From the IMG/VR virus record IMGVR_UViG_3300035661_000015, positions 1-64,000 of that record: DNA of 64,000 nucleotides; one strand, given 5' to 3'. Source of the stretch: a virus (Duplodnaviria; Heunggongvirae; Uroviricota; Caudoviricetes). The notes beneath the pieces are model-generated. The model did no database searches. It had not been told where the DNA came from and was given only the letters and a program-made list of their open reading frames with translations. Both the position numbers and the translations under genes were made by a program. Positions 1-64,000 of this stretch are shown one piece after another. Each line of letters begins with the position of its first letter. Positions within the stretch are counted from its first letter, which is position 1.

Positions 1-100
1 TGCCAAGCAGAAAGAAATCTTTTTACTTGGATTGCTTGGGGAGGTCAACATGAACGATATCAACGCATTTACACCTATCGAAATGAAAGAAGGCCAGTAA
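1..100 (+). CDS. 3' end of a further copy of the tandem paralog family (C-terminal tail ...AKQKEIFLLGLLGEVNMNDINAFTPIEMKEGQ), partial
   Basis: Identical C-terminal tail to the ORFs at 100-849 and onward; TAATG stop-start overlap at 98-102. Confidence 0.6.
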   Translation, partial: AKQKEIFLLGLLGEVNMNDINAFTPIEMKEGQ

Positions 101-849
101 TGAGCAAGTTTCGATCGTTCGATTTATTTACGTCCCGTAATCTGATTCTTGCAAACGACCCTTGCCAGGATGGATTAGCTGATTTTGATGCGGCCTTTCC
201 TGATCTGGTAACAAATCCAGACAGACTGGTTTCCCTGGTGGATGTCGTCAAGGGAATTAAAATTGAATATGCAATCTGGTGTTTAGGGGTAACGCCACCT
301 GAGCAGGTCGAAGATACAAAATTGTTCTGCCGATTATTCGCAGGACAAGTAGCAACGCAGTCGTTACATATTTTCGAGTCCGATTATCCAGGCGACCAGC
401 GACCACGAAAGGCAATCGAAATCGCTCTCAGTAAGACAATTTCCTCTGCCGCCGATGTCGCCCGTGCCTCCGCCCATGCCGCCGATGCCGTCTATGCCGC
501 CGCCCATGCCGACGATGCCGACGATGCCACCTATGCCACCCGTGCCGCCGATGTCGCCCGTGCCGCCGATGCCGCCTATGCCGCCGCCGATGCCGCCTAT
601 CCCGCTGATGCCGCCTATGCCGCCACCTGTGCCGCCGATGCCGCCCATGCCGCCGGTGCCGCCGCCCATGCCGCCGCCCATGCCGCCGCCCGTGCCGCCG
701 TCCGTGCCACCTATGTCGCCCATGCCGCCCATGCCGCCGATGCCATCCGTGCCAAGCAGAAAGAAATCTTTTTACTTGGATTGCTTGGGGAAGTTAATAT
801 GAATGATATCAACGCATTTACACCTATAGAAATGAAAGAAGGCCAGTAA
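100..849 (+). CDS. Tandem paralog 1: conserved ~118-aa N-domain + (Ala-Ala-X)n repeat + conserved C-tail; function unknown
   Basis: ORF track; four near-identical neighbours; ATG overlaps upstream TAA. Confidence 0.7.
   Translation: MSKFRSFDLFTSRNLILANDPCQDGLADFDAAFPDLVTNPDRLVSLVDVVKGIKIEYAIWCLGVTPPEQVEDTKLFCRLFAGQVATQSLHIFESDYPGDQRPRKAIEIALSKTISSAADVARASAHAADAVYAAAHADDADDATYATRAADVARAADAAYAAADAAYPADAAYAATCAADAAHAAGAAAHAAAHAAARAAVRATYVAHAAHAADAIRAKQKEIFLLGLLGEVNMNDINAFTPIEMKEGQ
433..757 (+). repeat. GC-rich 9-bp-periodic triplet repeat (GCC GCC NAT)n inside paralog 1
   Basis: Run of gccgccgat/gcccat/gcctat units; open in all three forward frames and on the minus strand. Confidence 0.85.
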
Positions 850-1514
850 TGAGCAAGTTTCGATCGTTCGATTTATTTACGTCCCGTAATCTGATTCTTG
901 CAAATAGCCCTTGCCAGGATGGATTAGCTGATTTTGATGCGGCCTTTCCTGATCTGGTAACAAATCCAGACAGACTGGTTTCCCTGGTGGATGTCGTCAA
1001 GGGAATTAAAATTGAATATGCAATCTGGTGTTTAGGGGTAACGCCACCTGAGCAGGTCGAAGATACAAAATTGTTCTGCCGATTATTCGCAGGACAAATA
1101 GCAATGCAGTCATTACATATTTTCGAGTCCGATTATCCAGCCGACAAACGGCCACGAAAGGCAATCGAAATTGCTCTCAGCAAGACGATTTCCTCCGTCG
1201 CCGATGCCGCCCGTGCCGCCGCCCATGCCGCCGATGCCGCCTATGCCGCCGCCCATGCCGCCGATGCCGCCGATGCCACCGATGCCGCCGATGCCGCCTA
1301 TGCCGCTCATGCCGCCGCCGATGCCGCCTATCCCGCCGATGCCGCCCGTGCCGCCGACTGTGTTGCCGATGTCACCGATGCCGCCGATGTCACCGATGCC
1401 GCCGATGTCGTCCGTGCCAAGCAGAAAGAAATCTTTTTACTTGGATTGCTCGGGGAGGTCAACATGAACGATATCAACGCATTTACACCTATCGAAATGA
1501 AAGAAGTCCAGTAA
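849..1514 (+). CDS. Tandem paralog 2 (shorter repeat tract)
   Basis: ORF track; conserved N and C flanks. Confidence 0.7.
   Translation: MSKFRSFDLFTSRNLILANSPCQDGLADFDAAFPDLVTNPDRLVSLVDVVKGIKIEYAIWCLGVTPPEQVEDTKLFCRLFAGQIAMQSLHIFESDYPADKRPRKAIEIALSKTISSVADAARAAAHAADAAYAAAHAADAADATDAADAAYAAHAAADAAYPADAARAADCVADVTDAADVTDAADVVRAKQKEIFLLGLLGEVNMNDINAFTPIEMKEVQ
1189..1415 (+). repeat. GCC-rich triplet repeat tract in paralog 2
   Basis: Same repeat units as 433-757, different length. Confidence 0.85.
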
Positions 1515-2320
1515 TGAGCAAGTTTCGATCATTCGATTTATCAGTCAGCCGTAATCTGATTCTCGCAAATCGCCCTTGCGAGGATGGATTAGCTGATTTT
1601 GATGCCGCCTTTCCTGATCTGGTAATAAATTCAGATAGACCTGTTTCCCTGGTGGACGTCGCCAAGGGAATTAAAATTGAATATGCAATCTGGTGTTTAC
1701 GGGTAACGCCACCTGAGCAAGCCGAAGACACAAAATTGTTCTGCCGATTATTCGCAGGACAAGTAGCAATGCAGTCGTTGCATATTTTCGAGTCCGATTA
1801 TCCAGCCGACAAACGGCCACGAAGGGCAATCGGAATCGCTCTCAGTAAGACGATTTTCTCCGCCGCCGATGCCGCCTATGTCGCCTATGCCGTCGATGCC
1901 GCCCATGCCGCCGCCCGTGCCGCCCGTGCCGCCGATGCCGCCTATGCCGCCCGTGCCGCCCGTGCCGCCGCCCATGCCGCCCATGCCGCCCGTGCCGCCG
2001 CCCATGCCGCCGATGCCGCCACCCATGCCGCCCGTGTCGCCGATGCCGCCTATGTCGCCTATGCCGCCCGTGCCGCCGATGCCGCCCGTGCCGCCGCCCG
2101 TGCCGCCATCCGTGCCGCCGATGCCGCCCATGCCGCCGGTGCCGCCGCCCATGCCGCCGCCCATGCCGCCGCCCGTGCCGCCTATGTCGCCCATGTCGCC
2201 GATGCCGCCGATGCCGTCCGTGCCAAGCATAAAGAAATCTTTTTACTTGGATTGCTCGGGGAGGTCAACATGAACGATATGAATACATTTACACCTATCG
2301 AAATGAAAGAAGGCCAGTAA
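1514..2320 (+). CDS. Tandem paralog 3 (longest repeat tract)
   Basis: ORF track; conserved flanks. Confidence 0.7.
   Translation: MSKFRSFDLSVSRNLILANRPCEDGLADFDAAFPDLVINSDRPVSLVDVAKGIKIEYAIWCLRVTPPEQAEDTKLFCRLFAGQVAMQSLHIFESDYPADKRPRRAIGIALSKTIFSAADAAYVAYAVDAAHAAARAARAADAAYAARAARAAAHAAHAARAAAHAADAATHAARVADAAYVAYAARAADAARAAARAAIRAADAAHAAGAAAHAAAHAAARAAYVAHVADAADAVRAKHKEIFLLGLLGEVNMNDMNTFTPIEMKEGQ
1855..2222 (+). repeat. GCC-rich triplet repeat tract in paralog 3
   Basis: Same repeat units. Confidence 0.85.
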
Positions 2321-2802
2321 TGAGCAAGTTTCGATCATTCGATTTATCAGTCAGCCGAAATCTGATTCTTGCAAATGACCCCTGCCAGGATGGATTAGCT
2401 GATTTTGATGCGGCCTTTCCTGATCTGGTAATAAATCCAGACAGACTGGTTTCCCTGGTGGACGTCGCCAAGGGAATTAAAATTGAATATGCAATCTGGT
2501 GTTTAGGGGTAACGCCACCTGACCAAGCCGAAGATACAAAATTGTTCTGCCGATTATTCGCAGGACAAGTAGCAATGCAGTCGTTACATATTTTCGAGTC
2601 CGATTATCCAGGCGACCAGCGACCACGAAAGGCAATCGAAATCGCTCTCAGCAAGACGATTTACTCCGCCGCCGATGTCGCCTATGTCGCCGCCCGTGTC
2701 GCCCATGCCACCGATGCCGTCCGTGCCAAGCAGAAAGAAATCCTTATCGTTGGATTACTCGGACAAGTTGATATGTATGATATTAATACGTTCTTGACAT
2801 AG
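2320..2802 (+). CDS. Tandem paralog 4 (very short repeat tract; divergent C-tail)
   Basis: ORF track; same N-domain; repeat about 20 aa. Confidence 0.65.
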   Translation: MSKFRSFDLSVSRNLILANDPCQDGLADFDAAFPDLVINPDRLVSLVDVAKGIKIEYAIWCLGVTPPDQAEDTKLFCRLFAGQVAMQSLHIFESDYPGDQRPRKAIEIALSKTIYSAADVAYVAARVAHATDAVRAKQKEILIVGLLGQVDMYDINTFLT

Positions 2803-2992
2803 AGTTTCTTTACATAAATGTATTAGCGGAAGAATTAAAGGTAGAAGCGACCTTTGTTAATTACAGGGGCAATCTAATGAACTATGAGTTAAAACATAGT
2901 GGATGTAGTAGTTGGGACGGCGAAGATCGGCGTTGCAACTGTGGTAATAGGCGAATTTACTAGTCATATAGCGGCAATTTTAAAAACGGTTC

Positions 2993-3358
2993 TTGGGAGG
3001 CAATGGCGGACTAATGTTATTTTTAAGAGACCTAATAAACAAATGTTCTTCTAAATTAGGACGAGATTGTTACACTGTTCCGTTATACGACCTTATAAAA
3101 GAGGCTTATGTATTAGGTTTAAAACACGGAAATATTTGGAGCAATCTTTCAGAGCAAAAACAGAATGAGTTATCTAGTTGGAAGAAAAAGCAAGATAAAA
3201 AGGTGGCCGATACTCAGGGGAAAGATAAGCCCTATTATGGTGCAATTGGTGGGGCCTATACATATAGTCACACCTTTACTTCTTTAGGGGTTGTACTAAC
3301 AGTTAAAAATGGTTATACTGATGATGAATTAGACCTTAGTGATTATGAGGAGTGGTAA
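2993..3358 (+). CDS. Hypothetical protein
   Basis: ORF track only. Confidence 0.4.
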   Translation: MGGNGGLMLFLRDLINKCSSKLGRDCYTVPLYDLIKEAYVLGLKHGNIWSNLSEQKQNELSSWKKKQDKKVADTQGKDKPYYGAIGGAYTYSHTFTSLGVVLTVKNGYTDDELDLSDYEEW

Positions 3359-3558
3359 TGACCAAACTAAAATTCGTTGCAAAGTTTATGAAATATGTTA
3401 CAATTGGATTGTTGGGCATCTGGGGTTTTGCCCAGACCAATCATCTCGTTAACGAGTCTTTAATTCCCCCCTTTGTTGGGGTCGGGCTCTATTTGTTTAT
3501 CGCGTCCTTGTTGATTGTTTTGTTTTTTGAACCTATTTTTAAGGAACTATCAGAATGA
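3352..3558 (+). CDS. Small hydrophobic membrane protein (possible NfeD-like partner of the downstream SPFH protein)
   Basis: Two hydrophobic segments; overlaps the next gene start. Confidence 0.4.
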   Translation: MVMTKLKFVAKFMKYVTIGLLGIWGFAQTNHLVNESLIPPFVGVGLYLFIASLLIVLFFEPIFKELSE

Positions 3559-4451
3559 AAAAGACCCTACTGTTTGCCGCCCTTACCTTTCCTATGTTTT
3601 TCGCCGGTTGTGGCTGTAATACAGTTGAGCCCGGCTATGTGGGTGTTAAAGTGCCCTATTATGGTGATGCTAAAAATCAAGATTATCAACTCGTACGTGG
3701 CGTAGTGTGGTACAACGGATTCACCGAACGTATTTATGAATTCCCCACATTCTTACAAAGTGTTGTGTGGACTAAGGATACTAACGAGGGGTCGCCAACC
3801 GACGAAAGTGTAACTTTTAATTCGGCAGAAGGTGAGGGTGTAAATGTAGATGTAGCATTTAGTTACACCATTCCAGAAGATAAGGTTAGTGATATCTTTA
3901 AGAAACAACGAAAAGAAATTCGCGAATTGACGCATATATTTCTCCGCTCAGAAGTTCGCGATAGTATTGTTCTACATGGTAGTCGATACAAGATTATTCC
4001 TTTGATTGGTCTTGATAAGGAAAAGTTGATTACCGAAGTTAAGGCCGATCTAATTAAAAAGCTTGGACCACAGGGTTATGAAATTAACGCGATTTCATTC
4101 GTGGGTAAGATGCGTGTTGACCCAAAGGTTGAGGCGTCTATTTCGGCCACTATTACACAGTTGAGTAAGACAGTTGAAGCTGAAAATAAAATTAAGCAGA
4201 GTGAGGCAGAGGCCCGCCAATCTGTTGCGGTAGCTAAGGGTAAGGCTGATGCGGAAGTTCAAGAGGCCGAGGGTAAAGCTAAGGCACGTGTAACAATTGC
4301 GGAAGCCGAAGCTAAGGCCAATACCCTTGTACAAAAATCCCTTACCCCCGAAGTATTGGAATTTAATATGCTCAAACAATGGGATGGTAAACTTCCTCAG
4401 GTGATGGGTGGTGGAGTTTCTCCCTTTGTAAATCTCAAGGATCTAAAGTGA
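3555..4451 (+). CDS. SPFH/band-7 (prohibitin/HflK-like) lipoprotein
   Basis: Lipobox FFAGC; C-terminal Ala/Glu/Lys-rich coiled region typical of the SPFH family. Confidence 0.55.
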   Translation: MKKTLLFAALTFPMFFAGCGCNTVEPGYVGVKVPYYGDAKNQDYQLVRGVVWYNGFTERIYEFPTFLQSVVWTKDTNEGSPTDESVTFNSAEGEGVNVDVAFSYTIPEDKVSDIFKKQRKEIRELTHIFLRSEVRDSIVLHGSRYKIIPLIGLDKEKLITEVKADLIKKLGPQGYEINAISFVGKMRVDPKVEASISATITQLSKTVEAENKIKQSEAEARQSVAVAKGKADAEVQEAEGKAKARVTIAEAEAKANTLVQKSLTPEVLEFNMLKQWDGKLPQVMGGGVSPFVNLKDLK

Positions 4452-4467
4452 ACGATAAATATCAACA

Positions 4468-4510
4468 ATAACTCTTTGAGGCCGTTAATAGCGGCCTTGA
4501 GGTTTATTTT
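4468..4510 (+). terminator. Rho-independent terminator
   Basis: GAGGCCG...CGGCCTT stem followed by a T-run. Confidence 0.6.
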
Positions 4511-4648
4511 TTTGATACTATTATTAGTTGAGCCTAGTCAATTCATTACCATTAGTAGAATTTTTGAAGAGTAAAATAGGTGCCGAAGGGATTTTCGTAT
4601 GAAATTTAAGGATATACTACTGTTCTTATTCGGATTCTTTGTTCTATC

Positions 4649-4677
4649 ATTGACTTCGTTTTGGATTTCTGATATAA
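4649..4677 (+). promoter_or_regulatory. Sigma70-like promoter (TTGACT-17-TATAAT)
   Basis: Near-consensus hexamers with 17-nt spacing. Confidence 0.5.
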
Positions 4678-4708
4678 TAGGTGAAATAATACTGGTAAAA
4701 TAAATACT

Positions 4709-4731
4709 AAGCGGAGAAAGTTATAGGGGCT
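4709..4731 (+). repeat. Dispersed motif, forward copy (TAAGCGGAGAAAGTTATAGGGGC) followed by a T-run
   Basis: Matches consensus TAAGCGGAGAAAGT-n-GGGGCG. Confidence 0.8.
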
Positions 4732-4982
4732 TTTTTTTATTAAAATTACATCTGATCTACATGAAAAAACTTTTTCTAAAATAGGGGCGAACGAGGTTCA
4801 TACTTACCCATGTAAGAATTGTCCTTCTAATTTTCCACGTCCCCATAATCCAGAAGCCGAGAGTATTTTAAATTCTAAAGATGATGAGTGGCTAGAGCAT
4901 TCGATATTTTTATACGGATGGAAAAATAATAAATTCTGTAAGGGTAATTACGATCTTATAAAAGTAGAGATAGGGGCTTTAA

Positions 4983-5810
4983 ATGAAAATTGAGGCAGTC
5001 GTTACGTGTGTTAATTACGCGGACTTTTTAACCTATAGTCTTGCTCATAATCGAAATATTTTTGATCATATAGTGGTCGTCACTGATACAAAAGATGTTA
5101 AAACGCAAAATGTGTGTGACTGGTGGAATATTCAGTGCATTCAAACGGATGCGTGGTATGAGGGCGGGGCCATATTTAATAAGGCAAAAGGAATCAATGT
5201 TGGCCTAGCCCAACTCTCGAAATCCGATTGGGTTGTGCATATGGATGCCGATATTATAATGGTCCCTAAAGCCCGTGACGTTATTAGTAGTTTAGATAAG
5301 GTCGATTTTTTTAATAAGGAAAGTCTTTATGGTATTGATAGAACACATTGTAAGACATTTGAAGAGTTTGCTAATTTTCTAGCTAATCCTGATCCGGCCT
5401 ATATACCCGACATCTTTTTAAATCCCGGTCGATTCCCCCTTAATCATCGAATTATTAAGTTAGAGTATGGGGGCTATTTGCCCATTGGATTTTTCCAAAT
5501 GTGGAATCATAAAGGGTGTGGTTTATTTAAGGAAAACGCCCTTATCTATCCAGAAGAACATATCGACGCTGCCCATTCAGATATGTTGTTTTCATTAAAG
5601 TGGTCACGTAAGAAACGCCACTTAATTCCGGATATTATGGGCTTACATATTGAAACTATGGCAGAAAATGGTAAAATGGGAGCTAATTGGATGGGGCGAA
5701 AGACAAAACCCTTTCTTCCGACCCCTCAGACCGAAATTAAAATTAGAGAAATCCCCCAAAACCTAGTTAGTGATGTTTCCCAAGTTTTTTATCCCTACAA
5801 AGGCGTGTGA
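4983..5810 (+). CDS. Putative glycosyltransferase (GT-A-like; DAD motif HMDADII)
   Basis: Weak motif-level similarity only. Confidence 0.4.
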   Translation: MKIEAVVTCVNYADFLTYSLAHNRNIFDHIVVVTDTKDVKTQNVCDWWNIQCIQTDAWYEGGAIFNKAKGINVGLAQLSKSDWVVHMDADIIMVPKARDVISSLDKVDFFNKESLYGIDRTHCKTFEEFANFLANPDPAYIPDIFLNPGRFPLNHRIIKLEYGGYLPIGFFQMWNHKGCGLFKENALIYPEEHIDAAHSDMLFSLKWSRKKRHLIPDIMGLHIETMAENGKMGANWMGRKTKPFLPTPQTEIKIREIPQNLVSDVSQVFYPYKGV

Positions 5811-6199
5811 TGATTATTGATAAGTTGATTGAGATCAGAAATAGCAATATGAAAAATGGAAATCAGGAGCTATTACTTAGTTCCTGTTTTTTAATTGGTC
5901 AAATTGAACGCCTACAAGAGCCCACTGAGAAGAATGTAATTAAAATTCTTGAGGCTATGGTCAATACGCCGGAAGGATATTGGCCCAAAGAAATTGAACT
6001 TGCCCGCTCTTTTATCCCGGTCAAGATGAGCGGAGAAAGTATAGGGGCGGCTCTGGACAATATTAGGAGCGAGTTACGGGCATTTGAGAAAGATGGTCCG
6101 GCGGTTGGCTATGCTATTAAGTATCTTAAGGATTTTGGCGAAGCGGACGGTGACATCATTTCAAAGCTGGTTAGGGCGATTCGGGAGAATAATGACTAA
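5807..6199 (+). CDS. Hypothetical protein (contains a forward copy of the dispersed motif in-frame)
   Basis: ORF track. Confidence 0.4.
   Translation: MMIIDKLIEIRNSNMKNGNQELLLSSCFLIGQIERLQEPTEKNVIKILEAMVNTPEGYWPKEIELARSFIPVKMSGESIGAALDNIRSELRAFEKDGPAVGYAIKYLKDFGEADGDIISKLVRAIRENND
6027..6050 (+). repeat. Dispersed motif, forward copy (in-frame in a CDS)
   Basis: TGAGCGGAGAAAGTATAGGGGCGG. Confidence 0.8.
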
Positions 6200-6317
6200 T
6201 GAAAGTTATAAAGAAGTCTAGAGTTCAAGAATTTACTGACATGGTACATTGTACATATGGTGCAGAATTAGAAATAAGGGGAATCGACCTGGATGTTAAT
6301 TATAAATTTAGAGCCCT

Positions 6318-6354
6318 CGCCCCTCGACGACCAACACTTTAATTTCTCCGCTAA
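6318..6354 (-). repeat. Dispersed motif, reverse copy
   Basis: CGCCCC...TTTAATTTCTCCGCTAA. Confidence 0.7.
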
Positions 6355-6976
6355 TGGGCTCGGACCAAACTCGGAACGGGATTCACCCCAAGCCTCAGAG
6401 TCCCAAGATGACTTTTTCCGCTGTCGCCTTAGATTTGAGTATACTTTTAATTATAGGGCGAGCGGAGTTGATGGGATTTTTCAGTGCTATGCTACAGATC
6501 ATAATGATGCAATTAAACAATTTGGAATTCACCTGGGGGAAAAATGAGTAAACCAAACATTTACGATATTAAACACTCTTATAGATTTATTCTTTTTCCA
6601 CAGAAAATATATGTATCAAAAAATTATGGATTACCCTATCATCGATGGGTTTGGTTGAAGTGGGTTATGTTTAGTTATGAGTATATTAATAGAAATAATA
6701 AATCACAATGGATTCTTATTGATAGGACGGTGATGAATTGAAATTCAATAGACGAGTATTAGGGTCCAAAAAAATAAGGTGGGGATTTTTATTCTTTCCG
6801 AAAGATATTCCTATTTATGAAAACGAAATTTTAGTTGGCTATGAATCCGCTTGGCTTAGACCTATTAAGTATACATATGAATATATGCAATATATGAAAA
6901 AGGAGACTCGTCAATATAGATCATTTTATTCTCAAATGGTTTCGGAGTGGGTTTTAATTAATAGGGAAATATTGTA

Positions 6977-7324
6977 ATGGCTCTTTACACCGACTACCCC
7001 CTCACCGAACTTGGCGATATCCCCTATAAGGAAGCCCCTATTAGGGAACTTGTACTTTTAAAACACGATGGTGGTAAATATTGTGATATTTTGATAGAAG
7101 AGAAGGTTTTTAATATTAAGATTGGCTATATTTACACTAAAGATAAAAATGGAAAAATGGTTTCTATAGCTAACAACGGGTATTATTTTTTCAATACCCA
7201 TTCTCTCCCCTGTACAAAATGTCCGTATTATATTACAATACATCAATCAGAAGAACATGCTACGGGAATTTGTACGAAGTGCGGTCACTCATTCTGTACT
7301 AGGTATACGAAGCCAAAAAGTTAA
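6977..7324 (+). CDS. Cys-rich Zn-ribbon protein
   Basis: CTKCPYY...CTKCGHSFC. Confidence 0.45.
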   Translation: MALYTDYPLTELGDIPYKEAPIRELVLLKHDGGKYCDILIEEKVFNIKIGYIYTKDKNGKMVSIANNGYYFFNTHSLPCTKCPYYITIHQSEEHATGICTKCGHSFCTRYTKPKS

Positions 7325-7410
7325 GTGACCTAGAAAAAGAATAATGATATAGATCTTGCTCAAGAATTTTCCCTTAAAATTAGCGACTAAGAAATTAAAG
7401 AGGTATTAAA

Positions 7411-8586
7411 GTGTCTAAGTTAATTTTTGGCAACCACCAAGAGAATACGTTGACTCAGGTTGATATGGTTATTGACTCGGGGGCCGAACACTTTGTTCTA
7501 TGTGCTGACGGGCACTTGGGTTACGGTCATCCAATCGGCGGAGTCGCCGCTTATAAAAATAAAATTTCCCTTTCGGGTGTTGGTAAAGATATTTCGTGTG
7601 GAAACTTAGCTTCACGGACGACCATGAAAGGCAAAGATTTAGCGGAAAATATAGGGGCGATTATGGATGAAATTGTTGCCAAAATCTCTTGTGGTGTTGG
7701 TCGCAATAATAAGGGGCGTGTCGATTCGCCCGTATTCGATAATCCCCTATTCGCCACCAATGATATTCTCCGCTCACTTTTGCCTATGACTAGAGATCAG
7801 TTTGGAACAATTGGGGCCGGTAATCATTACGTAGACCTTTTTGTTGATGACTCAGATGATTCTGTTTGGATTGGTATTCACTTCGGAAGTAGGGGGCTTG
7901 GATATAAATTTGCTTCCCACTATTTTGATATGGTAAATTATAAGGACGGATATCTTGTAAAGCCCGCCTTATTAGATGCTGACTCTAATGCTGGTCAAGA
8001 ATATTTGGCTGGAATGGAATTGTGTGGAGATTATGCTTACGAGTCAAGGTATTGGGTGGGCCATAAGGTTGCTGAAATTCTTGGGGCAAATATTACTAAA
8101 AGTGTCCACAATCACCATAATTATTGTTGGATAGAAGAACATTTTGGTGAGACCTACTATGTTGTACGTAAAGGGGCAACCCCCGCTTTTCCCGGCCAAC
8201 TTGGTTTTATTGGCGGGTCAATGGGTGATAATGCCGTAATCGTAGAGGGTGTTGAGTCCGAACTATCCAAAAGTACTTTATATAGTACAATTCATGGGGC
8301 CGGTCGTGATTTTAGTCGTGCCGAAGCTAAGGGGCGATACGTCAAAGATGAGAATGGTAAAAAGCAAAGGGGTGTCGGTCGCGTTCGTCACGATGAAATG
8401 CAAAAATGGCTGAATGATAAGGGCGTAGTAGTTCGTGGCGGCGACTTAGACGAGGCCCCACAAGCTTATCGGCGACTTGATGATGTTCTTAAGTTTCACG
8501 AGGGTACAATTAAAATTCTACATACCCTTAGGCCGGTCGGGGTTATGATGGCTGGACCAAATACTTTTGACCCATATAAGGACTAA
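7411..8586 (+). CDS. rtcB: RtcB-family RNA 3'-phosphate/5'-OH ligase
   Basis: CADGH, GSRGLG, NHHNY and IHGAGR motifs characteristic of RtcB. Confidence 0.8.
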   Translation: MSKLIFGNHQENTLTQVDMVIDSGAEHFVLCADGHLGYGHPIGGVAAYKNKISLSGVGKDISCGNLASRTTMKGKDLAENIGAIMDEIVAKISCGVGRNNKGRVDSPVFDNPLFATNDILRSLLPMTRDQFGTIGAGNHYVDLFVDDSDDSVWIGIHFGSRGLGYKFASHYFDMVNYKDGYLVKPALLDADSNAGQEYLAGMELCGDYAYESRYWVGHKVAEILGANITKSVHNHHNYCWIEEHFGETYYVVRKGATPAFPGQLGFIGGSMGDNAVIVEGVESELSKSTLYSTIHGAGRDFSRAEAKGRYVKDENGKKQRGVGRVRHDEMQKWLNDKGVVVRGGDLDEAPQAYRRLDDVLKFHEGTIKILHTLRPVGVMMAGPNTFDPYKD

Positions 8587-9175
8587 TATGTATATTGATT
8601 CGGTTAAATTTAATCACGATTATAGATGTTTTAATGCTGGTGACCAGTTTGAATTTAAGGATCTAACTTTACTAGTTGGTGACCAGGGTTGTGGTAAATC
8701 TTCACTTCTAGATTTATTAGGACGTAATTGTCCTGAGTTAGAGTTAAGTCTTACCGATCTTGGTTTAAGGGGTGTTGAAACATTTTATTTTGATACTGAA
8801 AAAATGAATCCACGAATTGTAGATGCTCAAATGTATACTAATCCTAATGGTACAAATCGTGGTATTGGGATAGGTCGAGCTATATCATCTAGATTTACTT
8901 CTCATGGCGAAACTATTGTTGACTTTACTGTAAATGCACTGAAAACTGCTAAAAATTGTTTATTTTTTTTAGATGAACCCGAGAGTGGATTATCTATTCG
9001 TAACCAATTCCGATTACTAAAAGAGACTAGATCCGCCATTAAAAGAAAATGTCAATTAGTTATTGCAACACACTCTTTATTACTTATTAGTAAAACTAAA
9101 TCTGTGCTTTCACTAGAACATGGTAGATGGATAGATTCAAAAAGTTTTATTAAATCACACGCGGTAGGTTTATGA
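8567..9175 (+). CDS. Small ABC-type/AAA ATPase (Walker A GDQGCGKSS; Walker B FFLDEPESGL; H-loop ATHS)
   Basis: P-loop and ABC signature-like motifs. Confidence 0.6.
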   Translation: MTHIRTNMYIDSVKFNHDYRCFNAGDQFEFKDLTLLVGDQGCGKSSLLDLLGRNCPELELSLTDLGLRGVETFYFDTEKMNPRIVDAQMYTNPNGTNRGIGIGRAISSRFTSHGETIVDFTVNALKTAKNCLFFLDEPESGLSIRNQFRLLKETRSAIKRKCQLVIATHSLLLISKTKSVLSLEHGRWIDSKSFIKSHAVGL

Positions 9176-9684
9176 TATACTTTACCGGATGTTGGCACCT
9201 TGACCATGAGAATATTATAAAATTGACCAATCGCCCTTTTCTTAATATTGAGTCTATGAACAAGGAAATTATTAATAATACGAATGAGATGGTTGGGCCA
9301 AATGATGACCTTTATATTTTAGGCGACACCCTTCTTACTCGGGGACATTATCCGACAAGAATAAATGAGATTATGAATAGCCTTCGGTGTAATAATATTC
9401 ATTATCTTTTGGGAAATCATGATAGACCACTAAGAGATAATAGACGCATGTGCCCCAATAAAATTAGGTCTATAAACGACTATTTAGAATTGAGTTACAA
9501 GAATACAAAGGTTTGCTTATTTCATTATCCGATTTTAGAGTGGAACGCCTGGTTTCATCGGGCGATTCATCTACATAGTCACGTTCACAATAATTTAGAA
9601 AATGCCGAAAGGCGTATGGATGTTGGAGTTGACGCTATGAATTTTGCCCCTATCTCTATTGAAGAGGTATTTGAAATAATATGA
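9172..9684 (+). CDS. Calcineurin-like metallophosphoesterase
   Basis: DHEN, GDTLLTRG and GNHD motifs. Confidence 0.65.
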   Translation: MIYFTGCWHLDHENIIKLTNRPFLNIESMNKEIINNTNEMVGPNDDLYILGDTLLTRGHYPTRINEIMNSLRCNNIHYLLGNHDRPLRDNRRMCPNKIRSINDYLELSYKNTKVCLFHYPILEWNAWFHRAIHLHSHVHNNLENAERRMDVGVDAMNFAPISIEEVFEII

Positions 9685-9726
9685 CTACAACCGATCCGAT
9701 TTATCAAGCTGTAAAGGTTTATTAAA

Positions 9727-10041
9727 ATGAAACAAGATTGTATAGAAGATGTACTTGATAGTATAAGAACTCAAGAGAACGATGAAATTAAAAAAATAAA
9801 AGAGAAGATTGCCATTTTAATTAAGTCCGCCCATTTTCAAGGGCTGACTAGCTTTGTACTTTATTTGCCCTACGAATCTGTTGAGCGATCGTTTGTAGGC
9901 CAAAGGTTTTTTACTTGTAATAATTATAATTATAGCTATATTTTATTGGACCTACATAAAAGAGGCTTTAATCTCAGTGAAATTTTAAAAGATCTAGTCG
10001 GTCATTATTATGTGATGATTGACTATAGTGGAGCCCTATAA
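9727..10041 (+). CDS. Hypothetical protein
   Basis: ORF track. Confidence 0.35.
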   Translation: MKQDCIEDVLDSIRTQENDEIKKIKEKIAILIKSAHFQGLTSFVLYLPYESVERSFVGQRFFTCNNYNYSYILLDLHKRGFNLSEILKDLVGHYYVMIDYSGAL

Positions 10042-10184
10042 TATGATTAACTTTATACTTTTTATATTTGCGTCCTATGGATTAATTTCCTTTATTGTTG
10101 ATACGACGCTTATTGTTTCAGTCATGATAAAGAAAGCTAATCCCCAACGTTTCTATGAATTAGAATTTAAAAAAGATAGACTTC

Positions 10185-10538
10185 ATGGCGAAAACAATCT
10201 TTTGGAGATTTAATATGACAATTTTAGAAGAATGTATTAGTAATATTAAGCAGGCTTTTGTAGTAGAGCCTATGGCCTATGAACTAGAACAAAATATATT
10301 AAAACAGGTGATTTGTTGCTGCAAAGAAAAAAGGACATTCTTTTATTTTTATATTCCTGATAAATATATGGTGACGGACTCTTATAGTTTTAAGTATTCA
10401 CCATGCACCATGTATGCAAATCTTTTTAAAAAAATGAAATATATGGGATTTGATATATCAGATATAGGCTATGGAAAAGACGAATACTTTGCTACAATTA
10501 GCTTTTTTAACATTATAGAAAATCTAAGGTCTAAGTAA
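10185..10538 (+). CDS. Hypothetical protein
   Basis: ORF track. Confidence 0.35.
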   Translation: MAKTIFWRFNMTILEECISNIKQAFVVEPMAYELEQNILKQVICCCKEKRTFFYFYIPDKYMVTDSYSFKYSPCTMYANLFKKMKYMGFDISDIGYGKDEYFATISFFNIIENLRSK

Positions 10539-10548
10539 TACCAATTAA

Positions 10549-10577
10549 AAAAGCCGCCCATAAGGCGGCTTCTTTTG
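10549..10577. terminator. Bidirectional rho-independent terminator between convergent genes
   Basis: AAGCCGCC-cataa-GGCGGCTT followed by CTTTT. Confidence 0.7.
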
Positions 10578-10641
10578 TTAGCGGAGAAATATATGGGGGC
10601 GTTTTCGAGGGGTCGCCCACCCCCTTTACTTTCTCCGCTTA
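10578..10641. repeat. Adjacent forward/reverse motif pair forming a long hairpin between convergent genes
   Basis: TTAGCGGAGAAATATATGGGGGCG ... CGCCCACCCCCTTTACTTTCTCCGCTTA. Confidence 0.8.
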
Positions 10642-11445
10642 TGAACGGGTTGTTGGGGCCGTTGCGGAGTCTAGGGTGAAAGTCTTAACAGCCGTTGTTC
10701 CATCGGCGGCATATAATGTTAGGGTTGTTCCTACTAGAGCCCATTTACCAAACCCCTGTGCTCTTGCGGCGGCTAGGGCACCACCGATAGTTTCTGTATT
10801 GTCTGTCGGGGTAAAAGTTTGGGCTAAATTAATATTCACAGCAGCGGTTACACTTGGGACTGCCCCACTAACGGAAACGGGGGCGGTTACAGAGGCAACG
10901 GCACCACCAGCAAATGTAGATCTCGTACTGATAGCTGCATCAAGATTACTAAGGCTAGTAGCTCTCGCAGAGGTATAACCAATGCCGGAAACACCAACGT
11001 TAATATCGTTTTGAATAGCCGTATGGTCCGCCAAACTTAAGGCGTTGCCAGTAATTGCAACAGTTGAACCAGGAGCCAGAGTTGTTCTCCCGGCAGAATC
11101 AATAGTGGGGAAACCAAATGATGGATTTGTTCCATATAGGGCACCAAAACCATTGGCCGACAAAACCCTAAATTCCTGAAACACAGGAACGAAAAGTCCA
11201 GAATTAAAAATGTCTAAAATGAGTCTCCCGGTCGTATTTGTATCAGTGGTGGATAAAGTGGCTGTATATAGGCCGCTTCCAATTTCTGTAAAAGTTGGTA
11301 AAATATAGTTGGCAGCAACACCATTTTTAGTTAGAATAGATGATGGGGCTACCATACCTAATATGGGAGTTACGCCATCATTAATAGATGTAAACGGACC
11401 AATTCTAATTATAGCCGAGGTCGATACTTGCAGGTCGATAGCCAT
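10639..11445 (-). CDS. Phage structural protein, tail-fibre-like (Gly/Ser/Thr/Ala-rich)
   Basis: Composition and position directly 3' of the tailspike gene. Confidence 0.5.
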   Translation of the reverse strand: MAIDLQVSTSAIIRIGPFTSINDGVTPILGMVAPSSILTKNGVAANYILPTFTEIGSGLYTATLSTTDTNTTGRLILDIFNSGLFVPVFQEFRVLSANGFGALYGTNPSFGFPTIDSAGRTTLAPGSTVAITGNALSLADHTAIQNDINVGVSGIGYTSARATSLSNLDAAISTRSTFAGGAVASVTAPVSVSGAVPSVTAAVNINLAQTFTPTDNTETIGGALAAARAQGFGKWALVGTTLTLYAADGTTAVKTFTLDSATAPTTRS

Positions 11446-13911
11446 TTAAGCAACCTTTCTCGCCCTTCGGCGATCATCAAAAATATTTTTATCTAAATTA
11501 AGTTCAACACGTCTTCTTCTAATTATATTCCAAATTTGCGGAACGATTGACGGATAATATCCGTCTAACGCCCCAGTATCTTGACCATCATGACCAGCTT
11601 TTTTATAAAGTTTATTAGTTGGTCTCCAACCTAACCTAATCTGTGTAATCAGATCTCTAACAATATTTGGATAAGCCACAACATTATTTTTTAGGTAAAC
11701 CGCAAGAGCCTGATAGTCTGCGACGGCACTAACAGCCGTATTTCCATTTGATCCCCAGCCACCTGTTGATGGAATATATTTAGTATAGGCTTTAGATAAA
11801 TCTCTAGTACTATCATAAAATTGCGGATCGGCGTAAATATCTGTAGTTTCCGAAGATGGAGCCGTTGTAAACATAACTATTCTACCAACTGTTCCGCTTG
11901 TAATTGTTCCACCAATAGATGCAACAGTTAAGCTGGTGGCCGAAGAAAGCACTGGGGTGGTCGTCGTAACAATAACGCCATTAAAATTAATTACCGCCCC
12001 GGCATTATTTAGGGCGTTTCCAGGTGTATTTATAGAAATGGTTGTTCCGGACGATACGGTTGAGTTACATGTAATTCCGAACGTATTGCCGAACTTATAA
12101 CCCTTTTTACTTAATGCTGTATTATAATTATAAGTGCCTGTAGATGTAGTTAAATTGTAACCACCATTATATCCGCAATTAGCTGGCAAGACGATATCTG
12201 GTTTATCAATACTTAAACAACCCACTAATAAATTTAAAGTACTAGGAGTGGTAAGACCATAAGATAAATTAGATCTTAAAGAAGCGATTGAACCAGCAGG
12301 TGAAGAACCGCCCAGGTCACCTAAAACGAAAGCCCCCTGAAAACCCGACCCTGTATCAATATTGGCGGTATTATGGTTAAGATATATAGTTGTATTTGCA
12401 TCGGATTTTGTAAAATTAAATACAGATCCACTTGAACCCGGTTTTGCCGGATTTATATTAGGGAGCGATAGGTTATTAATACACCTAATAGTCGTAGCTG
12501 AAACTGTTGCCCAGTTAGTTTCCATATAGTAAAGGGCCGCATTATTTCCGTTATGGTAACTTTGATACACGTTGCCCGAAAAAGCCCCAATATCTCCCGA
12601 TCCGGTACTAAAGGCCCCTGTATGATTCTGTAACTGAATAATATTTGGGTCATTATTAGTAGCGGCGTCAGACAAAATAATATTATCGGTCATCGGCCCC
12701 TGACAAATCATACTAGCACCAGTGTGTTTTATAAAATTATTTGTAAAAGAGGTCCATCGTCCAGCGGCGATTGTACTGTTAACTACTGGAGCTATATTAC
12801 TATCACCAGCCGCACCGTAAGCAAGTATATTTCCAGTAATATTCCAATAGGCAAATCCATTGGCCGAAGTCGCAAGCCTTTTATCTATAGCGTTTCCAGA
12901 AAGAATTCTATTTCCACTTGTATAGCTCGCTCCCCCTTTTAAACTAATAACGTCAGAACCAACACTATTAGTAAAAATATTGCCAGAAATAGTTGCACTA
13001 TGAGTAGCTGTAGGGGCAGTAGTATAAAAAATAGGAGTAGCACAGTTATCAAATGTACAGTTAGTAATATTTAAAGTTGTTTCACCGCCGTACATCGGAA
13101 CAATCCCGGTTGCCGAAGTGTCACCATATTGAAAGTCCGTATAGGTAATATTAACATTTCTCAGCGTAGCTGATTCTGTAAAATATAATTTTGAAGAACT
13201 CGAAGATCCCTTAACGCTAACATGGCTTCCGGAAGTCCCTGCAAAGGTTACATCACTCGCCCTACCTGTAGAATCACTATAAATAACCCATCGGAACGGA
13301 CCTGTACCTGTCGTAGTAATTGCTCCGCCCGGCTCTATATATAAGTCACCAGACTGTAGAACTTTTGCCCCTAATGTTAATGTAGCACCACTCGCAATCC
13401 TTAATGTTGAAACAGGTTTTGAGTTTAGGCCAATTGTTAAATCAAATGTAGCTGACGTGTTTCCGAAAGATTGATTAGTATCAACAGTCAGCGTATGACC
13501 AAATGGAAGGGCCGAAACACCCGAAGCTATAGAACCAGTTAAAGCCGTAACAGGAATAGTTGTATCACCAACACTGGCGGCGGCTGTACTGGTCGTTGTA
13601 ACCGCTCCGAATGTCATACTTGTTCCACTTGGAATTGGTGAAATTAGAGCCGTTATATTTAAAAGTGTAGCACCGGCTGTTTTAGTCGTTCCGGTTGTGG
13701 TAACAGTTGTATAATTAACAACAACCGTATCCAAGTTCGTATGATCCGGAACTCTTCCGTTAGGAACGCCCGACCCAATTACCCACCACGGTCCAGCAAT
13801 CGTAGTATCAGACCAATTACCACTTCTTTGCGTAGTATAAGACGCCCCAAAAACACTCATCCCCAATGTTAAAAATAATGTAAATAAAAGCCCAATCTTA
13901 AAAATTCTCAT
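11446..13911 (-). CDS. Tailspike/tail-fibre protein with right-handed parallel beta-helix (pectate-lyase-like) repeats; N-terminal signal-like segment
   Basis: Repeated NxTxxN/ITNC-type beta-helix rungs; 821 aa. Confidence 0.6.
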   Translation of the reverse strand: MRIFKIGLLFTLFLTLGMSVFGASYTTQRSGNWSDTTIAGPWWVIGSGVPNGRVPDHTNLDTVVVNYTTVTTTGTTKTAGATLLNITALISPIPSGTSMTFGAVTTTSTAAASVGDTTIPVTALTGSIASGVSALPFGHTLTVDTNQSFGNTSATFDLTIGLNSKPVSTLRIASGATLTLGAKVLQSGDLYIEPGGAITTTGTGPFRWVIYSDSTGRASDVTFAGTSGSHVSVKGSSSSSKLYFTESATLRNVNITYTDFQYGDTSATGIVPMYGGETTLNITNCTFDNCATPIFYTTAPTATHSATISGNIFTNSVGSDVISLKGGASYTSGNRILSGNAIDKRLATSANGFAYWNITGNILAYGAAGDSNIAPVVNSTIAAGRWTSFTNNFIKHTGASMICQGPMTDNIILSDAATNNDPNIIQLQNHTGAFSTGSGDIGAFSGNVYQSYHNGNNAALYYMETNWATVSATTIRCINNLSLPNINPAKPGSSGSVFNFTKSDANTTIYLNHNTANIDTGSGFQGAFVLGDLGGSSPAGSIASLRSNLSYGLTTPSTLNLLVGCLSIDKPDIVLPANCGYNGGYNLTTSTGTYNYNTALSKKGYKFGNTFGITCNSTVSSGTTISINTPGNALNNAGAVINFNGVIVTTTTPVLSSATSLTVASIGGTITSGTVGRIVMFTTAPSSETTDIYADPQFYDSTRDLSKAYTKYIPSTGGWGSNGNTAVSAVADYQALAVYLKNNVVAYPNIVRDLITQIRLGWRPTNKLYKKAGHDGQDTGALDGYYPSIVPQIWNIIRRRRVELNLDKNIFDDRRRARKVA

Positions 13912-13920
13912 TCTTCCCCC

Positions 13921-14226
13921 TTATAATTGCGACGAATCTTGAACATTATCATAAAAATTTAGATTAATCAACTTACCACCAAAAATTTGATTGATACCAC
14001 TAATAGTATCCACATGAACTCTGTCGTTTGTTTGAATAGACCCAGTAAAATTAACTAGAACACTTCCGCGTCCATTATTTATTGGCCCTGTCGTTATACT
14101 AAATGCAATGGAGCCAGAATTTATAACGGGCGGTATTACTGGAGCGGAACCACTTGTCCCAAGCCCCTGTGTAATAATATATGTAGAACCGAACCCCTGT
14201 GTTACTAAAGTCATTGTTGACTCCAA
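13921..14226 (-). CDS. Small structural or hypothetical protein
   Basis: ORF track; Gly/Thr/Ser-rich. Confidence 0.4.
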   Translation of the reverse strand: MESTMTLVTQGFGSTYIITQGLGTSGSAPVIPPVINSGSIAFSITTGPINNGRGSVLVNFTGSIQTNDRVHVDTISGINQIFGGKLINLNFYDNVQDSSQL

Positions 14227-14245
14227 TAGATTTATATGCTATAAT
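14217..14245 (+). promoter_or_regulatory. Sigma70-like promoter (TTGACT-17-TATAAT) upstream of the motif-bounded cassette
   Basis: Consensus hexamers. Confidence 0.55.
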
Positions 14246-14273
14246 AGAACGAACTTGTAGTAGTAAATACACT

Positions 14274-14690
14274 GAGCGGAGAAGTATATGGGGGCGACTT
14301 TAGAGAAAAAGATATTGGTCCAAAGTTATTTAATTGCCCCACTTTTAAATACCGGAAGATGCCGCCACTTGTCCTTTTTGACCTATAGGAATAAAATAAT
14401 TAGTATAGGGCGAAACAGTTATTTGAAGACGCATCCTCTTGGTAAGAAATTTAATACGGCGAGTTCAAGCACGCATTCCGAACTTTCCGCAATTATAAAT
14501 TTCCCCCATAGGTCGCTTGACATTAGGGCGGCCACAATGTACAATGTTAGAATAGACAGGTGGGGCAAAGTCGCCCTCTCGGCCCCCTGCCCCTCTTGCC
14601 AGAACTTAATACGGTCGTTTAGAATTAAAAAATGTTTTTATTCTACGCAAACCGGATTCGCCCCATTCGCCCTATAACTTTCTCCGCTAA
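14274..14690 (+). mobile_element. Motif-bounded cassette: forward and reverse copies of the dispersed 25-bp motif flank a 129-aa ORF
   Basis: Forward copy 14274-14297 supplies SD+ATG; reverse copy 14659-14690 supplies the ORF C-terminus/stop. Confidence 0.5.
14288..14677 (+). CDS. Small cytidine/deoxycytidylate-deaminase-like protein (HSELSAI ... PCPSC)
   Basis: H(S)E and PCxxC zinc-binding motifs of the CDA fold; ORF ends are encoded by the repeats. Confidence 0.4.
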   Translation: MGATLEKKILVQSYLIAPLLNTGRCRHLSFLTYRNKIISIGRNSYLKTHPLGKKFNTASSSTHSELSAIINFPHRSLDIRAATMYNVRIDRWGKVALSAPCPSCQNLIRSFRIKKCFYSTQTGFAPFAL

Positions 14691-14736
14691 AGGGGCTTCG
14701 CCCCACACCTCAACATCCTTTAGAAGGAAATTTTAA

Positions 14737-16692
14737 GTGGAAATATTAGAAGAAGAACGTAAGATCGAAACGAATATGCGTAACGCTATTCTCAATATGG
14801 ACATAGATCAAGACTCGGCGATTTTACAGATACTTTTAAGAACTCAGCTTTATAGTGATCCACACGGTTCGGCCATGCGGGAAATTGCCTCGAATTCACG
14901 TGACGCTCATCGTGAGGTTGGTTGTGAAAAACCTATTAGGATTTTCTTTCCCTCGAAAAGTAATCCCCAAATAGTTTTTCAGGATTATGGACCTGGACTT
15001 TCTCCGGAACGTATTAATAATATTTATAAGACTTACTTCGGATCGACTAAACGTGGTTCAAATATACAAACGGGCGGATTTGGTCTAGGAAGTAAAAGCC
15101 CTCTTGCTATCACTGATACTTTTGGAATCGTAACTGTAAATGATGGTGTAAAGTATAATTATTTGGTCTCTGTTGGTGAAAACAATAAGGGCGATATTAT
15201 TCTTCTCGGCGAAGAACTTACCGGAGAAGGTAATGGAACAACTGTGAAGATCCCCATCCAAGAGGATAAGATTCAGTATTGTTCTGATTATATATATAAT
15301 TGTACACGCATGTGGGAACCTCAACCCGAATACATCGGGTACTCTAAGAAAGGGGATGTTCCTAAAGTTACAATAAGTGGAGACGGTTGGGCGATTTACG
15401 AGAAGTATCCCGGCACGTGTATTTTATTGGACGGCATTCCATACAATTGCAATAATAAAGAAATCCTTAATAATTTGCCCCATAGTAACTTTTGCTTTAT
15501 TCTTAAGACGGGCGAAGTAGAGGTATCTCTTTCACGCGAGTCACTTTACTTTTCAGAAAAGACAAATGGCAAATTAAAAAATATTCTTGATGAATTCTCC
15601 CTTATTATCAAAGATAAGATTCAGTCTGAGTTAGACGCCTGTGACGATCTTTTTAAATTACTAAAACGGGTAAATGAATTTGAAAATGGGGCACATGGTT
15701 ATAAAAGTGTCCGAATTGATTATTCATATATGGGAACTCCTCTTAATTTAAATAGTTCGCCCGATTCTATTTCCGTAATAGTATCAGAAAAAGATGGTCA
15801 AAAAAGATGTAGCTACAGTAACCTGGCCTATGACTATAATAGGTACGATCAATTTAAAATTATCCTAATCGATTACGATAAATTAACTTATGAATATCCA
15901 CACACCTATAGACCAAATGAGATTATTAAAATTCAGTCATATATGCCGACCAATGCGACAAAAAATAGAATACGCGGAAAATTATTGAAAGATAATATTG
16001 ATAAACTTATATTACTATCTCCGGAAAGTGGACTTTTTAACTTAATTAAAATATATTTTCCCCAAAATTTCACCTGGATGAAGGACTTTTGTAAGATTTC
16101 TCATAAAGTCCCAAAAACAAAAAGAAAAAATTTAATTCCCGTCTATCCTGGTGGTGGTCACTATGCTTCTAAAATCGATTTAGATGATACGACCATAAAG
16201 TATATTTGGGAAAATAAGTCTAGATATGGTGGACAAAAAGAAATTTATGAAATCGCTAAAACTCTAGGTTATACCTATGTTGAAATTTCAAATAAATTTG
16301 TTCCTAGGATAAGACTTAATCCTAATTTTATTACAGTTGATCAGTTCTATAAAAAAGAACTTGTGGAAAATATCGGGAGGGAAAGACTAGAGAAGATAAT
16401 TCTAAGTATTGATTTTTCTTATAAGCACGATCATAGACTTGCTTTATTGGTAGATGCGAAGTATAATGAATATATAGAATGGAAAAAGAATAATTCCGAT
16501 ATAGAAAAATATTTTCCACTGATTGAATTATATTTCAAAAAAACTAATTGGAATATTGGTTCATCAGCCATAAGGCTAGATTTTTCTAAGTATCCAATGT
16601 TACAATTCATTCTCAAAGAACCTCTCAGTGACGAATCTTTAAAAGCGGTCGAAGAATATATTAAACTCGTAAATAAAGGAAAGAAAAAATGA
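14737..16692 (+). CDS. GHKL-family ATPase (HSP90/MORC/MutL-like Bergerat fold)
   Basis: N-box REIASNSRDA, G1 QDYGPG, G2 GGFGLGSKS. Confidence 0.6.
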   Translation: MEILEEERKIETNMRNAILNMDIDQDSAILQILLRTQLYSDPHGSAMREIASNSRDAHREVGCEKPIRIFFPSKSNPQIVFQDYGPGLSPERINNIYKTYFGSTKRGSNIQTGGFGLGSKSPLAITDTFGIVTVNDGVKYNYLVSVGENNKGDIILLGEELTGEGNGTTVKIPIQEDKIQYCSDYIYNCTRMWEPQPEYIGYSKKGDVPKVTISGDGWAIYEKYPGTCILLDGIPYNCNNKEILNNLPHSNFCFILKTGEVEVSLSRESLYFSEKTNGKLKNILDEFSLIIKDKIQSELDACDDLFKLLKRVNEFENGAHGYKSVRIDYSYMGTPLNLNSSPDSISVIVSEKDGQKRCSYSNLAYDYNRYDQFKIILIDYDKLTYEYPHTYRPNEIIKIQSYMPTNATKNRIRGKLLKDNIDKLILLSPESGLFNLIKIYFPQNFTWMKDFCKISHKVPKTKRKNLIPVYPGGGHYASKIDLDDTTIKYIWENKSRYGGQKEIYEIAKTLGYTYVEISNKFVPRIRLNPNFITVDQFYKKELVENIGRERLEKIILSIDFSYKHDHRLALLVDAKYNEYIEWKKNNSDIEKYFPLIELYFKKTNWNIGSSAIRLDFSKYPMLQFILKEPLSDESLKAVEEYIKLVNKGKKK

Positions 16693-17717
16693 AAATTGTC
16701 GGATGGTACAAGAACAAAAGTACACTAACCCTATCTGTTGAAAATAAAAATATTATTCTCACAGAAGATTCGGACCCCGAGTCAATGTACAACAAGTGTT
16801 ACAATATGATTAAAGAGGGCAAAAATGACGAATTATATAATTTACTAACACTCAATGACAAAAAGGTCAAGATCTATGAGAAAGAAGGTTTTAAGACCAT
16901 TGAGGATATCGTATTTATTAATGATGAACCTCTCCCAACTATTCTCGGTGAACGACTTTTGGAATATGCGGACGCTGGCCTTCCGTGCGAATCGCTAGTC
17001 AACTTTTGGAAACGTGTTAAAAATAATCCCAGTCAAAGTTCGGTCGCCCAACTTTTTGGTTTCCTAGAGGCCAATAGATTTACATTAACTTCGGACGGTT
17101 GTTTTATTGGTTATAAACGTGTTCGGGCCAACTTAAAAGATATTAGAACCGGCACCTTCGACAATTCGCCCGGACAAAAACCTAATATGAAACGTGAAGA
17201 CTGTAATCATAATCCTAAAGAAACCTGTTCTTACGGACTACATGTCGCGTCATGGCATTACTTAACATCTGGACCAGGTGATTATACTGATAGGACTTTA
17301 CCTATTGTTGAATGCAAAGTAGATCCGGCTAATGTTGTATCCGTTCCTACGGACTATGATCAAAGTAAAATGCGTGTTTGTGAATATGAAGTTTTGTCAG
17401 TAAGTCCTGGTGAACCAATTAAAAGGTTGGTCTACGACAAAGATAATTGTAATTTATTCCAAGTATATGATCTAGAAGATGACGAAAAATGTCCCCGGTG
17501 CGGTAGTGGTGATTGGGGTGACTCATATTTATGTGAAGACTGTGAAGAAGAATTGGAAGATAAGTATGGGGACGAGGAAGATGATTTTGAAGACTATGAA
17601 ATTGGTGAAAAAGTAGAAATAGTACCTATGACTGCTCCAGAAGTCCGTAGCATTAAACTTGATACGCCAGTGAGCGGAAAGAGGGGGTGGGGGCTTTTCA
17701 AATGGTTTAAAGGGTAA
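16689..17717 (+). CDS. Hypothetical protein with acidic Cys-containing C-terminus
   Basis: ORF track; translational coupling. Confidence 0.4.
   Translation: MKIVGWYKNKSTLTLSVENKNIILTEDSDPESMYNKCYNMIKEGKNDELYNLLTLNDKKVKIYEKEGFKTIEDIVFINDEPLPTILGERLLEYADAGLPCESLVNFWKRVKNNPSQSSVAQLFGFLEANRFTLTSDGCFIGYKRVRANLKDIRTGTFDNSPGQKPNMKREDCNHNPKETCSYGLHVASWHYLTSGPGDYTDRTLPIVECKVDPANVVSVPTDYDQSKMRVCEYEVLSVSPGEPIKRLVYDKDNCNLFQVYDLEDDEKCPRCGSGDWGDSYLCEDCEEELEDKYGDEEDDFEDYEIGEKVEIVPMTAPEVRSIKLDTPVSGKRGWGLFKWFKG
17671..17694 (+). repeat. Dispersed motif, degenerate forward copy
   Basis: TGAGCGGAAAGAGGGGGTGGGGGC. Confidence 0.5.
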
Positions 17718-17721
17718 TAGA

Positions 17722-17752
17722 GATGGGGGCCGAGAGGCCCCTATTTTTTTTC
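17722..17752. terminator. Bidirectional terminator (GGGGGCCgagaGGCCCC + T-run)
   Basis: Stem-loop plus T8 between convergent genes. Confidence 0.65.
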
Positions 17753-18358
17753 TAGATAATTACAGTACTGGAATGCTCCATATGTCGATAGGCCAACTGT
17801 ACCAGACCCCTGATAACCAGAAACCCAATTATCTATAGTAAAGTTACATATAACGCCCGTCGTATTTAGATTTAGGCATTGTGCATAAATTTTAATTCCA
17901 CTTGAACTTCCGGGGCTAACACCGAGGGTTAATTGAATCATATCCCCAGTTGTGGGAATTTCACTTGCCCCACTTGCTCTTAATACAGACATAGTTCCAG
18001 AGTTAATAGAACCAACACCAAAAATAGCATTGTTAAACCATGTCAAATATCCAAACTGCCCATCTTGCGTTCTCTTAGCGTGCAGAATTGTCATAATATC
18101 ATTATTCCAATACGTATACTGCATTACACCTGTCATATTGATAGCATTACTATTTGTGGGCGAAACTATGCCACCCGTTATAGAGTTTATCCTATCTATG
18201 TATGGGGTCCAAAGTGCCCCACTTATAATTGCCGCCCCACACCCATTGATATCTATATAATTAGAAGAACCGATCGGTCCCGGAATATTAGTTGATCCAG
18301 AACCGCCCGGTATTGTATCTGAGCCCGCAAATGTATCAACGAAAATCTGTGTTGACAT
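17741..18358 (-). CDS. Putative virion or tail-fibre-like protein
   Basis: Gly/Ser/Thr-rich; bracketed by degenerate motif copies at 17671 and 18528. Confidence 0.4.
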   Translation of the reverse strand: MSTQIFVDTFAGSDTIPGGSGSTNIPGPIGSSNYIDINGCGAAIISGALWTPYIDRINSITGGIVSPTNSNAINMTGVMQYTYWNNDIMTILHAKRTQDGQFGYLTWFNNAIFGVGSINSGTMSVLRASGASEIPTTGDMIQLTLGVSPGSSSGIKIYAQCLNLNTTGVICNFTIDNWVSGYQGSGTVGLSTYGAFQYCNYLEKK

Positions 18359-18378
18359 TTTAATCCTCGGAGAAAAAT

Positions 18379-19176
18379 ATGTTTATTGTATTATTAGCTA
18401 TATGCTTAGGTCAAATCCAAGATCAGAGCAAGTATATTATCGAAATTCCCGGCCTATCATTAGTAGAGAAATCAAAGGTGTCAGTCTGGGGGGCCGTAGG
18501 AAGGGCCGATCTGCCCAATCACCCAACCCGCCCCTATAATTTTCCGCTTATCCTTTCTACGAAAGAGAGACTAACTAAATTCCATCTCGGTAATCTCTGC
18601 TATATCACTGTAATTATTAGGGGTAATATGATTATAGTAGAACATCTTGATGATGAGTTTGGGGAATTGTATCCTTTTGAGGGCACTTTTAATTTAGTCG
18701 TAGATGGAAAGACCTATAATTTTAATTTAAAAGAAACCCATATGGCGACTAAAAATCCCGTATTTAATATTAATCCTGAAAATTACGATACCCTTTTCTT
18801 TGTTTCAAAACCCAACTCTATTATCTTAGAGCGTCTTGATAGTATCGGCATTTATGAGGGGGCGATTTATACGGGCCTAGTATCATGTAGGTTAGGAACA
18901 AAAGTCGAAGTTTCATTTTTATACTACTCTGATATTAATAGTGATTTTTCTATTAATTTATCTCAGTTATATTATAAGAAAAATTCAAGCTACGCTTTTA
19001 GTAAAATTTTAATTAAAACAGATAGGGCGGCATGTTGGAAAAGATTTAGAAAAGTTATAACCTTAGACCCGACCTCTATATCTTTCACTATTACTATTAA
19101 AGTAGACGGTTCAGAAAATCGGGTCTGGTTAGATAATCTTTCTTGTAAAATTATCGGTTCGATTGATACCCCATAG
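18379..19176 (+). CDS. Hypothetical protein
   Basis: ORF track. Confidence 0.4.
   Translation: MFIVLLAICLGQIQDQSKYIIEIPGLSLVEKSKVSVWGAVGRADLPNHPTRPYNFPLILSTKERLTKFHLGNLCYITVIIRGNMIIVEHLDDEFGELYPFEGTFNLVVDGKTYNFNLKETHMATKNPVFNINPENYDTLFFVSKPNSIILERLDSIGIYEGAIYTGLVSCRLGTKVEVSFLYYSDINSDFSINLSQLYYKKNSSYAFSKILIKTDRAACWKRFRKVITLDPTSISFTITIKVDGSENRVWLDNLSCKIIGSIDTP
18528..18550 (-). repeat. Dispersed motif, degenerate reverse copy
   Basis: CCGCCCCTATAATTTTCCGCTTA. Confidence 0.5.
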
Positions 19177-19177
19177 A

Positions 19178-19576
19178 TTAAGGTTTGGAAATCGGTAATA
19201 GGTTTGGGGTTAAAATATTCTTTCTGTTAAATACGCCGGTCTGACCAACGCCATTAGTTGTATGGGTCTTTCCATACTTGGCACTTTCGTAGATCGGCCT
19301 AATAACCTGTGCTTCATCGCCCACATTAACTGTTCCGCTAACCGTGGCAAAAGAATTAATTACATAGCCCGGTTGACTAAGAAATTGTTGTGGTATAACC
19401 GCATAAAACGTAGTCCCTATTCCGAGTGGCTGTAAAGTCGCTCCGGAATTTAGGGGCGTGTCCCCATTTAAACTATGATAAACAGCAACCCCACTCCCAC
19501 CACCACCCGAAATAGTAAAATAAATTTTTCTCTTATTCGGGTCGGCCTCATTCACAAACATCTGTATAGTGCCCAT
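19178..19576 (-). CDS. Hypothetical (structural?) protein
   Basis: ORF track. Confidence 0.4.
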   Translation of the reverse strand: MGTIQMFVNEADPNKRKIYFTISGGGGSGVAVYHSLNGDTPLNSGATLQPLGIGTTFYAVIPQQFLSQPGYVINSFATVSGTVNVGDEAQVIRPIYESAKYGKTHTTNGVGQTGVFNRKNILTPNLLPISKP

Positions 19577-19577
19577 C

Positions 19578-19949
19578 TTATATCTCCGATACTTTTTTAA
19601 GGTTTAAGCAGTCAAAACATTCACTGTAAGAAACATATCTTTTATTTGGATCTTCACCTACGACCATAGATCCTTTTCCTCGCTTACATTCGTTAAGTCC
19701 CCCGCATCCACAAGAAACCTTGTCGCCCCTATCTGGACAAGACTCTACTGCAATCTTATTAGTATTTAAAAGTTTTGTGACTTTGGAGTCGCCCCCAAAC
19801 CTCACAACGCTAGATTCTATAATAACACCCTTCCACTCTTCGGGAGATTCCTCCATTTTCTCACAAATCCTTTTTATATCTTCTCCTAAACATTTACTTT
19901 TATTTAATGGACAGTTTTTACATTTCATCCCATCACCGTAACTTGGCAC
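19578..19949 (-). CDS. Cys-rich small protein
   Basis: Eleven Cys in 123 aa. Confidence 0.4.
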   Translation of the reverse strand: MPSYGDGMKCKNCPLNKSKCLGEDIKRICEKMEESPEEWKGVIIESSVVRFGGDSKVTKLLNTNKIAVESCPDRGDKVSCGCGGLNECKRGKGSMVVGEDPNKRYVSYSECFDCLNLKKVSEI

Positions 19950-28409: not shown

Positions 28410-28747
28410 AGGAGAGTTTTAATATTGCTTTACACTGATGAAAAATATGCCCCCTGGCTAGACCAGGGGATTTCTATCCCAGTAACGACCAATGAAGATG
28501 ATTGGGACCACCCAGTAATTATTGGTGAGTCACTAAAAGATTATACTGATCTTGCGGATAGTTTTGAGACACAGGTTAAGACTAGTGACCGTCTTTATAA
28601 TCAAATTAAAAAACTTCGCACTAAAATTAAATACCTGGATGAAGATCTTGAATATTATAGGGATAACTTTCATGATTCCGAAGAGTATGTATCAAAATTA
28701 AAATCAAATAATAATTTTAAAGATTTTATGATTTTTATTTTCCTACT

Positions 28748-29317
28748 TTGGAATCTTCTACAATGACACTGTTAGGCCGGGCCTTTATTTTTGCTGCCGA
28801 TGCCCACAGGGCTCAAATTCGTAAAGGGAGTAGACTGCCCTACTTTGTCCATCCCGTTAATATAATGAATCTTATGAATGACTTTGGTATAGACCCCACC
28901 CTCTTTCCAGAACTTCATATTGTTGCGTGCTTACATGATACAATTGAAGATACGGACGTAACTTATGAAAATATTAGAGATCAGTACGGTAAGGATATTG
29001 CCGATATTGTACATGAACTAACTTACTATGGAGAAAACAAAGATATCTACATGGATAGTTTTTATAATTGTAGTACCGAGGCACTTATTGTAAAACTCTT
29101 TGATAGAATTTCAAATATATTAGATTATTACAAAAGTGATGATCCATATTGGGTTAAATATTCACTAAAAGGTTTACCTGTTTTTCAAGCGTTTAACAAA
29201 AGAACTAAAGAGATTAGTAACTATGTCAAAGAAAAAAGTGGTCTCGAAATCGAAAGCTTCCCACAAATCTGGTCTAAATCCGGACTACCTGACATGCCGA
29301 CTACTTTCCAAGGTTGA
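28748..29317 (+). CDS. HD-domain (p)ppGpp hydrolase-like small alarmone hydrolase
   Basis: AHRAQIRKGSRLPYFVHP ... CLHDTIEDTDVT motif as in the SpoT/RelA hydrolase domain. Confidence 0.7.
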   Translation: MESSTMTLLGRAFIFAADAHRAQIRKGSRLPYFVHPVNIMNLMNDFGIDPTLFPELHIVACLHDTIEDTDVTYENIRDQYGKDIADIVHELTYYGENKDIYMDSFYNCSTEALIVKLFDRISNILDYYKSDDPYWVKYSLKGLPVFQAFNKRTKEISNYVKEKSGLEIESFPQIWSKSGLPDMPTTFQG

Positions 29318-29699
29318 TAAGTACATTTTGGCCGAACTCGATCCATTCGATGGACCAGGAGATTTTGATGAATTTTTGAATAAGGTCTGGAATATCGGCG
29401 TTGGGGTTTTCTACGAGGGTAAATTAAAATCATTCGTATTAGCGGAGAAATATGATGGTGAGGGCGAACTACGAGTAACTAAGTTTGACGCCGAAAACCC
29501 AGAATTTTTTGGGGCGTTACTTGCCTATATGAAGGGGCTTTTGAGGCCGGGCATCTTTACTAAAATTATAATTAAGACTCCGGACCATGAGCCAATCGAA
29601 TTGTATAATACGCTGGCCGAACTTAATTTTTCTTCAGCTATGGAACGTGACGGTATCTCTTCTGGAAAAGACGCTTATATCTTCACCTACTCTCTTTGA
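29223..29699 (+). CDS. Hypothetical protein (contains a forward motif copy in-frame)
   Basis: ORF track; overlaps the previous ORF end, so the start is uncertain. Confidence 0.35.
   Translation: MSKKKVVSKSKASHKSGLNPDYLTCRLLSKVDKYILAELDPFDGPGDFDEFLNKVWNIGVGVFYEGKLKSFVLAEKYDGEGELRVTKFDAENPEFFGALLAYMKGLLRPGIFTKIIIKTPDHEPIELYNTLAELNFSSAMERDGISSGKDAYIFTYSL
29439..29466 (+). repeat. Dispersed motif, forward copy (in CDS)
   Basis: TTAGCGGAGAAATATGATGGTGAGGGCG. Confidence 0.8.
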
Positions 29700-29968
29700 A
29701 TTAAGGGGCCATATATGTTTCTAGAGTTTTCCGACCTTCAGCGAATTGTTAAAGAGATGGAATCAAAGGGATTGGCCCCAACTACTAAGGTCTTGATTGA
29801 TGATGGTCATAGTTATGTTTCAACCACAAAAGTTCTGACTGGTAATCTGGTTAATTTTGGGGAGATTTATACCCCTGAATCGATTGAAGATAAGGATGTA
29901 ATTATTTTTACAAGTGCCGAAGTTGGCTCAGATGTTCGTAATAAAAACCTCTTTTTTGGAGAAGATGA

Positions 29969-30559
29969 TTGAGTGCTTTAAAAGGTTATACTACTTATCT
30001 TGTTGGCCCTATGGACCGAGTAGTGGATGGTGGACGGGACTGGCGTAAAGAAATTTCGTCCAGGCTCTGGGATTTGAAAATAAATGTTATTGATCCTTGT
30101 GATAAGCCAATTCAATTTGGCCCCGAAAACCCTGAAACTAGGACGGAACTTAAGAAACTTCTAGATATGGGAAAGTATGACGAATATGCCGCCCGAATAA
30201 AGGAAATTGCCCTAATTGACCTTGGCTTTTGTGATATGTCGGACTTTTTAATTGCTAAAGTTGATATCGATGTACATATGTGCGGCACCTATGAAGAGAT
30301 TTTTACGGCCAACCGGATGAAACGGCCCATTCTTGTTTGGTGTCCACAGGGTAAAAATAATATTCCGGCTTGGCTATGGGGACGCTTGTCCCACGAGATG
30401 TTTTTTAGTACAATGGACGAGTTGATTGATCATATCGCCACCTTTACTTTCTCCGCTAACACTCATCGTCGTTGGCGACGTTTTTCGGTTAGTGATATTT
30501 TCAAGGGAATGGGATATAAAAGAATTACTCATGAAATGAAAGTTAAATACAATACATGA
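29969..30559 (+). CDS. Nucleoside 2-deoxyribosyltransferase-like protein (YLVGPM motif)
   Basis: YL(A/V)GP motif. Confidence 0.45.
   Translation: MSALKGYTTYLVGPMDRVVDGGRDWRKEISSRLWDLKINVIDPCDKPIQFGPENPETRTELKKLLDMGKYDEYAARIKEIALIDLGFCDMSDFLIAKVDIDVHMCGTYEEIFTANRMKRPILVWCPQGKNNIPAWLWGRLSHEMFFSTMDELIDHIATFTFSANTHRRWRRFSVSDIFKGMGYKRITHEMKVKYNT
30437..30459 (-). repeat. Dispersed motif, reverse copy (in CDS)
   Basis: CGCCACCTTTACTTTCTCCGCTAA. Confidence 0.75.
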
Positions 30560-30676
30560 CACATTTTTTAATGTCCATCTGGGATCATTTGACTGTCGAT
30601 CACTCTTGGCGATTTTTTACCATCATTTTCGTACAATTACTTTTTTGTTTTCTTTTTTATAAATTGGGGTTTAAAA

Positions 30677-31030
30677 ATGGACAGGCAGAGTCTAGTAGAT
30701 CTAGCGGCGAATGAACTTGATAGTTATCACAAGCAGAATGCTCAAGATATGACAATTATTATGTTGGCAATTGAGGCAATTATTCAATATCTTATTAGTA
30801 ATTGTGCTAGTCGATTAACGCCAGGACAGGTTAAAGCCCCTAATGCCTTTCAGCGATTTGCCTTTCGTGTAGCGGCCAATCAAGCTGTTCGTAGTTATTC
30901 TAAATTTGAGAACTTTAGCCGTACTTCGGCTCTACACTATTCGGGCCTAGCTGTTGATGCAATTTTGAAAGCTGCACCTAAGGCTAGTGATGAACAGGTT
31001 CGATATTTTTTGAAAGGTAATAATGGATAA
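30677..31030 (+). CDS. Hypothetical protein
   Basis: ORF track. Confidence 0.4.
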   Translation: MDRQSLVDLAANELDSYHKQNAQDMTIIMLAIEAIIQYLISNCASRLTPGQVKAPNAFQRFAFRVAANQAVRSYSKFENFSRTSALHYSGLAVDAILKAAPKASDEQVRYFLKGNNG

Positions 31031-31119
31031 TAAGAAAATTATCGTATATTCAACACATTTAGAAACCGACCAGGTTTTTAACTTTGAAGATTTTTTAGAA
31101 GAGTATGCTGAATAATTAA

Positions 31120-31884
31120 ATGCGGTTGGATTTTATAAAATTCAACCGGCCCCTAAAATTGATTCTTGGAGATAAGATGACTGTAGATGAAAAAAGCGAG
31201 TCACTTTATCAGCGACTCGTTAGCGGAGAAATTAGTAGGGGCGAATTTTTTGATGGGTATAATAACCTATACAAAGAGATTGAGGGGGCCGATAAAAGGG
31301 GTCTTGACCGACGTTTAGACAATCGGACCCTTGGGGCCTTTGCCCTTATGATCTATGATAGTACTCGGCGTGAAAAAATCCTTATCGACTTGTGGCGTGA
31401 TATGACCCTAAAGATTGGGCTTTTCTCTAAGTTTGAAATTAAAAATCATGGCGTAGATAATTCGGGCAAGGTATTTATTAAGAACACAAAAGCGGCCCGA
31501 GGAAATGCCGACTATATTATCAATGTAGACGGCGATAGCATTCCGCCCGGCGAGTACCCTCTAGAGGTTAAGTTTTCACCCACATTAAAAAAGATGACCT
31601 TTAAGGTCGCCGACCTATCCAATTACATCAAATCTAATGTTCTCATGCTCACAATCCTTGGGGACACCAAAATGTTAGGCCCCAATGGAAACCCCCTACT
31701 TTCTCCGCTTACTGTTGACAATGTAGACGCAACCATGTTACAGTGGTGCTTAGCAACAGGGGCAGATATGAGTAAGATGTTAAATACTTTGGAACAAAAA
31801 CCCTATAGAGAAATGGGATTTAAGGAATGTGTTCAAATGAAGTCTGATCAATTTAGTCAATTTTTTAACCTTTACGGATTTTAA
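31120..31884 (+). CDS. Hypothetical protein hosting an in-frame forward/reverse motif pair (31220-31711)
   Basis: ORF track. Confidence 0.4.
   Translation: MRLDFIKFNRPLKLILGDKMTVDEKSESLYQRLVSGEISRGEFFDGYNNLYKEIEGADKRGLDRRLDNRTLGAFALMIYDSTRREKILIDLWRDMTLKIGLFSKFEIKNHGVDNSGKVFIKNTKAARGNADYIINVDGDSIPPGEYPLEVKFSPTLKKMTFKVADLSNYIKSNVLMLTILGDTKMLGPNGNPLLSPLTVDNVDATMLQWCLATGADMSKMLNTLEQKPYREMGFKECVQMKSDQFSQFFNLYGF
31220..31243 (+). repeat. Dispersed motif, forward copy (in CDS)
   Basis: TTAGCGGAGAAATTAGTAGGGGCG. Confidence 0.8.
31692..31711 (-). repeat. Dispersed motif, reverse copy (same CDS)
   Basis: CCCCCTACTTTCTCCGCTTA. Confidence 0.8.
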
Positions 31885-32113
31885 TTTAGTATGAGCAAGT
31901 CTTTCCGCAGTAATTACGATGGTCTCAGTGATGATGATGGTAATCACAATCGCCGCAACCGACACTTTATCAAACAGATCTTAAATAATGTCGAAGAGGA
32001 TGATTTTGAAACACTGTATCAGGATTCTAAATTAAAGCATAATAAGGATGATAAGGTGATTAAACAAGTACGTAAAGATAACGGCAAACGATCTTTTATC
32101 GAGGACGAACCAA

Positions 32114-33169
32114 ATGTTTAATTTCATAGCACCTTTTACAGATCAGACAAGTTATGGTATAGTAGCAAATAATATTTTGTCTGAATTAAATTCTATTGAA
32201 AGTTGCCCTTCAATTTTCCCGATTGGTCAAGCCTCTTATGATCCGGAACAACCTGATCAACTATCGGCTTTACAAAATGGTTTTTCTAGGGCGGCTTTTT
32301 ATAATAGATATGAGTCGAGCGTAAGACTTTTTCATGAATTTTCTCAGGCCGAACATGTTGGTTCTAAACATATCGCCTTTCCTATTTTTGAGTTAGACAC
32401 ACTAAAGCCCCAAGCTATTCATCATTTAAAAAATGTCGATCAAATTATAGTTTGTTCGGAATGGGCTAGAGAAGTGATGATGATGAATGTCGGGTGTGAC
32501 TGTGAGGTTGTACCCCTTGGCGTGAATACCGAGATCTTTAAGCCCGCCCCACTTAGTAATAATCCTCGTTCTACAATATTCATGAATGTGGGCAAATGGG
32601 AAAAACGTAAGGGTCACGATATTTTACATACGGCATTTCGCAAGGCTTTTAGTAAAAATGACGATGTTGTTTTGTGGATGATGCCCGATAACCCATTTAT
32701 AGATCAAAGAGAGTGGGATGATCTTTATCAAAAAAGTATTGGTAATCAACTTAGTGTTTTTGGTAGAATTTCAACAAATCAATTAGTTAGTATTATGCAA
32801 AGAGCCGATTGCTTTGTTTTTCCGACTCGTGCCGAAGGTTGGGGGCTCCCAATCCTTGAGGCTATGTCTCTTGGTAAAGAAGTTATTGTTACGTATTATT
32901 CGGGTCAAACCCAGTTTATTAATAATAAAAACGCTAGACTTATTGAAATCGATAATCTGGAATTGGCTAATGATGGTAAATGGTTTCACGGTGAAGGTAG
33001 TTGGGCCGAGTTTGGTAAAAGACAAGAAGAACAATTAATTGAGCATATGAGGGCGGTTCATCGTAAAAAACAGATGGGTGAAAATTTATTTAATGAAATA
33101 GGGCGAGAAACAGCCCTAAGATTTACTTGGCGTAATACAACTAAAGCACTTTTGGAAGCGATTAAATAA
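32114..33169 (+). CDS. Glycosyltransferase family 1 (GT-B)
   Basis: FVFPTRAEGWGLPILEAMSLGKEVI signature. Confidence 0.7.
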   Translation: MFNFIAPFTDQTSYGIVANNILSELNSIESCPSIFPIGQASYDPEQPDQLSALQNGFSRAAFYNRYESSVRLFHEFSQAEHVGSKHIAFPIFELDTLKPQAIHHLKNVDQIIVCSEWAREVMMMNVGCDCEVVPLGVNTEIFKPAPLSNNPRSTIFMNVGKWEKRKGHDILHTAFRKAFSKNDDVVLWMMPDNPFIDQREWDDLYQKSIGNQLSVFGRISTNQLVSIMQRADCFVFPTRAEGWGLPILEAMSLGKEVIVTYYSGQTQFINNKNARLIEIDNLELANDGKWFHGEGSWAEFGKRQEEQLIEHMRAVHRKKQMGENLFNEIGRETALRFTWRNTTKALLEAIK

Positions 33170-33175
33170 AAACGA

Positions 33176-33290
33176 AAGTCCGTGGCAAATTGGCAAAGCA
33201 CCTGGCTTAGACAATAGTGGCTTATCACTGTCGACTCTGGGGTCTACCAATAATCTAGGTAGTGTTTGTGGGTTCGACTCCCGCCGGACT
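33176..33290 (+). ncRNA. Long tRNA-like element F (acceptor AAGTCCG/CGGACT, T-arm GTGGG-TTCGACT-CCCGC; about 115 nt)
   Basis: Acceptor and T-arm pairing; body too long for a standard tRNA. Confidence 0.4.
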
Positions 33291-33296
33291 GTTAAA

Positions 33297-33373
33297 CTAG
33301 ATGTATACCAACAGCCTTCTAAGCTGTATCAGGTTAAAGGATGAAAATGCAGGTTCGAGTCCTGTCATCTAGG
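33297..33373 (+). tRNA. Atypical tRNA-Arg(TCT)-like: 7-bp acceptor, anticodon arm ACAGC-CTTCTAA-GCTGT, T-arm, but apparently no D-arm and a 21-nt variable region
   Basis: Perfect acceptor CTAGATG/CATCTAG; anticodon loop with T33 and TCT. Confidence 0.5.
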
Positions 33374-33394
33374 CTTATTTTTTTTAGATAGGGG

Positions 33395-33943
33395 GTGAAA
33401 ATGATATTACATGAAACATCGTTGGTTTTTAGAAAATTTAAAATTGCACAAGGATTCATGGTGTCTACCATTGATGAATATATTAAGCGAGGAAAAAGGG
33501 TGGCGGCGAGGGCGGGACTTTATAATGACGTGGACGCTGCCGACTTTGCTTCTTCTGCACTTTCTATAGCTGACTGGCGATACGATCCCATAAAGTGTGA
33601 TAATGTAGTAAAATATAGGAATATGTTAGACCGATTTGTACTTGGGAAGTTGCGGCGGCTTATTTGTAAGAGTAAGAAAATTGATACGATTAATTTCAGC
33701 ATGAATTTAGAAGTTCAAGATAGGGCCGATGATTTGGGGCAATTTGATAATAAGGATATGATCCAGGCCCTTATTTTTAATTCCGGACTAAGTGTTGAGG
33801 AACAGAATTGTGTGAAGGCCCTATACCTCAACAATATGAATTATAAAGAGGCTGCTAAAGAACTCAAGTATCATGTTAAAAAGGTGGGGCGTATTGCACA
33901 GGGGGCTTTTACTAAAATTAGGGAAAAGTATGCAAACCTTTAG
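33395..33943 (+). CDS. Sigma-70-family sigma-factor-like protein (region 4 HTH)
   Basis: C-terminal LSVEEQNCVKALYLNNMNYKEAAKELKYHVKKVGRIAQGAFTKIRE resembles sigma region 4. Confidence 0.55.
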   Translation: MKMILHETSLVFRKFKIAQGFMVSTIDEYIKRGKRVAARAGLYNDVDAADFASSALSIADWRYDPIKCDNVVKYRNMLDRFVLGKLRRLICKSKKIDTINFSMNLEVQDRADDLGQFDNKDMIQALIFNSGLSVEEQNCVKALYLNNMNYKEAAKELKYHVKKVGRIAQGAFTKIREKYANL

Positions 33944-34282
33944 AGTAGTATTAGAATTTATTATCTATGACATCGAAACCGATTCTATTTTATGCGAGCG
34001 TGGTTCCGAAGATATCTTACCAACGATTTATCTTGCTGGACATGAAACTATAGATAATCAGGCCCATTTTTATATAAAAGAGACTTTTGATATTGGTAAA
34101 TCCTGGTTAATTATGAAGAGGTTAGGTATAGATGACCGTTCTATAAATATTGATTCGTTGTCAATTCCATACCTATGTATTATGAGCGGAAAATGTATTC
34201 GTAGTTATTGTGATTGGGTTAAGGTTGATAATATACAAGATTCCGTTAAACAAAAACTACTTTTATCTTTAGGGGAAGTAAA

Positions 34283-34603
34283 TTGGACGAGAAGTTTTAC
34301 ATAAGCTTGTATCAGGGTGAAATGCCGGGCCTTCTTTATTGCAATATTGGTTGGCCGAAGGGACCATTTAATCCAGAGGATTTTAATACGTTTACAGAGA
34401 TTCTAAAGTCTCAGACTAATCGTCAAATTATCGACCTAATGATTGCGTCGATTAAGAGTTATGGGGCCGATAATGACGATATGGAAAATGCTAACAACTT
34501 TATAAGTATGCTCACCCTTTTAAAAAATCCAATCTGGAATAATCCTGAACCTTATATTAGTCCACTTAATTTCACTGTTCATAACGTAGGCGTAACACGA
34601 TGA
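34283..34603 (+). CDS. Hypothetical protein
   Basis: ORF track. Confidence 0.4.
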   Translation: MDEKFYISLYQGEMPGLLYCNIGWPKGPFNPEDFNTFTEILKSQTNRQIIDLMIASIKSYGADNDDMENANNFISMLTLLKNPIWNNPEPYISPLNFTVHNVGVTR

Positions 34604-35463
34604 TTTATAATTATGAAACTCTTAAGTATGATACGCTCCTAGAAGAAATTCTTTGCTACGGAGATGTCAGAGTAAATAAGCGAACCGGGATTAAAACTAT
34701 TAGTATTTTTGGTGATATGCGTCACTATGACGTTTCTAAATCGGTTCCCCTTTTAACGGGACGAAGACTATATTGGAAGTCAATTGTAAAAGAATTATTG
34801 TGGTTTCTATCCGGAAGTACAAATGTGGGCGATCTTGAAGAAATGGGTGTTAATTATTGGTCACCTTGGCGTGATGAAGATTTTGAAAAAGAACATGGTT
34901 TTATTTCGGGAGCATTGGGGCCAACCTATGGTCATCAATTAAGGGCCTTTGGTCATCCATATGGTAATGGTTATTTTAGTGGACCAGGACTTAATGATCA
35001 ACTTTTGACCTTAATAGACAATATTAAAAAAGATCCAACTGATAGGGGTCATATTATAAATCTATGGAATCCCGCCCAAATCCCCCTTATGAAGCTACGT
35101 CCATGTTTATATGGATACCAGTTTGGGGTTGACTCACAGGGGAATATGGATTTAATGATCAATCAGCGTAGTGCCGATGTTCCGGTTGGAGTTCCGGCTA
35201 ATTTATTTTTCTCAACATGCTTTCTTTATATGGTAGCTCAGCAAACTGGATATAAGCCGAGAAATTTAATCCATAGCATTGCGGACGCCCATATTTATGA
35301 CAATCAAATAGATGCCGTTAAAGAATATTTAGGAAGAACCTCGCCCCCAGACCCTAATCTTACTATTAATAAGGCCGCAGATATCTTGTCTTATAAGATT
35401 GAAGATTTTGAATTGGAAAATTATAACCCCCTGCCGCCAATTAAGTTTGAGGTTGCTATATGA
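34600..35463 (+). CDS. thyA: Thymidylate-synthase-family enzyme (ThyA-like; atypical PCL and SAD at positions normally PCH and SCD)
   Basis: Alignable by eye to ThyA over its length (WNP...PC...QRS...). Confidence 0.75.
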   Translation: MIYNYETLKYDTLLEEILCYGDVRVNKRTGIKTISIFGDMRHYDVSKSVPLLTGRRLYWKSIVKELLWFLSGSTNVGDLEEMGVNYWSPWRDEDFEKEHGFISGALGPTYGHQLRAFGHPYGNGYFSGPGLNDQLLTLIDNIKKDPTDRGHIINLWNPAQIPLMKLRPCLYGYQFGVDSQGNMDLMINQRSADVPVGVPANLFFSTCFLYMVAQQTGYKPRNLIHSIADAHIYDNQIDAVKEYLGRTSPPDPNLTINKAADILSYKIEDFELENYNPLPPIKFEVAI

Positions 35464-36023
35464 TTTCGATCGTTGTAGCCTATGATAAAAATAGGGGTAT
35501 AGCACAATCTTACCAACCCCAACTTTTACCTTGGCAAGACTTTACGGGCAAAAATAAATATGATGAGGATATGTCACTTTTTAAAAAGTTGACTATGGAC
35601 TCTGTAGTTATTATGGGCCGAAAAACTTTTGATAGTTTACCCCGAAGATCAGAAATTGTTTATTCTGGCAGATATAGTAGTACCATTATTACGAACGCCC
35701 TTAAACATCGTCTTAATGTAGTAATTACAAAACGCCCCAAGATTTTTCACGAAGATCCTAATGTGGCCTACTATAAGGATATACAGTATGCTATCGATGA
35801 TTATAAAAAACTTTGTCCCGACCTGCCCATATTTATAATTGGTGGGGCCGAAATCTACAAACTCGCCCTCGCCCTTGATCTTGTGGACCAAGTAATAGCC
35901 TCAGAGATTCAAGAGAGTTTTATGAGTGCCGACATACATTTTCCGCCTATATCTGGTTTTGAAGAAGTTGCCCAAGAAGAGTACACTGGTTTTAATCGCG
36001 TAACTTATAAGAGGGTTCGATGA
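35460..36023 (+). CDS. folA: Dihydrofolate reductase
   Basis: ISIVVAYDKNRGIA...LPW and VIMGRKTFDSLP motifs. Confidence 0.8.
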   Translation: MISIVVAYDKNRGIAQSYQPQLLPWQDFTGKNKYDEDMSLFKKLTMDSVVIMGRKTFDSLPRRSEIVYSGRYSSTIITNALKHRLNVVITKRPKIFHEDPNVAYYKDIQYAIDDYKKLCPDLPIFIIGGAEIYKLALALDLVDQVIASEIQESFMSADIHFPPISGFEEVAQEEYTGFNRVTYKRVR

Positions 36024-36595
36024 ATTATAAAGTTGAGTGGGTTGCTGTAAATGAAAATGAGCTTAATAAAAGTGACTTTTCGGACAGTGATACTATTACT
36101 ATGAATATGGGCGAAAAGAGTTTGGCTCATGAAATTGGTATACTTCGTCTTGGGGATTTTAGGTGGTTTATAATAAATTCCAATTTTAATTTAAGTTCCG
36201 AGGCTCTTTTACGAGCACAAACGGTAGAGGGTATTGAAACTGTCCGAATAATTTCCCGTTATCGGTTGAAAATTTCTATTGGTATGATGTTTGATATTGA
36301 GACTGTCCAATCTAACTTTACTAAACGGTTAATTGAACTAACTAGAGCTATGTCGACACAACATGTTATTGCTAAAGGGCATACGAAAGGACAAGGGGTC
36401 CAAGTTGCTGAACTATGTCATAAACTCGCCGAAGTCTTTCCTAATTTTTCTATGTATATCAACCCCAAACAAGAGTTATTTGGTATTTTTGGCGATAAGG
36501 ACAGTGATATCTATAAAAACTCTATTTCTACTATCAAACAATATGAATCTCTTTTTGGTGGCTCTGTTTTTGATGAAAGTATAACTAAAAATTAG
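36020..36595 (+). CDS. Hypothetical protein
   Basis: ORF track. Confidence 0.4.
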   Translation: MNYKVEWVAVNENELNKSDFSDSDTITMNMGEKSLAHEIGILRLGDFRWFIINSNFNLSSEALLRAQTVEGIETVRIISRYRLKISIGMMFDIETVQSNFTKRLIELTRAMSTQHVIAKGHTKGQGVQVAELCHKLAEVFPNFSMYINPKQELFGIFGDKDSDIYKNSISTIKQYESLFGGSVFDESITKN

Positions 36596-36651
36596 TGTAT
36601 ATATAGTATGGGAATAGGATTACAAATTTTAGGAAAATGGAAAAACGAAAG

Positions 36652-36673
36652 TAAGCGGAGAAATATATAATGG
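36652..36673 (+). repeat. Dispersed motif, forward copy supplying SD+ATG of the ORF at 36670
   Basis: TAAGCGGAGAAATATATAATGGG. Confidence 0.8.
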
Positions 36674-37248
36674 GTACAAACTACTCGTTTAGAAATCTTA
36701 GTAGCGGTGCAAAACCGGCCCTACCTGAAAAAGATGACGGTGCGACCGTTCTTTATGGTGGTAATATTAGTGGTCGAAGCGTAACAAACGCTCCTAGCAC
36801 AAGTATTGTTGCAACTCCCCGCAAAGTTAATCACATTCCCTCACCTTCAAAACAGTCTGGTACTGAGAGAACTTGGGTGACATCTGGTGTTGGGGGCGAT
36901 TTTGCAAAGATGACCCCGAACCGATATTTAATTTATCGTCACTCTCAAAATCAATATCTAGCTGGTAACACTACGACTCAGTTGCAGACACCTCACCGTG
37001 GTCTTGAAAGAATTAGTATCAATGGTCAGACGTACACTAGAACAAGCCTACAGAGGGCTGCTGGCTGGAACTATGTAACCGGCAAGTTCTTGATTACACC
37101 TTCCTCTGTTAAAAATACTTATACTAAGGCCAATAGTGCTCTACCTTTAGATCAAGCATTAAATGGAACACGTGCTATTCCTGGCACATTACGATTTGGA
37201 ATAGGTAATAAAGTTGGTATCAAGGCCAACTATGGTGCGGATACTTAA
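36670..37248 (+). CDS. Hypothetical (possibly structural) protein; start supplied by the forward motif
   Basis: ORF track. Confidence 0.45.
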   Translation: MGTNYSFRNLSSGAKPALPEKDDGATVLYGGNISGRSVTNAPSTSIVATPRKVNHIPSPSKQSGTERTWVTSGVGGDFAKMTPNRYLIYRHSQNQYLAGNTTTQLQTPHRGLERISINGQTYTRTSLQRAAGWNYVTGKFLITPSSVKNTYTKANSALPLDQALNGTRAIPGTLRFGIGNKVGIKANYGADT

Positions 37249-37371
37249 TTTTTACCAGGGAGGATTTTTTATGCTTGATCTTTTACAAAAAATTCAAAAA
37301 TTAAAAGAGCTTGATAAAAAACTCAATCATTTTGAAAACATTCGTGATAGAACTTCGGAGAAGGGGGCGTT

Positions 37372-37617
37372 ATGGGCGACCCAGAAAACGATGATAGATT
37401 ATCCGAAGTTGAGCGTAAAACATGGGTGGAATATCGCCTCTTAATTATGTCAACTTTGGACTCCCTTGAAGAAAATGCAAAAGTTCTTAAGGCCGAGATA
37501 GATGAGATAAAACTAAAATTAGAAAACTTTAAAATATGGAAAAGTTTAGCTAATATTATTTGGGTATTCGTATCTGCCGTGGCCCTATTGTGGTTACAGC
37601 ACTTTTTAGGAAAATAA
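37372..37617 (+). CDS. Small membrane protein (holin-like candidate)
   Basis: C-terminal transmembrane segment. Confidence 0.35.
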   Translation: MGDPENDDRLSEVERKTWVEYRLLIMSTLDSLEENAKVLKAEIDEIKLKLENFKIWKSLANIIWVFVSAVALLWLQHFLGK

Positions 37618-37979
37618 CTATGAAATTTTTAATTTGGCTATGGGCACAAGTGCCCGATTCGATTAAATATAACGTCAATGGCGTCGAATTATTAAAGACG
37701 ACTATCCTTGCCGTTATCGCCGCAATCACAGCCGGTACTGGTGTCGCCGGTTTAGACTTTTTTCAACTTCACTTACAAGATTTTATTACCCCTAACGGTA
37801 TGGCTGTTATTGGTGGTTTAATCATGTGGGGCGTTGACTTCGTAAGAAGATTCTTCAATGGAGAGCCAAAACCACTTCCTGTTCCGGCCCCAACGCCGGT
37901 TCCGGTCCCGGTTCCTAAGCCCGTTCCAGTAGTTCCAGTTCCCGGCCCCAATCCAGGTGGCCCCACAATCATTCCCTGA
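37560..37979 (+). CDS. Membrane protein with Pro/Val-rich C-terminal linker (probable start at 37620, MKFLIW)
   Basis: Transmembrane segments plus PVPAPTPVPVP. Confidence 0.4.
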   Translation: MGIRICRGPIVVTALFRKITMKFLIWLWAQVPDSIKYNVNGVELLKTTILAVIAAITAGTGVAGLDFFQLHLQDFITPNGMAVIGGLIMWGVDFVRRFFNGEPKPLPVPAPTPVPVPVPKPVPVVPVPGPNPGGPTIIP

Positions 37980-38004
37980 TTTTAATTAAAATTATGGACC
38001 ACTT

Positions 38005-38056
38005 TAAGCGGAAGAAGTAAAAGGGGCAGCCCCCTAACTTTCTCCGCTTATTTTTT
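38005..38056. terminator. Terminator hairpin built from an adjacent forward-variant/reverse motif pair plus T-run
   Basis: TAAGCGGAAGAAGTAAAAGGGGC / GCCCCCTAACTTTCTCCGCTTA followed by TTTTTT. Confidence 0.65.
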
Positions 38057-38079
38057 CGACTTCACAAAAGGACAAAAGT

Positions 38080-38886
38080 ATGTTTAAGAAAATGTTCGGA
38101 CTTGTTTTTATTACCCTAACCCTTATTTCTCCGCTTAGGGCAGATGACGTATTAGTTATTATTGATGGTAAGTTAGCTAAAGCACAGGCCGTTGTTGATC
38201 CAAAACCAGAAATTAAGTCCACTGGTCCAATTGAACTTGGCGAATTAGTTGTACTTGCCCCAGGTCTTATTGATACAGCGAGTCAATTCGCTAAGACAGT
38301 TAAATATGATTGGGAAGTTAAAAAAGATGGGGTAATTAAAAACTCTTTTAAGGATGCCAACTCTAATTGTGTTTTTACAACTGGCCTTAAGGGCGGCACA
38401 TTTTCCGTTAAATTAAAAGCTACGGTCGGCTATCAAATCGGCACGGATACACTTTATAAAGAGTGTATGGCACTTAAGGACATTAAGGTAGATTCTCCGG
38501 AACCGACACCTACCCCAACCCCCAAGCCCGATCCAACGCCGCCCCCTCCGGCCCCAACCCCCTTTAATCCTATTACTGGACCACTACATGTAACTTTTAT
38601 TTATGATACCGCTACACCAGACCTTTCTATGGCAACTATTCATGCGAGTTCAACAATACAGGAATCTTTAGATGTTTTTGGCGGTAAGTGGCATGTATTA
38701 ACAACTCAAAGTAAGGGGCTAGTTGATTTTAATTTAAAAAGATATGTTGATACGATTGGGGCTCCCTGTATCGTTTTACAAAAAGAAGATGGTACAGTTT
38801 TAGAAAAACAATCATTTAAAGTTAAGACGGGCACAACAGAGGCCGATCTTATTCAGTTAATTAAAAATATAAAGGATGGAAAATAA
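38080..38886 (+). CDS. Secreted protein with signal peptide and Pro/Thr linker
   Basis: N-terminal hydrophobic signal; PEPTPTPTPKPDPTPPPPAPTP. Confidence 0.5.
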   Translation: MFKKMFGLVFITLTLISPLRADDVLVIIDGKLAKAQAVVDPKPEIKSTGPIELGELVVLAPGLIDTASQFAKTVKYDWEVKKDGVIKNSFKDANSNCVFTTGLKGGTFSVKLKATVGYQIGTDTLYKECMALKDIKVDSPEPTPTPTPKPDPTPPPPAPTPFNPITGPLHVTFIYDTATPDLSMATIHASSTIQESLDVFGGKWHVLTTQSKGLVDFNLKRYVDTIGAPCIVLQKEDGTVLEKQSFKVKTGTTEADLIQLIKNIKDGK

Positions 38887-39730
38887 TATGGGAGATAGAA
38901 TATACGATTATAGGATGGAAGATGGAAGTATAATGGAGGGCTACGTTTCTTCCGATGGTGTTGTTAGAATGTTGGCGTCTACTCCAAGCCCGCCCGAACT
39001 TAAGGCTACCTTTGCGTCATTCTCTTCGGCCAATCCAATTATTCCACGTTCGGAACTAAGGCCATCACGAAGACGCTTTAAAAATATGCCATTTTTTGAC
39101 CAGGGTCAGCACGGCTCCTGCGTTGGGAATTCTTCTGTCAAAGCCCTAATGAATGCCCGTGCTCGTCAGGCAATGGAGTACCTACTTCTTTCCCCATGTT
39201 ATGTCTATGGACAAATTAATGGTGGTAGAGATAATGGGGCAAATATTTCCGATGCAATGACAACCCTCTTAAATAAGGGGACGTGTCTTGAAACCATAGT
39301 TCCACAGGGTCAAATTTACAAAAGTAGAAATCCACCCGAAGCTGACGCTAACGCCCTTCTACATAGGGCCGAAGAGTGCTATAATCTAGAAAATTGGGAC
39401 GAAATTCTTTCAGCTTACGCCCTAGGTTGGGATATCTGTCTATCAGTACGTGTTGGTGGCAATTTTAATAGTTTGGATAAAAATGGTTGCCCTCCCGTAT
39501 CAAGAGGGATGGGAAATCACGCCGTTTATTTTGGTAATGAATTAAAAATTACCTCGGATGGTAGACTTGCACTCGGCGGCGATAATTCATGGGGAACTAA
39601 CTGGGGCTTGCACGGCGAGTTGTTTATTTACGAGGAACATATTGCCGAACAGGAATACTTTGACGCCTTTGCTATCAAATCTGCCATTTGGACCCCTGGC
39701 GACAAAAACGCCCCGCCAATCGCAAAATAA
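38876..39730 (+). CDS. Papain-like (C1 family) cysteine peptidase
   Basis: QGQHGSCVGNS (Cys motif), GNHAVYF (His), NSWGTNWG (Asn-Trp). Confidence 0.65.
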   Translation: MENNMGDRIYDYRMEDGSIMEGYVSSDGVVRMLASTPSPPELKATFASFSSANPIIPRSELRPSRRRFKNMPFFDQGQHGSCVGNSSVKALMNARARQAMEYLLLSPCYVYGQINGGRDNGANISDAMTTLLNKGTCLETIVPQGQIYKSRNPPEADANALLHRAEECYNLENWDEILSAYALGWDICLSVRVGGNFNSLDKNGCPPVSRGMGNHAVYFGNELKITSDGRLALGGDNSWGTNWGLHGELFIYEEHIAEQEYFDAFAIKSAIWTPGDKNAPPIAK

Positions 39731-39731
39731 C

Positions 39732-39759
39732 TTGACATAGAAGAGAGTTATGGTATAAT
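39732..39759 (+). promoter_or_regulatory. Sigma70-like promoter (TTGACA-16-TATAAT)
   Basis: Hexamers. Confidence 0.5.
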
Positions 39760-39971
39760 AGAGACCAGCTACAGAGATGTAGTTGGTCTTTTTTCTTTTT
39801 TATAAGTGGATAAAAATGCGTTTTATAAAGGTTATAAATAAGGTTCATGTTGACATATACCAAAAGGGGAATATCCTCCCAAAGAATGGTTTGTAAAAGA
39901 ACTTGAGTCACTAAAAGAAACTCTTGATTATGTAACAAATAAAATTAAAGAATACGAACCTTTTGTATAAG

Positions 39972-39997
39972 TAAGCGGAGAAATATATGAGGTGGGC
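39972..39997 (+). repeat. Dispersed motif, forward copy supplying SD+ATG of the ORF at 39987
   Basis: TAAGCGGAGAAATATATGAGGTGGGC. Confidence 0.8.
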
Positions 39998-40256
39998 AAA
40001 AATTACCTTTTTCGATCATTATAATGAAAAGCATGTTGATTATGAAATCTGTAAAACAGAGCAAGAGTTTTTAGATATTTATAATTCTTATAATACTCTT
40101 GATGGCGATTCAGTAATTATGCTTGACGAGGGCGAATTGCCGCCACAGGATTGGATTATAGGTCAAATAGATTTTGGTAATTCTTTAGTAAAAAGTGGTA
40201 GGGCGATTATAGAATTATACACACCGCTTTTGGGAGATAAAAATGTCTGTAAATAA
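39987..40256 (+). CDS. Hypothetical protein (start supplied by the forward motif)
   Basis: ORF track. Confidence 0.4.
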   Translation: MRWAKITFFDHYNEKHVDYEICKTEQEFLDIYNSYNTLDGDSVIMLDEGELPPQDWIIGQIDFGNSLVKSGRAIIELYTPLLGDKNVCK

Positions 40257-40905
40257 ATGGCCCAACTACCCCGATGACGCACACATTAGGGCTTTAGAAA
40301 ATTCACACGTTGGTTTTTATTCATATAGTACTAGAAACCCTGTTCTACCCACTCCTAATATATTTAAAAAAACTGATGATCAGGAGGTTAGTCGGGATAA
40401 ATTTATAGAATCTGTAACCACTAAACCCCACTGTCTTGTCGGCACCGCCGCCATGATTCGCCATAAAAACCACTTTTTAGTTGGTATCCGTAAGGGGTCT
40501 CATTGTCCCGGCATTTGGGCTTTTCCTGGTGGTCACGTCGAATTAGAAGACGAGTCCCTTAGGGCCGCCACCGAACGCGAAGTCGCCGAAGAAGTTTTGG
40601 ATTATAGGACGGGCCAAGGTCTTAAGATTTTCACCTATGATTTTCGACTCGGAAGCCCCCAAGCTTTTTTAGTTCATAAAAAAGTTAATAATAATACAAA
40701 GTCCTATGTGACGATGTATATGGAATGCGAGCTAGATACTTGGGATAAAATTGATTTGGATCGGCCCCTACTTTCTCCGCTTAATGAACGTCATAAATGC
40801 GAACAGTGGGAGTGGAAAACCCTTGACAAGTTGCACGAAATAGAGTATAATAATAAAGAGTCGTGGATTCCATTGGATCTTATGAGGGAGTATTATGGTT
40901 TATGA
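40243..40905 (+). CDS. Nudix hydrolase
   Basis: Nudix box GGHVELEDESLRAATEREVAEEV. Confidence 0.75.
   Translation: MSVNKWPNYPDDAHIRALENSHVGFYSYSTRNPVLPTPNIFKKTDDQEVSRDKFIESVTTKPHCLVGTAAMIRHKNHFLVGIRKGSHCPGIWAFPGGHVELEDESLRAATEREVAEEVLDYRTGQGLKIFTYDFRLGSPQAFLVHKKVNNNTKSYVTMYMECELDTWDKIDLDRPLLSPLNERHKCEQWEWKTLDKLHEIEYNNKESWIPLDLMREYYGL
40762..40783 (-). repeat. Dispersed motif, reverse copy (in the Nudix CDS)
   Basis: CGGCCCCTACTTTCTCCGCTTA. Confidence 0.8.
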
Positions 40906-41023
40906 AATACATAGTTAACTCGGATAACAATATAGTTTTTGGTCCAGAATATACGGATGAAGAATTAGGGCTTCTTTTTAATAAATATGAAGAAATTTCT
41001 AATGGTGAATTTAAGTTAGTTGA

Positions 41024-41362
41024 TTGTGGACCGTTGATTTCACCAGAAGATTTAGGTATGATTATTCGTTACTTAATTACAGAATTAAGAAATCAAAGGG
41101 GTGGGTGCTCGTGGCTCTAGATGAACGCGATAAAAGCGTATTAAAAATGTATGCTAACCAAAAGTGCAAAACCTGCTACGGTAGAGGTTATGCAAACTAT
41201 TCGACCAAGGTTGATGGAATTTTAATGGGGCAGGACAAGCCCTGTCACGGATGCTTGGGGCCTGGAATTTTAAGTGCCTTAGCATTTAGTAAAGATGAAA
41301 GTGAACGTAGAAAGATGTTGGACGACTTAATATTTGAAGAAGTTTTAGGAGTCACAGTATGA
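41024..41362 (+). CDS. Hypothetical protein
   Basis: ORF track. Confidence 0.35.
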   Translation: MWTVDFTRRFRYDYSLLNYRIKKSKGWVLVALDERDKSVLKMYANQKCKTCYGRGYANYSTKVDGILMGQDKPCHGCLGPGILSALAFSKDESERRKMLDDLIFEEVLGVTV

Positions 41363-41604
41363 AGCTCGAACCCGGTGATGTTGTTAATGTAACACAAAAG
41401 TTTTGCTATGAAGATACAACCTATATAGTTGAACGTATTATTGAGTCTGTTTCTAAAGATGGTAAATATGAATTTTTAGATACAAACTCTCAAGACCTTG
41501 ATCCTAATATTATCGATATTATAAAAGTTGATTATGTTAGGTCAATTTCTAAAGAAGATATGTATGGGGCAAAAATGAAATTTGAATTGGGCGACGCTAT
41601 ATGA
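41359..41604 (+). CDS. Hypothetical protein
   Basis: ORF track. Confidence 0.35.
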   Translation: MKLEPGDVVNVTQKFCYEDTTYIVERIIESVSKDGKYEFLDTNSQDLDPNIIDIIKVDYVRSISKEDMYGAKMKFELGDAI

Positions 41605-41875
41605 AAATCTTAAGAGTGAAAATTTTAGGAAAGGACCAAATTGGTTTTCTTGGGAAAAAGAATATCTTTTAACAAAGTTAAATAACAAGGATTATTGTAA
41701 AGAAATTAATGAAGATCCTAGAAATCAAGGGTGGAGCAGATCAATTGGGATTGTTAGAAAAATTAGATAAGATTTATAATATTTAAACGGAGCTAAGAAA
41801 ATTAAAACTTTAGTCGATTTTACACAGAACGATATTAATAGCCTATCAGAATCCCAGGTTAAAGCATTAAAAAAA

Positions 41876-42223
41876 ATGTTGGATGGGCATGAGCCAACTA
41901 TAAGTAATAATAAAAAGAAATCTAAGGAAAAATATGACAAATACGTAAAAGAAGTAGAGGAAAAACTTTTATTATCAGATTGTGTAGAATTTAATGTATC
42001 ACTTACATTTGTTCCTTTTTTGATTAAAGGTAAGGGTTACGAAGATCAGGTAGACGCAAAATTAGAAGTAAATGTTACGGGCTGTTCAAAGGAGATCAAT
42101 GATAAACTGGTTTATATATTTACCTACACTGACGCAGATCAAATTTTTACTAAAGCCTTTAAGAAGTTAGATGTTATTAATAATAGACTTCAAAAACTAT
42201 GGGTAAATTGTCTTTATACTTAA
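41876..42223 (+). CDS. Hypothetical protein
   Basis: ORF track. Confidence 0.35.
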   Translation: MLDGHEPTISNNKKKSKEKYDKYVKEVEEKLLLSDCVEFNVSLTFVPFLIKGKGYEDQVDAKLEVNVTGCSKEINDKLVYIFTYTDADQIFTKAFKKLDVINNRLQKLWVNCLYT

Positions 42224-42377
42224 TCAGATAGCGTCACCTGTTGTTATAGAATACGGTTTCACTTAAATAATTACGCGACCCTAGAAGAATTATTTTGTTT
42301 GCCGGGATACGATATGAAAAAGTTTCCAAGAGGGTACAAGATATTAAAAGTTTTTCAAATTGAAAGGCTAGACCTCT

Positions 42378-42923
42378 ATGATTAAATTCGAGCCCTCCAA
42401 AGATCCCCATTGGTATAATAGTATTTTTAATGGCGAACACAAATTCCGCGAAACACCCTCGTTTCCCGAATTTTTTATGGGGCTTGCTTGGGCAGTTAAA
42501 GAAAAAAGTCCCGACTATGAAACCCAGCACGGATGCGTACTTGTCGATAAGTTTTGGCGAGTAATTTCAATCGGCTATAACGGATTTGTTCCTGGGATTG
42601 AAGATAATAAAGTCCCAAACACTCGACCCGAAAAATATAAATTTGTCGCCGGTAATCATGCCGACACAAATGCTATTCATAACGCTTCTATTGACTTACG
42701 TAACAGAGATGGTGTAAAATGTTTTCTAACTGGTTTTCCTTGCCTGCCCTGTTTTTCAGCCTTACTGACGGTTGGTATCAAAGAATTCTACATCTTAAAC
42801 AGGCCGGGTACACAAATGGAGGATAATTTAGATAGGGCGATTCGAGATTATTATATTCAAAAAAAGAATGTTGATTTTTATATTATGAATATGGATGAAA
42901 TAGAGTGGATAAAGGGACTATGA
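42378..42923 (+). CDS. dCMP deaminase-family protein (zinc motif HAD.NAI ... PCLPC; catalytic Glu replaced by Asp)
   Basis: HGCVLVD...GYNGFVPG...HADTNAI...GFPCLPC. Confidence 0.7.
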   Translation: MIKFEPSKDPHWYNSIFNGEHKFRETPSFPEFFMGLAWAVKEKSPDYETQHGCVLVDKFWRVISIGYNGFVPGIEDNKVPNTRPEKYKFVAGNHADTNAIHNASIDLRNRDGVKCFLTGFPCLPCFSALLTVGIKEFYILNRPGTQMEDNLDRAIRDYYIQKKNVDFYIMNMDEIEWIKGL

Positions 42924-42941
42924 ATATTTTTATAAACAGGG

Positions 42942-43379
42942 GTGTTAACGATGAAGATTGTTGAGGATATTGGGTTTTATAAAATTGAAAATCCGATCGT
43001 CTGGATGACTTTGGACGAATTAAAAGAGTTAGCGGAGAAAGTAAATGGGGTGATTGGGCGAGTTGAGACAATGACTAAGCCCGATTTAAAAAAAGTTATT
43101 AGGGCGGCCCTTGTTCTAAAAAACACTATAAACCAATCTTTTTCCATTACAGATCTTATGTTTGGAAATTATGATGATCTCTATGATTTTGTTATCCGGT
43201 ATAAGCACAGCAAAGAAGTTGTTTATATTAGGGTTTCGGGGGAAGTTCATGGTAGTGGTCCAAGGATTACGCAGACCTATTATGAAAATGATCAAAAACC
43301 CCCGCCGCCCCCTCAATTTGTAAATCAGATTCTTAATAAATTTTCCGAACTTTACGATGCATGGAATGTGTATTTATAG
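42942..43379 (+). CDS. Hypothetical protein lying between a forward/reverse motif pair
   Basis: ORF track. Confidence 0.4.
   Translation: MLTMKIVEDIGFYKIENPIVWMTLDELKELAEKVNGVIGRVETMTKPDLKKVIRAALVLKNTINQSFSITDLMFGNYDDLYDFVIRYKHSKEVVYIRVSGEVHGSGPRITQTYYENDQKPPPPPQFVNQILNKFSELYDAWNVYL
43029..43060 (+). repeat. Dispersed motif, forward copy (in CDS)
   Basis: TTAGCGGAGAAAGTAAATGGGGTGATTGGGCG. Confidence 0.8.
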
Positions 43380-43405
43380 GGCCCCCTATTTACTTTCTCC
43401 GCTTA
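43379..43405 (-). repeat. Dispersed motif, reverse copy immediately after the stop codon, followed by a GGGGCTTTGCCCC hairpin
   Basis: GGCCCCCTATTTACTTTCTCCGCTTA; spacer GTAAAT identical to the partner forward copy. Confidence 0.8.
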
Positions 43406-43460
43406 CTGGGGCTTTGCCCCAGATCCCAATACGGACTTTACTTAAAATCGAATATGGGGC

Positions 43461-43488
43461 TTGACAAATAGGCATATTCTGGTACAAT
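43461..43488 (+). promoter_or_regulatory. Sigma70-like promoter (TTGACA-16-TACAAT)
   Basis: Hexamers. Confidence 0.5.
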
Positions 43489-43683
43489 AGAGATGTTGTT
43501 GGACGCTGATTGCACCTTTTGAAAGTGTTATCCGAAAATTAAAAAAGTAAGCTCTTTTTAAGAAGTAGGGTCGCCAAGGTATACTTTGCGGGCTACCAAA
43601 GGCGTTGGGGCGAAACTGCTAGTTTCCAACAACTTTTCTTATATAGTTGTTTTTATTTTTCTATTTTTGGAGTCTATGATTTT

Positions 43684-44430
43684 ATGAAGAAGTTTATTTT
43701 GAGCCTTTTGCTAGTCGTTGGTTTTGCTTCGGTTTCCAGTGCCCAATTTTTAAATACCCCTCCCGCTTCGCCCGATAATTCGGTAGTTGTTGTAAACCAA
43801 ACACTTGTGATCCTTCAAAATCCTGGTCCGGGTGCCCCTTCCTTAGAAGATTTAAGCCCTAATCAGATAGCTACTTGGCCTCCAATCTCACAAGCTTCGA
43901 CTCAACCTATTGTTATTTCGGGCTTTTGTCAAATGTCGCCGGACCTTACTAATCAAATTTGGAGTGGTAGAGTTGTCTTTTATCAGAATAATGTGGAATG
44001 GGTTTCAAAGCCGATTTACTTTAATTCACTTGGAAATAAGCTAATAGGAGGTGGTGGTCATGTTTATCCTCCTGCACCAGCCATTATTACTTATGTAGAC
44101 CCACTATGCTCAACTCAGCCCTTGGGGTTAATTTTTAATAGTCCTAGTGGTTCGGTAGTTTCTTGGAGCACACTAGATGTTTCTTCACCGATTGTTCCGG
44201 GGGTTGTTAGAAATGGTGTATTTAGCATCGCTATTCCTGGTCCAGCTTCGGTAACTCTTAGAGTAGATGTTCAGGTTTTTGATTTTTATGGACGTAGATT
44301 AGGTCACAGTATGATATCGGGCAGTGGAACTAATTCTGGTACATTTATAAGTCCTATAGATTCTACCGTACTTGGTGCGGGGCCTTTTCTAATCTATTCC
44401 GGTGCCGCCATCACCTTAACTTCTAATTAA
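43684..44430 (+). CDS. Secreted protein with signal peptide
   Basis: MKKFILSLLLVVGFASVSSAQ. Confidence 0.5.
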   Translation: MKKFILSLLLVVGFASVSSAQFLNTPPASPDNSVVVVNQTLVILQNPGPGAPSLEDLSPNQIATWPPISQASTQPIVISGFCQMSPDLTNQIWSGRVVFYQNNVEWVSKPIYFNSLGNKLIGGGGHVYPPAPAIITYVDPLCSTQPLGLIFNSPSGSVVSWSTLDVSSPIVPGVVRNGVFSIAIPGPASVTLRVDVQVFDFYGRRLGHSMISGSGTNSGTFISPIDSTVLGAGPFLIYSGAAITLTSN

Positions 44431-44463
44431 AAATAAGGGCGGAATTAAAAAGCCGCCTACTTC

Positions 44464-44535
44464 GGCCCATTCGTATAGTGGCTAAGACGACCGCTTTTCA
44501 GGTGGTAGAAAACGGATCGAAACCGTTATGGGCTA
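44464..44535 (+). tRNA. tRNA-Glu (anticodon TTC)
   Basis: Cloverleaf by eye: acceptor, D-arm, ACCGC-TTTTCAG-GTGGT, T-arm AACGG-ATCGAAA-CCGTT. Confidence 0.65.
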
Positions 44536-44692
44536 TCTTTAGTTATTGTCGCTTACATGGATAGTTTAGGCAATGAATAAAGAACGGTAAATTAAACATG
44601 ATGTTGCTGGACGGGAACATTGTATCTAAAATTTAATTTACTTACCCCGTCCATTAACTTTCTTGTCGGTGGTTCGATTCCCTCACTTATCT

Positions 44693-44767
44693 TCGGGGAG
44701 TGACGGTGTTGGTACTGTCAAAAGCCTTTGAAACTTTTTGACCTTGGTTCGATTCCAAGTCCCCGAA
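44693..44767 (+). tRNA. tRNA-Gln (anticodon TTG)
   Basis: Acceptor TCGGGGA/TCCCCGA; D-arm; loop CTTTGAA; T-arm CTTGG-TTCGATT-CCAAG. Confidence 0.65.
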
Positions 44768-44771
44768 CTTT

Positions 44772-44843
44772 GCCTGAGTAGCTTAATGGTAAAGCACCCG
44801 ATCTGTAATCGGGCAACTCGGAGTTCAAATCTCTGCTTAGGCT
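44772..44843 (+). tRNA. tRNA with anticodon loop TCTGTAA (apparent TGT, Thr; C at position 33)
   Basis: Acceptor GCCTGAG/CTTAGGC; D-arm GCTT/AAGC; CCCGA/TCGGG; T-arm. Confidence 0.55.
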
Positions 44844-44850
44844 CTTTAAT

Positions 44851-44921
44851 GCGTCAGTGATGTAGTGGTTGCATGAGACTCTTCCAAAGTCTATGAAAGA
44901 ATTCGATTTTCTTCTGACGTA
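44851..44921 (+). tRNA. tRNA-Gly (anticodon TCC)
   Basis: Acceptor GCGTCAG/CTGACGT; AGACT-CTTCCAA-AGTCT; T-arm AAGAA-TTCGATT-TTCTT. Confidence 0.65.
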
Positions 44922-45018
44922 CTAGCTGGACCATACCTAGTCTTTTTGTGATGAAAATAATGAAAAGTATCGTCCGTCTGGTGCTTAAAGGAATTTTTAT
45001 TAAAGGGAGCGTAGTTCT

Positions 45019-45687
45019 ATGATTAAATACATTGCCTTTGATCTTTTTGGAACTGTTTTTGACTGGCGTGGAACTATATTTTCTCACGGCAAGGCCCTAT
45101 ACCCTTATATTGATTGGTATGACTTTGCTGCAAAATGGAAAGATGGCTATACCTCATCCTCAGATTGGTTAAGATTAGACAATAAGATGGAAACGAGGTT
45201 TTGGAACTTAATAAGTAATCGTGAATTTTATAAATTAACAGATTTAAATAACTATGATCTTGAGCTATTATCTAAAACTTGGTCGAAGTTAATAATGTGG
45301 GATGACGCATATCGTGGATTAATTAAAATTGTGTGTGATCCTAGATATCAAACAGTCGCCCTAAGTAACGCTAATAAGGAAATGCAAGTAACACTTGATC
45401 GTTATAATCTTTTTAATTATCATATCCATCCCGACCATATTAAAAAATATAAACCCGACCCCCTTGTCTATCAAAACGCTCTAAACATTCTTAATTGTGA
45501 CCCCCAAGAAATCTTAATGGTCGCCTCTCATATATTTGACCTAAATGCAGCTAAGAAGGTTGGATTTAAAACCTGTTTAATCACCAGGGAATTAGAGCCC
45601 GGTTGTGATCCTAAAGACCTCGACCATGCCGTTGACTATATTTTTAATTCAATCGAACATTTAGCGGAGAAAGTTAGGGCGTTATGA
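45019..45687 (+). CDS. HAD-superfamily hydrolase
   Basis: Motif I FDLFGTVFD. Confidence 0.65.
   Translation: MIKYIAFDLFGTVFDWRGTIFSHGKALYPYIDWYDFAAKWKDGYTSSSDWLRLDNKMETRFWNLISNREFYKLTDLNNYDLELLSKTWSKLIMWDDAYRGLIKIVCDPRYQTVALSNANKEMQVTLDRYNLFNYHIHPDHIKKYKPDPLVYQNALNILNCDPQEILMVASHIFDLNAAKKVGFKTCLITRELEPGCDPKDLDHAVDYIFNSIEHLAEKVRAL
45661..45681 (+). repeat. Dispersed motif, forward copy (C-terminus of the HAD CDS)
   Basis: TTAGCGGAGAAAGTTAGGGCG. Confidence 0.8.
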
Positions 45688-45698
45688 ATTAAAAAAAA

Positions 45699-46337
45699 GT
45701 GGGTAAGTATGGGTGTCGGATACAATTATTTAACGACAACCCATATTTGATGGTAGTGATATTATTAGAGAAATCCCAGACCGATATAAAAGACCCCAAA
45801 GTGATCAAGATTAATTCCATCTTTGTCAGTCAAAATCGCCTACGAGATCTAAAACAAGTCGAAAGTATAAGAAGGTTCGCCGCCGCTGGCGAATTTTTTA
45901 ATTTACAATTCATGGGGGCGTGGTGTGAGAAAAATGGCCACAGATCGCCCCAACTAATCCAGATTACATCATTTCCAAACGCCCTTATGATTCACGATGG
46001 CCACCATCGTTGTGCTGGGATTCTTATGTCTTGTCGGGATTATTTGAGAGACGACGAATATAAAATTACGAAGATGACGCCCGAAGACTATTTGGAAATG
46101 GCCCCACAAAAGGGGTGGTTTACGCCCTTTGATCCGTTTTCAGAGGCCCGCACTCCTAATTTCTCCGCTCATAAGTGCGAAGCACTTTCTATTATGGAGA
46201 GAGAGGGCGAACTAGCGGCGATTGATTATATATTAAATAATAAACATAATTATATAGAAAGAAGGAAAATATGGTCGGTTGGTCAGTTGGTTTATGAAAC
46301 ACGATTATCGAACCCAGAACAACGAGGTTTTGTTTAA
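45699..46337 (+). CDS. ParB/Srx-like nuclease-domain protein (DGHHR motif)
   Basis: IHDGHHRCAG. Confidence 0.45.
   Translation: MGKYGCRIQLFNDNPYLMVVILLEKSQTDIKDPKVIKINSIFVSQNRLRDLKQVESIRRFAAAGEFFNLQFMGAWCEKNGHRSPQLIQITSFPNALMIHDGHHRCAGILMSCRDYLRDDEYKITKMTPEDYLEMAPQKGWFTPFDPFSEARTPNFSAHKCEALSIMEREGELAAIDYILNNKHNYIERRKIWSVGQLVYETRLSNPEQRGFV
46146..46171 (-). repeat. Dispersed motif, reverse copy (in CDS)
   Basis: GCCCGCACTCCTAATTTCTCCGCTCA. Confidence 0.7.
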
Positions 46338-46644
46338 CATCTTGTATAAAGGGGTTCAACATACAGTGGTAGTTGACTTAGATGATTTTGACAAAGTATC
46401 TAAATATAAATGGCACTTGAATAAGCATAATAAAAAAGATGGGAGTGAGTTGAGGGTTCAAACAAATCTCCCAAGATCACAGGGAAAGCGTCCTAAGCTT
46501 AGGCTACATATTTTAATTGCGGGTAAGCCAAAGGAAGGAAACGTAGTTGACCACATAGATAGAAATCCACGTAATTGTAAAAAAGAAAATCTTCGTCACG
46601 TGAGCGTGGCGGAAAATAACCGCAATAGAGGCAAAAGAGAATGA
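46279..46644 (+). CDS. HNH homing endonuclease
   Basis: VVDHIDRNPRNCKKENLRHVSVAENN. Confidence 0.65.
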   Translation: MVSWFMKHDYRTQNNEVLFNILYKGVQHTVVVDLDDFDKVSKYKWHLNKHNKKDGSELRVQTNLPRSQGKRPKLRLHILIAGKPKEGNVVDHIDRNPRNCKKENLRHVSVAENNRNRGKRE

Positions 46645-48557
46645 GTATATTTGAAAAACGGGTAGCTTTTAAACCATATGAGTATCCAGATGTTCTAAAA
46701 TTTAGAGACGCTATCAATCATAGTTATTGGATTGTTACAGAATTTAATTTTTCTAGTGATGTACAGGACTTTAAAACTAATTTAACCGAAGTGGAGAGAC
46801 ATGCTATTAGGAACGCCCTTTTAGCTATTTCGCAGATTGAGATTTCCGTAAAAAAGTTTTGGGCAAAGATCGGGGATAAGTTTCCAAAGTCCGAATTTGA
46901 TCAGGTAGGTATAGTTTTTGCGGAATCCGAAGTTAGGCATGCTCAAGCTTATTCTGAGCTATTAGAAATTCTTGGTCTAAATGATGATTTTACCGGATTA
47001 CTTCAAGAGCCATCAATCCAGGGTCGGGTCGAATACTTAACAAAATATTTAAAAAACGCCTCAGATAACTCAAACGAAAACTATACATTGACATTGACTC
47101 TATTTTCTATTTTTATTGAGAATGTGAGTCTTTTTTCGCAATTCCTAATCATCCAATCGTTCAATAAATACAAAAATATATTAAAAGATATAGATAATGT
47201 AGTTCAGGCTACTCAGAAGGAAGAGTGTTATTCAGAAGATACTGATATTTTAACACCTAACGGTTGGGTGCCATTAAAAGATATAAAGAACGGAGATTCG
47301 GTTTATCAGTTTAAAAATGGTAAAATCACAAAAACAACCGCTTCAAATAAAATTGAGAGAGATTATAATGGACGGATGTATGAGATTGGTAATAAGTCAA
47401 GTAATTGCTTAGTAACTCCTGGTCATGAAATGGTTTATATCAACAAGATGGGGGATTATGAAAAGAATACCGCTAAAGATATTAAGTATCATTCAAAAAT
47501 AAAAATTCCTGCCGGTGGTATTTTAGAAAATAATTCTGAAGAAAAGTTGACGTGGAGTGAGCGTCTCCAAATCGCTATGCAATCTGATGCGACTAGATTA
47601 TATTGGATTAACGCCAATGGTGAAAAAATTTGGAGAGGAAAAGATGGTGGTTATAACTATGAGTTCACACTAACAAAACAAAGAAAAAAGGATAGGTTAA
47701 GATTAATTTTAAATAATACAAATATTGAGTTTGTAGAACAAGATATTGGTAAAGAGACGGAATTTAAAATAAAATATAACAATGATAATGATTATAAAAC
47801 ATTTACTTGGGTTGATTTAAGTAATAAAAATAAAGATTGGTGCATAGATTTTGTTCAAGAGTGCGTTGAGTGGGATGGATATAGAGGTGGCAGCAACATG
47901 GGGTTTAGCACTACGAATAAAAAGGTGGCCGATATTTTTCATGCTATTTCTGTACTGGCGGGTTATAGAACAAATCTTTTGACTAATAAAAGTAAAAGAG
48001 GATATAAGGATTGTTATAAAATTAGTATAAGTGAAAGGTCACTTACCCCATCTGGACACAGTTACGATAAAGTCGAACAAGGTTATAGTGGTATGGTTTA
48101 TTGCGTTACCGTTCCATCTGGAATCATTATCACAAGACGCAACGGAAAGGTTTGTGTTGCCGGAAATTGCCTACATGCACTTTTCGGGGTTTATCTGATC
48201 AAAGAAATTCAAAAAGAGTGTCCCGATTGGTTTAATGAGGATTTTTATAATAAGTTATATAGGGCTTGTAAGAAAGCGTATGAGGCAGAGGAAAAGATTA
48301 TAGACTGGATATTTGAAAAGGGTGAACTTGATTTTCTACCGAAAGATATTGTAAAAGAGTTTATTAAGGATAGGTTTAATGAGAGCTTACTTATGGTGGG
48401 CGGAAAAGAAGTTTTTGAAGTTGATACGGAGAAGTTAAGTTCTTTAAGTTGGTTCAACGAAGGTGTTAGTGGCCAGACCAGTACAGATTTTTTCCATAAA
48501 AAACCAGTGACTTATAGCAAAAAAACAAAATCAATCAAAGCGGGAGACTTATTCTAA
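46641..48557 (+). CDS. nrdB: Ribonucleotide reductase small subunit NrdB interrupted by an intein
   Basis: R2 ferritin-like fold motifs; extein junction QKEE|C...N|CLHALF matches RDEGLHCDF. Confidence 0.8.
   Translation: MSIFEKRVAFKPYEYPDVLKFRDAINHSYWIVTEFNFSSDVQDFKTNLTEVERHAIRNALLAISQIEISVKKFWAKIGDKFPKSEFDQVGIVFAESEVRHAQAYSELLEILGLNDDFTGLLQEPSIQGRVEYLTKYLKNASDNSNENYTLTLTLFSIFIENVSLFSQFLIIQSFNKYKNILKDIDNVVQATQKEECYSEDTDILTPNGWVPLKDIKNGDSVYQFKNGKITKTTASNKIERDYNGRMYEIGNKSSNCLVTPGHEMVYINKMGDYEKNTAKDIKYHSKIKIPAGGILENNSEEKLTWSERLQIAMQSDATRLYWINANGEKIWRGKDGGYNYEFTLTKQRKKDRLRLILNNTNIEFVEQDIGKETEFKIKYNNDNDYKTFTWVDLSNKNKDWCIDFVQECVEWDGYRGGSNMGFSTTNKKVADIFHAISVLAGYRTNLLTNKSKRGYKDCYKISISERSLTPSGHSYDKVEQGYSGMVYCVTVPSGIIITRRNGKVCVAGNCLHALFGVYLIKEIQKECPDWFNEDFYNKLYRACKKAYEAEEKIIDWIFEKGELDFLPKDIVKEFIKDRFNESLLMVGGKEVFEVDTEKLSSLSWFNEGVSGQTSTDFFHKKPVTYSKKTKSIKAGDLF
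47226..48167 (+). mobile_element. Intein in NrdB (Cys1 ... Asn, +1 Cys; about 314 aa with endonuclease-like middle)
   Basis: Begins CYSEDTD, ends VCVAGN followed by C; host protein continuity restored when removed. Confidence 0.7.
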
Positions 48558-51304
48558 TGGGTTATAGATGGTTAAATAAGTTATCACAAGATTTTCTTGA
48601 AAAAGACTACTTGCTACCAGGGCAAACGGTTGACGAACGTGTTAATATTATCTGTAATCATGCGGAAAATATTTTAAAATTACCGGGATTTGCAGCTAAA
48701 CTTAAGGCCAATTTTGAAAAAGGTTGGTATTCTTTTAGTACCCCAATCTGGACTAATTTTGGGACCGATAGAGGTTTAGCTATATCTTGTTTTGGTTCGT
48801 ATATAGAAGATACGATGGAGTCGATTGCGGGCACATGGGCCGAAGTCTGTATGATGACTAAACTAGGTGGTGGCACATCGGCTTATTTTGGCGATCTTCG
48901 CCCACGTGGGGCCGAAATTAAAAATAATGGAAAAAGTTCGGGTTCGGTCAATTTTATGGAAGCTTTTGATACCTTGATAAATATCGCTAGTCAAGGCTCC
49001 AGTAGACGTGGTAATTGTGCCGTATATTTGCCGGTTGATCATAAGGATATTGAAGAATTTTTACAGATCAGGCAAGAGGGGCATCCTATCCAAGACTTGT
49101 CTTTCGGCGTCTGTATTCCTGAGGGCTGGATGCAAAGCATGATTGATGGAGATCAATCTAAGCGGAAAATATGGGCCCGTATTTTGGAATGCCGATCTAA
49201 TATGGGCTATCCTTATATTTTCTTTTCGGATAATGTAAGTAATGGTACAGTAGATTGTTATAAAAATACGGATAGAAAAATCACCCACTCTAATTTATGT
49301 TGTGTTACAAAAGATCAGAGAGTTGTTTCGGATCGGGGGCTATTAACAGTTGAGGAATTATATAATATAGGAGGTGAATTAAAATTATTTGACGGGATCA
49401 ATCAGGTGTCGGCTTCGCCGATGTTAAAGATATCTGATTCTGAAGATATTTTTAAGATTACCCTAGATAATGGATTAACACATAAAGTTACTAGCGAGCA
49501 TAGAATTGAAACCAATAAGGGAATGGTAAAATTAAAAGATCTAAAAATTAGAGATAAGGTTGCAATTCAATTAAATACTGGTATTTTTGGTAATAAATCA
49601 ATGGAAGATGAGGCGTTTTTACTTGGAACCTATCAGGCTAATGGTACTCAAAATAAAGATAATATTTATCTTGATCTATGGGAACATAGTTTTGATCTAA
49701 TTGAAGAAATAGAGACTAGGTTTAGTAATGTGTTTTATAAATATAGTTGCGATAAGTATGATATTACAAATCAGTATAACTCAACTTTTCAAAGATCTAT
49801 TGATCCAACTAAATTTTATGATTGTGTCGTAACTGATTCGCCCATAAAGAAAAAGAGACTTGGGTCAAATTGTCTTAAAAAGGCACTAAATTTTGAAAAA
49901 GGATATATTCCTAATTGGATTTGGGAATCGGATGAAAAAACTCAGTGGCAGTATATTAGAGGCCTTTTCTACGCCGATGGCACTATCAGTATGACAAATG
50001 ATAAGGGTAGCCCTATTTACTTAAGCATCAGTAATATTAATAAAGCTTTTCTTGAAGAATTACAAATATTGCTTTTAAATCTCGGGGCAAGGTTTGCATT
50101 ATCTTTAGGTAATCCGGCTGGCGAAAGATCGCTACCAAATGGTAAAGGTGGTTATAGTCTATATAATTGCCAAGATTGCTATAGGCTAGTTTGTGGTAGT
50201 AAAGTTGCCGCATTATTATTTGAGAAGAATATACAATTTTTAACCCGTAAAGGTATAGAATTAGAAAATAGGGTATATAGGGACAATACCAAGAAATTCT
50301 CTAGAATTAAATCTATTGAGCATATTGGACAAGATTCCGTATACTGCTGTGAGGTTTATACCAATGATCACAAATGGGTTTGCAACGGAATAATTACTCA
50401 TAATAGTGAAATACTTTTACCAGATAACGCCGAAGAATCATTTGTATGTGATCTTTCTAGTATGAATATGATTTACTACGATGAATGGAAAGATACTGAC
50501 GCTATTGAACTACTGGTCTATCTTCTAGATGCGGTAATGACAGATTTTATTGAAAAGGCTAAGAAAATTAAATTTATGGAGCGGGCCGTTAGGTTTGCTG
50601 AAAATCATAGGGCTCTTGGGATCGGTTGGTTTGGGTGGCACAGTCTTTTGCAAAGTAAGATGATTGCTTTTGAAAGTATGGAAGCAAAGTATTTAAATAT
50701 TGAAATCGCCAAAAATATGAAAGAAAAAGCCTATGGGGCGTCGGCAAAAATGGCCGAAGAGTACGGTGAGTGTAAGATGACTAAAGGGTATGGACGTAGA
50801 CACGTAACACTTTCCGCAATCGCCCCCACAAAATCCTCTTCTTTTATTATTGAACAAGCCTCCGAAGCAGTCGAGCCCGATACGGCGAATATCACAGTCA
50901 AGGATTTAGCCAAGGGAAAAGTCACTATTAAAAATAAATACTTAATTAAAATATTGGAAACTAAGGGAAAGAATACTGAAAAAGTCTGGTCGTCTATTTT
51001 AAAAATGGGCGGATCTGTTCAACATTTAGATTTTTTAACAAATGAAGAAAAAGCGGTATTCAAAACCTTCGGAGAAATTTCTCCGCGTGAAATTATAATT
51101 CAGGCCGCCCAAAGACAGAAATATATTGATCAGTCTCAATCTATTAATTTAATGATCCATCCATCAGTACCGACTAAAGATGTAAATGCCCTACTTATTG
51201 AAGCTTGGCAAATGGGTGTAAAAACCCTATATTATCAAAAAAGTGTTAACGCCTCTCAAGAATTTGCTAAAAATATTCTGAATTGTTCGTCTTGCGAAGG
51301 TTGA
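48557..51304 (+). CDS. nrdA: Ribonucleotide reductase large subunit NrdA interrupted by an intein at the active-site NLC|SEI
   Basis: ATP-cone/RNR motifs; SNLC then intein then SEILLPDN. Confidence 0.85.
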   Translation: MGYRWLNKLSQDFLEKDYLLPGQTVDERVNIICNHAENILKLPGFAAKLKANFEKGWYSFSTPIWTNFGTDRGLAISCFGSYIEDTMESIAGTWAEVCMMTKLGGGTSAYFGDLRPRGAEIKNNGKSSGSVNFMEAFDTLINIASQGSSRRGNCAVYLPVDHKDIEEFLQIRQEGHPIQDLSFGVCIPEGWMQSMIDGDQSKRKIWARILECRSNMGYPYIFFSDNVSNGTVDCYKNTDRKITHSNLCCVTKDQRVVSDRGLLTVEELYNIGGELKLFDGINQVSASPMLKISDSEDIFKITLDNGLTHKVTSEHRIETNKGMVKLKDLKIRDKVAIQLNTGIFGNKSMEDEAFLLGTYQANGTQNKDNIYLDLWEHSFDLIEEIETRFSNVFYKYSCDKYDITNQYNSTFQRSIDPTKFYDCVVTDSPIKKKRLGSNCLKKALNFEKGYIPNWIWESDEKTQWQYIRGLFYADGTISMTNDKGSPIYLSISNINKAFLEELQILLLNLGARFALSLGNPAGERSLPNGKGGYSLYNCQDCYRLVCGSKVAALLFEKNIQFLTRKGIELENRVYRDNTKKFSRIKSIEHIGQDSVYCCEVYTNDHKWVCNGIITHNSEILLPDNAEESFVCDLSSMNMIYYDEWKDTDAIELLVYLLDAVMTDFIEKAKKIKFMERAVRFAENHRALGIGWFGWHSLLQSKMIAFESMEAKYLNIEIAKNMKEKAYGASAKMAEEYGECKMTKGYGRRHVTLSAIAPTKSSSFIIEQASEAVEPDTANITVKDLAKGKVTIKNKYLIKILETKGKNTEKVWSSILKMGGSVQHLDFLTNEEKAVFKTFGEISPREIIIQAAQRQKYIDQSQSINLMIHPSVPTKDVNALLIEAWQMGVKTLYYQKSVNASQEFAKNILNCSSCEG
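49301..50404 (+). mobile_element. Intein in NrdA (Cys1 ... His-Asn, +1 Ser; 368 aa; LAGLIDADG-like GLFYADGTI)
   Basis: CVTKDQ ... ITHN|S; homing endonuclease motif inside. Confidence 0.8.
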
Positions 51305-51329
51305 CACTAAATATAACTTGTGTTACAAT
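51301..51329 (+). promoter_or_regulatory. Sigma70-like promoter (TTGACA-17-TACAAT)
   Basis: Hexamers. Confidence 0.5.
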
Positions 51330-51411
51330 AGGAGATGCGGTTAATGCCACGTCTCTTTTTTTATAAGGATACATATGCAATTTTTTATATATTGGAAATG
51401 GAGAATGGAAA

Positions 51412-51792
51412 ATGTTTAAATATAAAAATCAATACTACGAACAATCACTTGTTTTAAAAAATAATCCAAAGTCAGAAATCTCTATGGAAGATTTTATTAG
51501 ATCATATTATAAAAATGGTTATCATGATGGTCAACCAAGACTTCGGCAACTCCTACCTAATGGGGAATGGTCCGATAATACATATCAACTCTCTACACTA
51601 GCTAAGACATTTTTATTATACGAAGCAAGGGTTCATATTTTTGACACCAAACAAATACTCGTAGAAACACGTAATTCTTACGATGGTTACATTACAGGAG
51701 TTAAGTATTTTTATTATGAATCTTTGGATGATTTTATTTGCACCATTATGAACTGGACCAATGATTTTACGGAGTTTTATAAAAATGTTTAA
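51412..51792 (+). CDS. Hypothetical protein
   Basis: ORF track. Confidence 0.4.
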   Translation: MFKYKNQYYEQSLVLKNNPKSEISMEDFIRSYYKNGYHDGQPRLRQLLPNGEWSDNTYQLSTLAKTFLLYEARVHIFDTKQILVETRNSYDGYITGVKYFYYESLDDFICTIMNWTNDFTEFYKNV

Positions 51793-52025
51793 TACTATAC
51801 TTGATCTGGTTAACGATTATAAAATTGATAAAGCACTTGATTTTTCTAATAGAGAAGAAAAGTCTTTATTTGGCATGGTTTATTTTTTTTGAAACAGGTC
51901 AAGTTATATTGGAAACAGTGGAGTTTCTTGATCTTAAATACTTTTCCAATATGGGTGAATTTGAAAAGTTTATCATGAATGAGATTAATAGAATTAAAAC
52001 TCTAGAAAAGAATTGAAATTTTAAT

Positions 52026-52640
52026 ATGAACCTAATAGAACAAATGCAAAGTTGCGAATATACGCCCGGCCAATCAGTGTTAGAATATGGACAATCTGTC
52101 TACGAGTATTTTAGACGAATTTTAAATATTTGCCTAACTGGCGTTATTGATCCCGCCATAAAGGTGCCCGACCAAATGTTCTTGTACAGGAAATGGGCCG
52201 CTGACGAAATTGACATTTATATTATGTACTTCTATTTACTTTATCACAATTGTGGAAAATCCTTTTGTAAAAGGGTTGACGAAAATGGAAAGTCCCACTT
52301 CCCCGATCATGCCGCCGTCTCTAAGGCCACCTATGCCCTGTACTTTCCGCTTACACCATTTACCCTTGACATTCAAGAGCTAATTGGTTATGATATGGTT
52401 ATTCACACAGCAAACAGGGAAGAAATTGCCGAGCACTTAAAAGTATGGAAACCAGAAACCGCCATCGCCCTTTGCTTTTCCGCACTCGCCGAAGTACATT
52501 CTAACGCAATGATGTTTGGAGGGCTTGACTCAACTTCATTTAAGATTAAGTACAAGAGGATTGAGAAAAATATTAATTTTATTTTTAAGCACTATAAACC
52601 TAATCCTAATAAGATCAGTGTTAAGCTTAAAGGGGGGTGA
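52026..52640 (+). CDS. Hypothetical protein
   Basis: ORF track. Confidence 0.4.
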   Translation: MNLIEQMQSCEYTPGQSVLEYGQSVYEYFRRILNICLTGVIDPAIKVPDQMFLYRKWAADEIDIYIMYFYLLYHNCGKSFCKRVDENGKSHFPDHAAVSKATYALYFPLTPFTLDIQELIGYDMVIHTANREEIAEHLKVWKPETAIALCFSALAEVHSNAMMFGGLDSTSFKIKYKRIEKNINFIFKHYKPNPNKISVKLKGG

Positions 52641-52702
52641 AGAAATGCCGGGTATGTATTATGCTCAAATTCCACCGAAAGAAGGAAGGATGGTAATCTT
52701 AA

Positions 52703-53245
52703 ATGTTTGAAAGCCACGTAACCGTCGAAGACTTTTCCGAAGAAGGATTTAGGGCGAAGTGCAAGGAAATTGGTGTTAAGCCCGTCGTTATTTACCAGGA
52801 TAGTGGCGGAAGGCCCGTTCAAATGATGACTCAGGAATTTTTTAAAAGCACCGATAGAGACGCGGCGGTTGCCCGCCTCCACGAAATTGCAGATCAGTTT
52901 GGAACAAACTGTAAGCGGAGAAAGTTAGAGGAAATAGTAGGGGGCCGGGCTAAATCGTTGCCGCCCCACGACTATCTTGAATTTCACCTAAAATATTCCC
53001 CAGTCGCCCCCTTAACTTTCTCCGCTCATGTGTTACAATTAGGGGGTAAAACATCGATGAATGCCAATGGTAACTGTTATGCTACGGCGAATGATAGGGC
53101 GACTTACGAGAAATTAAAAAGCGGCCTTATCGGGCATAATTTTATTTCAGAGGCTTTTGAGTGTATTGTTTTTGATAGTAATCCGTCATATGATTTTGTT
53201 CACCATTGTGATTGTGGTCTCAAGGTTGTACCTATATACGAATAG
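52703..53245 (+). CDS. Hypothetical protein hosting an in-frame forward/reverse motif pair (52912-53028)
   Basis: ORF track. Confidence 0.4.
   Translation: MFESHVTVEDFSEEGFRAKCKEIGVKPVVIYQDSGGRPVQMMTQEFFKSTDRDAAVARLHEIADQFGTNCKRRKLEEIVGGRAKSLPPHDYLEFHLKYSPVAPLTFSAHVLQLGGKTSMNANGNCYATANDRATYEKLKSGLIGHNFISEAFECIVFDSNPSYDFVHHCDCGLKVVPIYE
52912..52950 (+). repeat. Dispersed motif, forward copy with an 11-nt insertion before the GC box (in CDS)
   Basis: TAAGCGGAGAAAGTTAGAGGAAATAGTAGGGGGCCGGGC. Confidence 0.75.
53005..53028 (-). repeat. Dispersed motif, reverse copy (same CDS, about 90 bp downstream)
   Basis: CGCCCCCTTAACTTTCTCCGCTCA. Confidence 0.8.
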
Positions 53246-53689
53246 GCACATATGTTGGACTACGGGCACATATAATAATAAACTTTTTTTAAATGAAGTG
53301 GTTGAAGAAAAATAAGGGAGAGTAAAATGATCGTAGAAATTTTCCCGACTTACATACCTAATGATCCAGCTTTTCTTTATCTTCTTAATCATATTAACGA
53401 ATTAACCGATTCGGGATATCTTTTAGAAGCACTTAATGCAACGGTCGACTTAGCTTTTCAAATTGGTAGGGAGTATGAGTTAAGTATTTCTGAGTATATT
53501 AAGATGCAAAATGATAAACTTACCCAAAAAGGGGATGAGGACGATGTTGGTGCGGGTGGCTTGGGCTATTTTAATATTAAAGCCCATAATGAGAGCATCT
53601 AATCACTTTGTAAAAATACATGGATTTGAAAACATATTTCATCTTAAGTATTTTTATAAATGGTTAAAAGAAGAGGGGTAGAGTAAAGT

Positions 53690-54253
53690 ATGGACATTTT
53701 GAACCACAAGACTTTGGTCCTAAATCAGTGCGGTACTCCCATAAAGTGCTTGCATTGGTCTAGGGCCATTAGTCTTGTTTATGTGAGAAATAAGGCAACT
53801 GTTTTAAATTATTATGATATTAAACTTAGGGCGGGTCACGGTAAAAATTATCCCTTACCTGCTGTTATTATTCTCAAGAAGTATGTTCGTCAAAACTATC
53901 TTCATGTTGGAATATCTAAGCGGAAAATATATGTGAGGGACAAATATGAGTGCCAGTATTGCGGCGAACGGCTAAAACAAGACGGTCTGACCATTGATCA
54001 TATTATTCCAAAATCCTTCTTTAAAAAGGGGCCGCAGGTGGCGGTCGATGGAAAGCAGTTGGTCAATTCGGGCTCTTGGCGTAATTTAATCACGTCATGT
54101 AAGCCATGTAATACGAAAAAGGGCAATCGGACCCCCGAGCAGGCGGGCATGAACCTCTTGACTTTGCCCCGTATTCCTGATAGAATAGAGATCAAGTTGG
54201 GACTCTTAAGTGAAAGTTTTCCAGATGAATGGAGAAATTACATTGCAGTTTAA
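53690..54253 (+). CDS. HNH endonuclease
   Basis: CQYCGERL...DHIIPKS...CKPCNTKKGN. Confidence 0.65.
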   Translation: MDILNHKTLVLNQCGTPIKCLHWSRAISLVYVRNKATVLNYYDIKLRAGHGKNYPLPAVIILKKYVRQNYLHVGISKRKIYVRDKYECQYCGERLKQDGLTIDHIIPKSFFKKGPQVAVDGKQLVNSGSWRNLITSCKPCNTKKGNRTPEQAGMNLLTLPRIPDRIEIKLGLLSESFPDEWRNYIAV

Positions 54254-54523
54254 AATCATTAAAGATAGCGATACTATTGAGAATGTTGTAGATTTCCTTA
54301 TGGATAACGACTGTTTTTATATTGTTGAGACCGAAGGTGGTGAAATTAAAATTCTATCACAAGTCTCGTTGGTATATAGTTGTTATAAAAGGATTATCCA
54401 AGTAATGTCGGGACCGAATGAACTTTTGGCCCAGGGTATTGGGGCACTTTTAAAAAGGATCGAAGCCCTTGAAGATGCTACATTTTCTTTCCCAATCCTT
54501 AAGTAAAAAGGATAAGTGAAAAA

Positions 54524-55657
54524 GTGTTAAATCCAAATAATTCCATCATTGATTCTGGATATAAATTTGTTCTCTCAATTACGGGGGGTGGTCAAGAGAT
54601 TATTGGCGAACTTACAAAATATGGGGGTATGTCATCATGTCTTCTAGAATGTAATGTGCCGTATTCTCAACCCGCCCTTGAAAAACTTATCGGTCACCTA
54701 CCAACTAAAACTGTAAGTAAAGAGACCGCACTTAAATTAGCTATGGTGAGCTATCTTAGAGCAAAAGAGTATACGGGCGAAAATAAAAATATTTATGGAA
54801 TTGGCGTGACCTCCTCTTTGGTAAAGCTGGACGGTGAACGAGGTGGGCGTGAACATAAGGTCTGTATTGGTTTACATGGTACAAATACTTATTACCTTGA
54901 AATTATTTTAAAGCAGAATCGAACGAGATTAGAAGAAGAAGAGTTGGTTTCAAATATCATTGGGGCGATTTTAGAATATGCTGGTTATGAGTTCGATATA
55001 TTTGTGAATTGTTCTAGAAGTCAAATTAATGGACTTTTATCTACCTTAGACTTTTTTAATATTGAACTTGGGTTTTTTAAGTCTGAATATAATAATGCCT
55101 ACATATTTTTAAAAGATGGTCTAGCTGCTAGTCAGTGTGAAACTCCGCTTAATCCAACACTCTTTCCTGTTTCTATGAATCCACTTCATAGTGGGCACAT
55201 TACTATAAAAGAGTTTTATGAAAAAAAATACGATAAAACTGTTTATTATGAACTATGTCTAAAAAACGCCGACAAAGGACAGCTTGATTTTATTTCAACC
55301 CAAGAAAGAATTAAACAGGTTAATGAATTGTTTATTACAAACTTACCTTTGTTTATTGATAAATTTAACAAATTTCCTTATTCGTCTTTTTTAATGGGGG
55401 TCGATACCTTTCATCGTATCCTTAATCCTAAATACTATAACTTAGAGACTATTAGAGATGTAATTAAAAAATACAACCATCACTTTGATCGTAGATCGTC
55501 TCTACATATTTTTAATAGAGTTGGTTACGAGGGAACTTATAATTATCTTAAGGGCTACCTTGAAGCCCTAGATCTTGATTGTTCTGGTATCATTTTTGAA
55601 GATGATTTTATTCCAACAGACATTTCTTCTACTAAAATCAGAAAAGGGCAGCTATGA
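54524..55657 (+). CDS. Bifunctional CinA/PncC-like domain plus NMN adenylyltransferase (HxGH, ISSTKIR)
   Basis: N-terminal SITGGG...ECNVPYS (CinA C-terminal-domain-like); C-terminal NPLHSGH and ISSTKIR. Confidence 0.7.
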   Translation: MLNPNNSIIDSGYKFVLSITGGGQEIIGELTKYGGMSSCLLECNVPYSQPALEKLIGHLPTKTVSKETALKLAMVSYLRAKEYTGENKNIYGIGVTSSLVKLDGERGGREHKVCIGLHGTNTYYLEIILKQNRTRLEEEELVSNIIGAILEYAGYEFDIFVNCSRSQINGLLSTLDFFNIELGFFKSEYNNAYIFLKDGLAASQCETPLNPTLFPVSMNPLHSGHITIKEFYEKKYDKTVYYELCLKNADKGQLDFISTQERIKQVNELFITNLPLFIDKFNKFPYSSFLMGVDTFHRILNPKYYNLETIRDVIKKYNHHFDRRSSLHIFNRVGYEGTYNYLKGYLEALDLDCSGIIFEDDFIPTDISSTKIRKGQL

Positions 55658-57240
55658 ACCTCAACACTTTTTTAAGTGGCCCACGAAAGATCCCCGTACC
55701 ACTACGCGGCGACTTTTATACCGTCACAAGTGCCCCCGTTATTTCCAAATCAGCTAAGCGGAGAAGTGTGTATAATTTTACTAATCGTGTTAGTCCAATG
55801 ACCGGCCTTCCACAGGGCGTTGCGGGCGACTCACGTATGGTTCTTTTTGGACTGACCGATTTTATCCAGCGGGAATTGATTTGCCCAATTAATTATAGTG
55901 ATATATCCGACACGGCGGATTTCTTAAAAGATGCCCACTCTTTTGGCGACCCAGTCCCCTTTGATAAACAAATGTGGATTCGTGTGTTAGATAAGTACAA
56001 TGGTTTTTTGCCAATTGAGATTAAGGCCCTTCCGGAATGCTCTACTTTTTGGCCCAATGAGCCCATAATTGAAGTCCAATCTTTGGACGAGGGGTTTGGG
56101 GAAATCGCCGCAATTATAGAGGCCAACTTAGTTGGCATGGTTTCTTGTGCAACGGCCCGCCTAACCTTAAGTCGCCACCTATTTAAGAGAATGCAACAGC
56201 AAGTTAAAAAGTACAACCCCTCCTATTCCTCCGCTCAAGTTGATAGCATAGCATCCTTTATGGTTCACGATTTTGGAATGAGGGCATCATCTACGCCGGA
56301 AGAAGCTGAAATTTATGGTGTAGCTCACCTTTTAGCCGGATTTAATGGTACGGATACGACAAGTGCAGCATATTTAGTACGAAAGAATGGTGCCCCTAGT
56401 CCTATCGGCACGAGTATTTTGGCCCTAGCCCATCGTATTGTACAGAGTCACGACGAAGAACAAAGTTCTTTTGAGGCTCTTTTTAATGCAAGTCAAGGTA
56501 CGATTGGGAGTTATGTGGGCGATTGTTATAATTTTAATAATGCGGTCGATAAATTCCTTGTAGAGATTGCCCTAAGAACTAAGACAATTGTAGTTGCTCG
56601 TCCTGATAGTGGCGATTATATTAAAAATATGCTCTATGTGGTTGACACGGCTATCAAGCACGACCTTTTTACCATTTCGCGAGATGGATTAAAAGAAGCT
56701 ACTAATCTACGTTATATTTTGGGCGACTCAATGACTTGGGCTAAAATGTGGGAAAGTTTTCAAGTCCTAGAACGCCGTGGTGTAAATCCAACAGGTTTTG
56801 GTATTTTTGGGGTTGGGGGCTGGATGCGTAATAGCGTTAATCGCGATAGCCTTTCTTCCGCTTATAAATTGGCCGAACATGGTTCATATCCAGATTTTAA
56901 GAAGGTAGTAAAACTTTCCGAGATTGCCGCTAAAATGTCGATTCCCGGCCAAACAAAGATTTTGCGGGGCAACTTGGTTGGAAAATCCCCCACAGTTGTT
57001 GCAATTGAAGAACCGGGAGAGGACCAGAGAGTTGTTTATTATAGGGGCGATATGGGTGAAAAGAGTTTCTTGGCTCCATGTCTAGAAGATTTTAATACGA
57101 AGCGGCAACGGTGTATTGAAGAGTTTGATAGCTATACTCATGTAAACTGTGATTATGGGACCAGAAACTTTTTGCCAACATCAAAGGCTATTCGAGATTT
57201 TCAACAAGAGGCAATTAATAAATACAGGGGTAACAAGTGA
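55654..57240 (+). CDS. nadV: Nicotinamide phosphoribosyltransferase (NAMPT/NadV)
   Basis: HDFGMRASSTPEEAEIYGVAHLLAGFNGTDT matches the NAMPT core. Confidence 0.75.
   Translation: MNLNTFLSGPRKIPVPLRGDFYTVTSAPVISKSAKRRSVYNFTNRVSPMTGLPQGVAGDSRMVLFGLTDFIQRELICPINYSDISDTADFLKDAHSFGDPVPFDKQMWIRVLDKYNGFLPIEIKALPECSTFWPNEPIIEVQSLDEGFGEIAAIIEANLVGMVSCATARLTLSRHLFKRMQQQVKKYNPSYSSAQVDSIASFMVHDFGMRASSTPEEAEIYGVAHLLAGFNGTDTTSAAYLVRKNGAPSPIGTSILALAHRIVQSHDEEQSSFEALFNASQGTIGSYVGDCYNFNNAVDKFLVEIALRTKTIVVARPDSGDYIKNMLYVVDTAIKHDLFTISRDGLKEATNLRYILGDSMTWAKMWESFQVLERRGVNPTGFGIFGVGGWMRNSVNRDSLSSAYKLAEHGSYPDFKKVVKLSEIAAKMSIPGQTKILRGNLVGKSPTVVAIEEPGEDQRVVYYRGDMGEKSFLAPCLEDFNTKRQRCIEEFDSYTHVNCDYGTRNFLPTSKAIRDFQQEAINKYRGNK
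55755..55773 (+). repeat. Dispersed motif, degenerate forward copy (in the NAMPT CDS)
   Basis: CTAAGCGGAGAAGTGTGTAT. Confidence 0.5.
56214..56236 (-). repeat. Dispersed motif, degenerate reverse copy (in the NAMPT CDS)
   Basis: CAACCCCTCCTATTCCTCCGCTCA. Confidence 0.45.
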
Positions 57241-57782
57241 TTACTATTGAATATATAAATGGCGATCTTTTTAATGATGATAATGATGTAATCGCACATG
57301 GTTGTAACTGTTCGGGCGGATTTGGTTCGGGTGTTGCGGGTATTATCTCTAGAGAATTCCCAGAGGCGAGAGCTAATTATATTAAAAAACATATGGTGGG
57401 TGAATTAAGTCTAGGTCAAATTTTCTTTGTAGAGACCGATAGTGTTCATCCTGAATATATTGTTAATATGATGACTCAGCAAAATTATGGCGGGGACAAA
57501 ACTGTCGTTTATGTTAGCTATGAAGCTATTCGTGAATGCTTTAGGGGCCTATTTAAAAGTATTGATTTCTTTTTTTCTCACCGCTATGAGACCGCGTACA
57601 GTGAACCTGACGGAGAATATATGTATGCGACTAGCAAACCTATTACTATTGCTATTCCTAAAATTGGTTCGGGCCTAGCTAATGGTGACTGGGTAGAGAT
57701 TCATGAAATTATAAAAGAGGTAGTAGAAGAGTTATCTGATTTCTGTTCTTTGAACATGGTCTTGAAAATTTACTCACTATAA
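57237..57782 (+). CDS. Macro-domain protein (ADP-ribose binding/processing)
   Basis: DVIAHGCNCSGGFGSGVAGII. Confidence 0.7.
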   Translation: MITIEYINGDLFNDDNDVIAHGCNCSGGFGSGVAGIISREFPEARANYIKKHMVGELSLGQIFFVETDSVHPEYIVNMMTQQNYGGDKTVVYVSYEAIRECFRGLFKSIDFFFSHRYETAYSEPDGEYMYATSKPITIAIPKIGSGLANGDWVEIHEIIKEVVEELSDFCSLNMVLKIYSL

Positions 57783-57808
57783 GCGGAGAAAGTAAATGTA
57801 TGGGGCGA
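57780..57808 (+). repeat. Dispersed motif, forward copy supplying SD+ATG of phoH
   Basis: TAAGCGGAGAAAGTAAATGTATGGGGCG. Confidence 0.8.
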
Positions 57809-58627
57809 AGTAACAGACGGGGGTCTAAAAACCCACAACGTAAAGAGCGTTACGAAGAACAACAAAATAAAAATAATGGCGGGGTATCTAATATGCGTGG
57901 AAAGCCAAGGCACTTATCACAACCAACCGAGTCGCGGCCCATTGAAATTAAAAAGGTGCCGCGTTTTACCAGCATTGATGGGGCGACCGAAAACCAGAAG
58001 AAGGTGATTAGGGCGATTCACACTAATGATATTATTTTTATTGAGGGTCCAGCCGGAACAGGTAAAACCACATTAGCTATTGGGGTTTCGGTTGAAAGAC
58101 TCGCAAAAGGTTTGACACAGCGTATTATTTTATGTAGACCGGCCCTTGAAGCTAATGGCGAACGTATTGGTTTCGAGCCTGGAACGGGTACTGATAAGCT
58201 AGGCCCCTATACAACGCCCTTCTTTCAAGCTTTAAATAAATTTGTCGATGGTGAAACATTGACAACGTGGCAGAAAGAGGGTAAGATTAGTATTGTTCCG
58301 TTCTCGTATATGCGTGGACAGAATCTTGATGGCGATATTATTTTGGACGAAGGTCAAAATTGTAAGTTTGAACAATTATATTTATTTTTGACTCGTATGT
58401 GTAAAGATAGTAAGGTTATGATTACTTATGACTTGCTTCAGTCCGACCTTCCCTATTATGAAGATATTACGGTTGGGGAAGTTTGTAGAGAACTATCTAA
58501 GGAAGATGGGATTGTTCACTGTCAGTTAGATGATACGGATAATCAGCGTCACCCCCAGGTGAGAAAAATTATTAAAGCATTTGGACGACTAAGAGAAAGA
58601 CGCAAAAATGATTCTAAGAGACTATAA
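57800..58627 (+). CDS. phoH: PhoH-family ATPase
   Basis: GPAGTGKTTLAI ... ILDEGQN. Confidence 0.8.
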   Translation: MGRSNRRGSKNPQRKERYEEQQNKNNGGVSNMRGKPRHLSQPTESRPIEIKKVPRFTSIDGATENQKKVIRAIHTNDIIFIEGPAGTGKTTLAIGVSVERLAKGLTQRIILCRPALEANGERIGFEPGTGTDKLGPYTTPFFQALNKFVDGETLTTWQKEGKISIVPFSYMRGQNLDGDIILDEGQNCKFEQLYLFLTRMCKDSKVMITYDLLQSDLPYYEDITVGEVCRELSKEDGIVHCQLDDTDNQRHPQVRKIIKAFGRLRERRKNDSKRL

Positions 58628-59033
58628 ATGCGGAGTTTGTGAAGAATTTTTTGAGATTGCTTCAAATAGTGTTAAGGATAACATCCCTGTAACCTGTCCA
58701 GGTTGCGGGGAAGATTCTTTGGGCGTTGTTTATTTGTCAGCACCACTGATTATTTTCAAAGATGATCCAAAAACAATTGGATCTATGTCAGATCGTAATA
58801 TTCAAAAGATGGGCACATACGAATATCAGTCCAAAGTTATGGAACAAAAAGAAAAACGTGCTGCCGCCATTCAGGCCCGAAAAGAACGTGGCTTAAAAGA
58901 TGTTGCCGGTAAGGCCACCCTTGATACTGGCCCCAAGAAAAATCCTATTTGGCGTGATTCGGCCCCCGACCTAAGTTTAGCTACACTATCGACGGAAAAA
59001 CAAACTAAGTACATAATGACGGGAGAGAAGTAA
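58608..59033 (+). CDS. Zn-ribbon-containing hypothetical protein
   Basis: CGVCEE...CPGCG. Confidence 0.4.
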   Translation: MILRDYKCGVCEEFFEIASNSVKDNIPVTCPGCGEDSLGVVYLSAPLIIFKDDPKTIGSMSDRNIQKMGTYEYQSKVMEQKEKRAAAIQARKERGLKDVAGKATLDTGPKKNPIWRDSAPDLSLATLSTEKQTKYIMTGEK

Positions 59034-59034
59034 T

Positions 59035-59394
59035 ATGATTAGCGGAGAATTAAAGGGGCGTGTCGTAAACACAATTAAAATTGGCGATGACGACCGTATT
59101 AAAACCACCTGTATTAAGTGTTCGGCCCCCTTGTTAGAATTTATTAAAAGTCACGTCTCTAAAGATGATAAAAATAACACCGATTGGCAGGTTCGGGCCG
59201 ACTGCCCCCATTGTGGGGGTAAATCCATTATTCATAAACTTCATTGTGCAAAATTTTCACTTGGCCCGGTCCTTGAAAATGGAGAAGAAACGCCCTATAC
59301 TTTGATGGATCAGCAATATGTTGATACTGATAGAAATGGAAATGTTGTTTTTGCTTTTCAAACCACTGTTGGAAAGAAATGGGGTGTCTCTTGA
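59035..59394 (+). CDS. Hypothetical Zn-ribbon protein (start inside the forward motif)
   Basis: CIKC...CPHCGG. Confidence 0.4.
   Translation: MISGELKGRVVNTIKIGDDDRIKTTCIKCSAPLLEFIKSHVSKDDKNNTDWQVRADCPHCGGKSIIHKLHCAKFSLGPVLENGEETPYTLMDQQYVDTDRNGNVVFAFQTTVGKKWGVS
59039..59060 (+). repeat. Dispersed motif, forward copy (ORF start inside it)
   Basis: TTAGCGGAGAATTAAAGGGGCG. Confidence 0.75.
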
Positions 59395-59828
59395 ATAAGA
59401 AGAATGATTTTAGTGTTGATCATCGCAACGACAGTACTATTAAAATGGTGTCGGGCGGAAATATTAAATTTGTCTCACAAACAGAGCGGTCAATCCCCCC
59501 TATTACTTCTTCCGCTTATCTTGACGTAAAGTCAAAGCCTACAAAGGATAGTAACGTAGCATATGCCAAAACCGATATTTTTCAGAGCGGTGCCACTGTT
59601 TATTATGTGCGTAAATATGCCGATGGTCCACATACTGGTCTTTTGGTTGACCCAATTAATAATGGGATAATTTTAAATATGGACGCCCCTACTAACTCGA
59701 ATAATGGTCCAGCTTATCCTTTCGTATCCGTCTCACAGGAATGTTTTAATAACTACATTGTCTACCTTGTAAAGAAAAACCCCAATTATTACTTACAAGC
59801 AAATCGACTAATTCAGAAAGGTGTTTAA
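59379..59828 (+). CDS. Hypothetical protein
   Basis: ORF track. Confidence 0.4.
   Translation: MGCLLNKKNDFSVDHRNDSTIKMVSGGNIKFVSQTERSIPPITSSAYLDVKSKPTKDSNVAYAKTDIFQSGATVYYVRKYADGPHTGLLVDPINNGIILNMDAPTNSNNGPAYPFVSVSQECFNNYIVYLVKKNPNYYLQANRLIQKGV
59495..59518 (-). repeat. Dispersed motif, degenerate reverse copy
   Basis: CCCCCCTATTACTTCTTCCGCTTA. Confidence 0.5.
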
Positions 59829-59830
59829 TT

Positions 59831-60190
59831 ATGGCTAAGAAAGACCCTTTAACCCCTGTAACAAAGTTTTTTATTGAAAATAATAGAGATAAAAGTGTAG
59901 GTGAACTATCTACACTAACAGGAGTGGGTGAGACAGAGGTTAACCGAATTTTGAAAGAAAGTGAACCGGCTATGCCGGAAGTTGTTAATATACCTAAGAA
60001 CTTAATTAAAAAGAAACAAACTCAGTTTGAGGTTAACCTAGCTAAAGATCGTAGTGGTCAACGTGGATATATTGCTATGACACCAGCGGCGGCTGAATAT
60101 GGGGACGAAGTAGTTAAGAAGAGATCTAAGTCAAAAGATATTAGTGGTCACGTGGTAAAGATTACAGATTTAGTGAAAGGTGATCAATGA
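59831..60190 (+). CDS. Hypothetical protein
   Basis: ORF track. Confidence 0.4.
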   Translation: MAKKDPLTPVTKFFIENNRDKSVGELSTLTGVGETEVNRILKESEPAMPEVVNIPKNLIKKKQTQFEVNLAKDRSGQRGYIAMTPAAAEYGDEVVKKRSKSKDISGHVVKITDLVKGDQ

Positions 60191-60437
60191 TTTTATTTAA
60201 CCCTAAAAGTGGGGATGTAAAATTCTTTAATGGTTTTGATCCATCTGGCTATATTTTATTTGGCGAGAATAATGGGCGTATAAACACTAATTATAAAACC
60301 ATTGAAGTTATAAAAGAATCTTTAAGAATTCATTCTTCCCCATATGTGGTTCTTGGTACACTTAAAGATATTGCTAAATTTTATCATAATAACTTTGGTA
60401 AACCGAATACAGATCTCAATCTAGACAGAGATTTTTA

Positions 60438-60905
60438 ATGAGTGAAAAAAGAAGTGCTAAGTCATGCTATCAATCAAATTTTGGGGGCGGTTTTATCACT
60501 GGCCCCCAACTTGTTGCTGAGAAGGTTTTTGCCCTTAGGGCTTTCGCTGAGAAAAAACAATTAAAAGATCGATTTTGGCAAGATGACTTATATAAAAAGG
60601 ATTTTATTTTTCAGTGTAAGTTGGCAAATGATCTATTAAGTGGAAAAGGTAAAGGGGGCGGTCCCTATGAAATTTCCACAATTCTCAACGTACTTAATGG
60701 CGAATCCGTCAAATTCAAAAAGATTAAAAGTCTTGGGGCGTTATATGCACTAGGGCCACTACTAAGGGCCGAACAAGCACGCCAAGATAAAGAGGCGGCG
60801 ACACTTGAGGTCGCTACCCCCATTATTGAACCCGAAATTATATTGGAGACTCGGCCCCAAATAAATAAGAAAATATCACTTTTAGATAAATTAAAGGGAC
60901 TGTAA
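60438..60905 (+). CDS. Hypothetical protein
   Basis: ORF track. Confidence 0.4.
   Translation: MSEKRSAKSCYQSNFGGGFITGPQLVAEKVFALRAFAEKKQLKDRFWQDDLYKKDFIFQCKLANDLLSGKGKGGGPYEISTILNVLNGESVKFKKIKSLGALYALGPLLRAEQARQDKEAATLEVATPIIEPEIILETRPQINKKISLLDKLKGL
60636..60661 (+). repeat. Dispersed motif, degenerate forward copy
   Basis: TTAAGTGGAAAAGGTAAAGGGGGCGG. Confidence 0.45.
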
Positions 60906-61975
60906 TGGCTAGACCTAAAAAAGCAGATAAGGTCGAGGAAGTCGTAGAAAACAAAATTAAGAAATCATGTTTTGATTTAGTGAGAGCACAGGTTGAAAAA
61001 AGTTTTGGTAAGAATATTTTAAAAAGTGGCGACGCTGTATTGGATGAAAAAACTATTATTATTCCACTCTCACCCGCCCTCGATATCGGATTAGGTGGCG
61101 GAATCCCGGAAGGTACTTGGGGAATTTTTACAGGCCCTCCAAAACTCGGCAAGACGACCACCATGTTGTCTTTCGCGGCTAACGCCCAAAAACCTGAATT
61201 TGGTGGTAGAAATGTATACTACTTCAAAGTTGAAGGTCGTCTATCTAAAAAGAATTTAGAAATTGCTGGCCTCGATATGTCTAAGCTACAAATTATTGAA
61301 AGTACGGAAGAAAAGATTTTAACAGCCGAAGATATTTTGCAGATTGCGGAAATTGCAATCATGACAGATCCCGGTTGTGTTATTATCATTGATAGCTATA
61401 GCTCTCTATGCACAAACTCCGAAATGTCGAATGAAATCAAATCAAATTCAAGGTCAGACGCCCCTAAGCTTTTATATAATTTTACACGAAAAATGGGACA
61501 GGTTGTTCCACTTAAAAAATGTATTGTTATTGGCGTAATGAAAATTATTGCGAATACTTCGGGGTACGGTGCTTCGGAAATGGAGCAAGGGGGAGGGGCA
61601 CTTAAGTTTCAAGAAGATTGGAAAATTCGTTGTATTAGAAAAGAACTTTGTCATCTTAATGACGATAAAACCCAAACCGCTACAGGGCAGATTGTTACTT
61701 GGAGAATTCTAAATTCAGTACTTGGAGCACCTGGGGCTGAAGTAACTTCTCATATTAAATATGGGATTGGCGTAGATAGTGTGAGAGAAATTTGCGATAT
61801 TGCAATTGATATGAATATCATAGTTAAGGGCGGATCGTGGTTTAATATTTTGCCGGAAGAGAATGAAGATAAATTAAAATTTCAGGGAATGGCTGACCTT
61901 ATGGAATATATCGAATCTAATCCAGATGTTTTTGAACAAATTAATACTAGGGTAAGGAATATGTTATATGCCTAA
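60905..61975 (+). CDS. RecA-family recombinase (UvsX/RecA-like)
   Basis: Walker A GPPKLGKTT in RecA-like context; overall layout. Confidence 0.7.
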   Translation: MARPKKADKVEEVVENKIKKSCFDLVRAQVEKSFGKNILKSGDAVLDEKTIIIPLSPALDIGLGGGIPEGTWGIFTGPPKLGKTTTMLSFAANAQKPEFGGRNVYYFKVEGRLSKKNLEIAGLDMSKLQIIESTEEKILTAEDILQIAEIAIMTDPGCVIIIDSYSSLCTNSEMSNEIKSNSRSDAPKLLYNFTRKMGQVVPLKKCIVIGVMKIIANTSGYGASEMEQGGGALKFQEDWKIRCIRKELCHLNDDKTQTATGQIVTWRILNSVLGAPGAEVTSHIKYGIGVDSVREICDIAIDMNIIVKGGSWFNILPEENEDKLKFQGMADLMEYIESNPDVFEQINTRVRNMLYA

Positions 61976-62268
61976 ACAACTTGGTGACCTACTTTTAGTA
62001 TATGAAACCGATTATCGAGAGGTTGATGATTTTATCTCAGATTATTTTGGTAAAAATTACGAGATGCAAGATTTTGGTGAATATTCTAATGGTGACAACG
62101 AATTGTTTAACTTAAAGAAAGGTGATGACTACGATTGTACCAAAAATGTTATGGATTGGTTATTAGGAAATAGAAAATCGGTTTGGTTACGAGATATTAT
62201 GCAATATCTTGTTAATCATGATGTTATTTTGTCCGGCAATTACATTATTAATATAAGTTGGTAAATAT

Positions 62269-62982
62269 ATGCACTATCTCGGCGGTAAATCGCAAATAGC
62301 TAAAGAACTTTGTTCTTATATAAAAACACGATTAGTACCAGGACAACCTTATAATGAACCATTTGTTGGAGCTTGCTGGACAATGCAAGAAATTTCTGGC
62401 CCCAACGAAAGGGTTTGTAATGGTAGCGATATTCATGGTGACCTCATAGCTCTACTAAAAGCACTTCAGGATGGATGGATTCCGCCAGATATTGTTAGTG
62501 AACAAGAGTACCGTAACGTCATGCTTAATTATAGAAAAAATAAGAATGATTATTCGGCGATACGTGGTTTTATGGGGTTCGGATGTTCTTTTGCGGGAAG
62601 ATTTTTTGAGGGGTATGCTAGATGTAAGAATAGTAGAAACTATGCACTTTCCGCTAAAAGATCTTTGTTGAAAAAATTACCGAATATACAAAATGTAAAT
62701 TTCTCTCAAAAAGATTATAAAGAATATATTCATAATACTGGTGATTTATTTTATTGTGATCCGCCATACGAAGGAACAAAAAACTTTAGTCATAAATTCA
62801 ATCATAAAGATTTTTGGGATTGGGTTAGAGTGATGTCAAAAAATAATACGGTCTTAGTTTCCGAATATAATGCTCCCGAAGATTTTAAAATTGTTTGGCA
62901 AAAAGAAGTAAAGACAAAGATGGCAGATATAAATAATAATAAAATACAAAGAGTTGAAAAACTTTGGGAATTAATTAAATGA
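62269..62982 (+). CDS. dam: DNA adenine methyltransferase (Dam-like; DPPY)
   Basis: N-terminal YLGGKSQIA and DPPY motifs. Confidence 0.75.
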   Translation: MHYLGGKSQIAKELCSYIKTRLVPGQPYNEPFVGACWTMQEISGPNERVCNGSDIHGDLIALLKALQDGWIPPDIVSEQEYRNVMLNYRKNKNDYSAIRGFMGFGCSFAGRFFEGYARCKNSRNYALSAKRSLLKKLPNIQNVNFSQKDYKEYIHNTGDLFYCDPPYEGTKNFSHKFNHKDFWDWVRVMSKNNTVLVSEYNAPEDFKIVWQKEVKTKMADINNNKIQRVEKLWELIK

Positions 62983-63511
62983 AATGCAAGTGGTTATTAG
63001 AAGAAGATATTTTGATGAAAATTTAACGCTTCTTAGTGAAGAAATTACTAGACAGGGTATGGAATTTAGAATTGTTTCCAAGAAGGATAGGGACGATGGG
63101 GGATGAGTATAAAGTTATGGAAATTAATTCTGTAACATGTAGCGGCCTTTATAAGTGCGACTTAGAAGCGTATGTAAAAGAAATGTCACGTATTTCACTT
63201 AACAAATGGGATAAATACAAAAATGTGCTCTATGATGAATGAAATTTTAAATAAAACCATCCAAGCTTTTCATATAGAAGATTGTGGTTTTTGTATCATT
63301 GTTGATAATAAATTATATACTTTTCTTATGGATATGGTATGCTCAACACTTAGTTACGAAATAATAGTGCCGCTGAAAGAAAAAATCGTTGGAGAAAAAA
63401 TTATCAGTTGGAAAATTACAAATATGAATAGGGGGACTGATTATAAATACCTTAGTTTTATTTTTGAAAATCGTTGCGAGGGTCTAATTCTTTTTAGAAG
63501 AGAGATAAAAG

Positions 63512-63916
63512 GTGAATTTTCTGGATCTTTTGAACAAGCCCCATAAATGGAATTTGTCCGGCCATATTCCTGCCCTTGATGATGAACGTCCCCGGTCGTC
63601 TTTACATATTCAATGCAAGTCCATCTTGAAAGAAATCTTCCCCTGTGTTACAATACTAGAAGAAGTTCCATTGCCAAGTACACGCCTATTTTTTGATTTC
63701 TATATTCCGATTTATAAAATGGCGATTGAAGTACATGGTGAACAACACTACGGGTTCAACAAATTCTTTCATAAGACCGCCGGTGATTTTAAAGTTGGAT
63801 TAAAAAGAGATAAGTTAAAAGCTGAATTATGTGGGATCAACTCTATTCAACTGGTCGAACTTCCATATAATAAAATCAAAGACTGGCAAAGTATAATTAT
63901 GGGGGCCTTGCTATGA
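63512..63916 (+). CDS. PD-(D/E)xK-type endonuclease-like protein (DFYIP...AIEVHGEQH; Vsr/DUF559-like)
   Basis: Motif resemblance. Confidence 0.45.
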   Translation: MNFLDLLNKPHKWNLSGHIPALDDERPRSSLHIQCKSILKEIFPCVTILEEVPLPSTRLFFDFYIPIYKMAIEVHGEQHYGFNKFFHKTAGDFKVGLKRDKLKAELCGINSIQLVELPYNKIKDWQSIIMGALL

Positions 63917-64000
63917 GCGAAGAGAATGAGGGTTTAGCACGCCTAGAACGTATTGAAAGGGACTTGGAAACCTACGGGCAAAAAATCGGTTTAAAAATCC
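63913..64000 (+). CDS. 5' fragment of a downstream ORF
   Basis: ATG at 63913 with an open frame to the window end. Confidence 0.3.
   Translation, partial: MSEENEGLARLERIERDLETYGQKIGLKI

Follow-up and report, generated by a model that had tools for sequence, protein, structure and literature searches.

A tandem array of Imm5-like genes with minisatellite-coded alanine-rich tracts in a large uncultured phage, a putative polyimmunity-like locus

The first 2,802 bases of a 64,000-nt stretch of uncultured phage DNA (IMG/VR record IMGVR_UViG_3300035661_000015; hereafter the window) carry consecutive paralogous genes, each with a GC-rich, alanine-coding repeat of its own length. The locus raises three questions: to which family the genes belong, how their repeats change, and what such an array might do for a phage. 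A sequence-only reading had described a tandem array with hypervariable repeats open in all frames, flanking a domain that it could not recognise.

Anatomy of the array

Positions 1-2802 hold the tail of one copy followed by four complete paralogs, all on the plus strand and translationally coupled through TAATG at all four junctions, as the sequence-only reading had proposed. The features are as follows.

1..100, + strand: 3′ end (C-tail) of an upstream copy; bases 2-100 are the last 32 codons plus the stop (TAA, 98-100)
84-102, + strand: inter-copy junction, SD-like motif then TAATG
100..849, + strand: copy 1, 249 aa; N-domain nt 100-447, tract nt 448-747 (100 aa, GC 0.75), tail nt 748-849; matches phrog_18326 (E 5e-5)
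833..851, + strand: inter-copy junction, SD-like GAAGG within the tail's last codons, then TAATG with stop/start overlap
849..1514, + strand: copy 2, 221 aa; tract nt 1197-1412 (72 aa, GC 0.74); matches phrog_18326 (E 2e-11)
1498-1516, + strand: inter-copy junction, SD-like motif (GAAGT here) then TAATG
1514..2320, + strand: copy 3, 268 aa; tract nt 1862-2218 (119 aa, GC 0.79)
2304-2322, + strand: inter-copy junction, SD-like motif then TAATG
2320..2802, + strand: copy 4 (last), 160 aa; tract nt 2668-2721 (18 aa); stop TAG

Each copy consists of a 116-aa N-domain ending in LSKTIxS, an Ala-rich tract and a tail. The C-tail, RAKQKEIFLLGLLGEVNMNDINAFTPIEMKEGQ, is 33 aa long; that of copy 4 is diverged, shorter (26 aa) and devoid of the TPIEMKEGQ extension. 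The upstream partial copy, translated from base 2, reads AKQKEIFLLGLLGEVNMNDINAFTPIEMKEGQ up to its stop codon, and the window opens 4 nt downstream of that copy's GC-rich tract, apparently at an assembly break. The sequence at each of the four junctions is CAGTAATGAGC, a one-base overlap of stop and start. No promoter-like site was found inside the array, and the one terminator-like match there (1766-1781, in copy 3) compares with a mean of 4.2 in shuffled sequence. Four complete copies and one partial copy in a single orientation, with 1-nt overlaps and nothing interleaved, is the layout of a polyimmunity locus.

The tracts have a GC content of 0.72-0.79, against 0.44-0.46 for the N-domains, 0.36-0.41 for the tails and about 0.37 for the remaining window, which bears out the description of a GC-rich tract in AT-rich surroundings. 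Two other parts of that description needed correction. The tracts had been given as 20 to 120 units, a range that fits residues; at 100, 72, 119 and 18 residues they amount to about 6-40 tripeptide equivalents. The flanks, said to be perfectly conserved, are not: N-domain DNA is 90-96% identical between copies, with 5-16 nonsynonymous codon differences per pair, and identity is 90-95% among the tails of copies 1-3.

The N-domain belongs to the Imm5_like superfamily

Profile comparisons place the N-domain, contrary to the view that it was unrecognisable, in the Pfam Imm5_like (PF21805) "putative immunity protein" superfamily. Direct Pfam searches scored 20.0 bits for copy 4 (E 6.5e-4), 19.2 bits for copy 3 (E 1.2e-3) and 9.9 bits for copy 2, with no match for copy 1; all of these lie below the PF21805 gathering threshold of 25 bits. 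Alignment of the window clade by hhalign with 40 family proteins, drawn from 58 sampled profile-search matches, gave 99.7% probability (E 1.8e-25) over residues 6-110. PF21805 was found in 55 of the 58 sampled matches and Imm5 (PF14423) in 25 of them. A phmmer search of 5.8 billion sequences matched copy 4 to the PF21805-positive proteins P0009 and P0010 at E 5e-4. Among the BFVD structural neighbours is an uncultured-phage "Imm-5-like domain-containing protein", and NCBI names one relative a "putative immunity protein".

The architecture is common: the profile search returned 6,711 cluster representatives (50% identity) at E<=1e-3, typically of 150-220 aa. Alignments, together with the AlphaFold2 model of copy 2, show the same plan in the window copies and in the family, with a helical N-domain carrying an RPR.AI motif, Ala-rich repeats and a short C-terminal helix. 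Motifs conserved in the window N-domains are PC.DG, AIWCL and FE.DYP.D.RPRKAI. The "immunity" label of Imm5_like is itself a curators' inference, and the literature searched held no functional study of PF21805, of Imm5-like proteins or of phage alanine-rich variable repeats.

On the window, NCBIfam returned low-complexity noise only and PADLOC no match. Cultured-phage records, queried with the window sequence at nucleotide and protein level, gave no match; cultured phages were reached only from P0026, a more typical family member. Members from cultured phages include Pseudomonas phage PPpW-3 gp54 and a homolog in phage AF. Scans for copy 4 in IMG/VR and in metagenome contigs likewise turned up no close relative. 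The locus is a genuine and clear-cut case of a gene family that is widespread in phages, and no novel type of system.

Predicted structure

AlphaFold2 predicted copy 2, from 58 sequences, as an all-helical protein with a pLDDT of 80.8: above 90 in the N-domain, 83-91 in the C-terminal helix and 52-84 in the tract, where the model is of low confidence. With close relatives only, the prediction was poor (pLDDT 58). Structure searches found no solved structure resembling the model. No secretion signal or membrane segment was evident in sequence or model, and the protein appears to be cytoplasmic.

The tracts vary as in-frame minisatellites

Tandem Repeats Finder detected a period of 9 in the tracts, with higher-order periods of 21, 30, 39 and 84. 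The unit is GCC-GCC-NAT (9 nt, with 12-nt variants), and all four tracts are multiples of 3 nt. Codon use within them is close to invariant: GCC makes up 175 of 177 Ala codons, against 34% in 26 other ORFs of the window, and Arg is always CGT (19/19), His always CAT (20/20) and Tyr always TAT (16/16). None of the five tRNAs in the window is a tRNA-Ala matching the GCC run. One-step variants of GCC number 12, 24 and 2 at codon positions 1, 2 and 3, respectively (P=4e-5); with 36 at the first two positions and 2 at the third, change in the tract is mostly at the amino-acid level. The tracts of copies 1 and 2 are acidic and Asp-rich, and that of copy 3 contains 11 Arg and 9 Asp.

The copies also bear traces of exchange. 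Copies 1 and 3 have a 71-nt identical block in their tracts, and variable sites of the N-domain form a mosaic, grouping copies 1 and 2 against 3 and 4 at nt 18-209 and copies 1 and 4 against 2 and 3 at nt 293-303, which fits gene conversion. Close relatives on other assemblies differ from the window copies in tract length. Slippage or gene conversion, as the sequence-only reading had suggested, is supported by the GCC bias, the common block, the mosaic and this length variation, which point to expansion, contraction and recombination of the tracts at the DNA level.

The same behaviour is seen across the family, where tracts span 15-140 aa. A single Ala codon accounts for a median of 67% of Ala codons in the tract versus 33% in the background, and many tracts reach at least 90% of one codon, which is GCT, GCC or GCG depending on lineage. 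In a distant branch, a 90%-identity cluster of 13 proteins ranges from 131 to 239 aa in steps of 4 aa, with near-identical flanks that show a few single-residue differences. These two family-wide features, a near-single Ala codon and length variation among near-identical relatives, support minisatellite-type expansion. Such behaviour of the family appears to be undescribed in the literature searched.

The comparison with a contingency locus holds only loosely. Length and sequence do change, but all four tracts keep N-domain and tail in one frame; because the unit is 9 nt, the gene is varied without being switched on or off, and no length change that shifts a frame or promoter was found.

Arrays and phage context elsewhere

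Tandem arrays of the family recur in seven other loci (L053, L065, L072, L035, L045, L028 and L086), among them one with five coupled copies plus more (L053) and one in which five copies open a 335-kb contig (L072). Each of the related contigs codes for two or more paralogs whose tracts differ (P0003-P0008), and the fused proteins P0011 and P0039 contain 7-11 Imm5_like stretches each.

The window also encodes rIIA, rIIB, RtcB, a ribonucleotide reductase and NAMPT. The 3′ flank of the array contains an SPFH lipoprotein, a GT2 glycosyltransferase and RtcB; no toxin domain was found in this flank, the 5′ flank being beyond the window. Family members of other phages are located among early, recombination and anti-restriction genes (ParB-methyltransferase, C5-methyltransferase, RecT/ERF, RadC and Lar). 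RtcB was rejected as a recurrent neighbour of the family, being absent from the recurrent neighbour clusters. Locus counts were taken from a narrow family alignment, as the broad 58-sequence alignment was too diverse for locus searches. With search patterns that resembled each other without being the same, 146 relatives came from 2.9 M viral contigs and 47 from 32 M genome contigs; by this rough comparison the family seems far commoner on viral contigs than in cellular genomes.

Alternative explanations for the array and its tracts

The tract lengths were read from metagenome assemblies of short reads, in which breaks and collapses are frequent at just such tracts, and exact lengths and copy number are therefore uncertain. 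Among 79 IMG/VR viral loci the gene runs off the contig end in 20, against 4.4 expected, and the window itself opens 4 nt past a tract. It could accordingly be asked whether the array and its tract lengths are spurious, produced by mis-assembly of one gene or of fewer genes than seen. We consider this very unlikely, since 4-10% of N-domain sites differ between the four copies and do so as a structured mosaic, every junction is intact and in frame, at least two distinct paralogs occur on each of two other contigs (10,924 and 14,097 bp), a third contig carries a copy-4 homolog of equal length and 98% identity (P0002), and comparable arrays occur on unrelated phage contigs. What does follow for the family at large is that copy numbers and tract lengths of Imm5-like genes in metagenomic phage genomes are systematically unreliable, because the tracts break short-read assembly.

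Two further proposals concern the tract itself, and both are highly improbable. A targeted route to diversification in place of slippage, for instance a diversity-generating retroelement (DGR), is suggested by variable codons of the form NAT or NGT with an invariant third base and by changes that are overwhelmingly nonsynonymous, a superficial resemblance to DGR variable regions. Yet the motif GCCGCCNATGCC is confined to the array and to one strand, and in the 64-kb window (part of a 129-kb contig) neither strand has a template repeat or any tract-like sequence beyond the array, nor did a reverse transcriptase appear among the annotated ORFs. The expected unmutated template codon, AAT, is used at none of the 93 x positions, adenine-free codons vary too (GCC to GTC or ACC), and DGRs do not cause the length variation seen here. 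A DGR origin was rejected on the missing template repeat in the 64-kb window and the missing AAT codons. The other proposal is that the functional products are read from alternative frames, with the plus strand giving (PPM)n or the minus strand (GGI/GGM)n, possibly by way of frameshifting or of antisense genes. Long ORFs are present in these frames, and the +1 frame (CCN) would make much of the nucleotide variation synonymous. The tracts had been called open in all frames, but stops interrupt the +2 frame once in copy 1, one minus frame 1-6 times in each copy, and another minus frame twice in copy 2; such openness as remains is a result of GCC/NAT composition and not a meaningful signal. In every copy, frame 0 alone runs from the conserved N-domain through to the conserved tail, and the Ala-rich frame is kept in thousands of relatives. 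Those using GCT or GCG would give quite different peptides: GCT tracts would read (LLM)n and (SSI)n, and the minus strand of L053 reads SSSISS, so that only the Ala frame is conserved. Dual coding was rejected on the stops and the GCT-based relatives.

Proposed function

Homogeneous polyimmunity loci and polyimmunity proteins were described by Zhang et al. 2012 (PMC3482391), who tied Imm5 by gene neighbourhood to DYW-type deaminase and CdiA-CT toxins; toxin genes are not expected within a polyimmunity locus (PMC3482391). By analogy with these loci, and from the family assignment, we think it probable that the array is an operon of polyimmunity-like binder proteins whose variable surfaces serve in phage-host conflict. 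A large uncultured phage encoding rIIA and rIIB would thus express at least four to five paralogous Imm5-like genes from one operon. Each product would be a small all-helical protein, with a conserved globular N-domain, then Ala-rich helical segments in varying number, and an amphipathic C-terminal helix that closes it. The in-frame 9-nt minisatellite (GCC GCC NAT) would grow and shrink by replication slippage and be shuffled among copies through unequal recombination or gene conversion, so that each paralog would display its own Asp/His/Tyr/Arg pattern on an alanine scaffold. The copies are presumed to be co-transcribed, the SD and TAATG of the next copy sitting in the tail of the preceding one; the last copy, with no successor, has no such tail extension. 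The paralogs may bind and neutralise several toxin-type effectors encountered during infection, candidate targets being host abortive-infection or toxin-antitoxin toxins, or the toxins of competitors. We infer this binding and neutralising function and its targets, as most likely, from the family assignment and from homogeneous polyimmunity loci.

That the family is real and yet comprises no immunity or anti-toxin binder is possible, and we give this less credence. Its members could instead be DNA mimics or anti-restriction proteins, scaffolds or adaptors, or regulators, with the tract as a tunable spacer. The literature searched gives no tested function for any family member, its genes in phages have early, recombination and anti-restriction genes as neighbours, by the rough comparison above viral contigs seem to carry the family far more often than cellular genomes do, and the tracts of copies 1 and 2 are acidic. 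A DNA mimic is opposed by the charge of the tracts, which is not consistently acidic (11 Arg and 9 Asp in copy 3), and by the balanced W/D/R units of many relatives; a consistent DNA-mimic charge pattern was rejected on tract charges across the copies. Against the non-immunity functions as a whole stand the profile-level kinship to Imm5 proper (25/58), itself neighbourhood-linked to toxins (PMC3482391), and the tandem and fused multi-copy layouts, which match polyimmunity loci and proteins.

A bolder extension of the polyimmunity-like reading, offered as speculation and rather unlikely as it stands, is that the Imm5-like family is mainly a phage-borne, slippage-driven diversity generator, providing a polyvalent and fast-evolving repertoire of inhibitors of host toxins and defence effectors. 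The minisatellite and block exchange between paralogs would then keep yielding new helical surfaces studded with Tyr, Asp, His, Arg and Trp, as a retroelement-free analogue of DGR diversification. The codon-position spectrum (36 vs 2) and the single-codon tracts of many lineages are compatible with this but no proof of it.

The family is large, with about 6,700 cluster representatives, and common in phages, its function being putative. The present locus joins three of its features: coupled tandem paralogs, a tract with a single Ala codon, and amino-acid variation without synonymous variation. If the proteins do inhibit toxins or defence systems, such arrays would represent a widespread polyvalent counter-defence of phages, drawing its diversity from simple repeat instability.

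Comparison with known systems

In-frame variable-number tandem repeats and contingency loci are short intragenic repeats that change copy number quickly and yield protein variants. The array is like them in having a short DNA repeat within a gene, with rapid copy-number change by slippage or recombination. It differs in that the 9-nt unit holds the reading frame, giving no on/off phase switch, in that the protein appears to be cytoplasmic and not a surface antigen, and in that several paralogous copies can swap blocks. With DGRs the likeness is a functional analogy only: in each case a ligand-binding surface enriched in Tyr, Asp, His and Arg would be diversified by phage-borne means; the window has neither a template repeat nor an A-specific signature, and the tract varies in length.

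With PF21805 and PF14423 the window clade has a homologous N-domain and the motifs PC..G, W-CL and FE..YP.D.RPR.AI in common, and with Imm5 an all-alpha fold with conserved D and R, as described (PMC3482391). The variable Ala-rich tract and short C-terminal helix are those of PF21805. The clade is a divergent branch of that family, with 26-38% identity to typical members, 3-aa AAx units coded by GCC GCC NAT, and the additional TPIEMKEGQ tail bearing the coupling signals. As a further difference, it resides in an rII phage of lytic type, and no toxin gene is visible beside it.

The closest parallels to the array as a whole are polyimmunity loci (PMC3482391) and the acquired interbacterial defence (AID) immunity-gene arrays of mobile elements (bioRxiv 10.1101/471110), which likewise consist of tandem paralogs of one family in one orientation, with minimal or overlapping spacing and no interleaved toxin genes; the fused multi-copy forms P0011 and P0039 resemble polyimmunity proteins. 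Imm5 is absent from the prominent homogeneous polyimmunity families (PMC3482391). The carrier here is a phage, whereas those arrays reside on a bacterial chromosome or an integrative element, and diversity is found mostly in a minisatellite-coded tract, in contrast to the whole-domain divergence of polyimmunity and AID genes.

Organisation of the array

The tandem array of paralogous genes joined by TAATG overlaps, as described by the sequence-only reading, was recovered as four complete ORFs and a fragment, with an overlap at every junction:

2-100, + strand: 3′ end of a further copy (final 32 codons and stop)
100-849, + strand: copy 1, ORF of 249 aa; tract nt 448-747, 100 residues
849-1514, + strand: copy 2, ORF of 221 aa; tract nt 1197-1412, 72 residues
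1514-2320, + strand: copy 3, ORF of 268 aa; tract nt 1862-2218, 119 residues
2320-2802, + strand: copy 4 (last), ORF of 160 aa; tract nt 2668-2721, 18 residues

All junctions between copies are CAGTAATGAGC, in which the stop TAA and the next ATG overlap by one base. Each junction is preceded at 8-12 nt by an SD-like GAAGG, which falls in the final codons of the gene before. No promoter-like site was found within the array, and only one terminator-like match (1766-1781) was present, versus a mean of 4.2 in shuffled sequence. These data support the array being one polycistronic, translationally coupled unit.

Each copy encodes a 116-aa N-domain ending in LSKTIxS, followed by the Ala-rich tract and the tail RAKQKEIFLLGLLGEVNMNDINAFTPIEMKEGQ. 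The tail of copy 4 is shorter and diverged, and lacks the TPIEMKEGQ extension, which in the remaining copies encodes the SD and TAATG of the next gene. The G + C content is 0.72-0.79 in the tracts, 0.44-0.46 in the N-domains, 0.36-0.41 in the tails and about 0.37 in the rest of the window.

The feature is real and its initial description was largely right, with several corrections. Tract length does differ in every copy, but the proposed 20 to 120 tripeptide units are in fact 6-40 tripeptide equivalents. The flanks, thought to be perfectly conserved, share 90-96% DNA identity between copies in the N-domain. Nor are all frames open: a stop interrupts the +2 frame of copy 1, one minus frame carries 1-6 stops in each tract, and a second minus frame has 2 in the tract of copy 2. 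The remaining openness is a trivial arithmetic outcome of the codon vocabulary (GCC, GAT, CAT, TAT and CGT).

The tract as a DNA repeat

Within the tracts, GCC accounts for 175 of 177 Ala codons, and Arg, His and Tyr are always CGT (19/19), CAT (20/20) and TAT (16/16), respectively. For comparison, GCC makes up only 34% of Ala codons over 26 long ORFs elsewhere in the window, and 15 of 48 in the N-domains and tails of the array genes themselves. Tandem Repeats Finder gave a period of 9 nt with higher-order periods of 21-84 nt, and an identical 71-nt block is common to the tracts of copies 1 (629-699) and 3 (2112-2182). Between copies the N-domains differ pairwise by 5-16 nonsynonymous and 7-13 synonymous codons. 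The variable sites fall in blocks: over nt 18-209, copies 1 and 2 form one group and copies 3 and 4 the other, and over nt 293-303 copies 1 and 4 pair up, as do 2 and 3. This mosaic is what recombination or gene conversion among copies leaves behind. The suggested slippage or gene conversion is supported by the single-codon tracts of 9-nt period, the shared block and the N-domain mosaic.

One-step variants of GCC numbered 12, 24 and 2 at codon positions 1, 2 and 3 (P=4e-5 versus equal thirds), and C-ending synonyms of the T-ending codons at the variable position x of the GCC-GCC-x unit were absent (0/93). Variation in the tract therefore affects the amino acids, and synonymous change is nearly absent. 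A diversity-generating retroelement was considered as the source of the variation and ruled out as far as the window shows: the motif is confined to the array, the x codons include no AAT, adenine-free codons vary too, and tract length varies. We read the tract as a recent amplification of a few unit types, with residue diversity selected for or at least tolerated.

Family identity and predicted structure

Direct Pfam scans gave matches of 19-20 bits to PF21805 (Imm5_like, a putative immunity protein family), under the cut-off of 25; in PHROGs the match was phrog_18326 (function unknown; E 2e-11 at best). Only eight close relatives came up in a phmmer-type search, together with two distant proteins carrying PF21805. 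All eight are from JGI metagenomes and lie on the source contig (128,912 bp) or on contigs of 14,097, 10,924 and <2,000 bp. Searched with a profile, 1.84 billion representatives yielded 6,711 proteins at E<=1e-3 (1,720 at E<=1e-10), mostly of 150-220 aa. They share the N-domain form TTLN.IR...PC..GW.KLL..LGK...DEP..L..IL.SNG..DA.WCLR ... LFA.DCAE.VL.IFE..YP.D.RPR.AI, a variable Ala-rich stretch (AAWDAARD, AAYAADAA or similar) and a short tail, E.K.Q...F...F. Among 58 sampled sequences, 55 matched PF21805 and 25 matched Imm5 (PF14423), and hhalign of the window copies and their close relatives alone against 40 distant proteins gave 99.7% probability (E 1.8e-25, residues 6-110). The N-domain, at first held to be unrecognisable, is therefore identifiable as Imm5-like, and these matches place the window clade as a divergent branch of that superfamily. 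One relative is named 'putative immunity protein' at NCBI, and a phage relative 'Imm-5-like domain-containing protein' in UniProt.

The AlphaFold2 model of copy 2, built on a 58-sequence alignment, was all-helical with a mean pLDDT of 80.8 (N-domain >90, tract 52-84, C-terminal helix 83-91).

The same features across the family

In 150 tracts from phage and MAG loci, spanning 15-140 aa, the top Ala codon had a median share of 67%, versus 33% for the same codon in neighbouring genes; many tracts use a single Ala codon (GCT, GCC or GCG by lineage) at >=90%. One 90%-identity cluster holds 13 proteins whose flanks are near-identical (they differ at a few single residues) and whose lengths are 131, 139, 143, 147, 155, 159, 187 and 239 aa, the differences being DAAW, DAAR and VAAR units. 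Close relatives of the window genes, e.g. P0006, P0007 and P0008, also show differing tracts and block mosaics. Tandem overlapping arrays are present in unrelated viral contigs and in one MAG contig:

L053: five coupled copies and others, 44-kb viral contig
L072: five copies, start of a 335-kb viral contig
L065, L035, L045, L028: arrays on viral contigs
L086: array on a gammaproteobacterial MAG contig

Directly after the array of L053, the longest array among the IMG/VR contigs, a gene at 9526-11496 encodes a 656-aa protein that by eye looks like an SMC/SbcC-type coiled-coil ATPase. Giant fusions of 7-11 Imm5_like copies also occur, in P0011 (2,410 aa) and P0039 (3,069 aa). P0039 (NCBI/ENA, 619-kb contig) also carries a NUDIX domain and, at its N terminus, a ParB-like DGTHR motif, the latter judged by eye. 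Single-codon tracts, length variation and arrays are thus features of the whole family.

Assembly at the tracts

The family gene runs off the contig end in 20 of 79 IMG/VR loci, versus about 4.4 expected (Poisson P=4e-8), mostly at its 3′ end, the site of the tract. Window base 1 lies 4 nt past the end of a GC-rich tract and so is probably a contig end from an assembly break; this start fits the IMG/VR pattern of contigs ending within the family's tracts. Because assembly breaks at tracts, less confidence attaches to copy number (at least 4 and a fragment) and to exact tract lengths. That the array itself is an assembly artefact was rejected, since the differences among the copies are structured, other contigs carry several paralogs, and a further contig has a homolog of copy 4 that is 98% identical and of the same length.

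Genomic setting

The source is a large, novel, AT-rich phage. Besides the array, the window encodes rIIA, which is <=26% identical to rIIA of any cultured phage, rIIB, RtcB, ribonucleotide reductase, NAMPT and five tRNAs. Downstream of the array follow a small membrane ORF, an SPFH/Band-7 lipoprotein, a GT2 glycosyltransferase, RtcB, an AAA ATPase and a phosphoesterase.

3352-3558: small membrane ORF directly downstream of the array, overlapping the start of the next gene
3555-4451: SPFH/Band-7 lipoprotein gene (Pfam PF01145 E 9e-17, phrog_200)
14737-16692: rIIA
26221-26302: tRNA-Tyr, unusual anticodon ATA (82 nt, ARAGORN)
44464-44922: tRNA cluster, Glu, Gln, Thr and Gly (ARAGORN)
46641-48557 and 48557-51304: ribonucleotide-reductase ORFs (638 and 915 aa)

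No tRNA-Ala was found among the window tRNAs by ARAGORN, despite the 175 GCC codons in the tracts. Each ribonucleotide-reductase ORF matches RNR PHROGs in two separated stretches, and the middles of both match unrelated PHROGs (PhoH-like, thymidylate-synthase, terminase-like), an arrangement that suggests inteins or inserted domains.

Elsewhere in phages the family is placed among early or accessory genes, with ParB-methyltransferases, C5-cytosine methyltransferases, RecT/ERF annealing proteins, RadC and pentapeptide-repeat proteins as recurrent neighbours. Examples of cultured carriers are Pseudomonas phages PPpW-3 and AF, Erwinia phage phiEt88, Curvibacter phage P26059A and Methanosarcina virus MetMV. 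The P26059A member (L127 3001-3588, equal to KY981271.1 64394-64981) lies among small early genes, near a Lar-type restriction-alleviation protein gene; its GenBank name, 'tail fiber protein', is a mis-annotation, probably misled by the Ala-rich repeat. In PPpW-3 (L126 3564-4564), family member gp54 comes immediately after a short ORF that is annotated as 'tRNA splicing ligase RtcB'. The window RtcB lies 4.6 kb downstream of the array, and across the viral loci RtcB is not among the recurrent neighbours.

Proposed function and comparison with polyimmunity loci

Zhang et al. (PMC3482391) define Imm5 as a family of mostly-alpha immunity proteins in which R and D are conserved, and link it to DYW-type deaminase and CdiA-CT toxins. 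In the literature searched, no experimental paper on the Imm5_like family was found. Given the Imm5 relationship and the polyimmunity-type structure, we propose, as the most likely mechanism, that the array is an operon of Imm5-like binders, whose Ala-scaffold helices would show variable Asp, His, Tyr and Arg patterns generated by minisatellite slippage and block exchange among copies. Layout, homology and repeat dynamics are established by the analysis; by analogy, we infer that these proteins would bind and neutralise, in a polyvalent manner, toxin-type effectors in infection. Minisatellite coding of the variable tract across the family, and its disruption of assembly, seem not to have been described before, and are the parts worth follow-up.

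Homogeneous polyimmunity loci are tandem, same-strand, tightly spaced paralogs without toxins, and polyimmunity proteins are their fused form (Zhang et al., PMC3482391). The window array has the structure of such a homogeneous locus; it is a new, divergent, phage-borne branch of a catalogued family, with a polyimmunity-like layout.

What the first reader, a model, noticed from the sequence alone, without database searches (positions are those of the whole stretch)
2823..62660. Dispersed roughly 25-bp inverted-repeat motif family (TAAGCGGAGAAAGT-n-TAGGGGGCG), more than 35 copies, in alternating forward/reverse pairs, intergenic and in-frame in CDS
Reading the window by eye, a two-box motif recurs far beyond chance. 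Box 1 is TAAGCGGAGAAAG, followed by a 4-20-nt AT-rich spacer that often contains ATG, then the GC box GGGGCG; the reverse copy is its exact reverse complement (CGCCCCCTA..ACTTTCTCCGCTTA). Clear forward copies start at 4709, 6027, 10578, 14274, 21055, 22248, 29439, 31220, 36652, 39972, 43029, 45661, 52912, 57780 and 59039, with degenerate forward copies at 2823, 17671, 38005, 49159, 53917, 55755 and 60636. Reverse copies start at 6318, 10614, 14659, 22358, 30437, 31692, 38028, 40762, 43379, 46146 and 53005, with degenerate reverse copies at 18528, 24115, 52335, 56214 and 59495. Along the plus-strand gene block the orientation alternates forward, reverse, forward, reverse, so the copies behave as inverted pairs spaced about 44-1000 bp apart, not as independent sites. 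When adjacent, a pair makes a terminator-like hairpin (10578-10641 and 38005-38056). When separated, pairs bracket whole ORFs: 14274-14690, 43029-43405, 39972-40783, and 17671-18550 around a minus-strand gene. The forward copy contributes a Shine-Dalgarno plus ATG start to at least five ORFs (14288, 36670, 39987, 57800, 59035). Many pairs also sit inside longer ORFs and are read through in-frame in several different reading frames: the forward copy encodes LAEK or SGE, the reverse copy FSA or LSPL (for example 22248/22358, 31220/31692, 52912/53005, 29439/30437, 45661/46146). So the conserved unit is DNA or RNA sequence, not a peptide. This looks like a mobile or regulatory inverted-repeat system. 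The candidates are MITE-like or Rickettsia-palindromic-element-like in-frame insertions, PeSL-like mobile promoter/stem-loop cassettes, and long-range RNA duplexes serving as RNase III or translational-control elements. None of these is confirmed.
Basis: seen in the sequence. Interest (0 to 1): 0.9.

Follow-up and report, generated by a model that had tools for sequence, protein, structure and literature searches.

The report
Paired inverted DNA motif across phage genome
A previously undescribed group of large phages carries about one copy per 1.3 kb of a 25-bp signal (T-N-AGCGGAGAAA, short AT spacer, GGGGCG). The copies sit in inward-facing pairs and were written into genes by substitution, not inserted as mobile DNA; what reads the signal is still unknown.

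Summary
The pattern T-N-AGCGGA-R-R occurs 47 times in the window, and 56 times with 10 kb of added contig, against about 2 expected.

- **Pairing.** Copies alternate in orientation: 44 runs against 28.9±3.7 expected. Forward-then-reverse neighbours are 487 bp apart (median); reverse-then-forward neighbours are 1839 bp apart (P=3e-5).
- **Polarity.** Box 1 always faces outward and the G-box inward.
- **Spacing.** Pair centres are more evenly spaced than chance, about 3.9 kb apart.
- **Not a peptide.** Copies lie in all reading frames on both strands.
- **Not MITE/RPE-type insertions.** There are no target duplications and pair interiors are unrelated. Copies inside RtcB and primase align to homologues without indels, and one lies within the Nudix domain match.
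- **Not PeSLs.** The motif holds no promoter and half the copies are reversed.
- **RNA duplex possible but not specifically supported.** Partners are no more complementary than non-partners, and the same sequence variants occur on both arms.
- **Lineage-specific.** Three related uncultured phages (RecA about 50% identical) share the core TTAGCGG plus a purine run. One of them shows the same paired arrangement.

Best reading: an asymmetric site read by a clade-specific protein on DNA, acting on two inverted copies at once (confidence 0.35). Function is unproven.

The parts
2823..3950 (.). Pair: forward copy 2823-2836 (TTAGCGGAAGAATT, variant B) and reverse copy 3937-3950 (TGAGCGGAGAAATA on the minus strand)
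4708..4730 (+). Forward copy TAAGCGGAGAAAGTTATAGGGGC, 30-32 nt after a near-consensus sigma-70-type promoter (4650-4678). Possible weak partner at 6413-6422 on the minus strand
6027..6354 (.). Pair: forward 6027-6049 and reverse 6319-6354, spanning two gene junctions
7639..7776 (.). Weak pair inside the RtcB gene: forward 7639-7659 (TTAGCGGAAAATATAGGGGCG, encodes LAENIGA) and reverse 7744-7776. No insertion relative to P. horikoshii RtcB
10578..10641 (.). Adjacent pair forming a 64-nt hairpin between convergent genes, next to a separate bidirectional terminator at 10547-10575
14273..14690 (.). Pair bracketing a 129-aa dCMP-deaminase-like gene. The forward copy supplies Shine-Dalgarno plus ATG (14288). 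The stop codon lies in the spacer of the reverse copy. A strong promoter sits at 14217-14245
17671..18550 (.). Weak pair (forward 17671-17687, reverse 18529-18550) around minus-strand gene 17741-18358
21055..24129 (.). Outer pair (forward 21055-21068, reverse 24116-24129). The arms match over 16 nt, CTGTAAGCGGAGAAAT, and both lack a G-box. It encloses seven genes, the nested pair 22248-22381 and a weak forward copy at 23638
22248..22381 (.). Nested pair inside a 191-aa ORF (forward 22248-22266, reverse 22358-22381)
27045..27156 (.). Weak reverse copy 27045-27067 and weak forward copy 27134-27156, inside the TROVE/Ro-like gene. Divergent neighbours, partners unclear
29439..30459 (.). Pair: forward 29439-29466 and reverse 30446-30459, spanning three small genes
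31220..31711 (.). Pair inside a 235-aa ORF (forward 31220-31243, reverse 31692-31711)
34183..34218 (+). Weak unpaired forward copy (TGAGCGGAAAATGT...)
36652..38137 (.). Outer pair: forward 36652-36674 supplies Shine-Dalgarno plus ATG of gene 36670; reverse 38120-38137 lies in the signal-peptide codons of gene 38080. It encloses the hairpin 38005-38050
38005..38050 (.). Adjacent pair forming a 46-nt hairpin followed by T6; terminator-like
39972..40783 (.). Pair: forward 39972-39997 supplies Shine-Dalgarno plus ATG of the 89-aa gene; reverse 40764-40783 lies inside the Nudix domain (LLSPL, aa 173-180)
43029..43405 (.). Pair with 24-nt arms 92% complementary (forward 43029-43050, reverse 43381-43405), followed by hairpin 43408-43420
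45661..46171 (.). Pair: forward 45661-45681 at the 3' end of the HAD hydrolase gene; reverse 46146-46171 in the next gene, upstream of an HNH gene
49159..52353 (.). Weak wide pair: forward 49159-49176 in NrdA (variant AGCGGAAAAT) and reverse 52335-52353
52912..53028 (.). Pair inside a 180-aa ORF (forward 52912-52945, reverse 53005-53028)
53917..56864 (.). Weak outer pair (forward 53917-53939, reverse 56851-56864) enclosing the weak pair 55755-56237 inside the NAMPT gene
57780..57807 (+). Forward copy. Its TAA is the stop codon of the Macro-domain gene, and it supplies Shine-Dalgarno plus ATG (57800) of PhoH. Bracket partner 62644-62657 on the minus strand
59039..59518 (.). Pair: forward 59039-59060 forms codons 2-9 of gene 59035; reverse 59495-59518 (variant B) lies in gene 59379
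62644..62657 (-). Weak reverse copy (TTAGCGGAAAGTGC) in the adenine methyltransferase gene

Best explanation
**What it is.** The motif is a cis-acting, asymmetric site of about 25 bp. It has three parts: Box 1 (T-N-AGCGGAGAAA, with a sharp outer edge), an AT-rich spacer of 3-7 nt, and a G-box (GGGGCG(A)). It was written into the genome by base substitution under selection, not by insertion.

**How it most likely works.** A sequence-specific protein encoded by this phage clade reads the site on duplex DNA. The working unit is two copies in inverted orientation, Box 1 outward and G-boxes inward. This amounts to a split palindrome bridged or looped by the protein over 40-1500 bp. Such units punctuate the genome about every 3-4 kb, in or out of genes.

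**Likely role.** By analogy with dispersed operator sites, the most probable role is genome-wide control or insulation of transcription. A role in marking sites for recombination or replication is also possible.

**Shown:** the site, its statistics, its polarity, its in-situ origin and its conservation in the clade.

For: 1. **Invariance.** Ten core positions are invariant in the 29 strong copies, which were selected by matching that core with at most one mismatch. The unselected T at -2 is also invariant, and information falls to zero immediately outside it but decays slowly inward. This is the footprint of a sequence-specific reader, not of a helix that only needs complementarity.
2. **No pair-specific co-evolution.** Flank and spacer identity is no higher in partners than in non-partners (P=0.26 and 0.48). 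Duplex energy averages -30.9 kcal/mol for partners and -30.5 for non-partners (P=0.37). Position -1 matches between partners in only 5 of 14 strong pairs. Box 1 to G-box spacer lengths are unmatched between partners (sequences).
3. **Strand-symmetric variants.** AGCGGAAGAA and AGCGGAAAAT recur on both forward and reverse arms. This fits a DNA site. G-U tolerance in RNA would be strand-asymmetric.
4. **Fixed polarity.** In the objective set, convergent neighbours are a median of 487 bp apart and divergent neighbours 1839 bp (P=3e-5). No tight unit has Box 1 on the inside.
5. **Oriented G-rich words.** G-rich words are denser inside pairs (3.6 against 1.7 per kb). They point inward from each end even more than 60 nt from Box 1 (P=0.017), like accessory sites.
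6. **Origin in place.** Copies in RtcB and primase show no indels, and the Nudix copy lies within the domain match. The NAMPT pair lies inside a continuous family match. Weak-with-weak pairs sit in the most constrained genes.
7. **Even spacing** of pair centres (CV 0.51 against 0.92, P=0.0016).
8. **Concerted drift in relatives.** In phages with RecA about 50% identical, the consensus has shifted as a whole, to (C)ATA-TTAGCGGAAAAA in L010 and TTAGCGG(G/A)... in L014. It remains the top enriched 8-mer there, and convergent pairs persist in L010. Stoperator motifs co-vary with their repressors in the same way (PMC6550527).
9. **Absence elsewhere.** The motif is missing from 80 IMG/VR RecA loci. 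Pattern scans of the metagenome and genome collections returned only single-copy hits.
Against: - No candidate reader protein was identified. No recombinase, transposase or obvious repressor appears in the 74 kb seen.
- A looping protein does not by itself require strictly inverted sites at variable distance.
- Proper nesting of pairs, hairpin-forming adjacent pairs, and a forward copy 30-32 nt after two strong promoters (with the reverse copy at the end of one of those units) are all equally or better explained by RNA pairing.
- Known dispersed operator sites (stoperators) are mostly intergenic and co-oriented with transcription, unlike these.
- Only about 74 kb of a genome of roughly 129 kb was seen, so restriction to early or late modules is unknown.
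- No experimental data exist.
Confidence: 0.35

Rival explanations
1. **RNA panhandles.** Forward and reverse copies on one transcript anneal. This gives a 12-bp Box 1 helix, an internal loop and a G-box helix, about two helical turns in all. The stems would serve as processing sites (RNase III type), as stabilisers, or as closures of mRNA segments. Adjacent pairs would be ordinary hairpins or terminators.
For: - Inverted orientation, proximity within a transcription unit and proper nesting are exactly what intramolecular pairing needs.
- Minimum-free-energy folds of the five short units tested are closed by the forward:reverse stem, with z-scores from -2.1 to -4.7.
- The hairpin at 38005-38050 is followed by U6.
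- At 4650 and 14217, near-consensus promoters place a forward copy about 22-24 nt into the transcript. The reverse copy at 14668-14690 covers the stop codon of the same one-gene unit.
- G-box and C-box words are arranged forward-then-reverse inside pairs.
- The density, about one pair per 3-4 kb, resembles that of T7 RNase III sites (own knowledge).
Against: - There is no partner-specific complementarity and no compensatory change.
- Position -1 is usually mismatched.
- Spacers are unmatched between partners.
- The same variants occur on both arms, with no G-U asymmetry.
- A single consensus is kept across more than 50 copies and drifts in concert in relatives. Pairing alone does not require this.
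- All units have the same polarity, although reverse-then-forward would pair equally well.
- About two thirds of copies are deep in translated CDS. Cleavage there would destroy mRNAs for RtcB, NAMPT and primase.
- A strong terminator (17726-17741 plus a T-run) lies between the arms of pair 17671/18550 on the plus strand.
Confidence: 0.27
2. **Ends for a recombinase or transposase.** Box 1 is a terminal inverted repeat and the G-boxes are subterminal binding sites. A clade-encoded enzyme, located outside the region seen, would invert, excise or exchange the segment between two inverted copies. This would be cassette exchange between co-infecting phages.
For: - A sharp outer edge, a fixed polarity with Box 1 outermost, oriented subterminal G-rich words, variable interior length, nesting, and a consensus that drifts with the lineage all match the architecture of transposon or recombination ends.
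- Some pairs bracket complete accessory genes: 14273-14690 and 17671-18550.
Against: - There are no target-site duplications.
- Interiors are unrelated to each other.
- Copies lie inside conserved domains without indels. Excision or inversion would therefore destroy RtcB, NAMPT, primase and Nudix.
- Inverted interiors carry stops in all frames in all but the three shortest pairs (60, 130 and 42 bp).
- No recombinase or transposase gene appears in the 74 kb seen.
- Independent contigs of the same phage from other samples are identical where they overlap: L009, compared over its first 1 kb.
- The four L010-type contigs show no rearrangement.
Confidence: 0.1
3. **Chi-like or other recombination/repair signal.** The invariant AGCGG, which is the Bacillus subtilis AddAB Chi sequence (own knowledge), would be read by a helicase-nuclease within a longer context. 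Inward-facing copies would protect both flanks of any break between them and load the phage RecA.
For: - AGCGG/TTAGCGG is the part of the motif conserved across the clade.
- Sites occur in all frames inside genes, in both orientations and fairly evenly spaced, as Chi sites do in bacteria.
- The phage encodes RecA and a PD-(D/E)XK nuclease.
- The convergent geometry is the active orientation for enzymes moving outward from a break inside a pair (inference from E. coli Chi polarity).
Against: - Outside the long motif, AGCGG is barely enriched: 125 in total, about 56 of them in motif copies, against about 60 expected.
- Known Chi sites are 5-8 nt, not 12 nt plus a G-box.
- Tight pairing and 46-64-bp hairpins are not predicted.
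- The host is unknown.
Confidence: 0.08
4. **Promoters for a phage-specific transcription factor or RNA polymerase.** Box 1 would be the recognition element, the AT spacer the melting region and the G-run the start. Reverse copies would drive antisense RNAs.
For: - The layout of a conserved 12-mer, then TATA-like spacer, then GGGG resembles single-subunit polymerase promoters.
- Sites are twofold enriched at gene ends and intergenic regions.
Against: - In four genes the start codon lies between Box 1 and the G-box, and Box 1 supplies the Shine-Dalgarno sequence. The mRNA must therefore begin upstream of the motif.
- The Box 1 to G-box distance varies from 1 to 19 nt.
- Half the copies face against a unidirectional gene block.
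- Two pairs face each other across 42-60 bp.
- No polymerase or sigma candidate was found. The 821-aa unknown protein looks like a secreted beta-helix-type protein (own reading of its sequence: signal-peptide-like start, T/S/G/N-rich).
Confidence: 0.05

Closest known systems
Stoperators of cluster A mycobacteriophages (L5, Bxb1): 13-14-bp asymmetric repressor sites dispersed over the genome
   Same: Dozens of copies of one asymmetric 12-14-bp site are spread over a phage genome. The consensus is similar but not identical in related phages and tracks the lineage (PMC6550527; PMC9283540).
   Different: Stoperators are predominantly in one orientation relative to transcription (PMC6550527). They lie mainly in short intergenic gaps (own knowledge). 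Here the copies form convergent pairs, two thirds are deep in CDS, and a second G-rich box accompanies them. No repressor homologue was identified.
PeSLs (promoter-early stem-loops) of T4-type phages
   Same: These are repeated composite motifs at gene junctions that include the upstream stop codon, a G-tract/C-tract stem-loop, and the Shine-Dalgarno sequence and start of the next gene. They are implicated in modular shuffling (PMC2839356). A few forward copies here have the same junction layout and follow strong sigma-70-type promoters.
   Different: A PeSL is defined by a sigma-70-like promoter plus a local stem-loop. PeSLs are intergenic, co-oriented with genes, and act as direct repeats. 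Here the motif holds no promoter, half the copies are reversed, most lie in CDS, and the arms are up to 1.5 kb apart.
MITEs, Correia elements and Rickettsia palindromic elements
   Same: Terminal inverted repeats of about 25 bp; small palindromic units (46-64 bp here); some copies are read through in frame.
   Different: Those families share full-length sequence, add DNA (and residues) at the insertion point, and usually carry target duplications (own knowledge). Here the interiors are unrelated genes, no duplications are present, and copies align to homologues without indels.
DNA uptake sequences (Neisseria DUS, Haemophilus USS) and Chi sites
   Same: These are short oriented words over-represented genome-wide, embedded in coding sequence in all frames by substitution. 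Inverted DUS/USS pairs double as terminator hairpins (own knowledge).
   Different: Those are host-genome signals for uptake or RecBCD/AddAB. They show no rule of convergent pairs at 40-1500 bp and have no second box. No uptake process applies to a phage.
RNase III processing signals of phage T7
   Same: About one structured site per 3-4 kb of a phage genome, with a shared consensus and a bipartite stem containing an internal loop (own knowledge).
   Different: T7 sites are local intergenic hairpins. Here most arms are hundreds of nucleotides apart and inside ORFs. Rfam gives no match other than tRNAs.

Membership tests
MITE / Correia-type element | Copies share sequence along the whole element, not only at the ends | tested here: not met
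   Interiors of the pairs are different genes (dCMP deaminase, Nudix, parts of RtcB, NAMPT, primase and others). Information content falls to background 25 nt inside Box 1.
MITE / Correia-type element | Target-site duplication flanking the inverted repeats | tested here: not met
   None of 20 pairs has a direct flank repeat of 3 bp or more, at three assumed boundaries. Only 3-4 of 20 share 2 bp.
MITE / Correia-type element | Presence/absence polymorphism (empty sites) in relatives | tested here: inconclusive
   The only other contigs of this phage are identical where compared (L009 over its first 1 kb). The next relatives are only about 50% identical in RecA.
Rickettsia palindromic element (in-frame insertion) | The element adds residues to the host protein relative to homologues | tested here: not met
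   RtcB aa 25-102 aligns without gaps to P. horikoshii RtcB 57-137 across the forward copy. The primase reverse copy aligns without gaps, and its forward copy lies where this protein is shorter. The Nudix copy lies inside the domain match.
PeSL (T4-type promoter-early stem-loop) | Contains a sigma-70-like promoter | tested here: not met
   There are no -35/-10 hexamers inside Box 1, the spacer or the G-box. Only 2 of about 30 forward copies lie within 35 nt of a strong promoter, which is upstream of the motif. Definition from PMC2839356.
PeSL (T4-type promoter-early stem-loop) | Local stem-loop, intergenic, co-oriented with genes | tested here: not met
   Only 2 units are local hairpins. 37 of 56 copies are deep in CDS. 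26 of 56 are on the minus strand within a mostly plus-strand gene block.
Intragenic or promoter invertons (site-specific inversion) | Inverted repeats flank a segment that is functional in both orientations; an invertase is present | tested here: not met
   Inverted interiors have stops in every frame in all but the three shortest pairs (60, 130 and 42 bp). No recombinase appears among the called genes of 74 kb. Read-level evidence of flipping could not be tested.
Stoperator-type dispersed operator | Many copies of one asymmetric site whose consensus tracks the phage lineage | tested here: met
   56 sites against 2 expected. A shifted consensus is the top enriched 8-mer in L010 and L014.
Stoperator-type dispersed operator | Bound by a phage repressor; one orientation relative to transcription | tested here: not met
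   Orientation alternates. Binding is not testable with these tools, and no repressor homologue was recognised.
RNA structural element (long-range helix or RNase III site) | Base pairs maintained by compensatory change between partners | tested here: not met
   Partner and non-partner duplex energies are equal (P=0.37). Flank and spacer identity P=0.26 and 0.48. Only one possible double change was seen, at position 9 in the RtcB pair (sequences; fold).
RNA structural element (long-range helix or RNase III site) | Match to a curated RNA family | tested here: not met
   The Rfam gathering search of the whole window returns only tRNAs.
Chi-type recombination signal | Short (5-8 nt) word enriched on its own and recognised by the host helicase-nuclease | tested here: inconclusive
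   AGCGG outside the long motif occurs about 69 times against about 60 expected. The host is unknown, and recognition is not testable here.

The most novel reading that the evidence does not exclude
A clade of virulent phages uses a genome-wide grid of inward-facing site pairs, selected into place even inside essential enzyme genes, as substrates for a dedicated machine. Two forms are possible. One is a synapsing DNA enzyme that starts recombination or replication, or swaps the bounded segments between co-infecting genomes. The other is a programmed set of long-range mRNA panhandles read by a sequence-specific factor. Either would be a kind of genome punctuation not described for any phage.
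Probability: 0.2. Interest if true: 0.85.

Novelty: new variant of a known kind. Interest (0 to 1): 0.62.

Why it matters
If a protein reads these pairs, this is a new way for a large phage to organise 100 kb or more of DNA. The signal is strong enough to override codon choice in RtcB, NAMPT, primase and Nudix, it is spaced about every 3-4 kb, and it is conserved with drift across an uncultured clade.

It would give a defined DNA site with which to fish out an unknown regulator or enzyme. It would also serve as a sequence marker for recognising members of the clade in metagenomes.

The work also shows that inverted repeats read through in frame need not be mobile-element scars. That matters for automated MITE and inverton calls in viral genomes.

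Tried and rejected
- **Peptide repeat.** Rejected: copies lie in all frames on both strands.
- **MITE/RPE insertion.** Rejected: no duplications, unrelated interiors, no indels relative to homologues.
- **ORF-preserving invertons.** Rejected: stops in all frames after inversion in all but the three shortest pairs.
- **Non-canonical splicing of the interval by the phage RtcB.** Rejected: intervals contain conserved catalytic regions, and core-to-core lengths are not consistently multiples of 3.
- **Antisense small genes started by reverse copies.** Rejected: few reverse copies are followed by a start codon at ribosome-binding distance (usually GTG or TTG), and only three such ORFs exceed 30 codons.
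- **Promoter for a phage polymerase.** Disfavoured. The 821-aa unknown protein is T/S/G/N-rich with a signal-peptide-like start, and I read it as a secreted beta-helix-type protein, not a polymerase.
- **Host-derived repeat.** A scan of 185,579 species genomes and of JGI metagenomes with TAAGCGGAGAAAGT-N(1-8)-GGGG gave only single-copy hits, at most two motif-like words per locus.
- **Hairpin pattern in IMG/VR.** Two unrelated hits.
- **Relatives via rIIA in IMG/VR and via Nudix.** None found.
- **rIIA homologue P0187.** This led to an unrelated phage without the motif.
- **Compositional foreignness of interiors.** GC is 0.396 inside against 0.373 outside; I attribute the small difference to the extra G-rich words inside pairs, not to foreign DNA.
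- **Close variants for indel analysis.** L005 carries a protein identical to the window's. L009 is identical over its first 1 kb. L010-L013 are identical to each other.

Full report
**Context**

The window is part of an uncultured large phage at about 38% GC.
- It encodes rIIA/rIIB, RtcB, a TROVE/Ro-like protein, thymidylate synthase, DHFR and NrdA/NrdB (NrdA with an intein).
- It also encodes NAMPT, an NMNAT-like protein, Macro, Nudix, PhoH and RecA, plus five to seven tRNA or tRNA-like genes.
- DnaB, primase, a PD-(D/E)XK nuclease and dUTPase follow just beyond the window.
- There is no nucleotide match to 50,697 phage records. The best protein matches to cultured phages are about 24-30% identical.
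- The same sequence is on Logan contig SRR11723145_179113 (71.6 kb) and on short JGI contigs. L009, compared over its first 1 kb, is identical to the window.
- I extended the window by 10 kb from that contig (L007) for statistics.

**Is the motif real?**

Yes.
- TAAGCGGAGAAAG with up to 2 mismatches gives 31 matches against 1.66 expected.
- Anchoring 29 strong copies on the core shows ten invariant positions, AGCGGAGAAA; these copies were chosen by matching that core with at most one mismatch.
- The unselected T at -2 is also invariant, position -1 is never C, and there is no information further out.
- Inward the motif reads K-W-W-A and then a G-run at variable distance.
- A weight matrix finds 48 sites against 2.9 expected. 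The hand-free pattern T-N-AGCGGA-R-R finds 56 against 2.0, of which 47 are in the window.

**Are copies paired?**

Yes.
- In the objective set there are 44 orientation runs against 28.9±3.7 expected (no shuffle out of 20000 reaches 44).
- Forward-then-reverse neighbours are a median of 487 bp apart, and reverse-then-forward neighbours 1839 bp apart (P=3e-5).
- Every reverse copy has a forward copy to its left, with some nesting.
- With exact cores only, the gap test still gives P=1.3e-4.
- All tight units have the same polarity: Box 1 outside, G-box inside.
- Pair centres are more evenly spaced than random, with a mean of 3.9 kb and CV 0.51 against 0.92 (P=0.0016).

**Nucleic acid, not peptide**

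Exact copies in CDS occupy all three frames in sense (3/2/3) and antisense (2/3/6). Sites are twofold enriched at gene ends and intergenic DNA (34% against 16%, P=7e-4). Even so, two thirds are deep in CDS, with no preferred position in the gene.

Four genes take their Shine-Dalgarno sequence and ATG from a forward copy: 14288, 36670, 39987 and 57800. Gene 59035 does not, because its ATG precedes Box 1.

**Not inserted DNA**

- Of 20 pairs, none has a flanking direct repeat of 3 bp or more.
- Interiors are unrelated genes.
- The forward copy in RtcB encodes LAENIGA, within a gap-free alignment of aa 25-102 to P. horikoshii RtcB residues 57-137. The pair interior includes the conserved SCGVG segment.
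- In primase, the reverse copy (TFSAH) aligns gap-free to the L010 orthologue. The forward copy lies where this protein is shorter, not longer.
- The Nudix reverse copy (LLSPL, aa 173-180) lies inside the domain match (aa 69-183 in the best structure alignment), ahead of a C-terminal EQWEW stretch that matches a second Nudix structure.
- The NAMPT pair lies inside a continuous family match.
- The copies therefore arose by substitution in place. Weak-with-weak pairs are those in the most constrained genes (RtcB, NAMPT, primase). This suggests that a pair is wanted in that neighbourhood despite the cost to the protein.

**Not ORF-preserving inversion**

After inversion, interiors have stops in all frames in all but the three shortest pairs, of 60, 130 and 42 bp.

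**RNA pairing?**

The five short units tested fold with the forward:reverse stem closing the structure (z from -2.1 to -4.7). The two adjacent pairs are hairpins, one of them followed by U6. Two near-consensus sigma-70-type promoters (4650-4678 and 14217-14245) place a forward copy about 22-24 nt into the transcript. One of these units ends at a reverse copy.

The tests that could show helix-driven evolution are negative:
- Flank and spacer identity of partners equals that of non-partners (P=0.26 and 0.48).
- Duplex energy averages -30.9 kcal/mol for partners and -30.5 for non-partners (P=0.37).
- Position -1 is usually mismatched, and spacer lengths differ between partners.
- The recurrent variants AGCGGAAGAA and AGCGGAAAAT occur on both arms. 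G-U tolerance would be strand-specific.
- Simple pairing would not fix the polarity of every unit.
- Simple pairing would not keep one consensus over more than 50 copies.

**A second word**

- GGGCGA occurs 94 times against 25 expected, and GGGGCG 71 against 23, on both strands and in all frames.
- Only about one fifth of these words are attached to a Box 1 copy.
- Their orientation comes in runs: 57 against 74.7±6.1 expected (P=0.002).
- They are twice as dense inside pairs.
- Forward-pointing words lie nearer the forward copy and reverse-pointing words nearer the reverse copy, even more than 60 nt from Box 1 (P=0.017).
- The inverted symmetry of a unit therefore extends inward.

**Relatives**

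RecA homologues at 49-52% identity lead to syntenic phage contigs with the order PhoH, Zn-ribbon protein, RecA, DnaB, primase, nuclease, dUTPase and Pol III alpha.
- In L010 the top de novo enriched 8-mer is ATTAGCGG, and in L014 it is among the top.
- The L010 consensus is (C)ATA-TTAGCGGAAAAA.
- L010 has convergent pairs at 2235/2402, 7065/8399 and 16069/16451, and perhaps 9899/10282.
- L014 has 14 sites matching T[ATG]AGCG[AG], 13 of them TTAGCG, against 4.6 expected.
- L194/L195 has a few copies, and GGGGCGA is enriched.
- Positions are not conserved relative to orthologous genes, so copies turn over while the consensus drifts in concert.
- The motif is absent from 80 IMG/VR RecA loci and from an unrelated rIIA phage. 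Pattern scans of the metagenome and genome collections returned only single-copy hits.

**Interpretation**

These features point to a sequence-specific reader that engages two inverted copies:
- a long invariant asymmetric core with a sharp outer edge;
- strand-symmetric variants;
- no pair-wise co-evolution;
- fixed polarity;
- inward-pointing accessory words;
- in-place origin;
- even spacing;
- lineage-wide drift.

I rank a protein acting on duplex DNA first (0.35). The nearest precedent is the stoperator system, whose motifs also track the lineage (PMC6550527). However, stoperators are co-oriented with transcription.

The rivals rank as follows:
- RNA panhandles, 0.27. The geometry fits well but the evolutionary signatures do not.
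- Recombinase or transposase ends, 0.10. The architecture fits, but the location in essential domains, the absence of any enzyme gene and the absence of rearrangement argue against.
- A Chi-like signal, 0.08.
- A promoter, 0.05. Start codons lie inside the motif.

PeSLs, MITEs and Rickettsia palindromic elements each fail defining features that were tested.

**Limits**

Only about 74 kb of the genome was seen. There are no relatives at intermediate divergence, no reads and no experiments. The function remains an inference.

Noticed in passing
window 2800-64000 (and L007): The hexamers GGGCGA and GGGGCG are over-represented three- to fourfold against a second-order Markov model (about tenfold against base composition for GGGGCG). 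They occur on both strands and in all frames. Most are not attached to a Box 1 copy, and their orientation comes in runs. GGGGCGA is also enriched in the related phage L194/L195.
   Followed up: partly
window 25464-26721: A 1.25-kb non-coding stretch lies directly upstream of the TROVE/Ro-like gene (26721-28409). It has a consensus promoter (25602-25630), two tRNA-like elements (26221-26301 and 26374-26438) and a weak tmRNA-like match (26058-26154). Together with RtcB at 7411-8586, it may encode a Y-RNA-like partner of Ro.
   Followed up: partly
window 1-2800: The left end is about 50% GC (the rest is 38%), with GGC-rich periodic sequence. By coordinate arithmetic it lies beyond the end of the Logan contig. 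ORFs 1514-2320 and 2320-2802 give weak Imm5-like hits below the Pfam cut-off. It may be a different module or an assembly junction.
   Followed up: partly
window 46641-51304: NrdA (915 aa) carries an intein with a LAGLIDADG endonuclease. NrdB (638 aa) has a large internal stretch that splits its family match. HNH endonuclease genes lie at 46294-46644 and 53690-54253, each shortly downstream of a motif pair.
   Followed up: no
window 54524-58627 and 40243-40905: An NAD salvage and repair set is present: an NMNAT-like protein, NAMPT, a Macro domain and Nudix. It resembles phage counter-defence NAD reconstitution pathways.
   Followed up: no
window 4650-4678 and 14217-14245: Two nearly identical strong promoters (TTGACT-17-TGnTATAAT) each lie 30-32 nt upstream of a forward copy. 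Other strong promoters (25602, 39732, 43461, 51301) are not so placed.
   Followed up: yes
window 11446-13911 (minus strand): This is the largest ORF without any family match (821 aa). It has a signal-peptide-like start and a T/S/G/N-rich sequence, and I read it as a beta-helix-type surface or tail protein. It sits in a small minus-strand block bounded by motif pairs.
   Followed up: no
window 14692-14704, 43408-43420, 17726-17741: Small GGGGC-N3-6-GCCCC hairpins lie immediately outside two reverse copies and beside the forward copy at 17671. The one at 17726-17741 is followed by a T-run and looks like the rIIB terminator.
   Followed up: partly
window 14288-14677 and 42378-42923: There are two separate dCMP/cytidine deaminase-like genes. 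The first is exactly bracketed by a motif pair.
   Followed up: no

Follow-up and report, generated by a model that had tools for sequence, protein, structure and literature searches.

A Probable Small Alarmone Hydrolase, Closest in Sequence Profile to the Mesh1 Type, in a Large rII-Type Lytic Phage

Introduction

Alarmone signaling and the toxSAS/CapRel systems are recognized barriers to phage infection, and small alarmone hydrolases (SAHs) carried by phages are an obvious countermeasure. To our knowledge, no more than two phage SAHs have so far been put to the test, both through neutralization of heterologous toxicity. The SAHs of Salmonella phages SSU5 (PaSpo) and PVP-SE1 (PbcSpo) neutralize all five toxSAS toxins tested (Jimmy et al. 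2020, PMC7229694). SAHs also restore the aminoacylation of pyrophosphorylated tRNA by removing the pyrophosphate from its CCA end (Kurata et al., bioRxiv 10.1101/2021.04.30.441581). Aph1, a hydrolase specific for (p)ppApp, is encoded by a temperate phage of Bacteroides beside its cognate toxin and has D24 at the position held by R43 in TtRel (PMC10083569).

Here we describe an SAH-type gene in a stretch of viral DNA of 64,000 nucleotides (the window). We consider it likely that its product is a stand-alone RSH small alarmone hydrolase with catalytic competence, closest in sequence profile to Mesh1, that serves host takeover and counter-defense. Since phage SAHs have already been described, we count it as a divergent addition to a known kind, at most 45% identical to anything found, and not as a new system; taken alone, it is an expected accessory gene that brings no new mechanism. 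It does add a very divergent, Mesh1-like example, catalytically intact as judged by its residues, from an uncultured rII-type lytic phage, and so extends the range of sequences among which counter-defense enzymes of this sort should be sought.

Results and Discussion

Gene Coordinates and Start Codon

A preliminary description of this DNA reported a 189-aa open reading frame (ORF) at 28748-29317. The frame exists as described (28748..29317, + strand, 189 aa counted from TTG), and both peptides quoted from it, AHRAQIRKGSRLPYFVHP and CLHDTIEDTD, are found in its translation; the start codon, however, had to be corrected. Translation most likely begins at ATG 28763, giving 184 aa, because this ATG overlaps the TGA of the upstream 113-aa ORF as ATGA, two independent gene calls (JGI and Logan; P0001 / L001 10001-10555) use it, and the homologues align from the Met at that position. 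The five additional codons from TTG 28748 are probably untranslated. The 95 nt by which the frame seems to overlap the next ORF in the list (29223..) arise from listing the longest ORF, the called start of the downstream gene being TTG 29328.

28763..29317, + strand: coding sequence of the SAH, 184 codons and the stop TGA (gene calls, ATGA overlap, HD_4 match, AF2 model).

Family Membership

The protein matches Pfam HD_4 (PF13328, the RelA/SpoT-type HD domain) at 46.2 bits (E = 5.2e-12), well above the gathering cutoff of 27.2 bits, and an identical JGI protein carries a precomputed PF13328 annotation, in agreement with this match. The HD hydrolase signature of RelA/SpoT enzymes claimed earlier is thus borne out by the HMM check, as is the claimed absence of a synthetase domain: the 184-aa product is a single domain whose Pfam matches are limited to HD_4 and a sub-threshold HD, and no synthetase (PF04607), TGS, or ACT domain was found in it by Pfam. 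NCBIfam matches to the long spoT_relA models are confined to the first ~80-100 positions of these models. In PHROGs the match is to phrog_990, "metal-dependent phosphohydrolase" (1.7e-24), and homologues in databases often bear merely that name.

A phmmer search of the PDB returned Rel N-terminal domains and SAHs at about 1e-13 to 4e-8, the SAHs being PaSAH (6yvc), Mesh1 (3nqw), MESH1 (3nr1/5vxa), RelH (7qoc), and Aph1 (7smg). In an exhaustive HMMER search, 15,216 cluster representatives matched at E <= 1e-3, a similarity far beyond chance, and the closest non-self relative was 45% identical. Searches of other kinds returned little: megablast gave no match among 50,697 phage records, a word-indexed protein search found only the protein itself, a single-protein scan of IMG/VR yielded nothing, and PADLOC defense-system models matched neither the SAH nor its neighbors.

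Predicted Fold and Catalytic Residues

The AF2 model (pLDDT 93.8, pTM 0.90) predicts the all-helical fold of SAHs and Rel hydrolases. The best 46 Foldseek matches in the PDB are all SAHs or Rel/SpoT hydrolases (TM 0.66-0.72), as is every significant PDB match, and viral structural neighbors are annotated as (p)ppGpp hydrolases or HD proteins.

All catalytic residues of RelA/SpoT hydrolases are kept (R20, H30, H58-D59, E62-D63, D114, and N118), and alignment to 1vj7 maps the active site onto RelSeq R44, H53, H77, D78, E81, and D82. Nine residues present in the SAH (H15, R20, H30, H58, D59, E62, K111, D114, and N118) are invariant across 61 homologues, and D63, R115, and D121 are conserved in at least 90% of them. 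The segments concerned are the following.

28820..28825, + strand: R20-K21 (CGT AAA), equivalent to RelSeq R44-K45 and MESH1 R24-K25; nucleotide-binding by homology.
28850..28852, + strand: H30 (CAT), first metal-ligand His by homology, equivalent to RelSeq H53 and MESH1 H35.
28934..28951, + strand: H58-D59-T-I-E62-D63 (CAT GAT ACA ATT GAA GAT), from the 1vj7 alignment and homologue conservation.
29093..29125, + strand: K111-L-F-D114-R115-I-S-N118-I-L-D121, the "KxxDRxxNxxD" motif, from profile alignments to 3nqw, 3nr1, and 8acu.

By homology, H58-D59 are the HD metal ligands and E62-D63 the ED catalytic dyad (RelSeq H77, D78, E81, and D82), with D114 as the fourth metal ligand. The His-Asp ligands noted in the preliminary description are therefore present together with the rest of the catalytic set; that description had staked its claim on these ligands and on an HD match, and HD_4 passed its cutoff. 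The KxxDRxxNxxD motif corresponds to RelSeq D144/N148 and to "KLADKLYNLRD" of MESH1. Its Asp at N+3 (D121) is shared with Mesh1, whereas Rel enzymes have Thr, and R20 is retained at a position that is Asp in the (p)ppApp-specific Aph1. Of the earlier label "SpoT-type," the assignment to the RelA/SpoT hydrolase type stands, but the C-terminal half is Mesh1-like and not SpoT-like.

Comparison with Known Hydrolases

The SSU5 enzyme is, like the window SAH, a phage-borne, single-domain RelA/SpoT-type HD hydrolase without a cognate synthetase. The PVP-SE1 enzyme is likewise a single-domain phage HD hydrolase without a cognate synthetase, a likeness drawn from its description, the sequence comparison having been made with SSU5 only. 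By analogy, the window SAH would be expected to share the role of both, neutralizing toxSAS or alarmone-mediated arrest. SSU5_099 is homologous to it (36% identity over 96 N-terminal residues by BLASTP, 8e-15; ~27% identity by hhalign, 99.3% over 151 columns), but has KLADLLDN in its C-terminal motif where the window SAH has KLFDRISN, and SSU5 is a temperate phage-plasmid whereas the window phage is of the lytic rII type. Because SSU5_099 is no closer to the window SAH than Mesh1 or PaSAH, we see no evidence for a common PaSpo subfamily.

The family profile finds its best matches in Mesh1 and MESH1 (3e-31 and 7e-31, full length), and on this match and the common NxxD we tentatively place the SAH nearest the Mesh1 type. 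These metazoan SAHs (HDDC3; 3nqw, 3nr1, and 5vxa; TM 0.67-0.72 to our model) share with it a length of ~180 aa and the R-K, H, HD, ED, and "KxxD(K/R)xxNxxD" elements, including the Asp at N+3, but are only 21-24% identical to the viral protein. PaSAH of Pseudomonas aeruginosa (6yvc/6z3n) is the top Foldseek match (E 1.1e-6, TMt 0.73, 28% identity), with a phmmer match of 4.6e-12 over SAH residues 10-124. It, too, is an orphan SAH, but it is a chromosomal bacterial gene encoding a dual (p)ppGpp/(p)ppApp hydrolase, and its profile match (1.4e-22) is weaker than that of Mesh1.

Aph1 (7smg) shares the HD_4 fold (TMt 0.74) and a phage origin, yet it is the weakest profile match among solved SAHs (8e-15). 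It has 149 aa, lacks two helices, and carries Asp24, whereas the window SAH has 184 aa, extra C-terminal helices in the model, and the invariant Arg20; the Aph1 signature (D24, R119, K133-Y134, and a compact ~149-aa form, with R119 placed by presumptive mapping) is absent from it. The hydrolase domains of long RSHs (Rel and SpoT; 1vj7, 6yxa, 8acu, and 7qpr) give the strongest single-sequence matches, over the N-terminal half (1.5e-13 to 9e-13), and have all catalytic residues in common with the SAH, which lacks their synthetase, TGS, and ACT domains. They have NxRT with a guanine-contacting Thr, in contrast to the Mesh1-like NxxD in the C-terminal half of the SAH.

Genomic Setting

The carrier is a large lytic phage of the rIIA/rIIB type with a genome of ~129 kb; phage marker genes in the window include rIIA, rIIB, RtcB, RNR, UvsX-like, PhoH, and NAMPT. 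The setting of the SAH is unusual: it lies in a tight, co-directional gene run behind an array of tRNA-like RNAs and a Ro/TROVE-like gene, in the order tRNA-like array, Ro-like, orf113, SAH, orf123, orf85, NDT-like. Its surroundings also hold nucleoside 2-deoxyribosyltransferase-like, metallophosphoesterase, ThyA, and DHFR genes. A Y RNA or YrlA identity for the tRNA-like array was rejected, the Rfam matches at E <= 1 being to tRNA and tmRNA models only.

28425..28766, + strand: upstream 113-aa ORF (orf113), with an acidic/coiled-coil N-terminal part and a hydrophobic C-terminal tail.
25602..25630, + strand: sigma-70 TTGACA-17-TATAAT (12/12) at the head of the run from the tRNA-like array to the NDT-like gene; consensus match only.
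28281..28309, + strand: sigma-70-like TTGACA-17-TACAAT (11/12) in the 3'-terminal portion of the Ro-like gene; consensus match only.

A strong AGGAG ribosome-binding site precedes orf113, and the ATGA overlap of its TGA with the SAH ATG implies translational coupling. Neither orf113 nor the other small ORFs flanking the SAH gave a significant family match in Pfam, PHROGs, NCBIfam, or PADLOC, and homologues of orf113, orf123, orf85, and the NDT-like gene were absent from 160 viral loci. The site at 25602..25630 is a candidate operon promoter, and that at 28281..28309 a possible internal promoter for orf113 and the SAH; the region has no excess of promoter-like sites (30 found versus 25 +/- 5 expected from shuffles). 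No called gene from ~2.8 to 61 kb of the window (~58 kb) contains a PF04607 synthetase, and within that span the SAH is an orphan without a cognate synthetase.

Proposed Function

What follows is inferred for the metal and chemistry of the SAH, the range of its substrates, its timing, and its role in the infection. By homology, H30, H58, D59, and D114 would hold a divalent metal, E62-D63 would activate water, and R20, K21, and N118 would position the nucleotide. In characterized members of the SAH type the metal is Mn2+. The enzyme would strip the 3'-pyrophosphate from 3'-pyrophosphorylated purine nucleotides, turning (p)ppGpp into GDP/GTP and probably (p)ppApp into ADP/ATP, and the pyrophosphorylated 3'-CCA end of tRNA may be a further substrate, since Mesh1-type and phage SAHs are promiscuous. 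Expressed from an accessory-gene region of the phage without a cognate synthetase, it would keep the infected cell out of a growth or translation arrest imposed by alarmones or toxSAS. It might thus interfere with the stringent response or with toxSAS defenses, by analogy with the two other phage SAHs (PMC7229694).

The preliminary description named alarmones as substrates, and the tRNA result of Kurata et al. leads us to add pyrophosphorylated tRNA. The candidates would then be (p)ppGpp, (p)ppApp, pyrophosphorylated tRNA, and NADPH. The SAH is a candidate for asking which of the two, alarmones or pyrophosphorylated tRNA, phage SAHs of the Mesh1-like kind prefer. Counting against the alarmone reading, its immediate neighbors (the tRNA-like array and the Ro-like gene) are RNA-related and not concerned with nucleotide signaling; this placement gives a specific and testable pointer to a role directed at RNA.

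Such a role might be the healing of RNA 3' ends, in which the main work of the SAH would be to clear 3'-(pyro)phosphate off tRNA or the adjoining tRNA-like RNAs, within a phage set for RNA repair and quality control made up of the tRNA-like array, the Ro/TROVE-like protein, the HD enzyme, and RtcB ligase. The co-directional run behind the Ro-like gene and the array, with the 12/12 promoter match at its head, fits this idea, as do the presence of an RtcB gene (7411-8586) and the de-pyrophosphorylation of the tRNA CCA end by SAHs (bioRxiv 10.1101/2021.04.30.441581). In a fuller version, itself doubtful, the consensus promoter would drive tRNA-mimic (Y-RNA-like) RNAs, the Ro/TROVE-like protein, and the SAH; the SAH would heal 3' ends damaged by CapRel/FaRel2/PhRel2-type defenses, and RtcB would reseal cleaved tRNAs. 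If this were true, RSH hydrolases would be RNA-end healing enzymes in a Ro-centered viral module with a sporadic occurrence among large phages unrelated to one another (SRILMA-like vibriophages, DLP_6, and the L101/L102 contigs).

Comparative data bear on the idea from both sides. In both Stenotrophomonas phage DLP_6 and Vibrio phage SRILMA, a Ro-like gene and an HD/SAH gene lie within ~3 kb with a tRNA between them, and on the huge-phage contigs L101 and L102 the genes directly after a Ro-like gene encode an HD protein, a PF09414 RNA ligase, and Ham1. The L101 HD protein is, however, a remote SAH relative (hhalign 96%, no HD_4 match, QKYD in place of QxRK), and the closest Ro-like relatives (L090-L100) are without an SAH. 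Loci were found with a 9-sequence alignment of the SAH, a 61-sequence alignment being too diverse, and ORFs within 5 kb of the SAH at 80 viral loci were clustered all against all. No recurrent neighbor was found, the most frequent occurring at 7 of the 80 loci and all being of unknown function, and a conserved SAH operon was rejected, with no partner gene recurring (80 SAH loci; 160 viral loci). A Ro-like gene accompanied none of the 80 viral SAH loci, and an HD/SAH-like ORF, encoding a remote HD protein, was present at only two of 80 Ro-like loci, both of a single lineage. A general linkage of the two genes was accordingly rejected, and their proximity may be a minority pattern specific to a few phage lineages. 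RtcB, moreover, lies 19 kb from the SAH, gene order varies among lineages, and a clustering of accessory genes and tRNAs is in any case a feature of large phages. We regard RNA 3'-end healing as the main activity as unlikely.

The closeness to Mesh1 also brings in a metabolic phosphatase that would act on NADPH (yielding NADH) or a related 2'/3'-phosphorylated cofactor in the NAD(P) economy of the phage. Human MESH1 has been reported as an NADPH phosphatase, in work that bioRxiv 10.1101/2021.04.30.441581 cites, and PDB 5vxa is a Mesh1-NADPH complex; the best solved profile matches are Mesh1 and MESH1, but with the low identity given above. The window does encode NAD salvage functions (NMNAT-like CTP_transf_like, NAMPT, and Macro domain; 54524-57782), but these lie 25 kb away in another gene block. 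Some phage HD_4 domains are fused, in long viral ORFs, to a "cytidyltransferase"-like module, a designation that comes from its sole PHROGs match. This fusion would suit an NADPH substrate, but the N-terminal modules fused to viral HD_4 have no sequence match in the PDB and, in Pfam, only DUF6267 in one ORF, so that the module is not identifiable by Pfam. Bacterial and phage SAHs tested to date act on alarmones or pyrophosphorylated tRNA, and we find an NADPH phosphatase improbable.

A generic HD phosphohydrolase, such as a 5'-deoxynucleotidase or dNTPase that remodels nucleotide pools and has no link to alarmones, would agree with the nucleotide-metabolism genes in the surroundings and with the database names of the homologues. 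The general HD model (PF01966) scores 16.4 on the SAH, under its cutoff of 22, whereas the RelA/SpoT-specific HD_4 is well above its own. The SAH also has the ED dyad, Arg, and DRxxN motif that are specific to RSH hydrolases, and its Foldseek matches to viral HD proteins of the 5'-deoxynucleotidase/COG1896 kind lack significance (E > 0.5), which makes this identity very improbable. Self-immunity, in which the SAH would act as a type IV antitoxin against a toxic alarmone or tRNA pyrophosphokinase of the same phage, as in Aph1/Apk2 and ATfaRel/FaRel, is extremely improbable: SAHs do serve in this way in prophages and toxin-antitoxin modules (PMC7229694, PMC10083569), and this one is translationally coupled to the uncharacterized orf113, but orf113 has neither the size of an SAS nor a family match, the ~58 kb of called genes hold no RelA_SpoT synthetase domain, the phage is not temperate, and the Aph1 signature is missing.

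The window begins with a jump in GC content, which probably does not reflect a chimeric assembly: the high GC stems from Ala-rich repeats within four tandem paralogues.

The SAH Gene and Its Product

The open reading frame (ORF) that the preliminary description placed at 28748-29317 (+) is present, and the motifs quoted from it are found in its translation, but TTG 28748 is an unlikely start. Translation likely begins at ATG 28763, giving a protein of 184 amino acids, since this codon shares an ATGA with the TGA stop of the upstream 113-amino-acid ORF, is the start chosen in the two public gene calls for the identical sequence (on a 128.9-kb JGI contig and on Logan SRR11723145 contig _179113, 71.6 kb), and supplies the Met at which homologue alignments begin. 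Gene calling starts the downstream neighbour at TTG 29328; the 95-nt overlap with an ORF beginning at 29223 in the longest-ORF list is therefore spurious.

By all defining features testable in silico, the protein is a bona fide small alarmone hydrolase (SAH). Its proposed RelA/SpoT-type HD domain was confirmed by Pfam HD_4 (46.2 bits, E = 5.2e-12, with a gathering cutoff of 27.2). A generic HD nucleotidase was rejected, the general HD model having stayed below threshold. It also matches phrog_990, 'metal-dependent phosphohydrolase' (1.7e-24). Among solved structures, sequence searches recovered the hydrolase half of the Rel enzymes 8acu, 6yxa, and 1vj7 (1.5e-13 to 9e-13) and the stand-alone SAHs PaSAH (6yvc/6z3n), Drosophila Mesh1 (3nqw), human MESH1 (3nr1/5vxa), Lmo0812 (4yf1), RelH (7qoc), and Aph1 (7smg). 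The claim that a synthetase domain is lacking likewise stands: the long spoT_relA models of NCBIfam are matched over their first 80-100 positions only. When 1.84 billion cluster representatives were scanned exhaustively with HMMER, 15,216 relatives were returned at E<=1e-3, for the most part single-domain proteins of 160-210 amino acids. None of the relatives in that scan is more than 45% identical to the query.

In an alignment of the query with 60 of the best matches, H15, R20, H30, H58, D59, E62, K111, D114, and N118 are invariant and D63, R115, and D121 are kept in at least 90% of sequences; the query has every one of these residues, including the His-Asp metal ligands (H30, H58, D59, and D114) expected from the preliminary description. 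The equivalents in RelSeq, the Rel enzyme of 1vj7, are R44, H53, H77-D78, and E81-D82, and the alignments with Mesh1 and MESH1 pair the conserved query residues with the motif 'KLAD(K/R)LxNLRD' of those proteins. An AlphaFold2 model built from the homologue alignment is all-helical (pLDDT 93.8, pTM 0.90). Its significant Foldseek matches in the PDB are all SAHs or Rel/SpoT hydrolase domains, with TM scores of 0.66-0.72 to PaSAH, MESH1, Mesh1, and RelH, and around it in BFVD are viral proteins labelled '(p)ppGpp synthetase/hydrolase' or carrying an HD domain. The RSH-type hydrolase active site is intact, within a confidently modelled SAH fold.

In some uncultured phages (IMG/VR comparison loci L024, L025, L056, and L067), an HD_4/SAH domain lies inside ORFs of 846-1092 amino acids, fused to a module annotated 'cytidyltransferase' in PHROGs (phrog_3041/395); L025 also carries DUF6267. 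Searches with these fusion modules gave no PDB sequence match and no Pfam match beyond DUF6267.

Subtype and Substrate

The family profile scores best, over the full length, with Mesh1 (3e-31) and MESH1 (7e-31), followed by Rel enzymes (about 1e-25), PaSAH (1e-22), and Aph1, the (p)ppApp-specific hydrolase of a Bacteroides temperate phage (8e-15). Mesh1 and MESH1 share with the query an Asp three residues past the conserved Asn (D121), whereas Rel enzymes have a guanine-contacting Thr at this site, whose role has been described for T153 of TtRel (PMC10083569). Aph1-type enzymes differ in having Asp24 at the site of the Rel Arg (PMC10083569) and in their compact form of 149 amino acids; because the query retains the Arg (R20) and has 184 residues, it lacks the (p)ppApp-only signature, and an Aph1-type identity was rejected. 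The protein is Mesh1-like by profile, without formal subfamily assignment, and its sequence alone would not pick out one substrate. Mesh1-type and PaSAH-type enzymes are promiscuous, acting on both (p)ppGpp and (p)ppApp (PMC10083569). MESH1 and ATfaRel restore aminoacylation of tRNA pyrophosphorylated by FaRel2 (bioRxiv 10.1101/2021.04.30.441581), and MESH1 reportedly acts as an NADPH phosphatase (cited in the same preprint; PDB 5vxa).

Proposed Mechanism and Precedent

By analogy with RelSeq, Mesh1, and PaSAH, Mn2+ would be held by H30, H58, D59, and D114, the nucleophilic water activated by E62 and D63, and the nucleotide bound by R20, K21, and N118, leading to removal of the 3'-pyrophosphate. 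To judge from other phage SAHs, the most likely role of the enzyme in the infected cell is to lower (p)ppGpp and/or (p)ppApp, and perhaps also to reverse pyrophosphorylation of the tRNA CCA end, which would prevent stringent or abortive shutdown.

The SAHs of phages PVP-SE1 and SSU5 neutralised all five toxic small alarmone synthetases (toxSAS) tested, and the study suggested that phages entering a cell evade alarmone-mediated defence with the help of such hydrolases (PMC7229694). The SSU5 SAH serves routinely to counter the toxicity of CapRel and PhRel2 during overexpression; this protein (SSU5_099) is a distant homologue of the query (36% identity over 96 amino acids; hhalign 99.3%). Since phage SAHs are already an established category (Jimmy et al. 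2020, PMC7229694, and later genome papers such as PMC12846349), with tblastn matches in 136-155 phage records, the present protein is a new, divergent addition to it. The points of note are its divergence, the question of alarmone versus tRNA as substrate, and its unusual place downstream of a tRNA-like array and a Ro-like gene.

Because no RelA_SpoT synthetase domain was found in the called genes between ~2.8 and 61 kb of the window, the SAH is an orphan, and its reading as a toxin-linked antitoxin was rejected.

Gene Context

The SAH gene lies within a tightly packed, co-directional run:

26721-28409 (+), Ro/TROVE-like protein (DUF2828 and DUF7788/vWA; phrog_850, 'RNA-binding protein'), head of the run
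15 nt after the Ro-like gene, orf113 (113 amino acids), with an ATGA overlap with the SAH gene
10 nt after the SAH gene, orf123 (123 amino acids)
15 nt after orf123, orf85 (85 amino acids)
4-nt overlap with orf85, nucleoside-deoxyribosyltransferase-like protein (196 amino acids)

A perfect GC-rich hairpin (CCCCTGG-CTAGA-CCAGGGG, 28451-28469), flagged as terminator-like on both strands, lies 42 nt past the Ro-like stop, within orf113 and close to its 5' end. Its role could be attenuation, or processing between the Ro-like gene and the orf113-SAH pair.

The Ro-like gene is directly preceded by 1.25 kb of non-coding sequence (25602-26720, +), opened by a perfect match to the sigma-70 consensus at 25602-25630. 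About six tRNA-like elements with a T-arm are arrayed in it, and three of them score in a local Rfam search:

26058-26154 (+), tmRNA-like element
26221-26301 (+), tRNA with a long variable arm, 'Tyr-ATA' by ARAGORN
26374-26438 (+), tRNA with a stub anticodon arm

The conserved motif GAACRCTnnCAGCATTT is present in seven copies, located at the array's head and between or behind its elements. The array resembles a group of Y-RNA/YrlA-like tRNA mimics that share a processing signal; Rfam gave no Y_RNA or YrlA match in it.

Association of SAH and Ro-like Genes

An RNA-directed role for the SAH would fit this setting, and proximity of Ro-like and HD genes does recur in unrelated large phages. In Vibrio phage SRILMA and Stenotrophomonas phage DLP_6 the Ro-like and SAH genes are ~3 kb apart with a tRNA in between, an arrangement that relatives of SRILMA probably share, as their SAH matches are near-identical. 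Two loci from one lineage of huge phages (L101 and L102) have the order Ro-like protein, HD protein, RNA ligase (PF09414), Ham1. Their HD protein is a remote SAH relative (hhalign 96%), with no HD_4 match and no Arg-Lys motif.

The proximity is nevertheless sporadic and not general for phage SAHs. None of 80 IMG/VR loci with SAH relatives (1.09 Mb) encodes a Ro-like protein, no neighbour family recurs in more than seven of them, and tRNAs lie within 5 kb of the SAH relative in nine. Conversely, among 80 loci with Ro-like relatives (1.5 Mb), an HMM of the SAH alignment matched only L101 and L102, the linkage being missing from the other 78; in 19 of the 80, a tRNA on the same strand lies no more than 1.5 kb upstream. 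We regard an RNA-directed role as an unlikely, minority hypothesis beside alarmone hydrolysis.

The L101 cluster (9962-14966 of IMGVR_UViG_3300045988_175545, 380 kb) comprises, besides the Ro-like gene, a divergent HD phosphohydrolase (236 amino acids), the RNA ligase (519 amino acids; PF09414 and a PHA02142 OB fold), and Ham1/ITPase, with a sigma-70-family factor gene upstream. The L101/L102 cluster looks like an RNA-repair cassette centred on Ro.

Other Features of the Phage Genome

The window is part of a large lytic-type phage, with genes for rIIA/rIIB, RtcB, RNR, ThyA, DHFR, dCMP deaminase, NUDIX, PhoH, and a UvsX/RecA-like protein; no near relative at the DNA level was found among cultured phages. 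Around the SAH gene (23477-25464, 29969-30559, 32114-33169, and 34600-36023, +) are two metallophosphoesterases, two nucleoside 2-deoxyribosyltransferase-like proteins, ThyA, DHFR, and a GT4 glycosyltransferase with a 'GT4-conflict' match, a set that may be a nucleotide or DNA-modification toolkit.

Behind the gene for the RtcB tRNA-splicing ligase (PF01139, 1.8e-62) come those for a small AAA_15/AAA_21-like ATPase and for a weakly matched metallophosphoesterase (7411-9175, +), and this block may be a tRNA-repair counter-defence module. NMNAT-like (CTP_transf_like), NAMPT/NAPRTase, and Macro-domain genes stand in a row (54524-57782, +), with the NUDIX gene apart from them (40243-40905, +); together they look like an NAD+ reconstitution and ADP-ribose-handling set of the type used against NAD-depleting defences.

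Several selfish elements appear to have inserted in the nucleotide-metabolism block (46641-51304 and 53690-54253, +). The RNR large subunit (915 amino acids) contains Intein_splicing and LAGLIDADG_3 domains, the small-subunit ORF is oversized (638 amino acids) with foreign-domain PHROG matches, and HNH endonuclease genes flank the region.

An extra tRNA at 33297-33373 (+; Rfam, 37.7 bits) was missed by ARAGORN, and a cluster of four at 44464-44922 (+) comprises Glu-TTC, Gln-TTG (from ARAGORN only), Thr-TGT, and Gly-TCC.

Four head-to-tail paralogous genes (100-2802, +; phrog_18326) each have a conserved N-domain of ~115 amino acids. The first three carry in addition a repeat of variable length that is rich in Ala/Asp/His/Tyr (AADAAYAAAHAADAA...), together with a C-terminal tail that is conserved; the fourth (2320-2802) has almost none of the repeat and a shorter, divergent tail. 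The GCN-rich repeats account for GC spikes of 54-74% in a genome of otherwise ~37% GC. The independent Logan contig stops at about position 2787 of the window, probably an assembly break within the paralogue array.

Follow-up and report, generated by a model that had tools for sequence, protein, structure and literature searches.

How might a phage keep a working ribonucleotide reductase (RNR) when the genes for both subunits are interrupted at the residues that carry out the chemistry? This question is raised by an operon, nrdB followed by nrdA, that is found on the + strand of a large uncultivated phage. The 64,000-nucleotide stretch of this phage that was analyzed is referred to here as the window. 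A first-pass annotation had placed nrdB, nrdA and two HNH genes on this strand, and all four open reading frames (ORFs) are found where it put them (Table 1). Very probably, the operon is of the class Id type, which is Mn-dependent and lacks an ATP cone, and each of its genes has received an in-frame class 1 intein with a nested LAGLIDADG homing-endonuclease domain.

Table 1. Features of the nrdB-nrdA region, in window coordinates. Arrows mark junctions between extein and intein; aa numbers of exteins and inteins are those of the precursor.
Feature	Coordinates	Strand	Length	Description
HNH1	46294..46644	+	116 aa	Free-standing HNH_3 endonuclease gene, counted from ATG 46294
nrdB precursor	46641..48557	+	638 aa	Class Id-type RNR beta (predicted), intein-interrupted
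NrdB N-extein	46641..47225	+		aa 1-195, ends ...VVQATQKEE
NrdB intein	47226..48167	+	314 aa	aa 196-509, QKEE↓CYSEDT...VAGN↓CLHALF
NrdB C-extein	48168..48557	+		aa 510-638, begins with Cys+1 (CLHALF...)
nrdA precursor	48557..51304	+	915 aa	Class Id-type RNR alpha (predicted), without ATP cone, intein-interrupted
NrdA N-extein	48557..49300	+		aa 1-248, ends ...KITHSNLC
NrdA intein	49301..50404	+	368 aa	aa 249-616, HSNLC↓CVTKDQ...IITHN↓SEILLP
NrdA C-extein	50405..51304	+		aa 617-915, begins with Ser+1 (SEILLP...)
HNH2	53690..54253	+	187 aa	Second free-standing HNH gene, CxxC...DH...N...CxxC zinc-finger type

The window sequence is reproduced by two independent public assemblies. A Logan contig (SRR11723145) shows 100% identity across the 14.7 kb that were retrieved, and a JGI contig (3300036715) shows 99.96% across 2.8 kb, including the NLCC junction. 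The nrdB and nrdA frames are uninterrupted across 638 and 915 codons, and the nrdA start overlaps the nrdB stop (TAATG). The product of nrdA matches the NCBIfam model TIGR02510 (NrdE-prime) with 697 bits, against a cut-off of 602, and that of nrdB matches Pfam Ribonuc_red_sm over two separate stretches (E 1.4e-45). Among PDB entries, the alpha subunit is best matched by 6DQX and 6DQW and the beta subunit by 6SF4, 5OLK and 6CWO, all of which we take to be class Id enzymes. With an alpha subunit of about 550 aa that lacks an ATP cone, the RNR of this operon is predicted to be of the class Id type, resembling NrdAi/NrdBi.

Removal of the inserts in silico yields two complete RNR subunits. Spliced NrdB (324 aa) aligns end to end, from residue 2 to 324, with 6SF4 and also with 5OLK (E 4e-114), and no gap is present at the junction, which reads QKEECLHALF. 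In the second ExxH metal-ligand motif, the Glu is the final residue of the N-extein and the His is that of CLHALF, so that splicing in silico restores the motif and completes the ligand set E, ExxH, E, ExxH (SQIE, ESEVRH, FIEN and KEE-CLH). An intein-less homologue from the nearest relative (L001) reads QKEELVHALF at the insertion point.

Spliced NrdA (547 aa) aligns over residues 3-547 with 6DQX (E 4e-202) and also with 6DQW, again without a gap at the junction, which reads HSNLCSEILLP. Intein-less alleles in related phages have SNLCSEIFLP at this point. The last residue of the N-extein is the thiyl-radical cysteine, and the C-extein holds FVCDLSSMN, LYYQ and the C-terminal CSSCEG tail. The alpha residues checked were the thiyl Cys in N-x-C-x-E, the redox Cys pair, the YY dyad and the C-terminal CxxC, and the catalytic set is complete (ISCFG, SNLC-SEI, FVCDL, LYYQ and CSSCEG). 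The first-pass annotation had proposed inteins in both subunits, and had regarded junctions that fail to restore RNR motifs as evidence against them. Its boundaries and lengths are exact, and both motifs are restored without gaps.

The NrdA intein runs from Cys1 to a terminal His-Asn followed by Ser+1, as had been proposed, and splits the host protein at NLC↓SEI. It matches Pfam Intein_splicing (2.8e-12; 47.1 bits against a cut-off of 35.8) and LAGLIDADG_3 (1.2e-10). Its splicing residues are Cys1, T64-x-x-H67 within VTSEH (aa 63-67), His367-Asn368 and Ser+1, and block F is VYC. The block B Thr and His are invariant (78 of 78 homologues). The insert thus has the features of a class 1 intein, and its removal restores a contiguous, conserved host protein. 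Its homologues, which include many metagenomic NrdA inteins, are 45-59% identical. The splicing efficiency is uncertain because Ser is present at +1, whereas the nearest relatives of this intein all have Cys+1.

The endonuclease domain of the NrdA intein appears to be damaged. LAGLIDADG motif 1, AFLLGTYQANGT (aa 105-116), has Asn114 instead of the catalytic Asp that occupies this position in 70 of the 78 homologues. Motif 2, YIRGLFYADGT (aa 218-228), which contains the GLFYADGT block noticed in the first pass, retains Asp226. With Asn at one of its two catalytic positions, the endonuclease is probably crippled or only a nickase, and the intein may no longer be mobile.

Both insertion neighborhoods are already documented as intein sites (PMC2677866, PMC8772380). 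RIR1 alleles (InBase) and the NrdA/NrdJ split inteins (PMC2677866) interrupt the same host protein at the same N-L/P-C-x-E motif as in the window, and RIR1/NrdA inteins share the HINT-plus-LAGLIDADG architecture of the NrdA intein. RNR inteins are most often inserted at the codon preceding the thiyl cysteine, and NrdJ split inteins one codon later (PMC2677866). The NrdJ-1 and NrdJ-2 inteins use the same junction as the window intein, after the Cys and with Ser or Thr at +1 (PMC2677866), but they are split, whereas the window intein is contiguous and resides in a class Id-type NrdA.

The NrdB intein is more divergent. The first-pass annotation had placed a 314-aa element between QKEE and CLHALF, beginning with Cys1 and ending with Asn before Cys+1, and this description is accurate in boundaries and length. 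A search with intein HMMs, which had been suggested as a check, recovers the NrdA intein above cut-off but leaves the NrdB intein below both curated cut-offs (Pfam, 23.6 versus 35.8 bits; TIGR01445, 19 versus 24.5 bits). Nonetheless, the insert has the sequence features of a class 1 intein: Cys1, block B T64-P-G-H67 (VTPGH), block F VYCVTVPSG, Asn314 and Cys+1. It ends in Gly-Asn and lacks the penultimate His; Gly is found there in all members of the family, of which a profile search reveals about 17 relatives.

A HINT fold is predicted for the NrdB insert by an AlphaFold model (pLDDT 82, pTM 0.82), whose best Foldseek matches are the TliVMA intein (5e-13), PI-PfuI (1e-11), PI-SceI and I-DmoI. 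Two LAGLIDADG-like helices, RLQIAMQSDAT (aa 113-123) and FVQECVEWDGY (aa 209-219), correspond to model helices 110-121 and 203-217 and carry both catalytic acids, D120 and D217.

The Aquifex aeolicus R2 intein, a LAGLIDADG-type element of 346 aa (PMC8772380), resembles the NrdB intein in size and location. Both lie between the Glu and the His of the second ExxH motif, have Cys+1 and lack the penultimate His, and the Aquifex intein splices without this His (PMC8772380). The insertion points are one residue apart (E-L↓C-H in Aquifex, E↓C-L-H in the window), and the Aquifex host is a di-iron R2 of the NrdAh/NrdBh subclass rather than a phage class Id Mn enzyme. The profile search with the NrdB intein found none of its 17 relatives in Aquifex and no sequence relationship to the Aquifex intein.

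The arrangement of the inteins suggests how the phage might retain its enzyme. The NrdA intein sits directly after the thiyl-radical Cys, with Cys at -1 and Ser at +1, and the NrdB intein within the second Glu-x-x-His motif, with Cys at +1. Splicing would start with an N-S acyl shift at Cys1, and proceed by trans-esterification onto the +1 Ser or Cys, after which the terminal Asn would cyclize and a further acyl shift would restore a peptide bond. Because splicing would regenerate the catalytic motifs, a working RNR could be kept while the inteins persist. Insertion at indispensable residues would also make imprecise deletion of an intein lethal to the enzyme. The endonuclease domains would copy the inteins into intein-less alleles during co-infection. 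For both inteins, splicing, endonuclease activity and homing are inferred.

The HNH ORFs at 46279-46644 and 53690-54253 match Pfam HNH_3 and HNH, respectively, as the first-pass annotation implied. The first begins mechanically with TTG 46279, but ATG 46294 is the likelier start, and the Logan assembly independently calls a 116-aa HNH_3 gene. This gene, HNH1, matches HNH_3 with E 3e-8 (33.5 bits against a cut-off of 24.8) and PHROG HNH families with values down to 8e-10. Its catalytic motif VDHIDRNPRNCKKENLRHVSVAENNRN is intact, with DH...N...N present. HNH2 matches Pfam HNH (3.8e-12) and HNH_5 (3e-12) and phrog_16726 (2.7e-26), and its catalytic motif is likewise intact. The two genes had been described as flanking the locus. 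This holds for HNH1, whose stop overlaps the nrdB start codon (ATGA), an arrangement predicted to couple its translation to that of nrdB at the 5' end of the latter. It does not hold for HNH2, which lies farther downstream beside NAD-salvage genes, with 2.4 kb and five ORFs separating it from nrdA.

Both HNH genes might be homing endonucleases, or both might be accessory nucleases, for example for packaging, host DNA degradation or anti-defence, that are near the nrd genes by chance. The latter possibility is doubtful for the pair, yet it is the alternative that survives best. HNH1 ends six residues past the HNH motif without a C-terminal DNA-binding module, and no close relatives were detected in IMG/VR. 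The five ORFs between nrdA and HNH2 also fit chance proximity, as do the best NCBIfam similarities of HNH2, which are to IscB/Cas9-type HNH domains. Relatives of HNH2 (32-35% identical) occur in small phages beside helicase or terminase/portal-like genes, although such variable context is itself typical of mobile genes. Homologues of HNH1 and HNH2 are found in 0 of 25 related nrdBA loci; nrdB synteny is too poorly conserved to define an empty site, and neither a presence/absence polymorphism nor a target site turned up for either gene.

However, HNH and GIY-YIG homing genes that abut nrdA or nrdB recur in phages, as in the cases of mobE and I-TevIII (PMC2790892, PMC3653736), and two related operons (L016 and L023) carry a GIY-YIG-like ORF between nrdB and nrdA. 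In T4, mobE lies between nrdA and nrdB and I-TevIII in an nrdB intron, and the Aeh1 mobE splits nrdA (PMC2790892, PMC3045599). HNH1 resembles these as a small HNH-family gene at the border of an nrd gene, co-oriented with the operon. It differs in belonging to the HNH_3 family and in its position, which is upstream of nrdB and not between the two subunit genes; its target and mobility are only putative. Most likely, HNH1 adds to the two inteins a third endonuclease of the homing type, free-standing and of a kind often directed at nrd genes in phages. HNH2 would be a separate, unlinked accessory nuclease; it is not contiguous with the RNR operon.

Perhaps the inteins are not purely selfish, but were co-opted as post-translational regulators or maturation aids. 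Redox- or metal-dependent splicing could time RNR activation, or the NrdB intein could keep the metal site open for Mn loading. In Aquifex, the R2 intein in the same ExxH motif raised metal occupancy and doubled activity relative to an intein-less construct (PMC8772380). Moreover, the vicinal Cys-1 and Cys1 at the NrdA junction, and an extra Cys at position 4 of block F in both inteins, could form redox-sensitive disulfides. However, most related operons do without the inteins, the NrdA element being absent from 17 of 26 loci and the NrdB element from 25 of 26, so the inteins are not required. This sporadic distribution, in which intein-containing and intein-less alleles coexist and intein identity is decoupled from extein identity, fits selfish spread, and co-option is improbable.

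Marginally less probable still is the possibility that the nrd genes are decaying pseudogenes in a phage that relies on the host RNR, such that the inteins no longer splice or the NrdA intein splices from the first Cys of the CC pair, leaving NL-SEI and no radical cysteine. Phages can often dispense with RNR, and intein-riddled nrdA genes of Campylobacter phages were described as degenerating (PMC3653736). The same reading might be given to the unusual Ser+1 junction, to the D-to-N change in the endonuclease and to the lack of a penultimate His in the NrdB intein. This idea is countered by the open frames, the retention of all extein catalytic residues, extein identities of up to 62-74% (L001) and of 44-61% to intein-less IMG/VR alleles, the intact splicing residues (D-to-N concerns the endonuclease and leaves splicing unaffected), the 30 class I inteins at NLC↓(S/T)EI junctions and the Aquifex precedent for splicing without a penultimate His.

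Inteins at catalytic residues of RNR are genuine selfish elements of a well-known kind, and those of this phage, in which the insertion point is a modest twist, do not overturn current understanding. They provide a doubly confirmed phage case in which both subunits need repair by protein splicing at chemically essential residues, namely the radical cysteine of NrdA and a metal ligand of NrdB. Both inteins are uncharacterized potential tools, the NrdA intein for its Cys-1/Ser+1 junction, which resembles the one used by NrdJ-1, a fast split intein, and the NrdB intein as a member of a rare family without the penultimate His. In view of the Aquifex precedent, it can also be tested whether an ExxH intein helps a Mn-dependent class Id enzyme to load its metal.

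Among the sequenced phages of the collection, the closest relative is LR756511.1, an uncultured huge phage of 595 kb with the same nrdB-nrdA order and exteins 62-74% identical to those of the window. Its nrdB is intein-less and, unlike in the window, is not preceded by an HNH gene. Besides a homologous intein (44% identical) at the catalytic Cys, its nrdA carries another at PIS↓CFGSY. The shared intein lies one codon upstream of that in the window (HSNL↓C...SN↓CTEIML).

Such one-codon offsets between homologous inteins bear on homing-site shifts and on the origin of new insertion sites. In a survey of 78 complete homologous inteins, the junctions NL↓C(S/T)EI and NLC↓(S/T)EI are about equally frequent, and for most inteins the clade agrees with the junction. 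The window NrdA intein is at NLC↓SEI, yet its closest relatives are at NL↓CSEI. Bootstrapping gives it a first-junction (NL↓C) intein as nearest neighbor in 200 of 200 resamplings and never places it in the main clade of second-junction inteins. Clade and junction also disagree in at least three further inteins, namely P0047, P0062 and, in class II, P0113. It is conceivable, though we hold this only tentatively, that insertion points are not fixed alleles but slide by one codon, repeatedly, within the catalytic motif. If so, homing into diverged targets would often be imprecise at the codon level, and the only filter on survivors would be that a +1 nucleophile is present and that the active site is restored. 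The NrdB intein shows a similar offset, being at E↓C-L-H, versus E-x↓C-H both in a 37%-identical intein (L017) and in the Aquifex intein. Relatives are also found in the paralogous first ExxH motif (ESE↓CRH).

Both RNR subunit genes carry an intein, as the first-pass annotation had read from the sequence; its core interpretation is correct, and the boundaries and lengths that it gave for the two inteins are exact (see the table). Inteins placed at the radical cysteine of RNR or at the metal ligands of R2 are well known, and so are free-standing HNH genes at nrd. Points of some interest are the occupancy of both subunits at once, the rare family of the NrdB intein, the probably crippled endonuclease of the NrdA intein, and one-codon offsets in insertion position.

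Features of the RNR region in window coordinates; a slash marks a splice junction
Feature	Position (nt)	Orientation	Description
HNH1 ORF	46279-46644	co-oriented with nrdBA	121 aa; Pfam HNH_3, E 3e-8
nrdB	46641-48557	co-oriented with nrdA	638 aa; Ribonuc_red_sm, E 1.4e-45, in two stretches
NrdB intein	47226-48167		aa 196-509; 314 aa; QKEE/CYSEDT...VAGN/CLHALF
nrdA	48557-51304	co-oriented with nrdB	915 aa; NrdE-prime TIGR02510, 697 bits (cut-off 602)
NrdA intein	49301-50404		aa 249-616; 368 aa; HSNLC/CVTKDQ...IITHN/SEILLP
HNH2	53690-54253	co-oriented with nrdBA	187 aa; HNH, 3.8e-12

Splicing in silico restores RNR motifs at both junctions, the opposite of the outcome that would have refuted the first-pass annotation. 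The spliced NrdA (547 aa) aligns over residues 3-547 to PDB entry 6DQX (E 4e-202), and also to 6DQW, with hsnlcseillp at the junction opposite asnlcteimlp of the solved structure. The spliced NrdB (324 aa) aligns, gap-free at the junction, over residues 2-324 to the beta subunit of Leeuwenhoekiella blandensis (6SF4/5OLK; E 4e-114), and also to the 6CWO and 8DQ3 series. We take these PDB entries to be the Mn(IV)/Mn(III) enzymes of class Id. The exteins keep every catalytic residue, namely ISCFG, SNLC-SEI, FVCDL, LYYQ and C-terminal CSSCEG in alpha, and SQIE, ESEVRH, FIEN, KEE-CLH and the C-terminal Tyr in beta. At the exact insertion points, intein-less nrdA alleles of related phages read SNLCSEIFLP, and the intein-less nrdB allele of a related phage reads QKEELVHALF.

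HNH1 (the HNH_3 ORF before nrdB), nrdB and nrdA are tightly coupled: the HNH_3 stop and nrdB start overlap as ATGA, and the nrdB stop and nrdA start overlap as TAATG. The likelier start of HNH1 is ATG 46294, which gives a protein of 116 aa and is also picked by the gene caller of an independent assembly. A 71.6-kb Logan contig from SRR11723145 is 100% identical to the window across 14.7 kb, and JGI metagenome 3300036715 differs from it by 1 mismatch in 2768 nt, the NLCC junction included. Because the same DNA is present in both the Logan and the JGI assemblies, the locus is not an assembly artefact. A megablast search with 40000-64000 found no close phage relatives, and more distant blastn similarity is to RNR exteins only. 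A search of the locus against Rfam returned tRNAs and no group I intron or further RNA element, and a search of the rest of the window gave no paralogue of the two HNH genes or the two inteins. A promoter and terminator scan was uninformative, with counts inside the shuffle expectation.

Intein HMMs, which the first-pass annotation had proposed as a check, bear out the NrdA intein: the nrdA product matches the Pfam/NCBIfam models Intein_splicing (2.8e-12) and LAGLIDADG_3 (1.2e-10). The splicing residues of this intein are conserved: Cys1, Thr64 and His67 of block B (both without exception in 78 of 78 homologues), and a final His-Asn followed by Ser+1. Its second LAGLIDADG motif, YIRGLFYADGT, is canonical. 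The first motif is AFLLGTYQANGT, with Asn at a position where Asp stands in 70 of the 78 homologues. In characterised LAGLIDADG enzymes, a change from Asp to Asn at that position abolishes cleavage by that active site, so the endonuclease is probably crippled, and this copy of the intein is probably immobile or a nickase.

The NrdB intein stays under the cut-offs of the sequence HMMs and needed fold comparison, for which it was modelled together with its few homologues. The model (pLDDT 82, pTM 0.82) has the intein-endonucleases TliVMA (5e-13), PI-PfuI (1e-11) and PI-SceI as top Foldseek matches in the PDB, and its central domain matches I-DmoI. Sequence-only PDB searches with both inteins gave marginal matches only. 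Predicted LAGLIDADG helices at residues 110-121 and 203-217 of the NrdB intein carry RLQIAMQSDAT and FVQECVEWDGY, and both LAGLIDADG acids are kept. The family is small, with 17 detectable members, and is also found in genes for PhoH, RtcB, portal and prohead protease, among others. This rare family has no penultimate His: every member carries Gly there. The Aquifex R2 intein is known to splice without this His (PMC8772380).

Position 4 of block F is Cys (VYC) in both inteins (48093-48122 and 50336-50362), alongside a normal Cys1. All members of the NrdB intein family share this Cys, as do 66 of 78 homologues of the NrdA intein. Many inteins have Asp at this position, and in class 3 inteins the block F Cys is the branch nucleophile. 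The remaining class 3 signature residues are presumably absent from both inteins of the window.

The closest phage record is LR756511.1 (595 kb, uncultured phage), in which the nrdB-nrdA order is the same. It differs from the window in that nrdB is intein-less and nrdA has two inteins, one of them homologous to the window's NrdA intein. The extra intein (L001:5200-6290 in our numbering of that locus; RGLPIS/CVAGETW...ILHN/CFGSYIED) directly precedes another conserved active-site cysteine, where the window is uninterrupted (AISCFGSY). Of the 25 IMG/VR loci that a search with NrdA retrieved (L002-L026), 8 have the NrdA intein and 17 lack it, one (L017) has an NrdB intein, and no locus has both. 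Simultaneous occupancy of both RNR subunits is thus observed in the window and in 0 of 26 related loci.

The NrdA intein family is large, with 2024 cluster representatives at E<=1e-3. For example, three homologues (P0043-P0045) share 54-57% identity with the window in the intein and 21-35% in the exteins, and another (P0017) shares 71% in the C-extein and 55% in the intein. This decoupling of intein identity from extein identity points to horizontal spread, of which it is the expected signature.

Inteins at the thiyl-radical cysteine occupy two sites one codon apart, NL/C(S or T)EI (first site) and NLC/(S or T)EI (second site); the window's NrdA intein occupies the second (NLC/SEI). Such an offset was described by Dassa et al. 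(2009), who reported NrdJ split inteins one residue C-terminal of the other RNR site, a position new at that time (PMC2677866). The early idea of a unique NLC/SEI junction arose because NL/C is used by every one of the 33 cluster-level homologues whose junctions are visible, apart from P0028, and by 9 of 9 intein-containing phage or IMG/VR loci. It was rejected when an exhaustive search of representatives gave 30 class I NLC/(S or T)EI cases. In the junction survey of complete homologues, 31 class I and 14 class II inteins are at the first site (NL/C or NP/C, Cys+1), and 30 class I and 1 class II are at the second (NLC/S or T). Because second-site junctions are common and the offset is already on record, the window's intein is better regarded as an independent switch within a known site pair than as a unique slide.

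A neighbour-joining tree mostly parts first-site from second-site inteins and places the window's intein among the first-site ones. In all 200 bootstrap resamplings its nearest neighbour occupies the first site, and in none does it fall within the main clade of second-site inteins. Bipartition support is just 35-42% for large clades, and neither the exact topology nor the number of switches is claimed. The junction DNA reads TTA TGT/TGT GTT... on the N side and ...CAT AAT/AGT GAA on the C side, which amounts to one Cys codon more at the N-junction and one fewer at the C-junction than in the nearest relatives. The likeliest origins that we infer for this offset are illegitimate homing and TGT duplication/deletion. 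Under the first, homing into a diverged target would have been imprecise, and only insertions with a +1 nucleophile and a restored N-L-C-x-E would survive. Under the second, TGT would have been duplicated in one step and deleted in another.

Metal-ligand motifs are where phage R2 inteins cluster, and the 346-aa LAGLIDADG intein of Aquifex R2 lies between Leu229 and Cys230 within E228-x-x-H231 (Rehling et al., PMC8772380). The window's NrdB intein (E/C-L-H) is one residue N-terminal of the Aquifex site. A profile search that tested for kinship between these two inteins gave no Aquifex match among the 17 relatives. The L017 intein, 37% identical to the window's, is at the Aquifex position (E-N/C-H), and the intein of P0035 is at the same position as the window's. 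Homologous inteins show one-codon offsets in both nrdA and nrdB. Two metagenomic NrdB proteins (P0036 and P0037) have related inteins, about 30% identical to the window's, in the first ExxH motif (ESE/CRH) and not in the second, and one of these is a 156-aa mini-intein. A single intein family thus sits in both of the metal-ligand motifs, paralogous to each other, that the ferritin-like fold contains.

The claim that two HNH endonucleases flank the locus holds for HNH1, by its overlap with nrdB, and fails for HNH2, which is separated from nrdA by five ORFs, adjoins the NAD-salvage block and should not be counted in the RNR locus. The HNH_3 motif of HNH1 is intact, and the protein ends six residues past it. 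A search of IMG/VR gave no close relatives of HNH1, and none of the 26 related loci has a homologue. That free-standing endonuclease genes occur at nrd is classical, as with mobE, I-TevIII and Aeh1 (PMC2790892, PMC3045599, PMC3653736). In two IMG/VR relatives, a 238-aa ORF between nrdB and nrdA (L016:158-886 and L023:5272-6000) resembles GIY-YIG at its N-terminus, YFYIIQHIASGKYYAGC, and has repeats similar to NUMOD, GKKHSEETRLKMK; by this assignment, made by eye, the operon contains a further free-standing gene of homing type there. Given this ORF and the classical examples, a homing role for HNH1 is plausible. HNH2 has an intact zinc-finger-type HNH, and its relatives (32-35% identity) adjoin helicase or terminase/portal-like genes in small phages.

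Four tandem paralogous ORFs occupy 100-2802 (100-849, 849-1514, 1514-2320 and 2320-2802). They have in common an N-terminal domain of about 115 aa (MSKFRSFDL...), and each ends in an Ala-rich repeat (AAxAAxA..., for example AADAAYAARAARAAAHAAHAARAAAH) with a length between about 20 and about 125 aa. These repeats produce GC patches of 66-81% amid 37.6% GC. A chimeric assembly or host junction in the GC-rich first 3 kb was rejected, because the region consists of these paralogues and their repeats. The 71.6-kb Logan contig (SRR11723145_179113) stops at about 2787, the end of the array, probably because assembly broke off at the repeats, which is not proof of a chimera; the join at 1-2800 has one assembly's support only. 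For the four ORFs, the sole clue to a family is a weak match of the shortest copy to Imm5_like.

The window, at about 37.6% GC, appears to belong to a large phage genome. Among its products are RtcB, PhoH, a RecA-like protein, a Dam methylase, NUDIX and macro domains, a NAMPT/NMNAT-like pair and a glycosyltransferase. The downstream auxiliary-metabolism block (54524-58627 and 60905-62982) comprises cytidylyltransferase/NMNAT-like, NAMPT-like, macro-domain and PhoH genes, and after them a RecA-like gene and a Dam-type methylase gene. This set is consistent with a large lytic phage capable of NAD salvage. Four tRNAs (Glu-TTC, Gln-TTG, Thr-TGT and Gly-TCC) are clustered at 44464-44922, a short way upstream of the HAD/RNR block. 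ARAGORN is alone in calling a tRNA-Tyr at 26221-26302, whose ATA anticodon is odd, and Rfam is alone in calling a tRNA at 33297-33373. Upstream of HNH1 and overlapping it, a 212-aa ORF (45699-46337) has no Pfam or PHROG match and contains the stretch IHDGHHRCAG, which we take to recall the DGHHR motif of ParB/sulfiredoxin.
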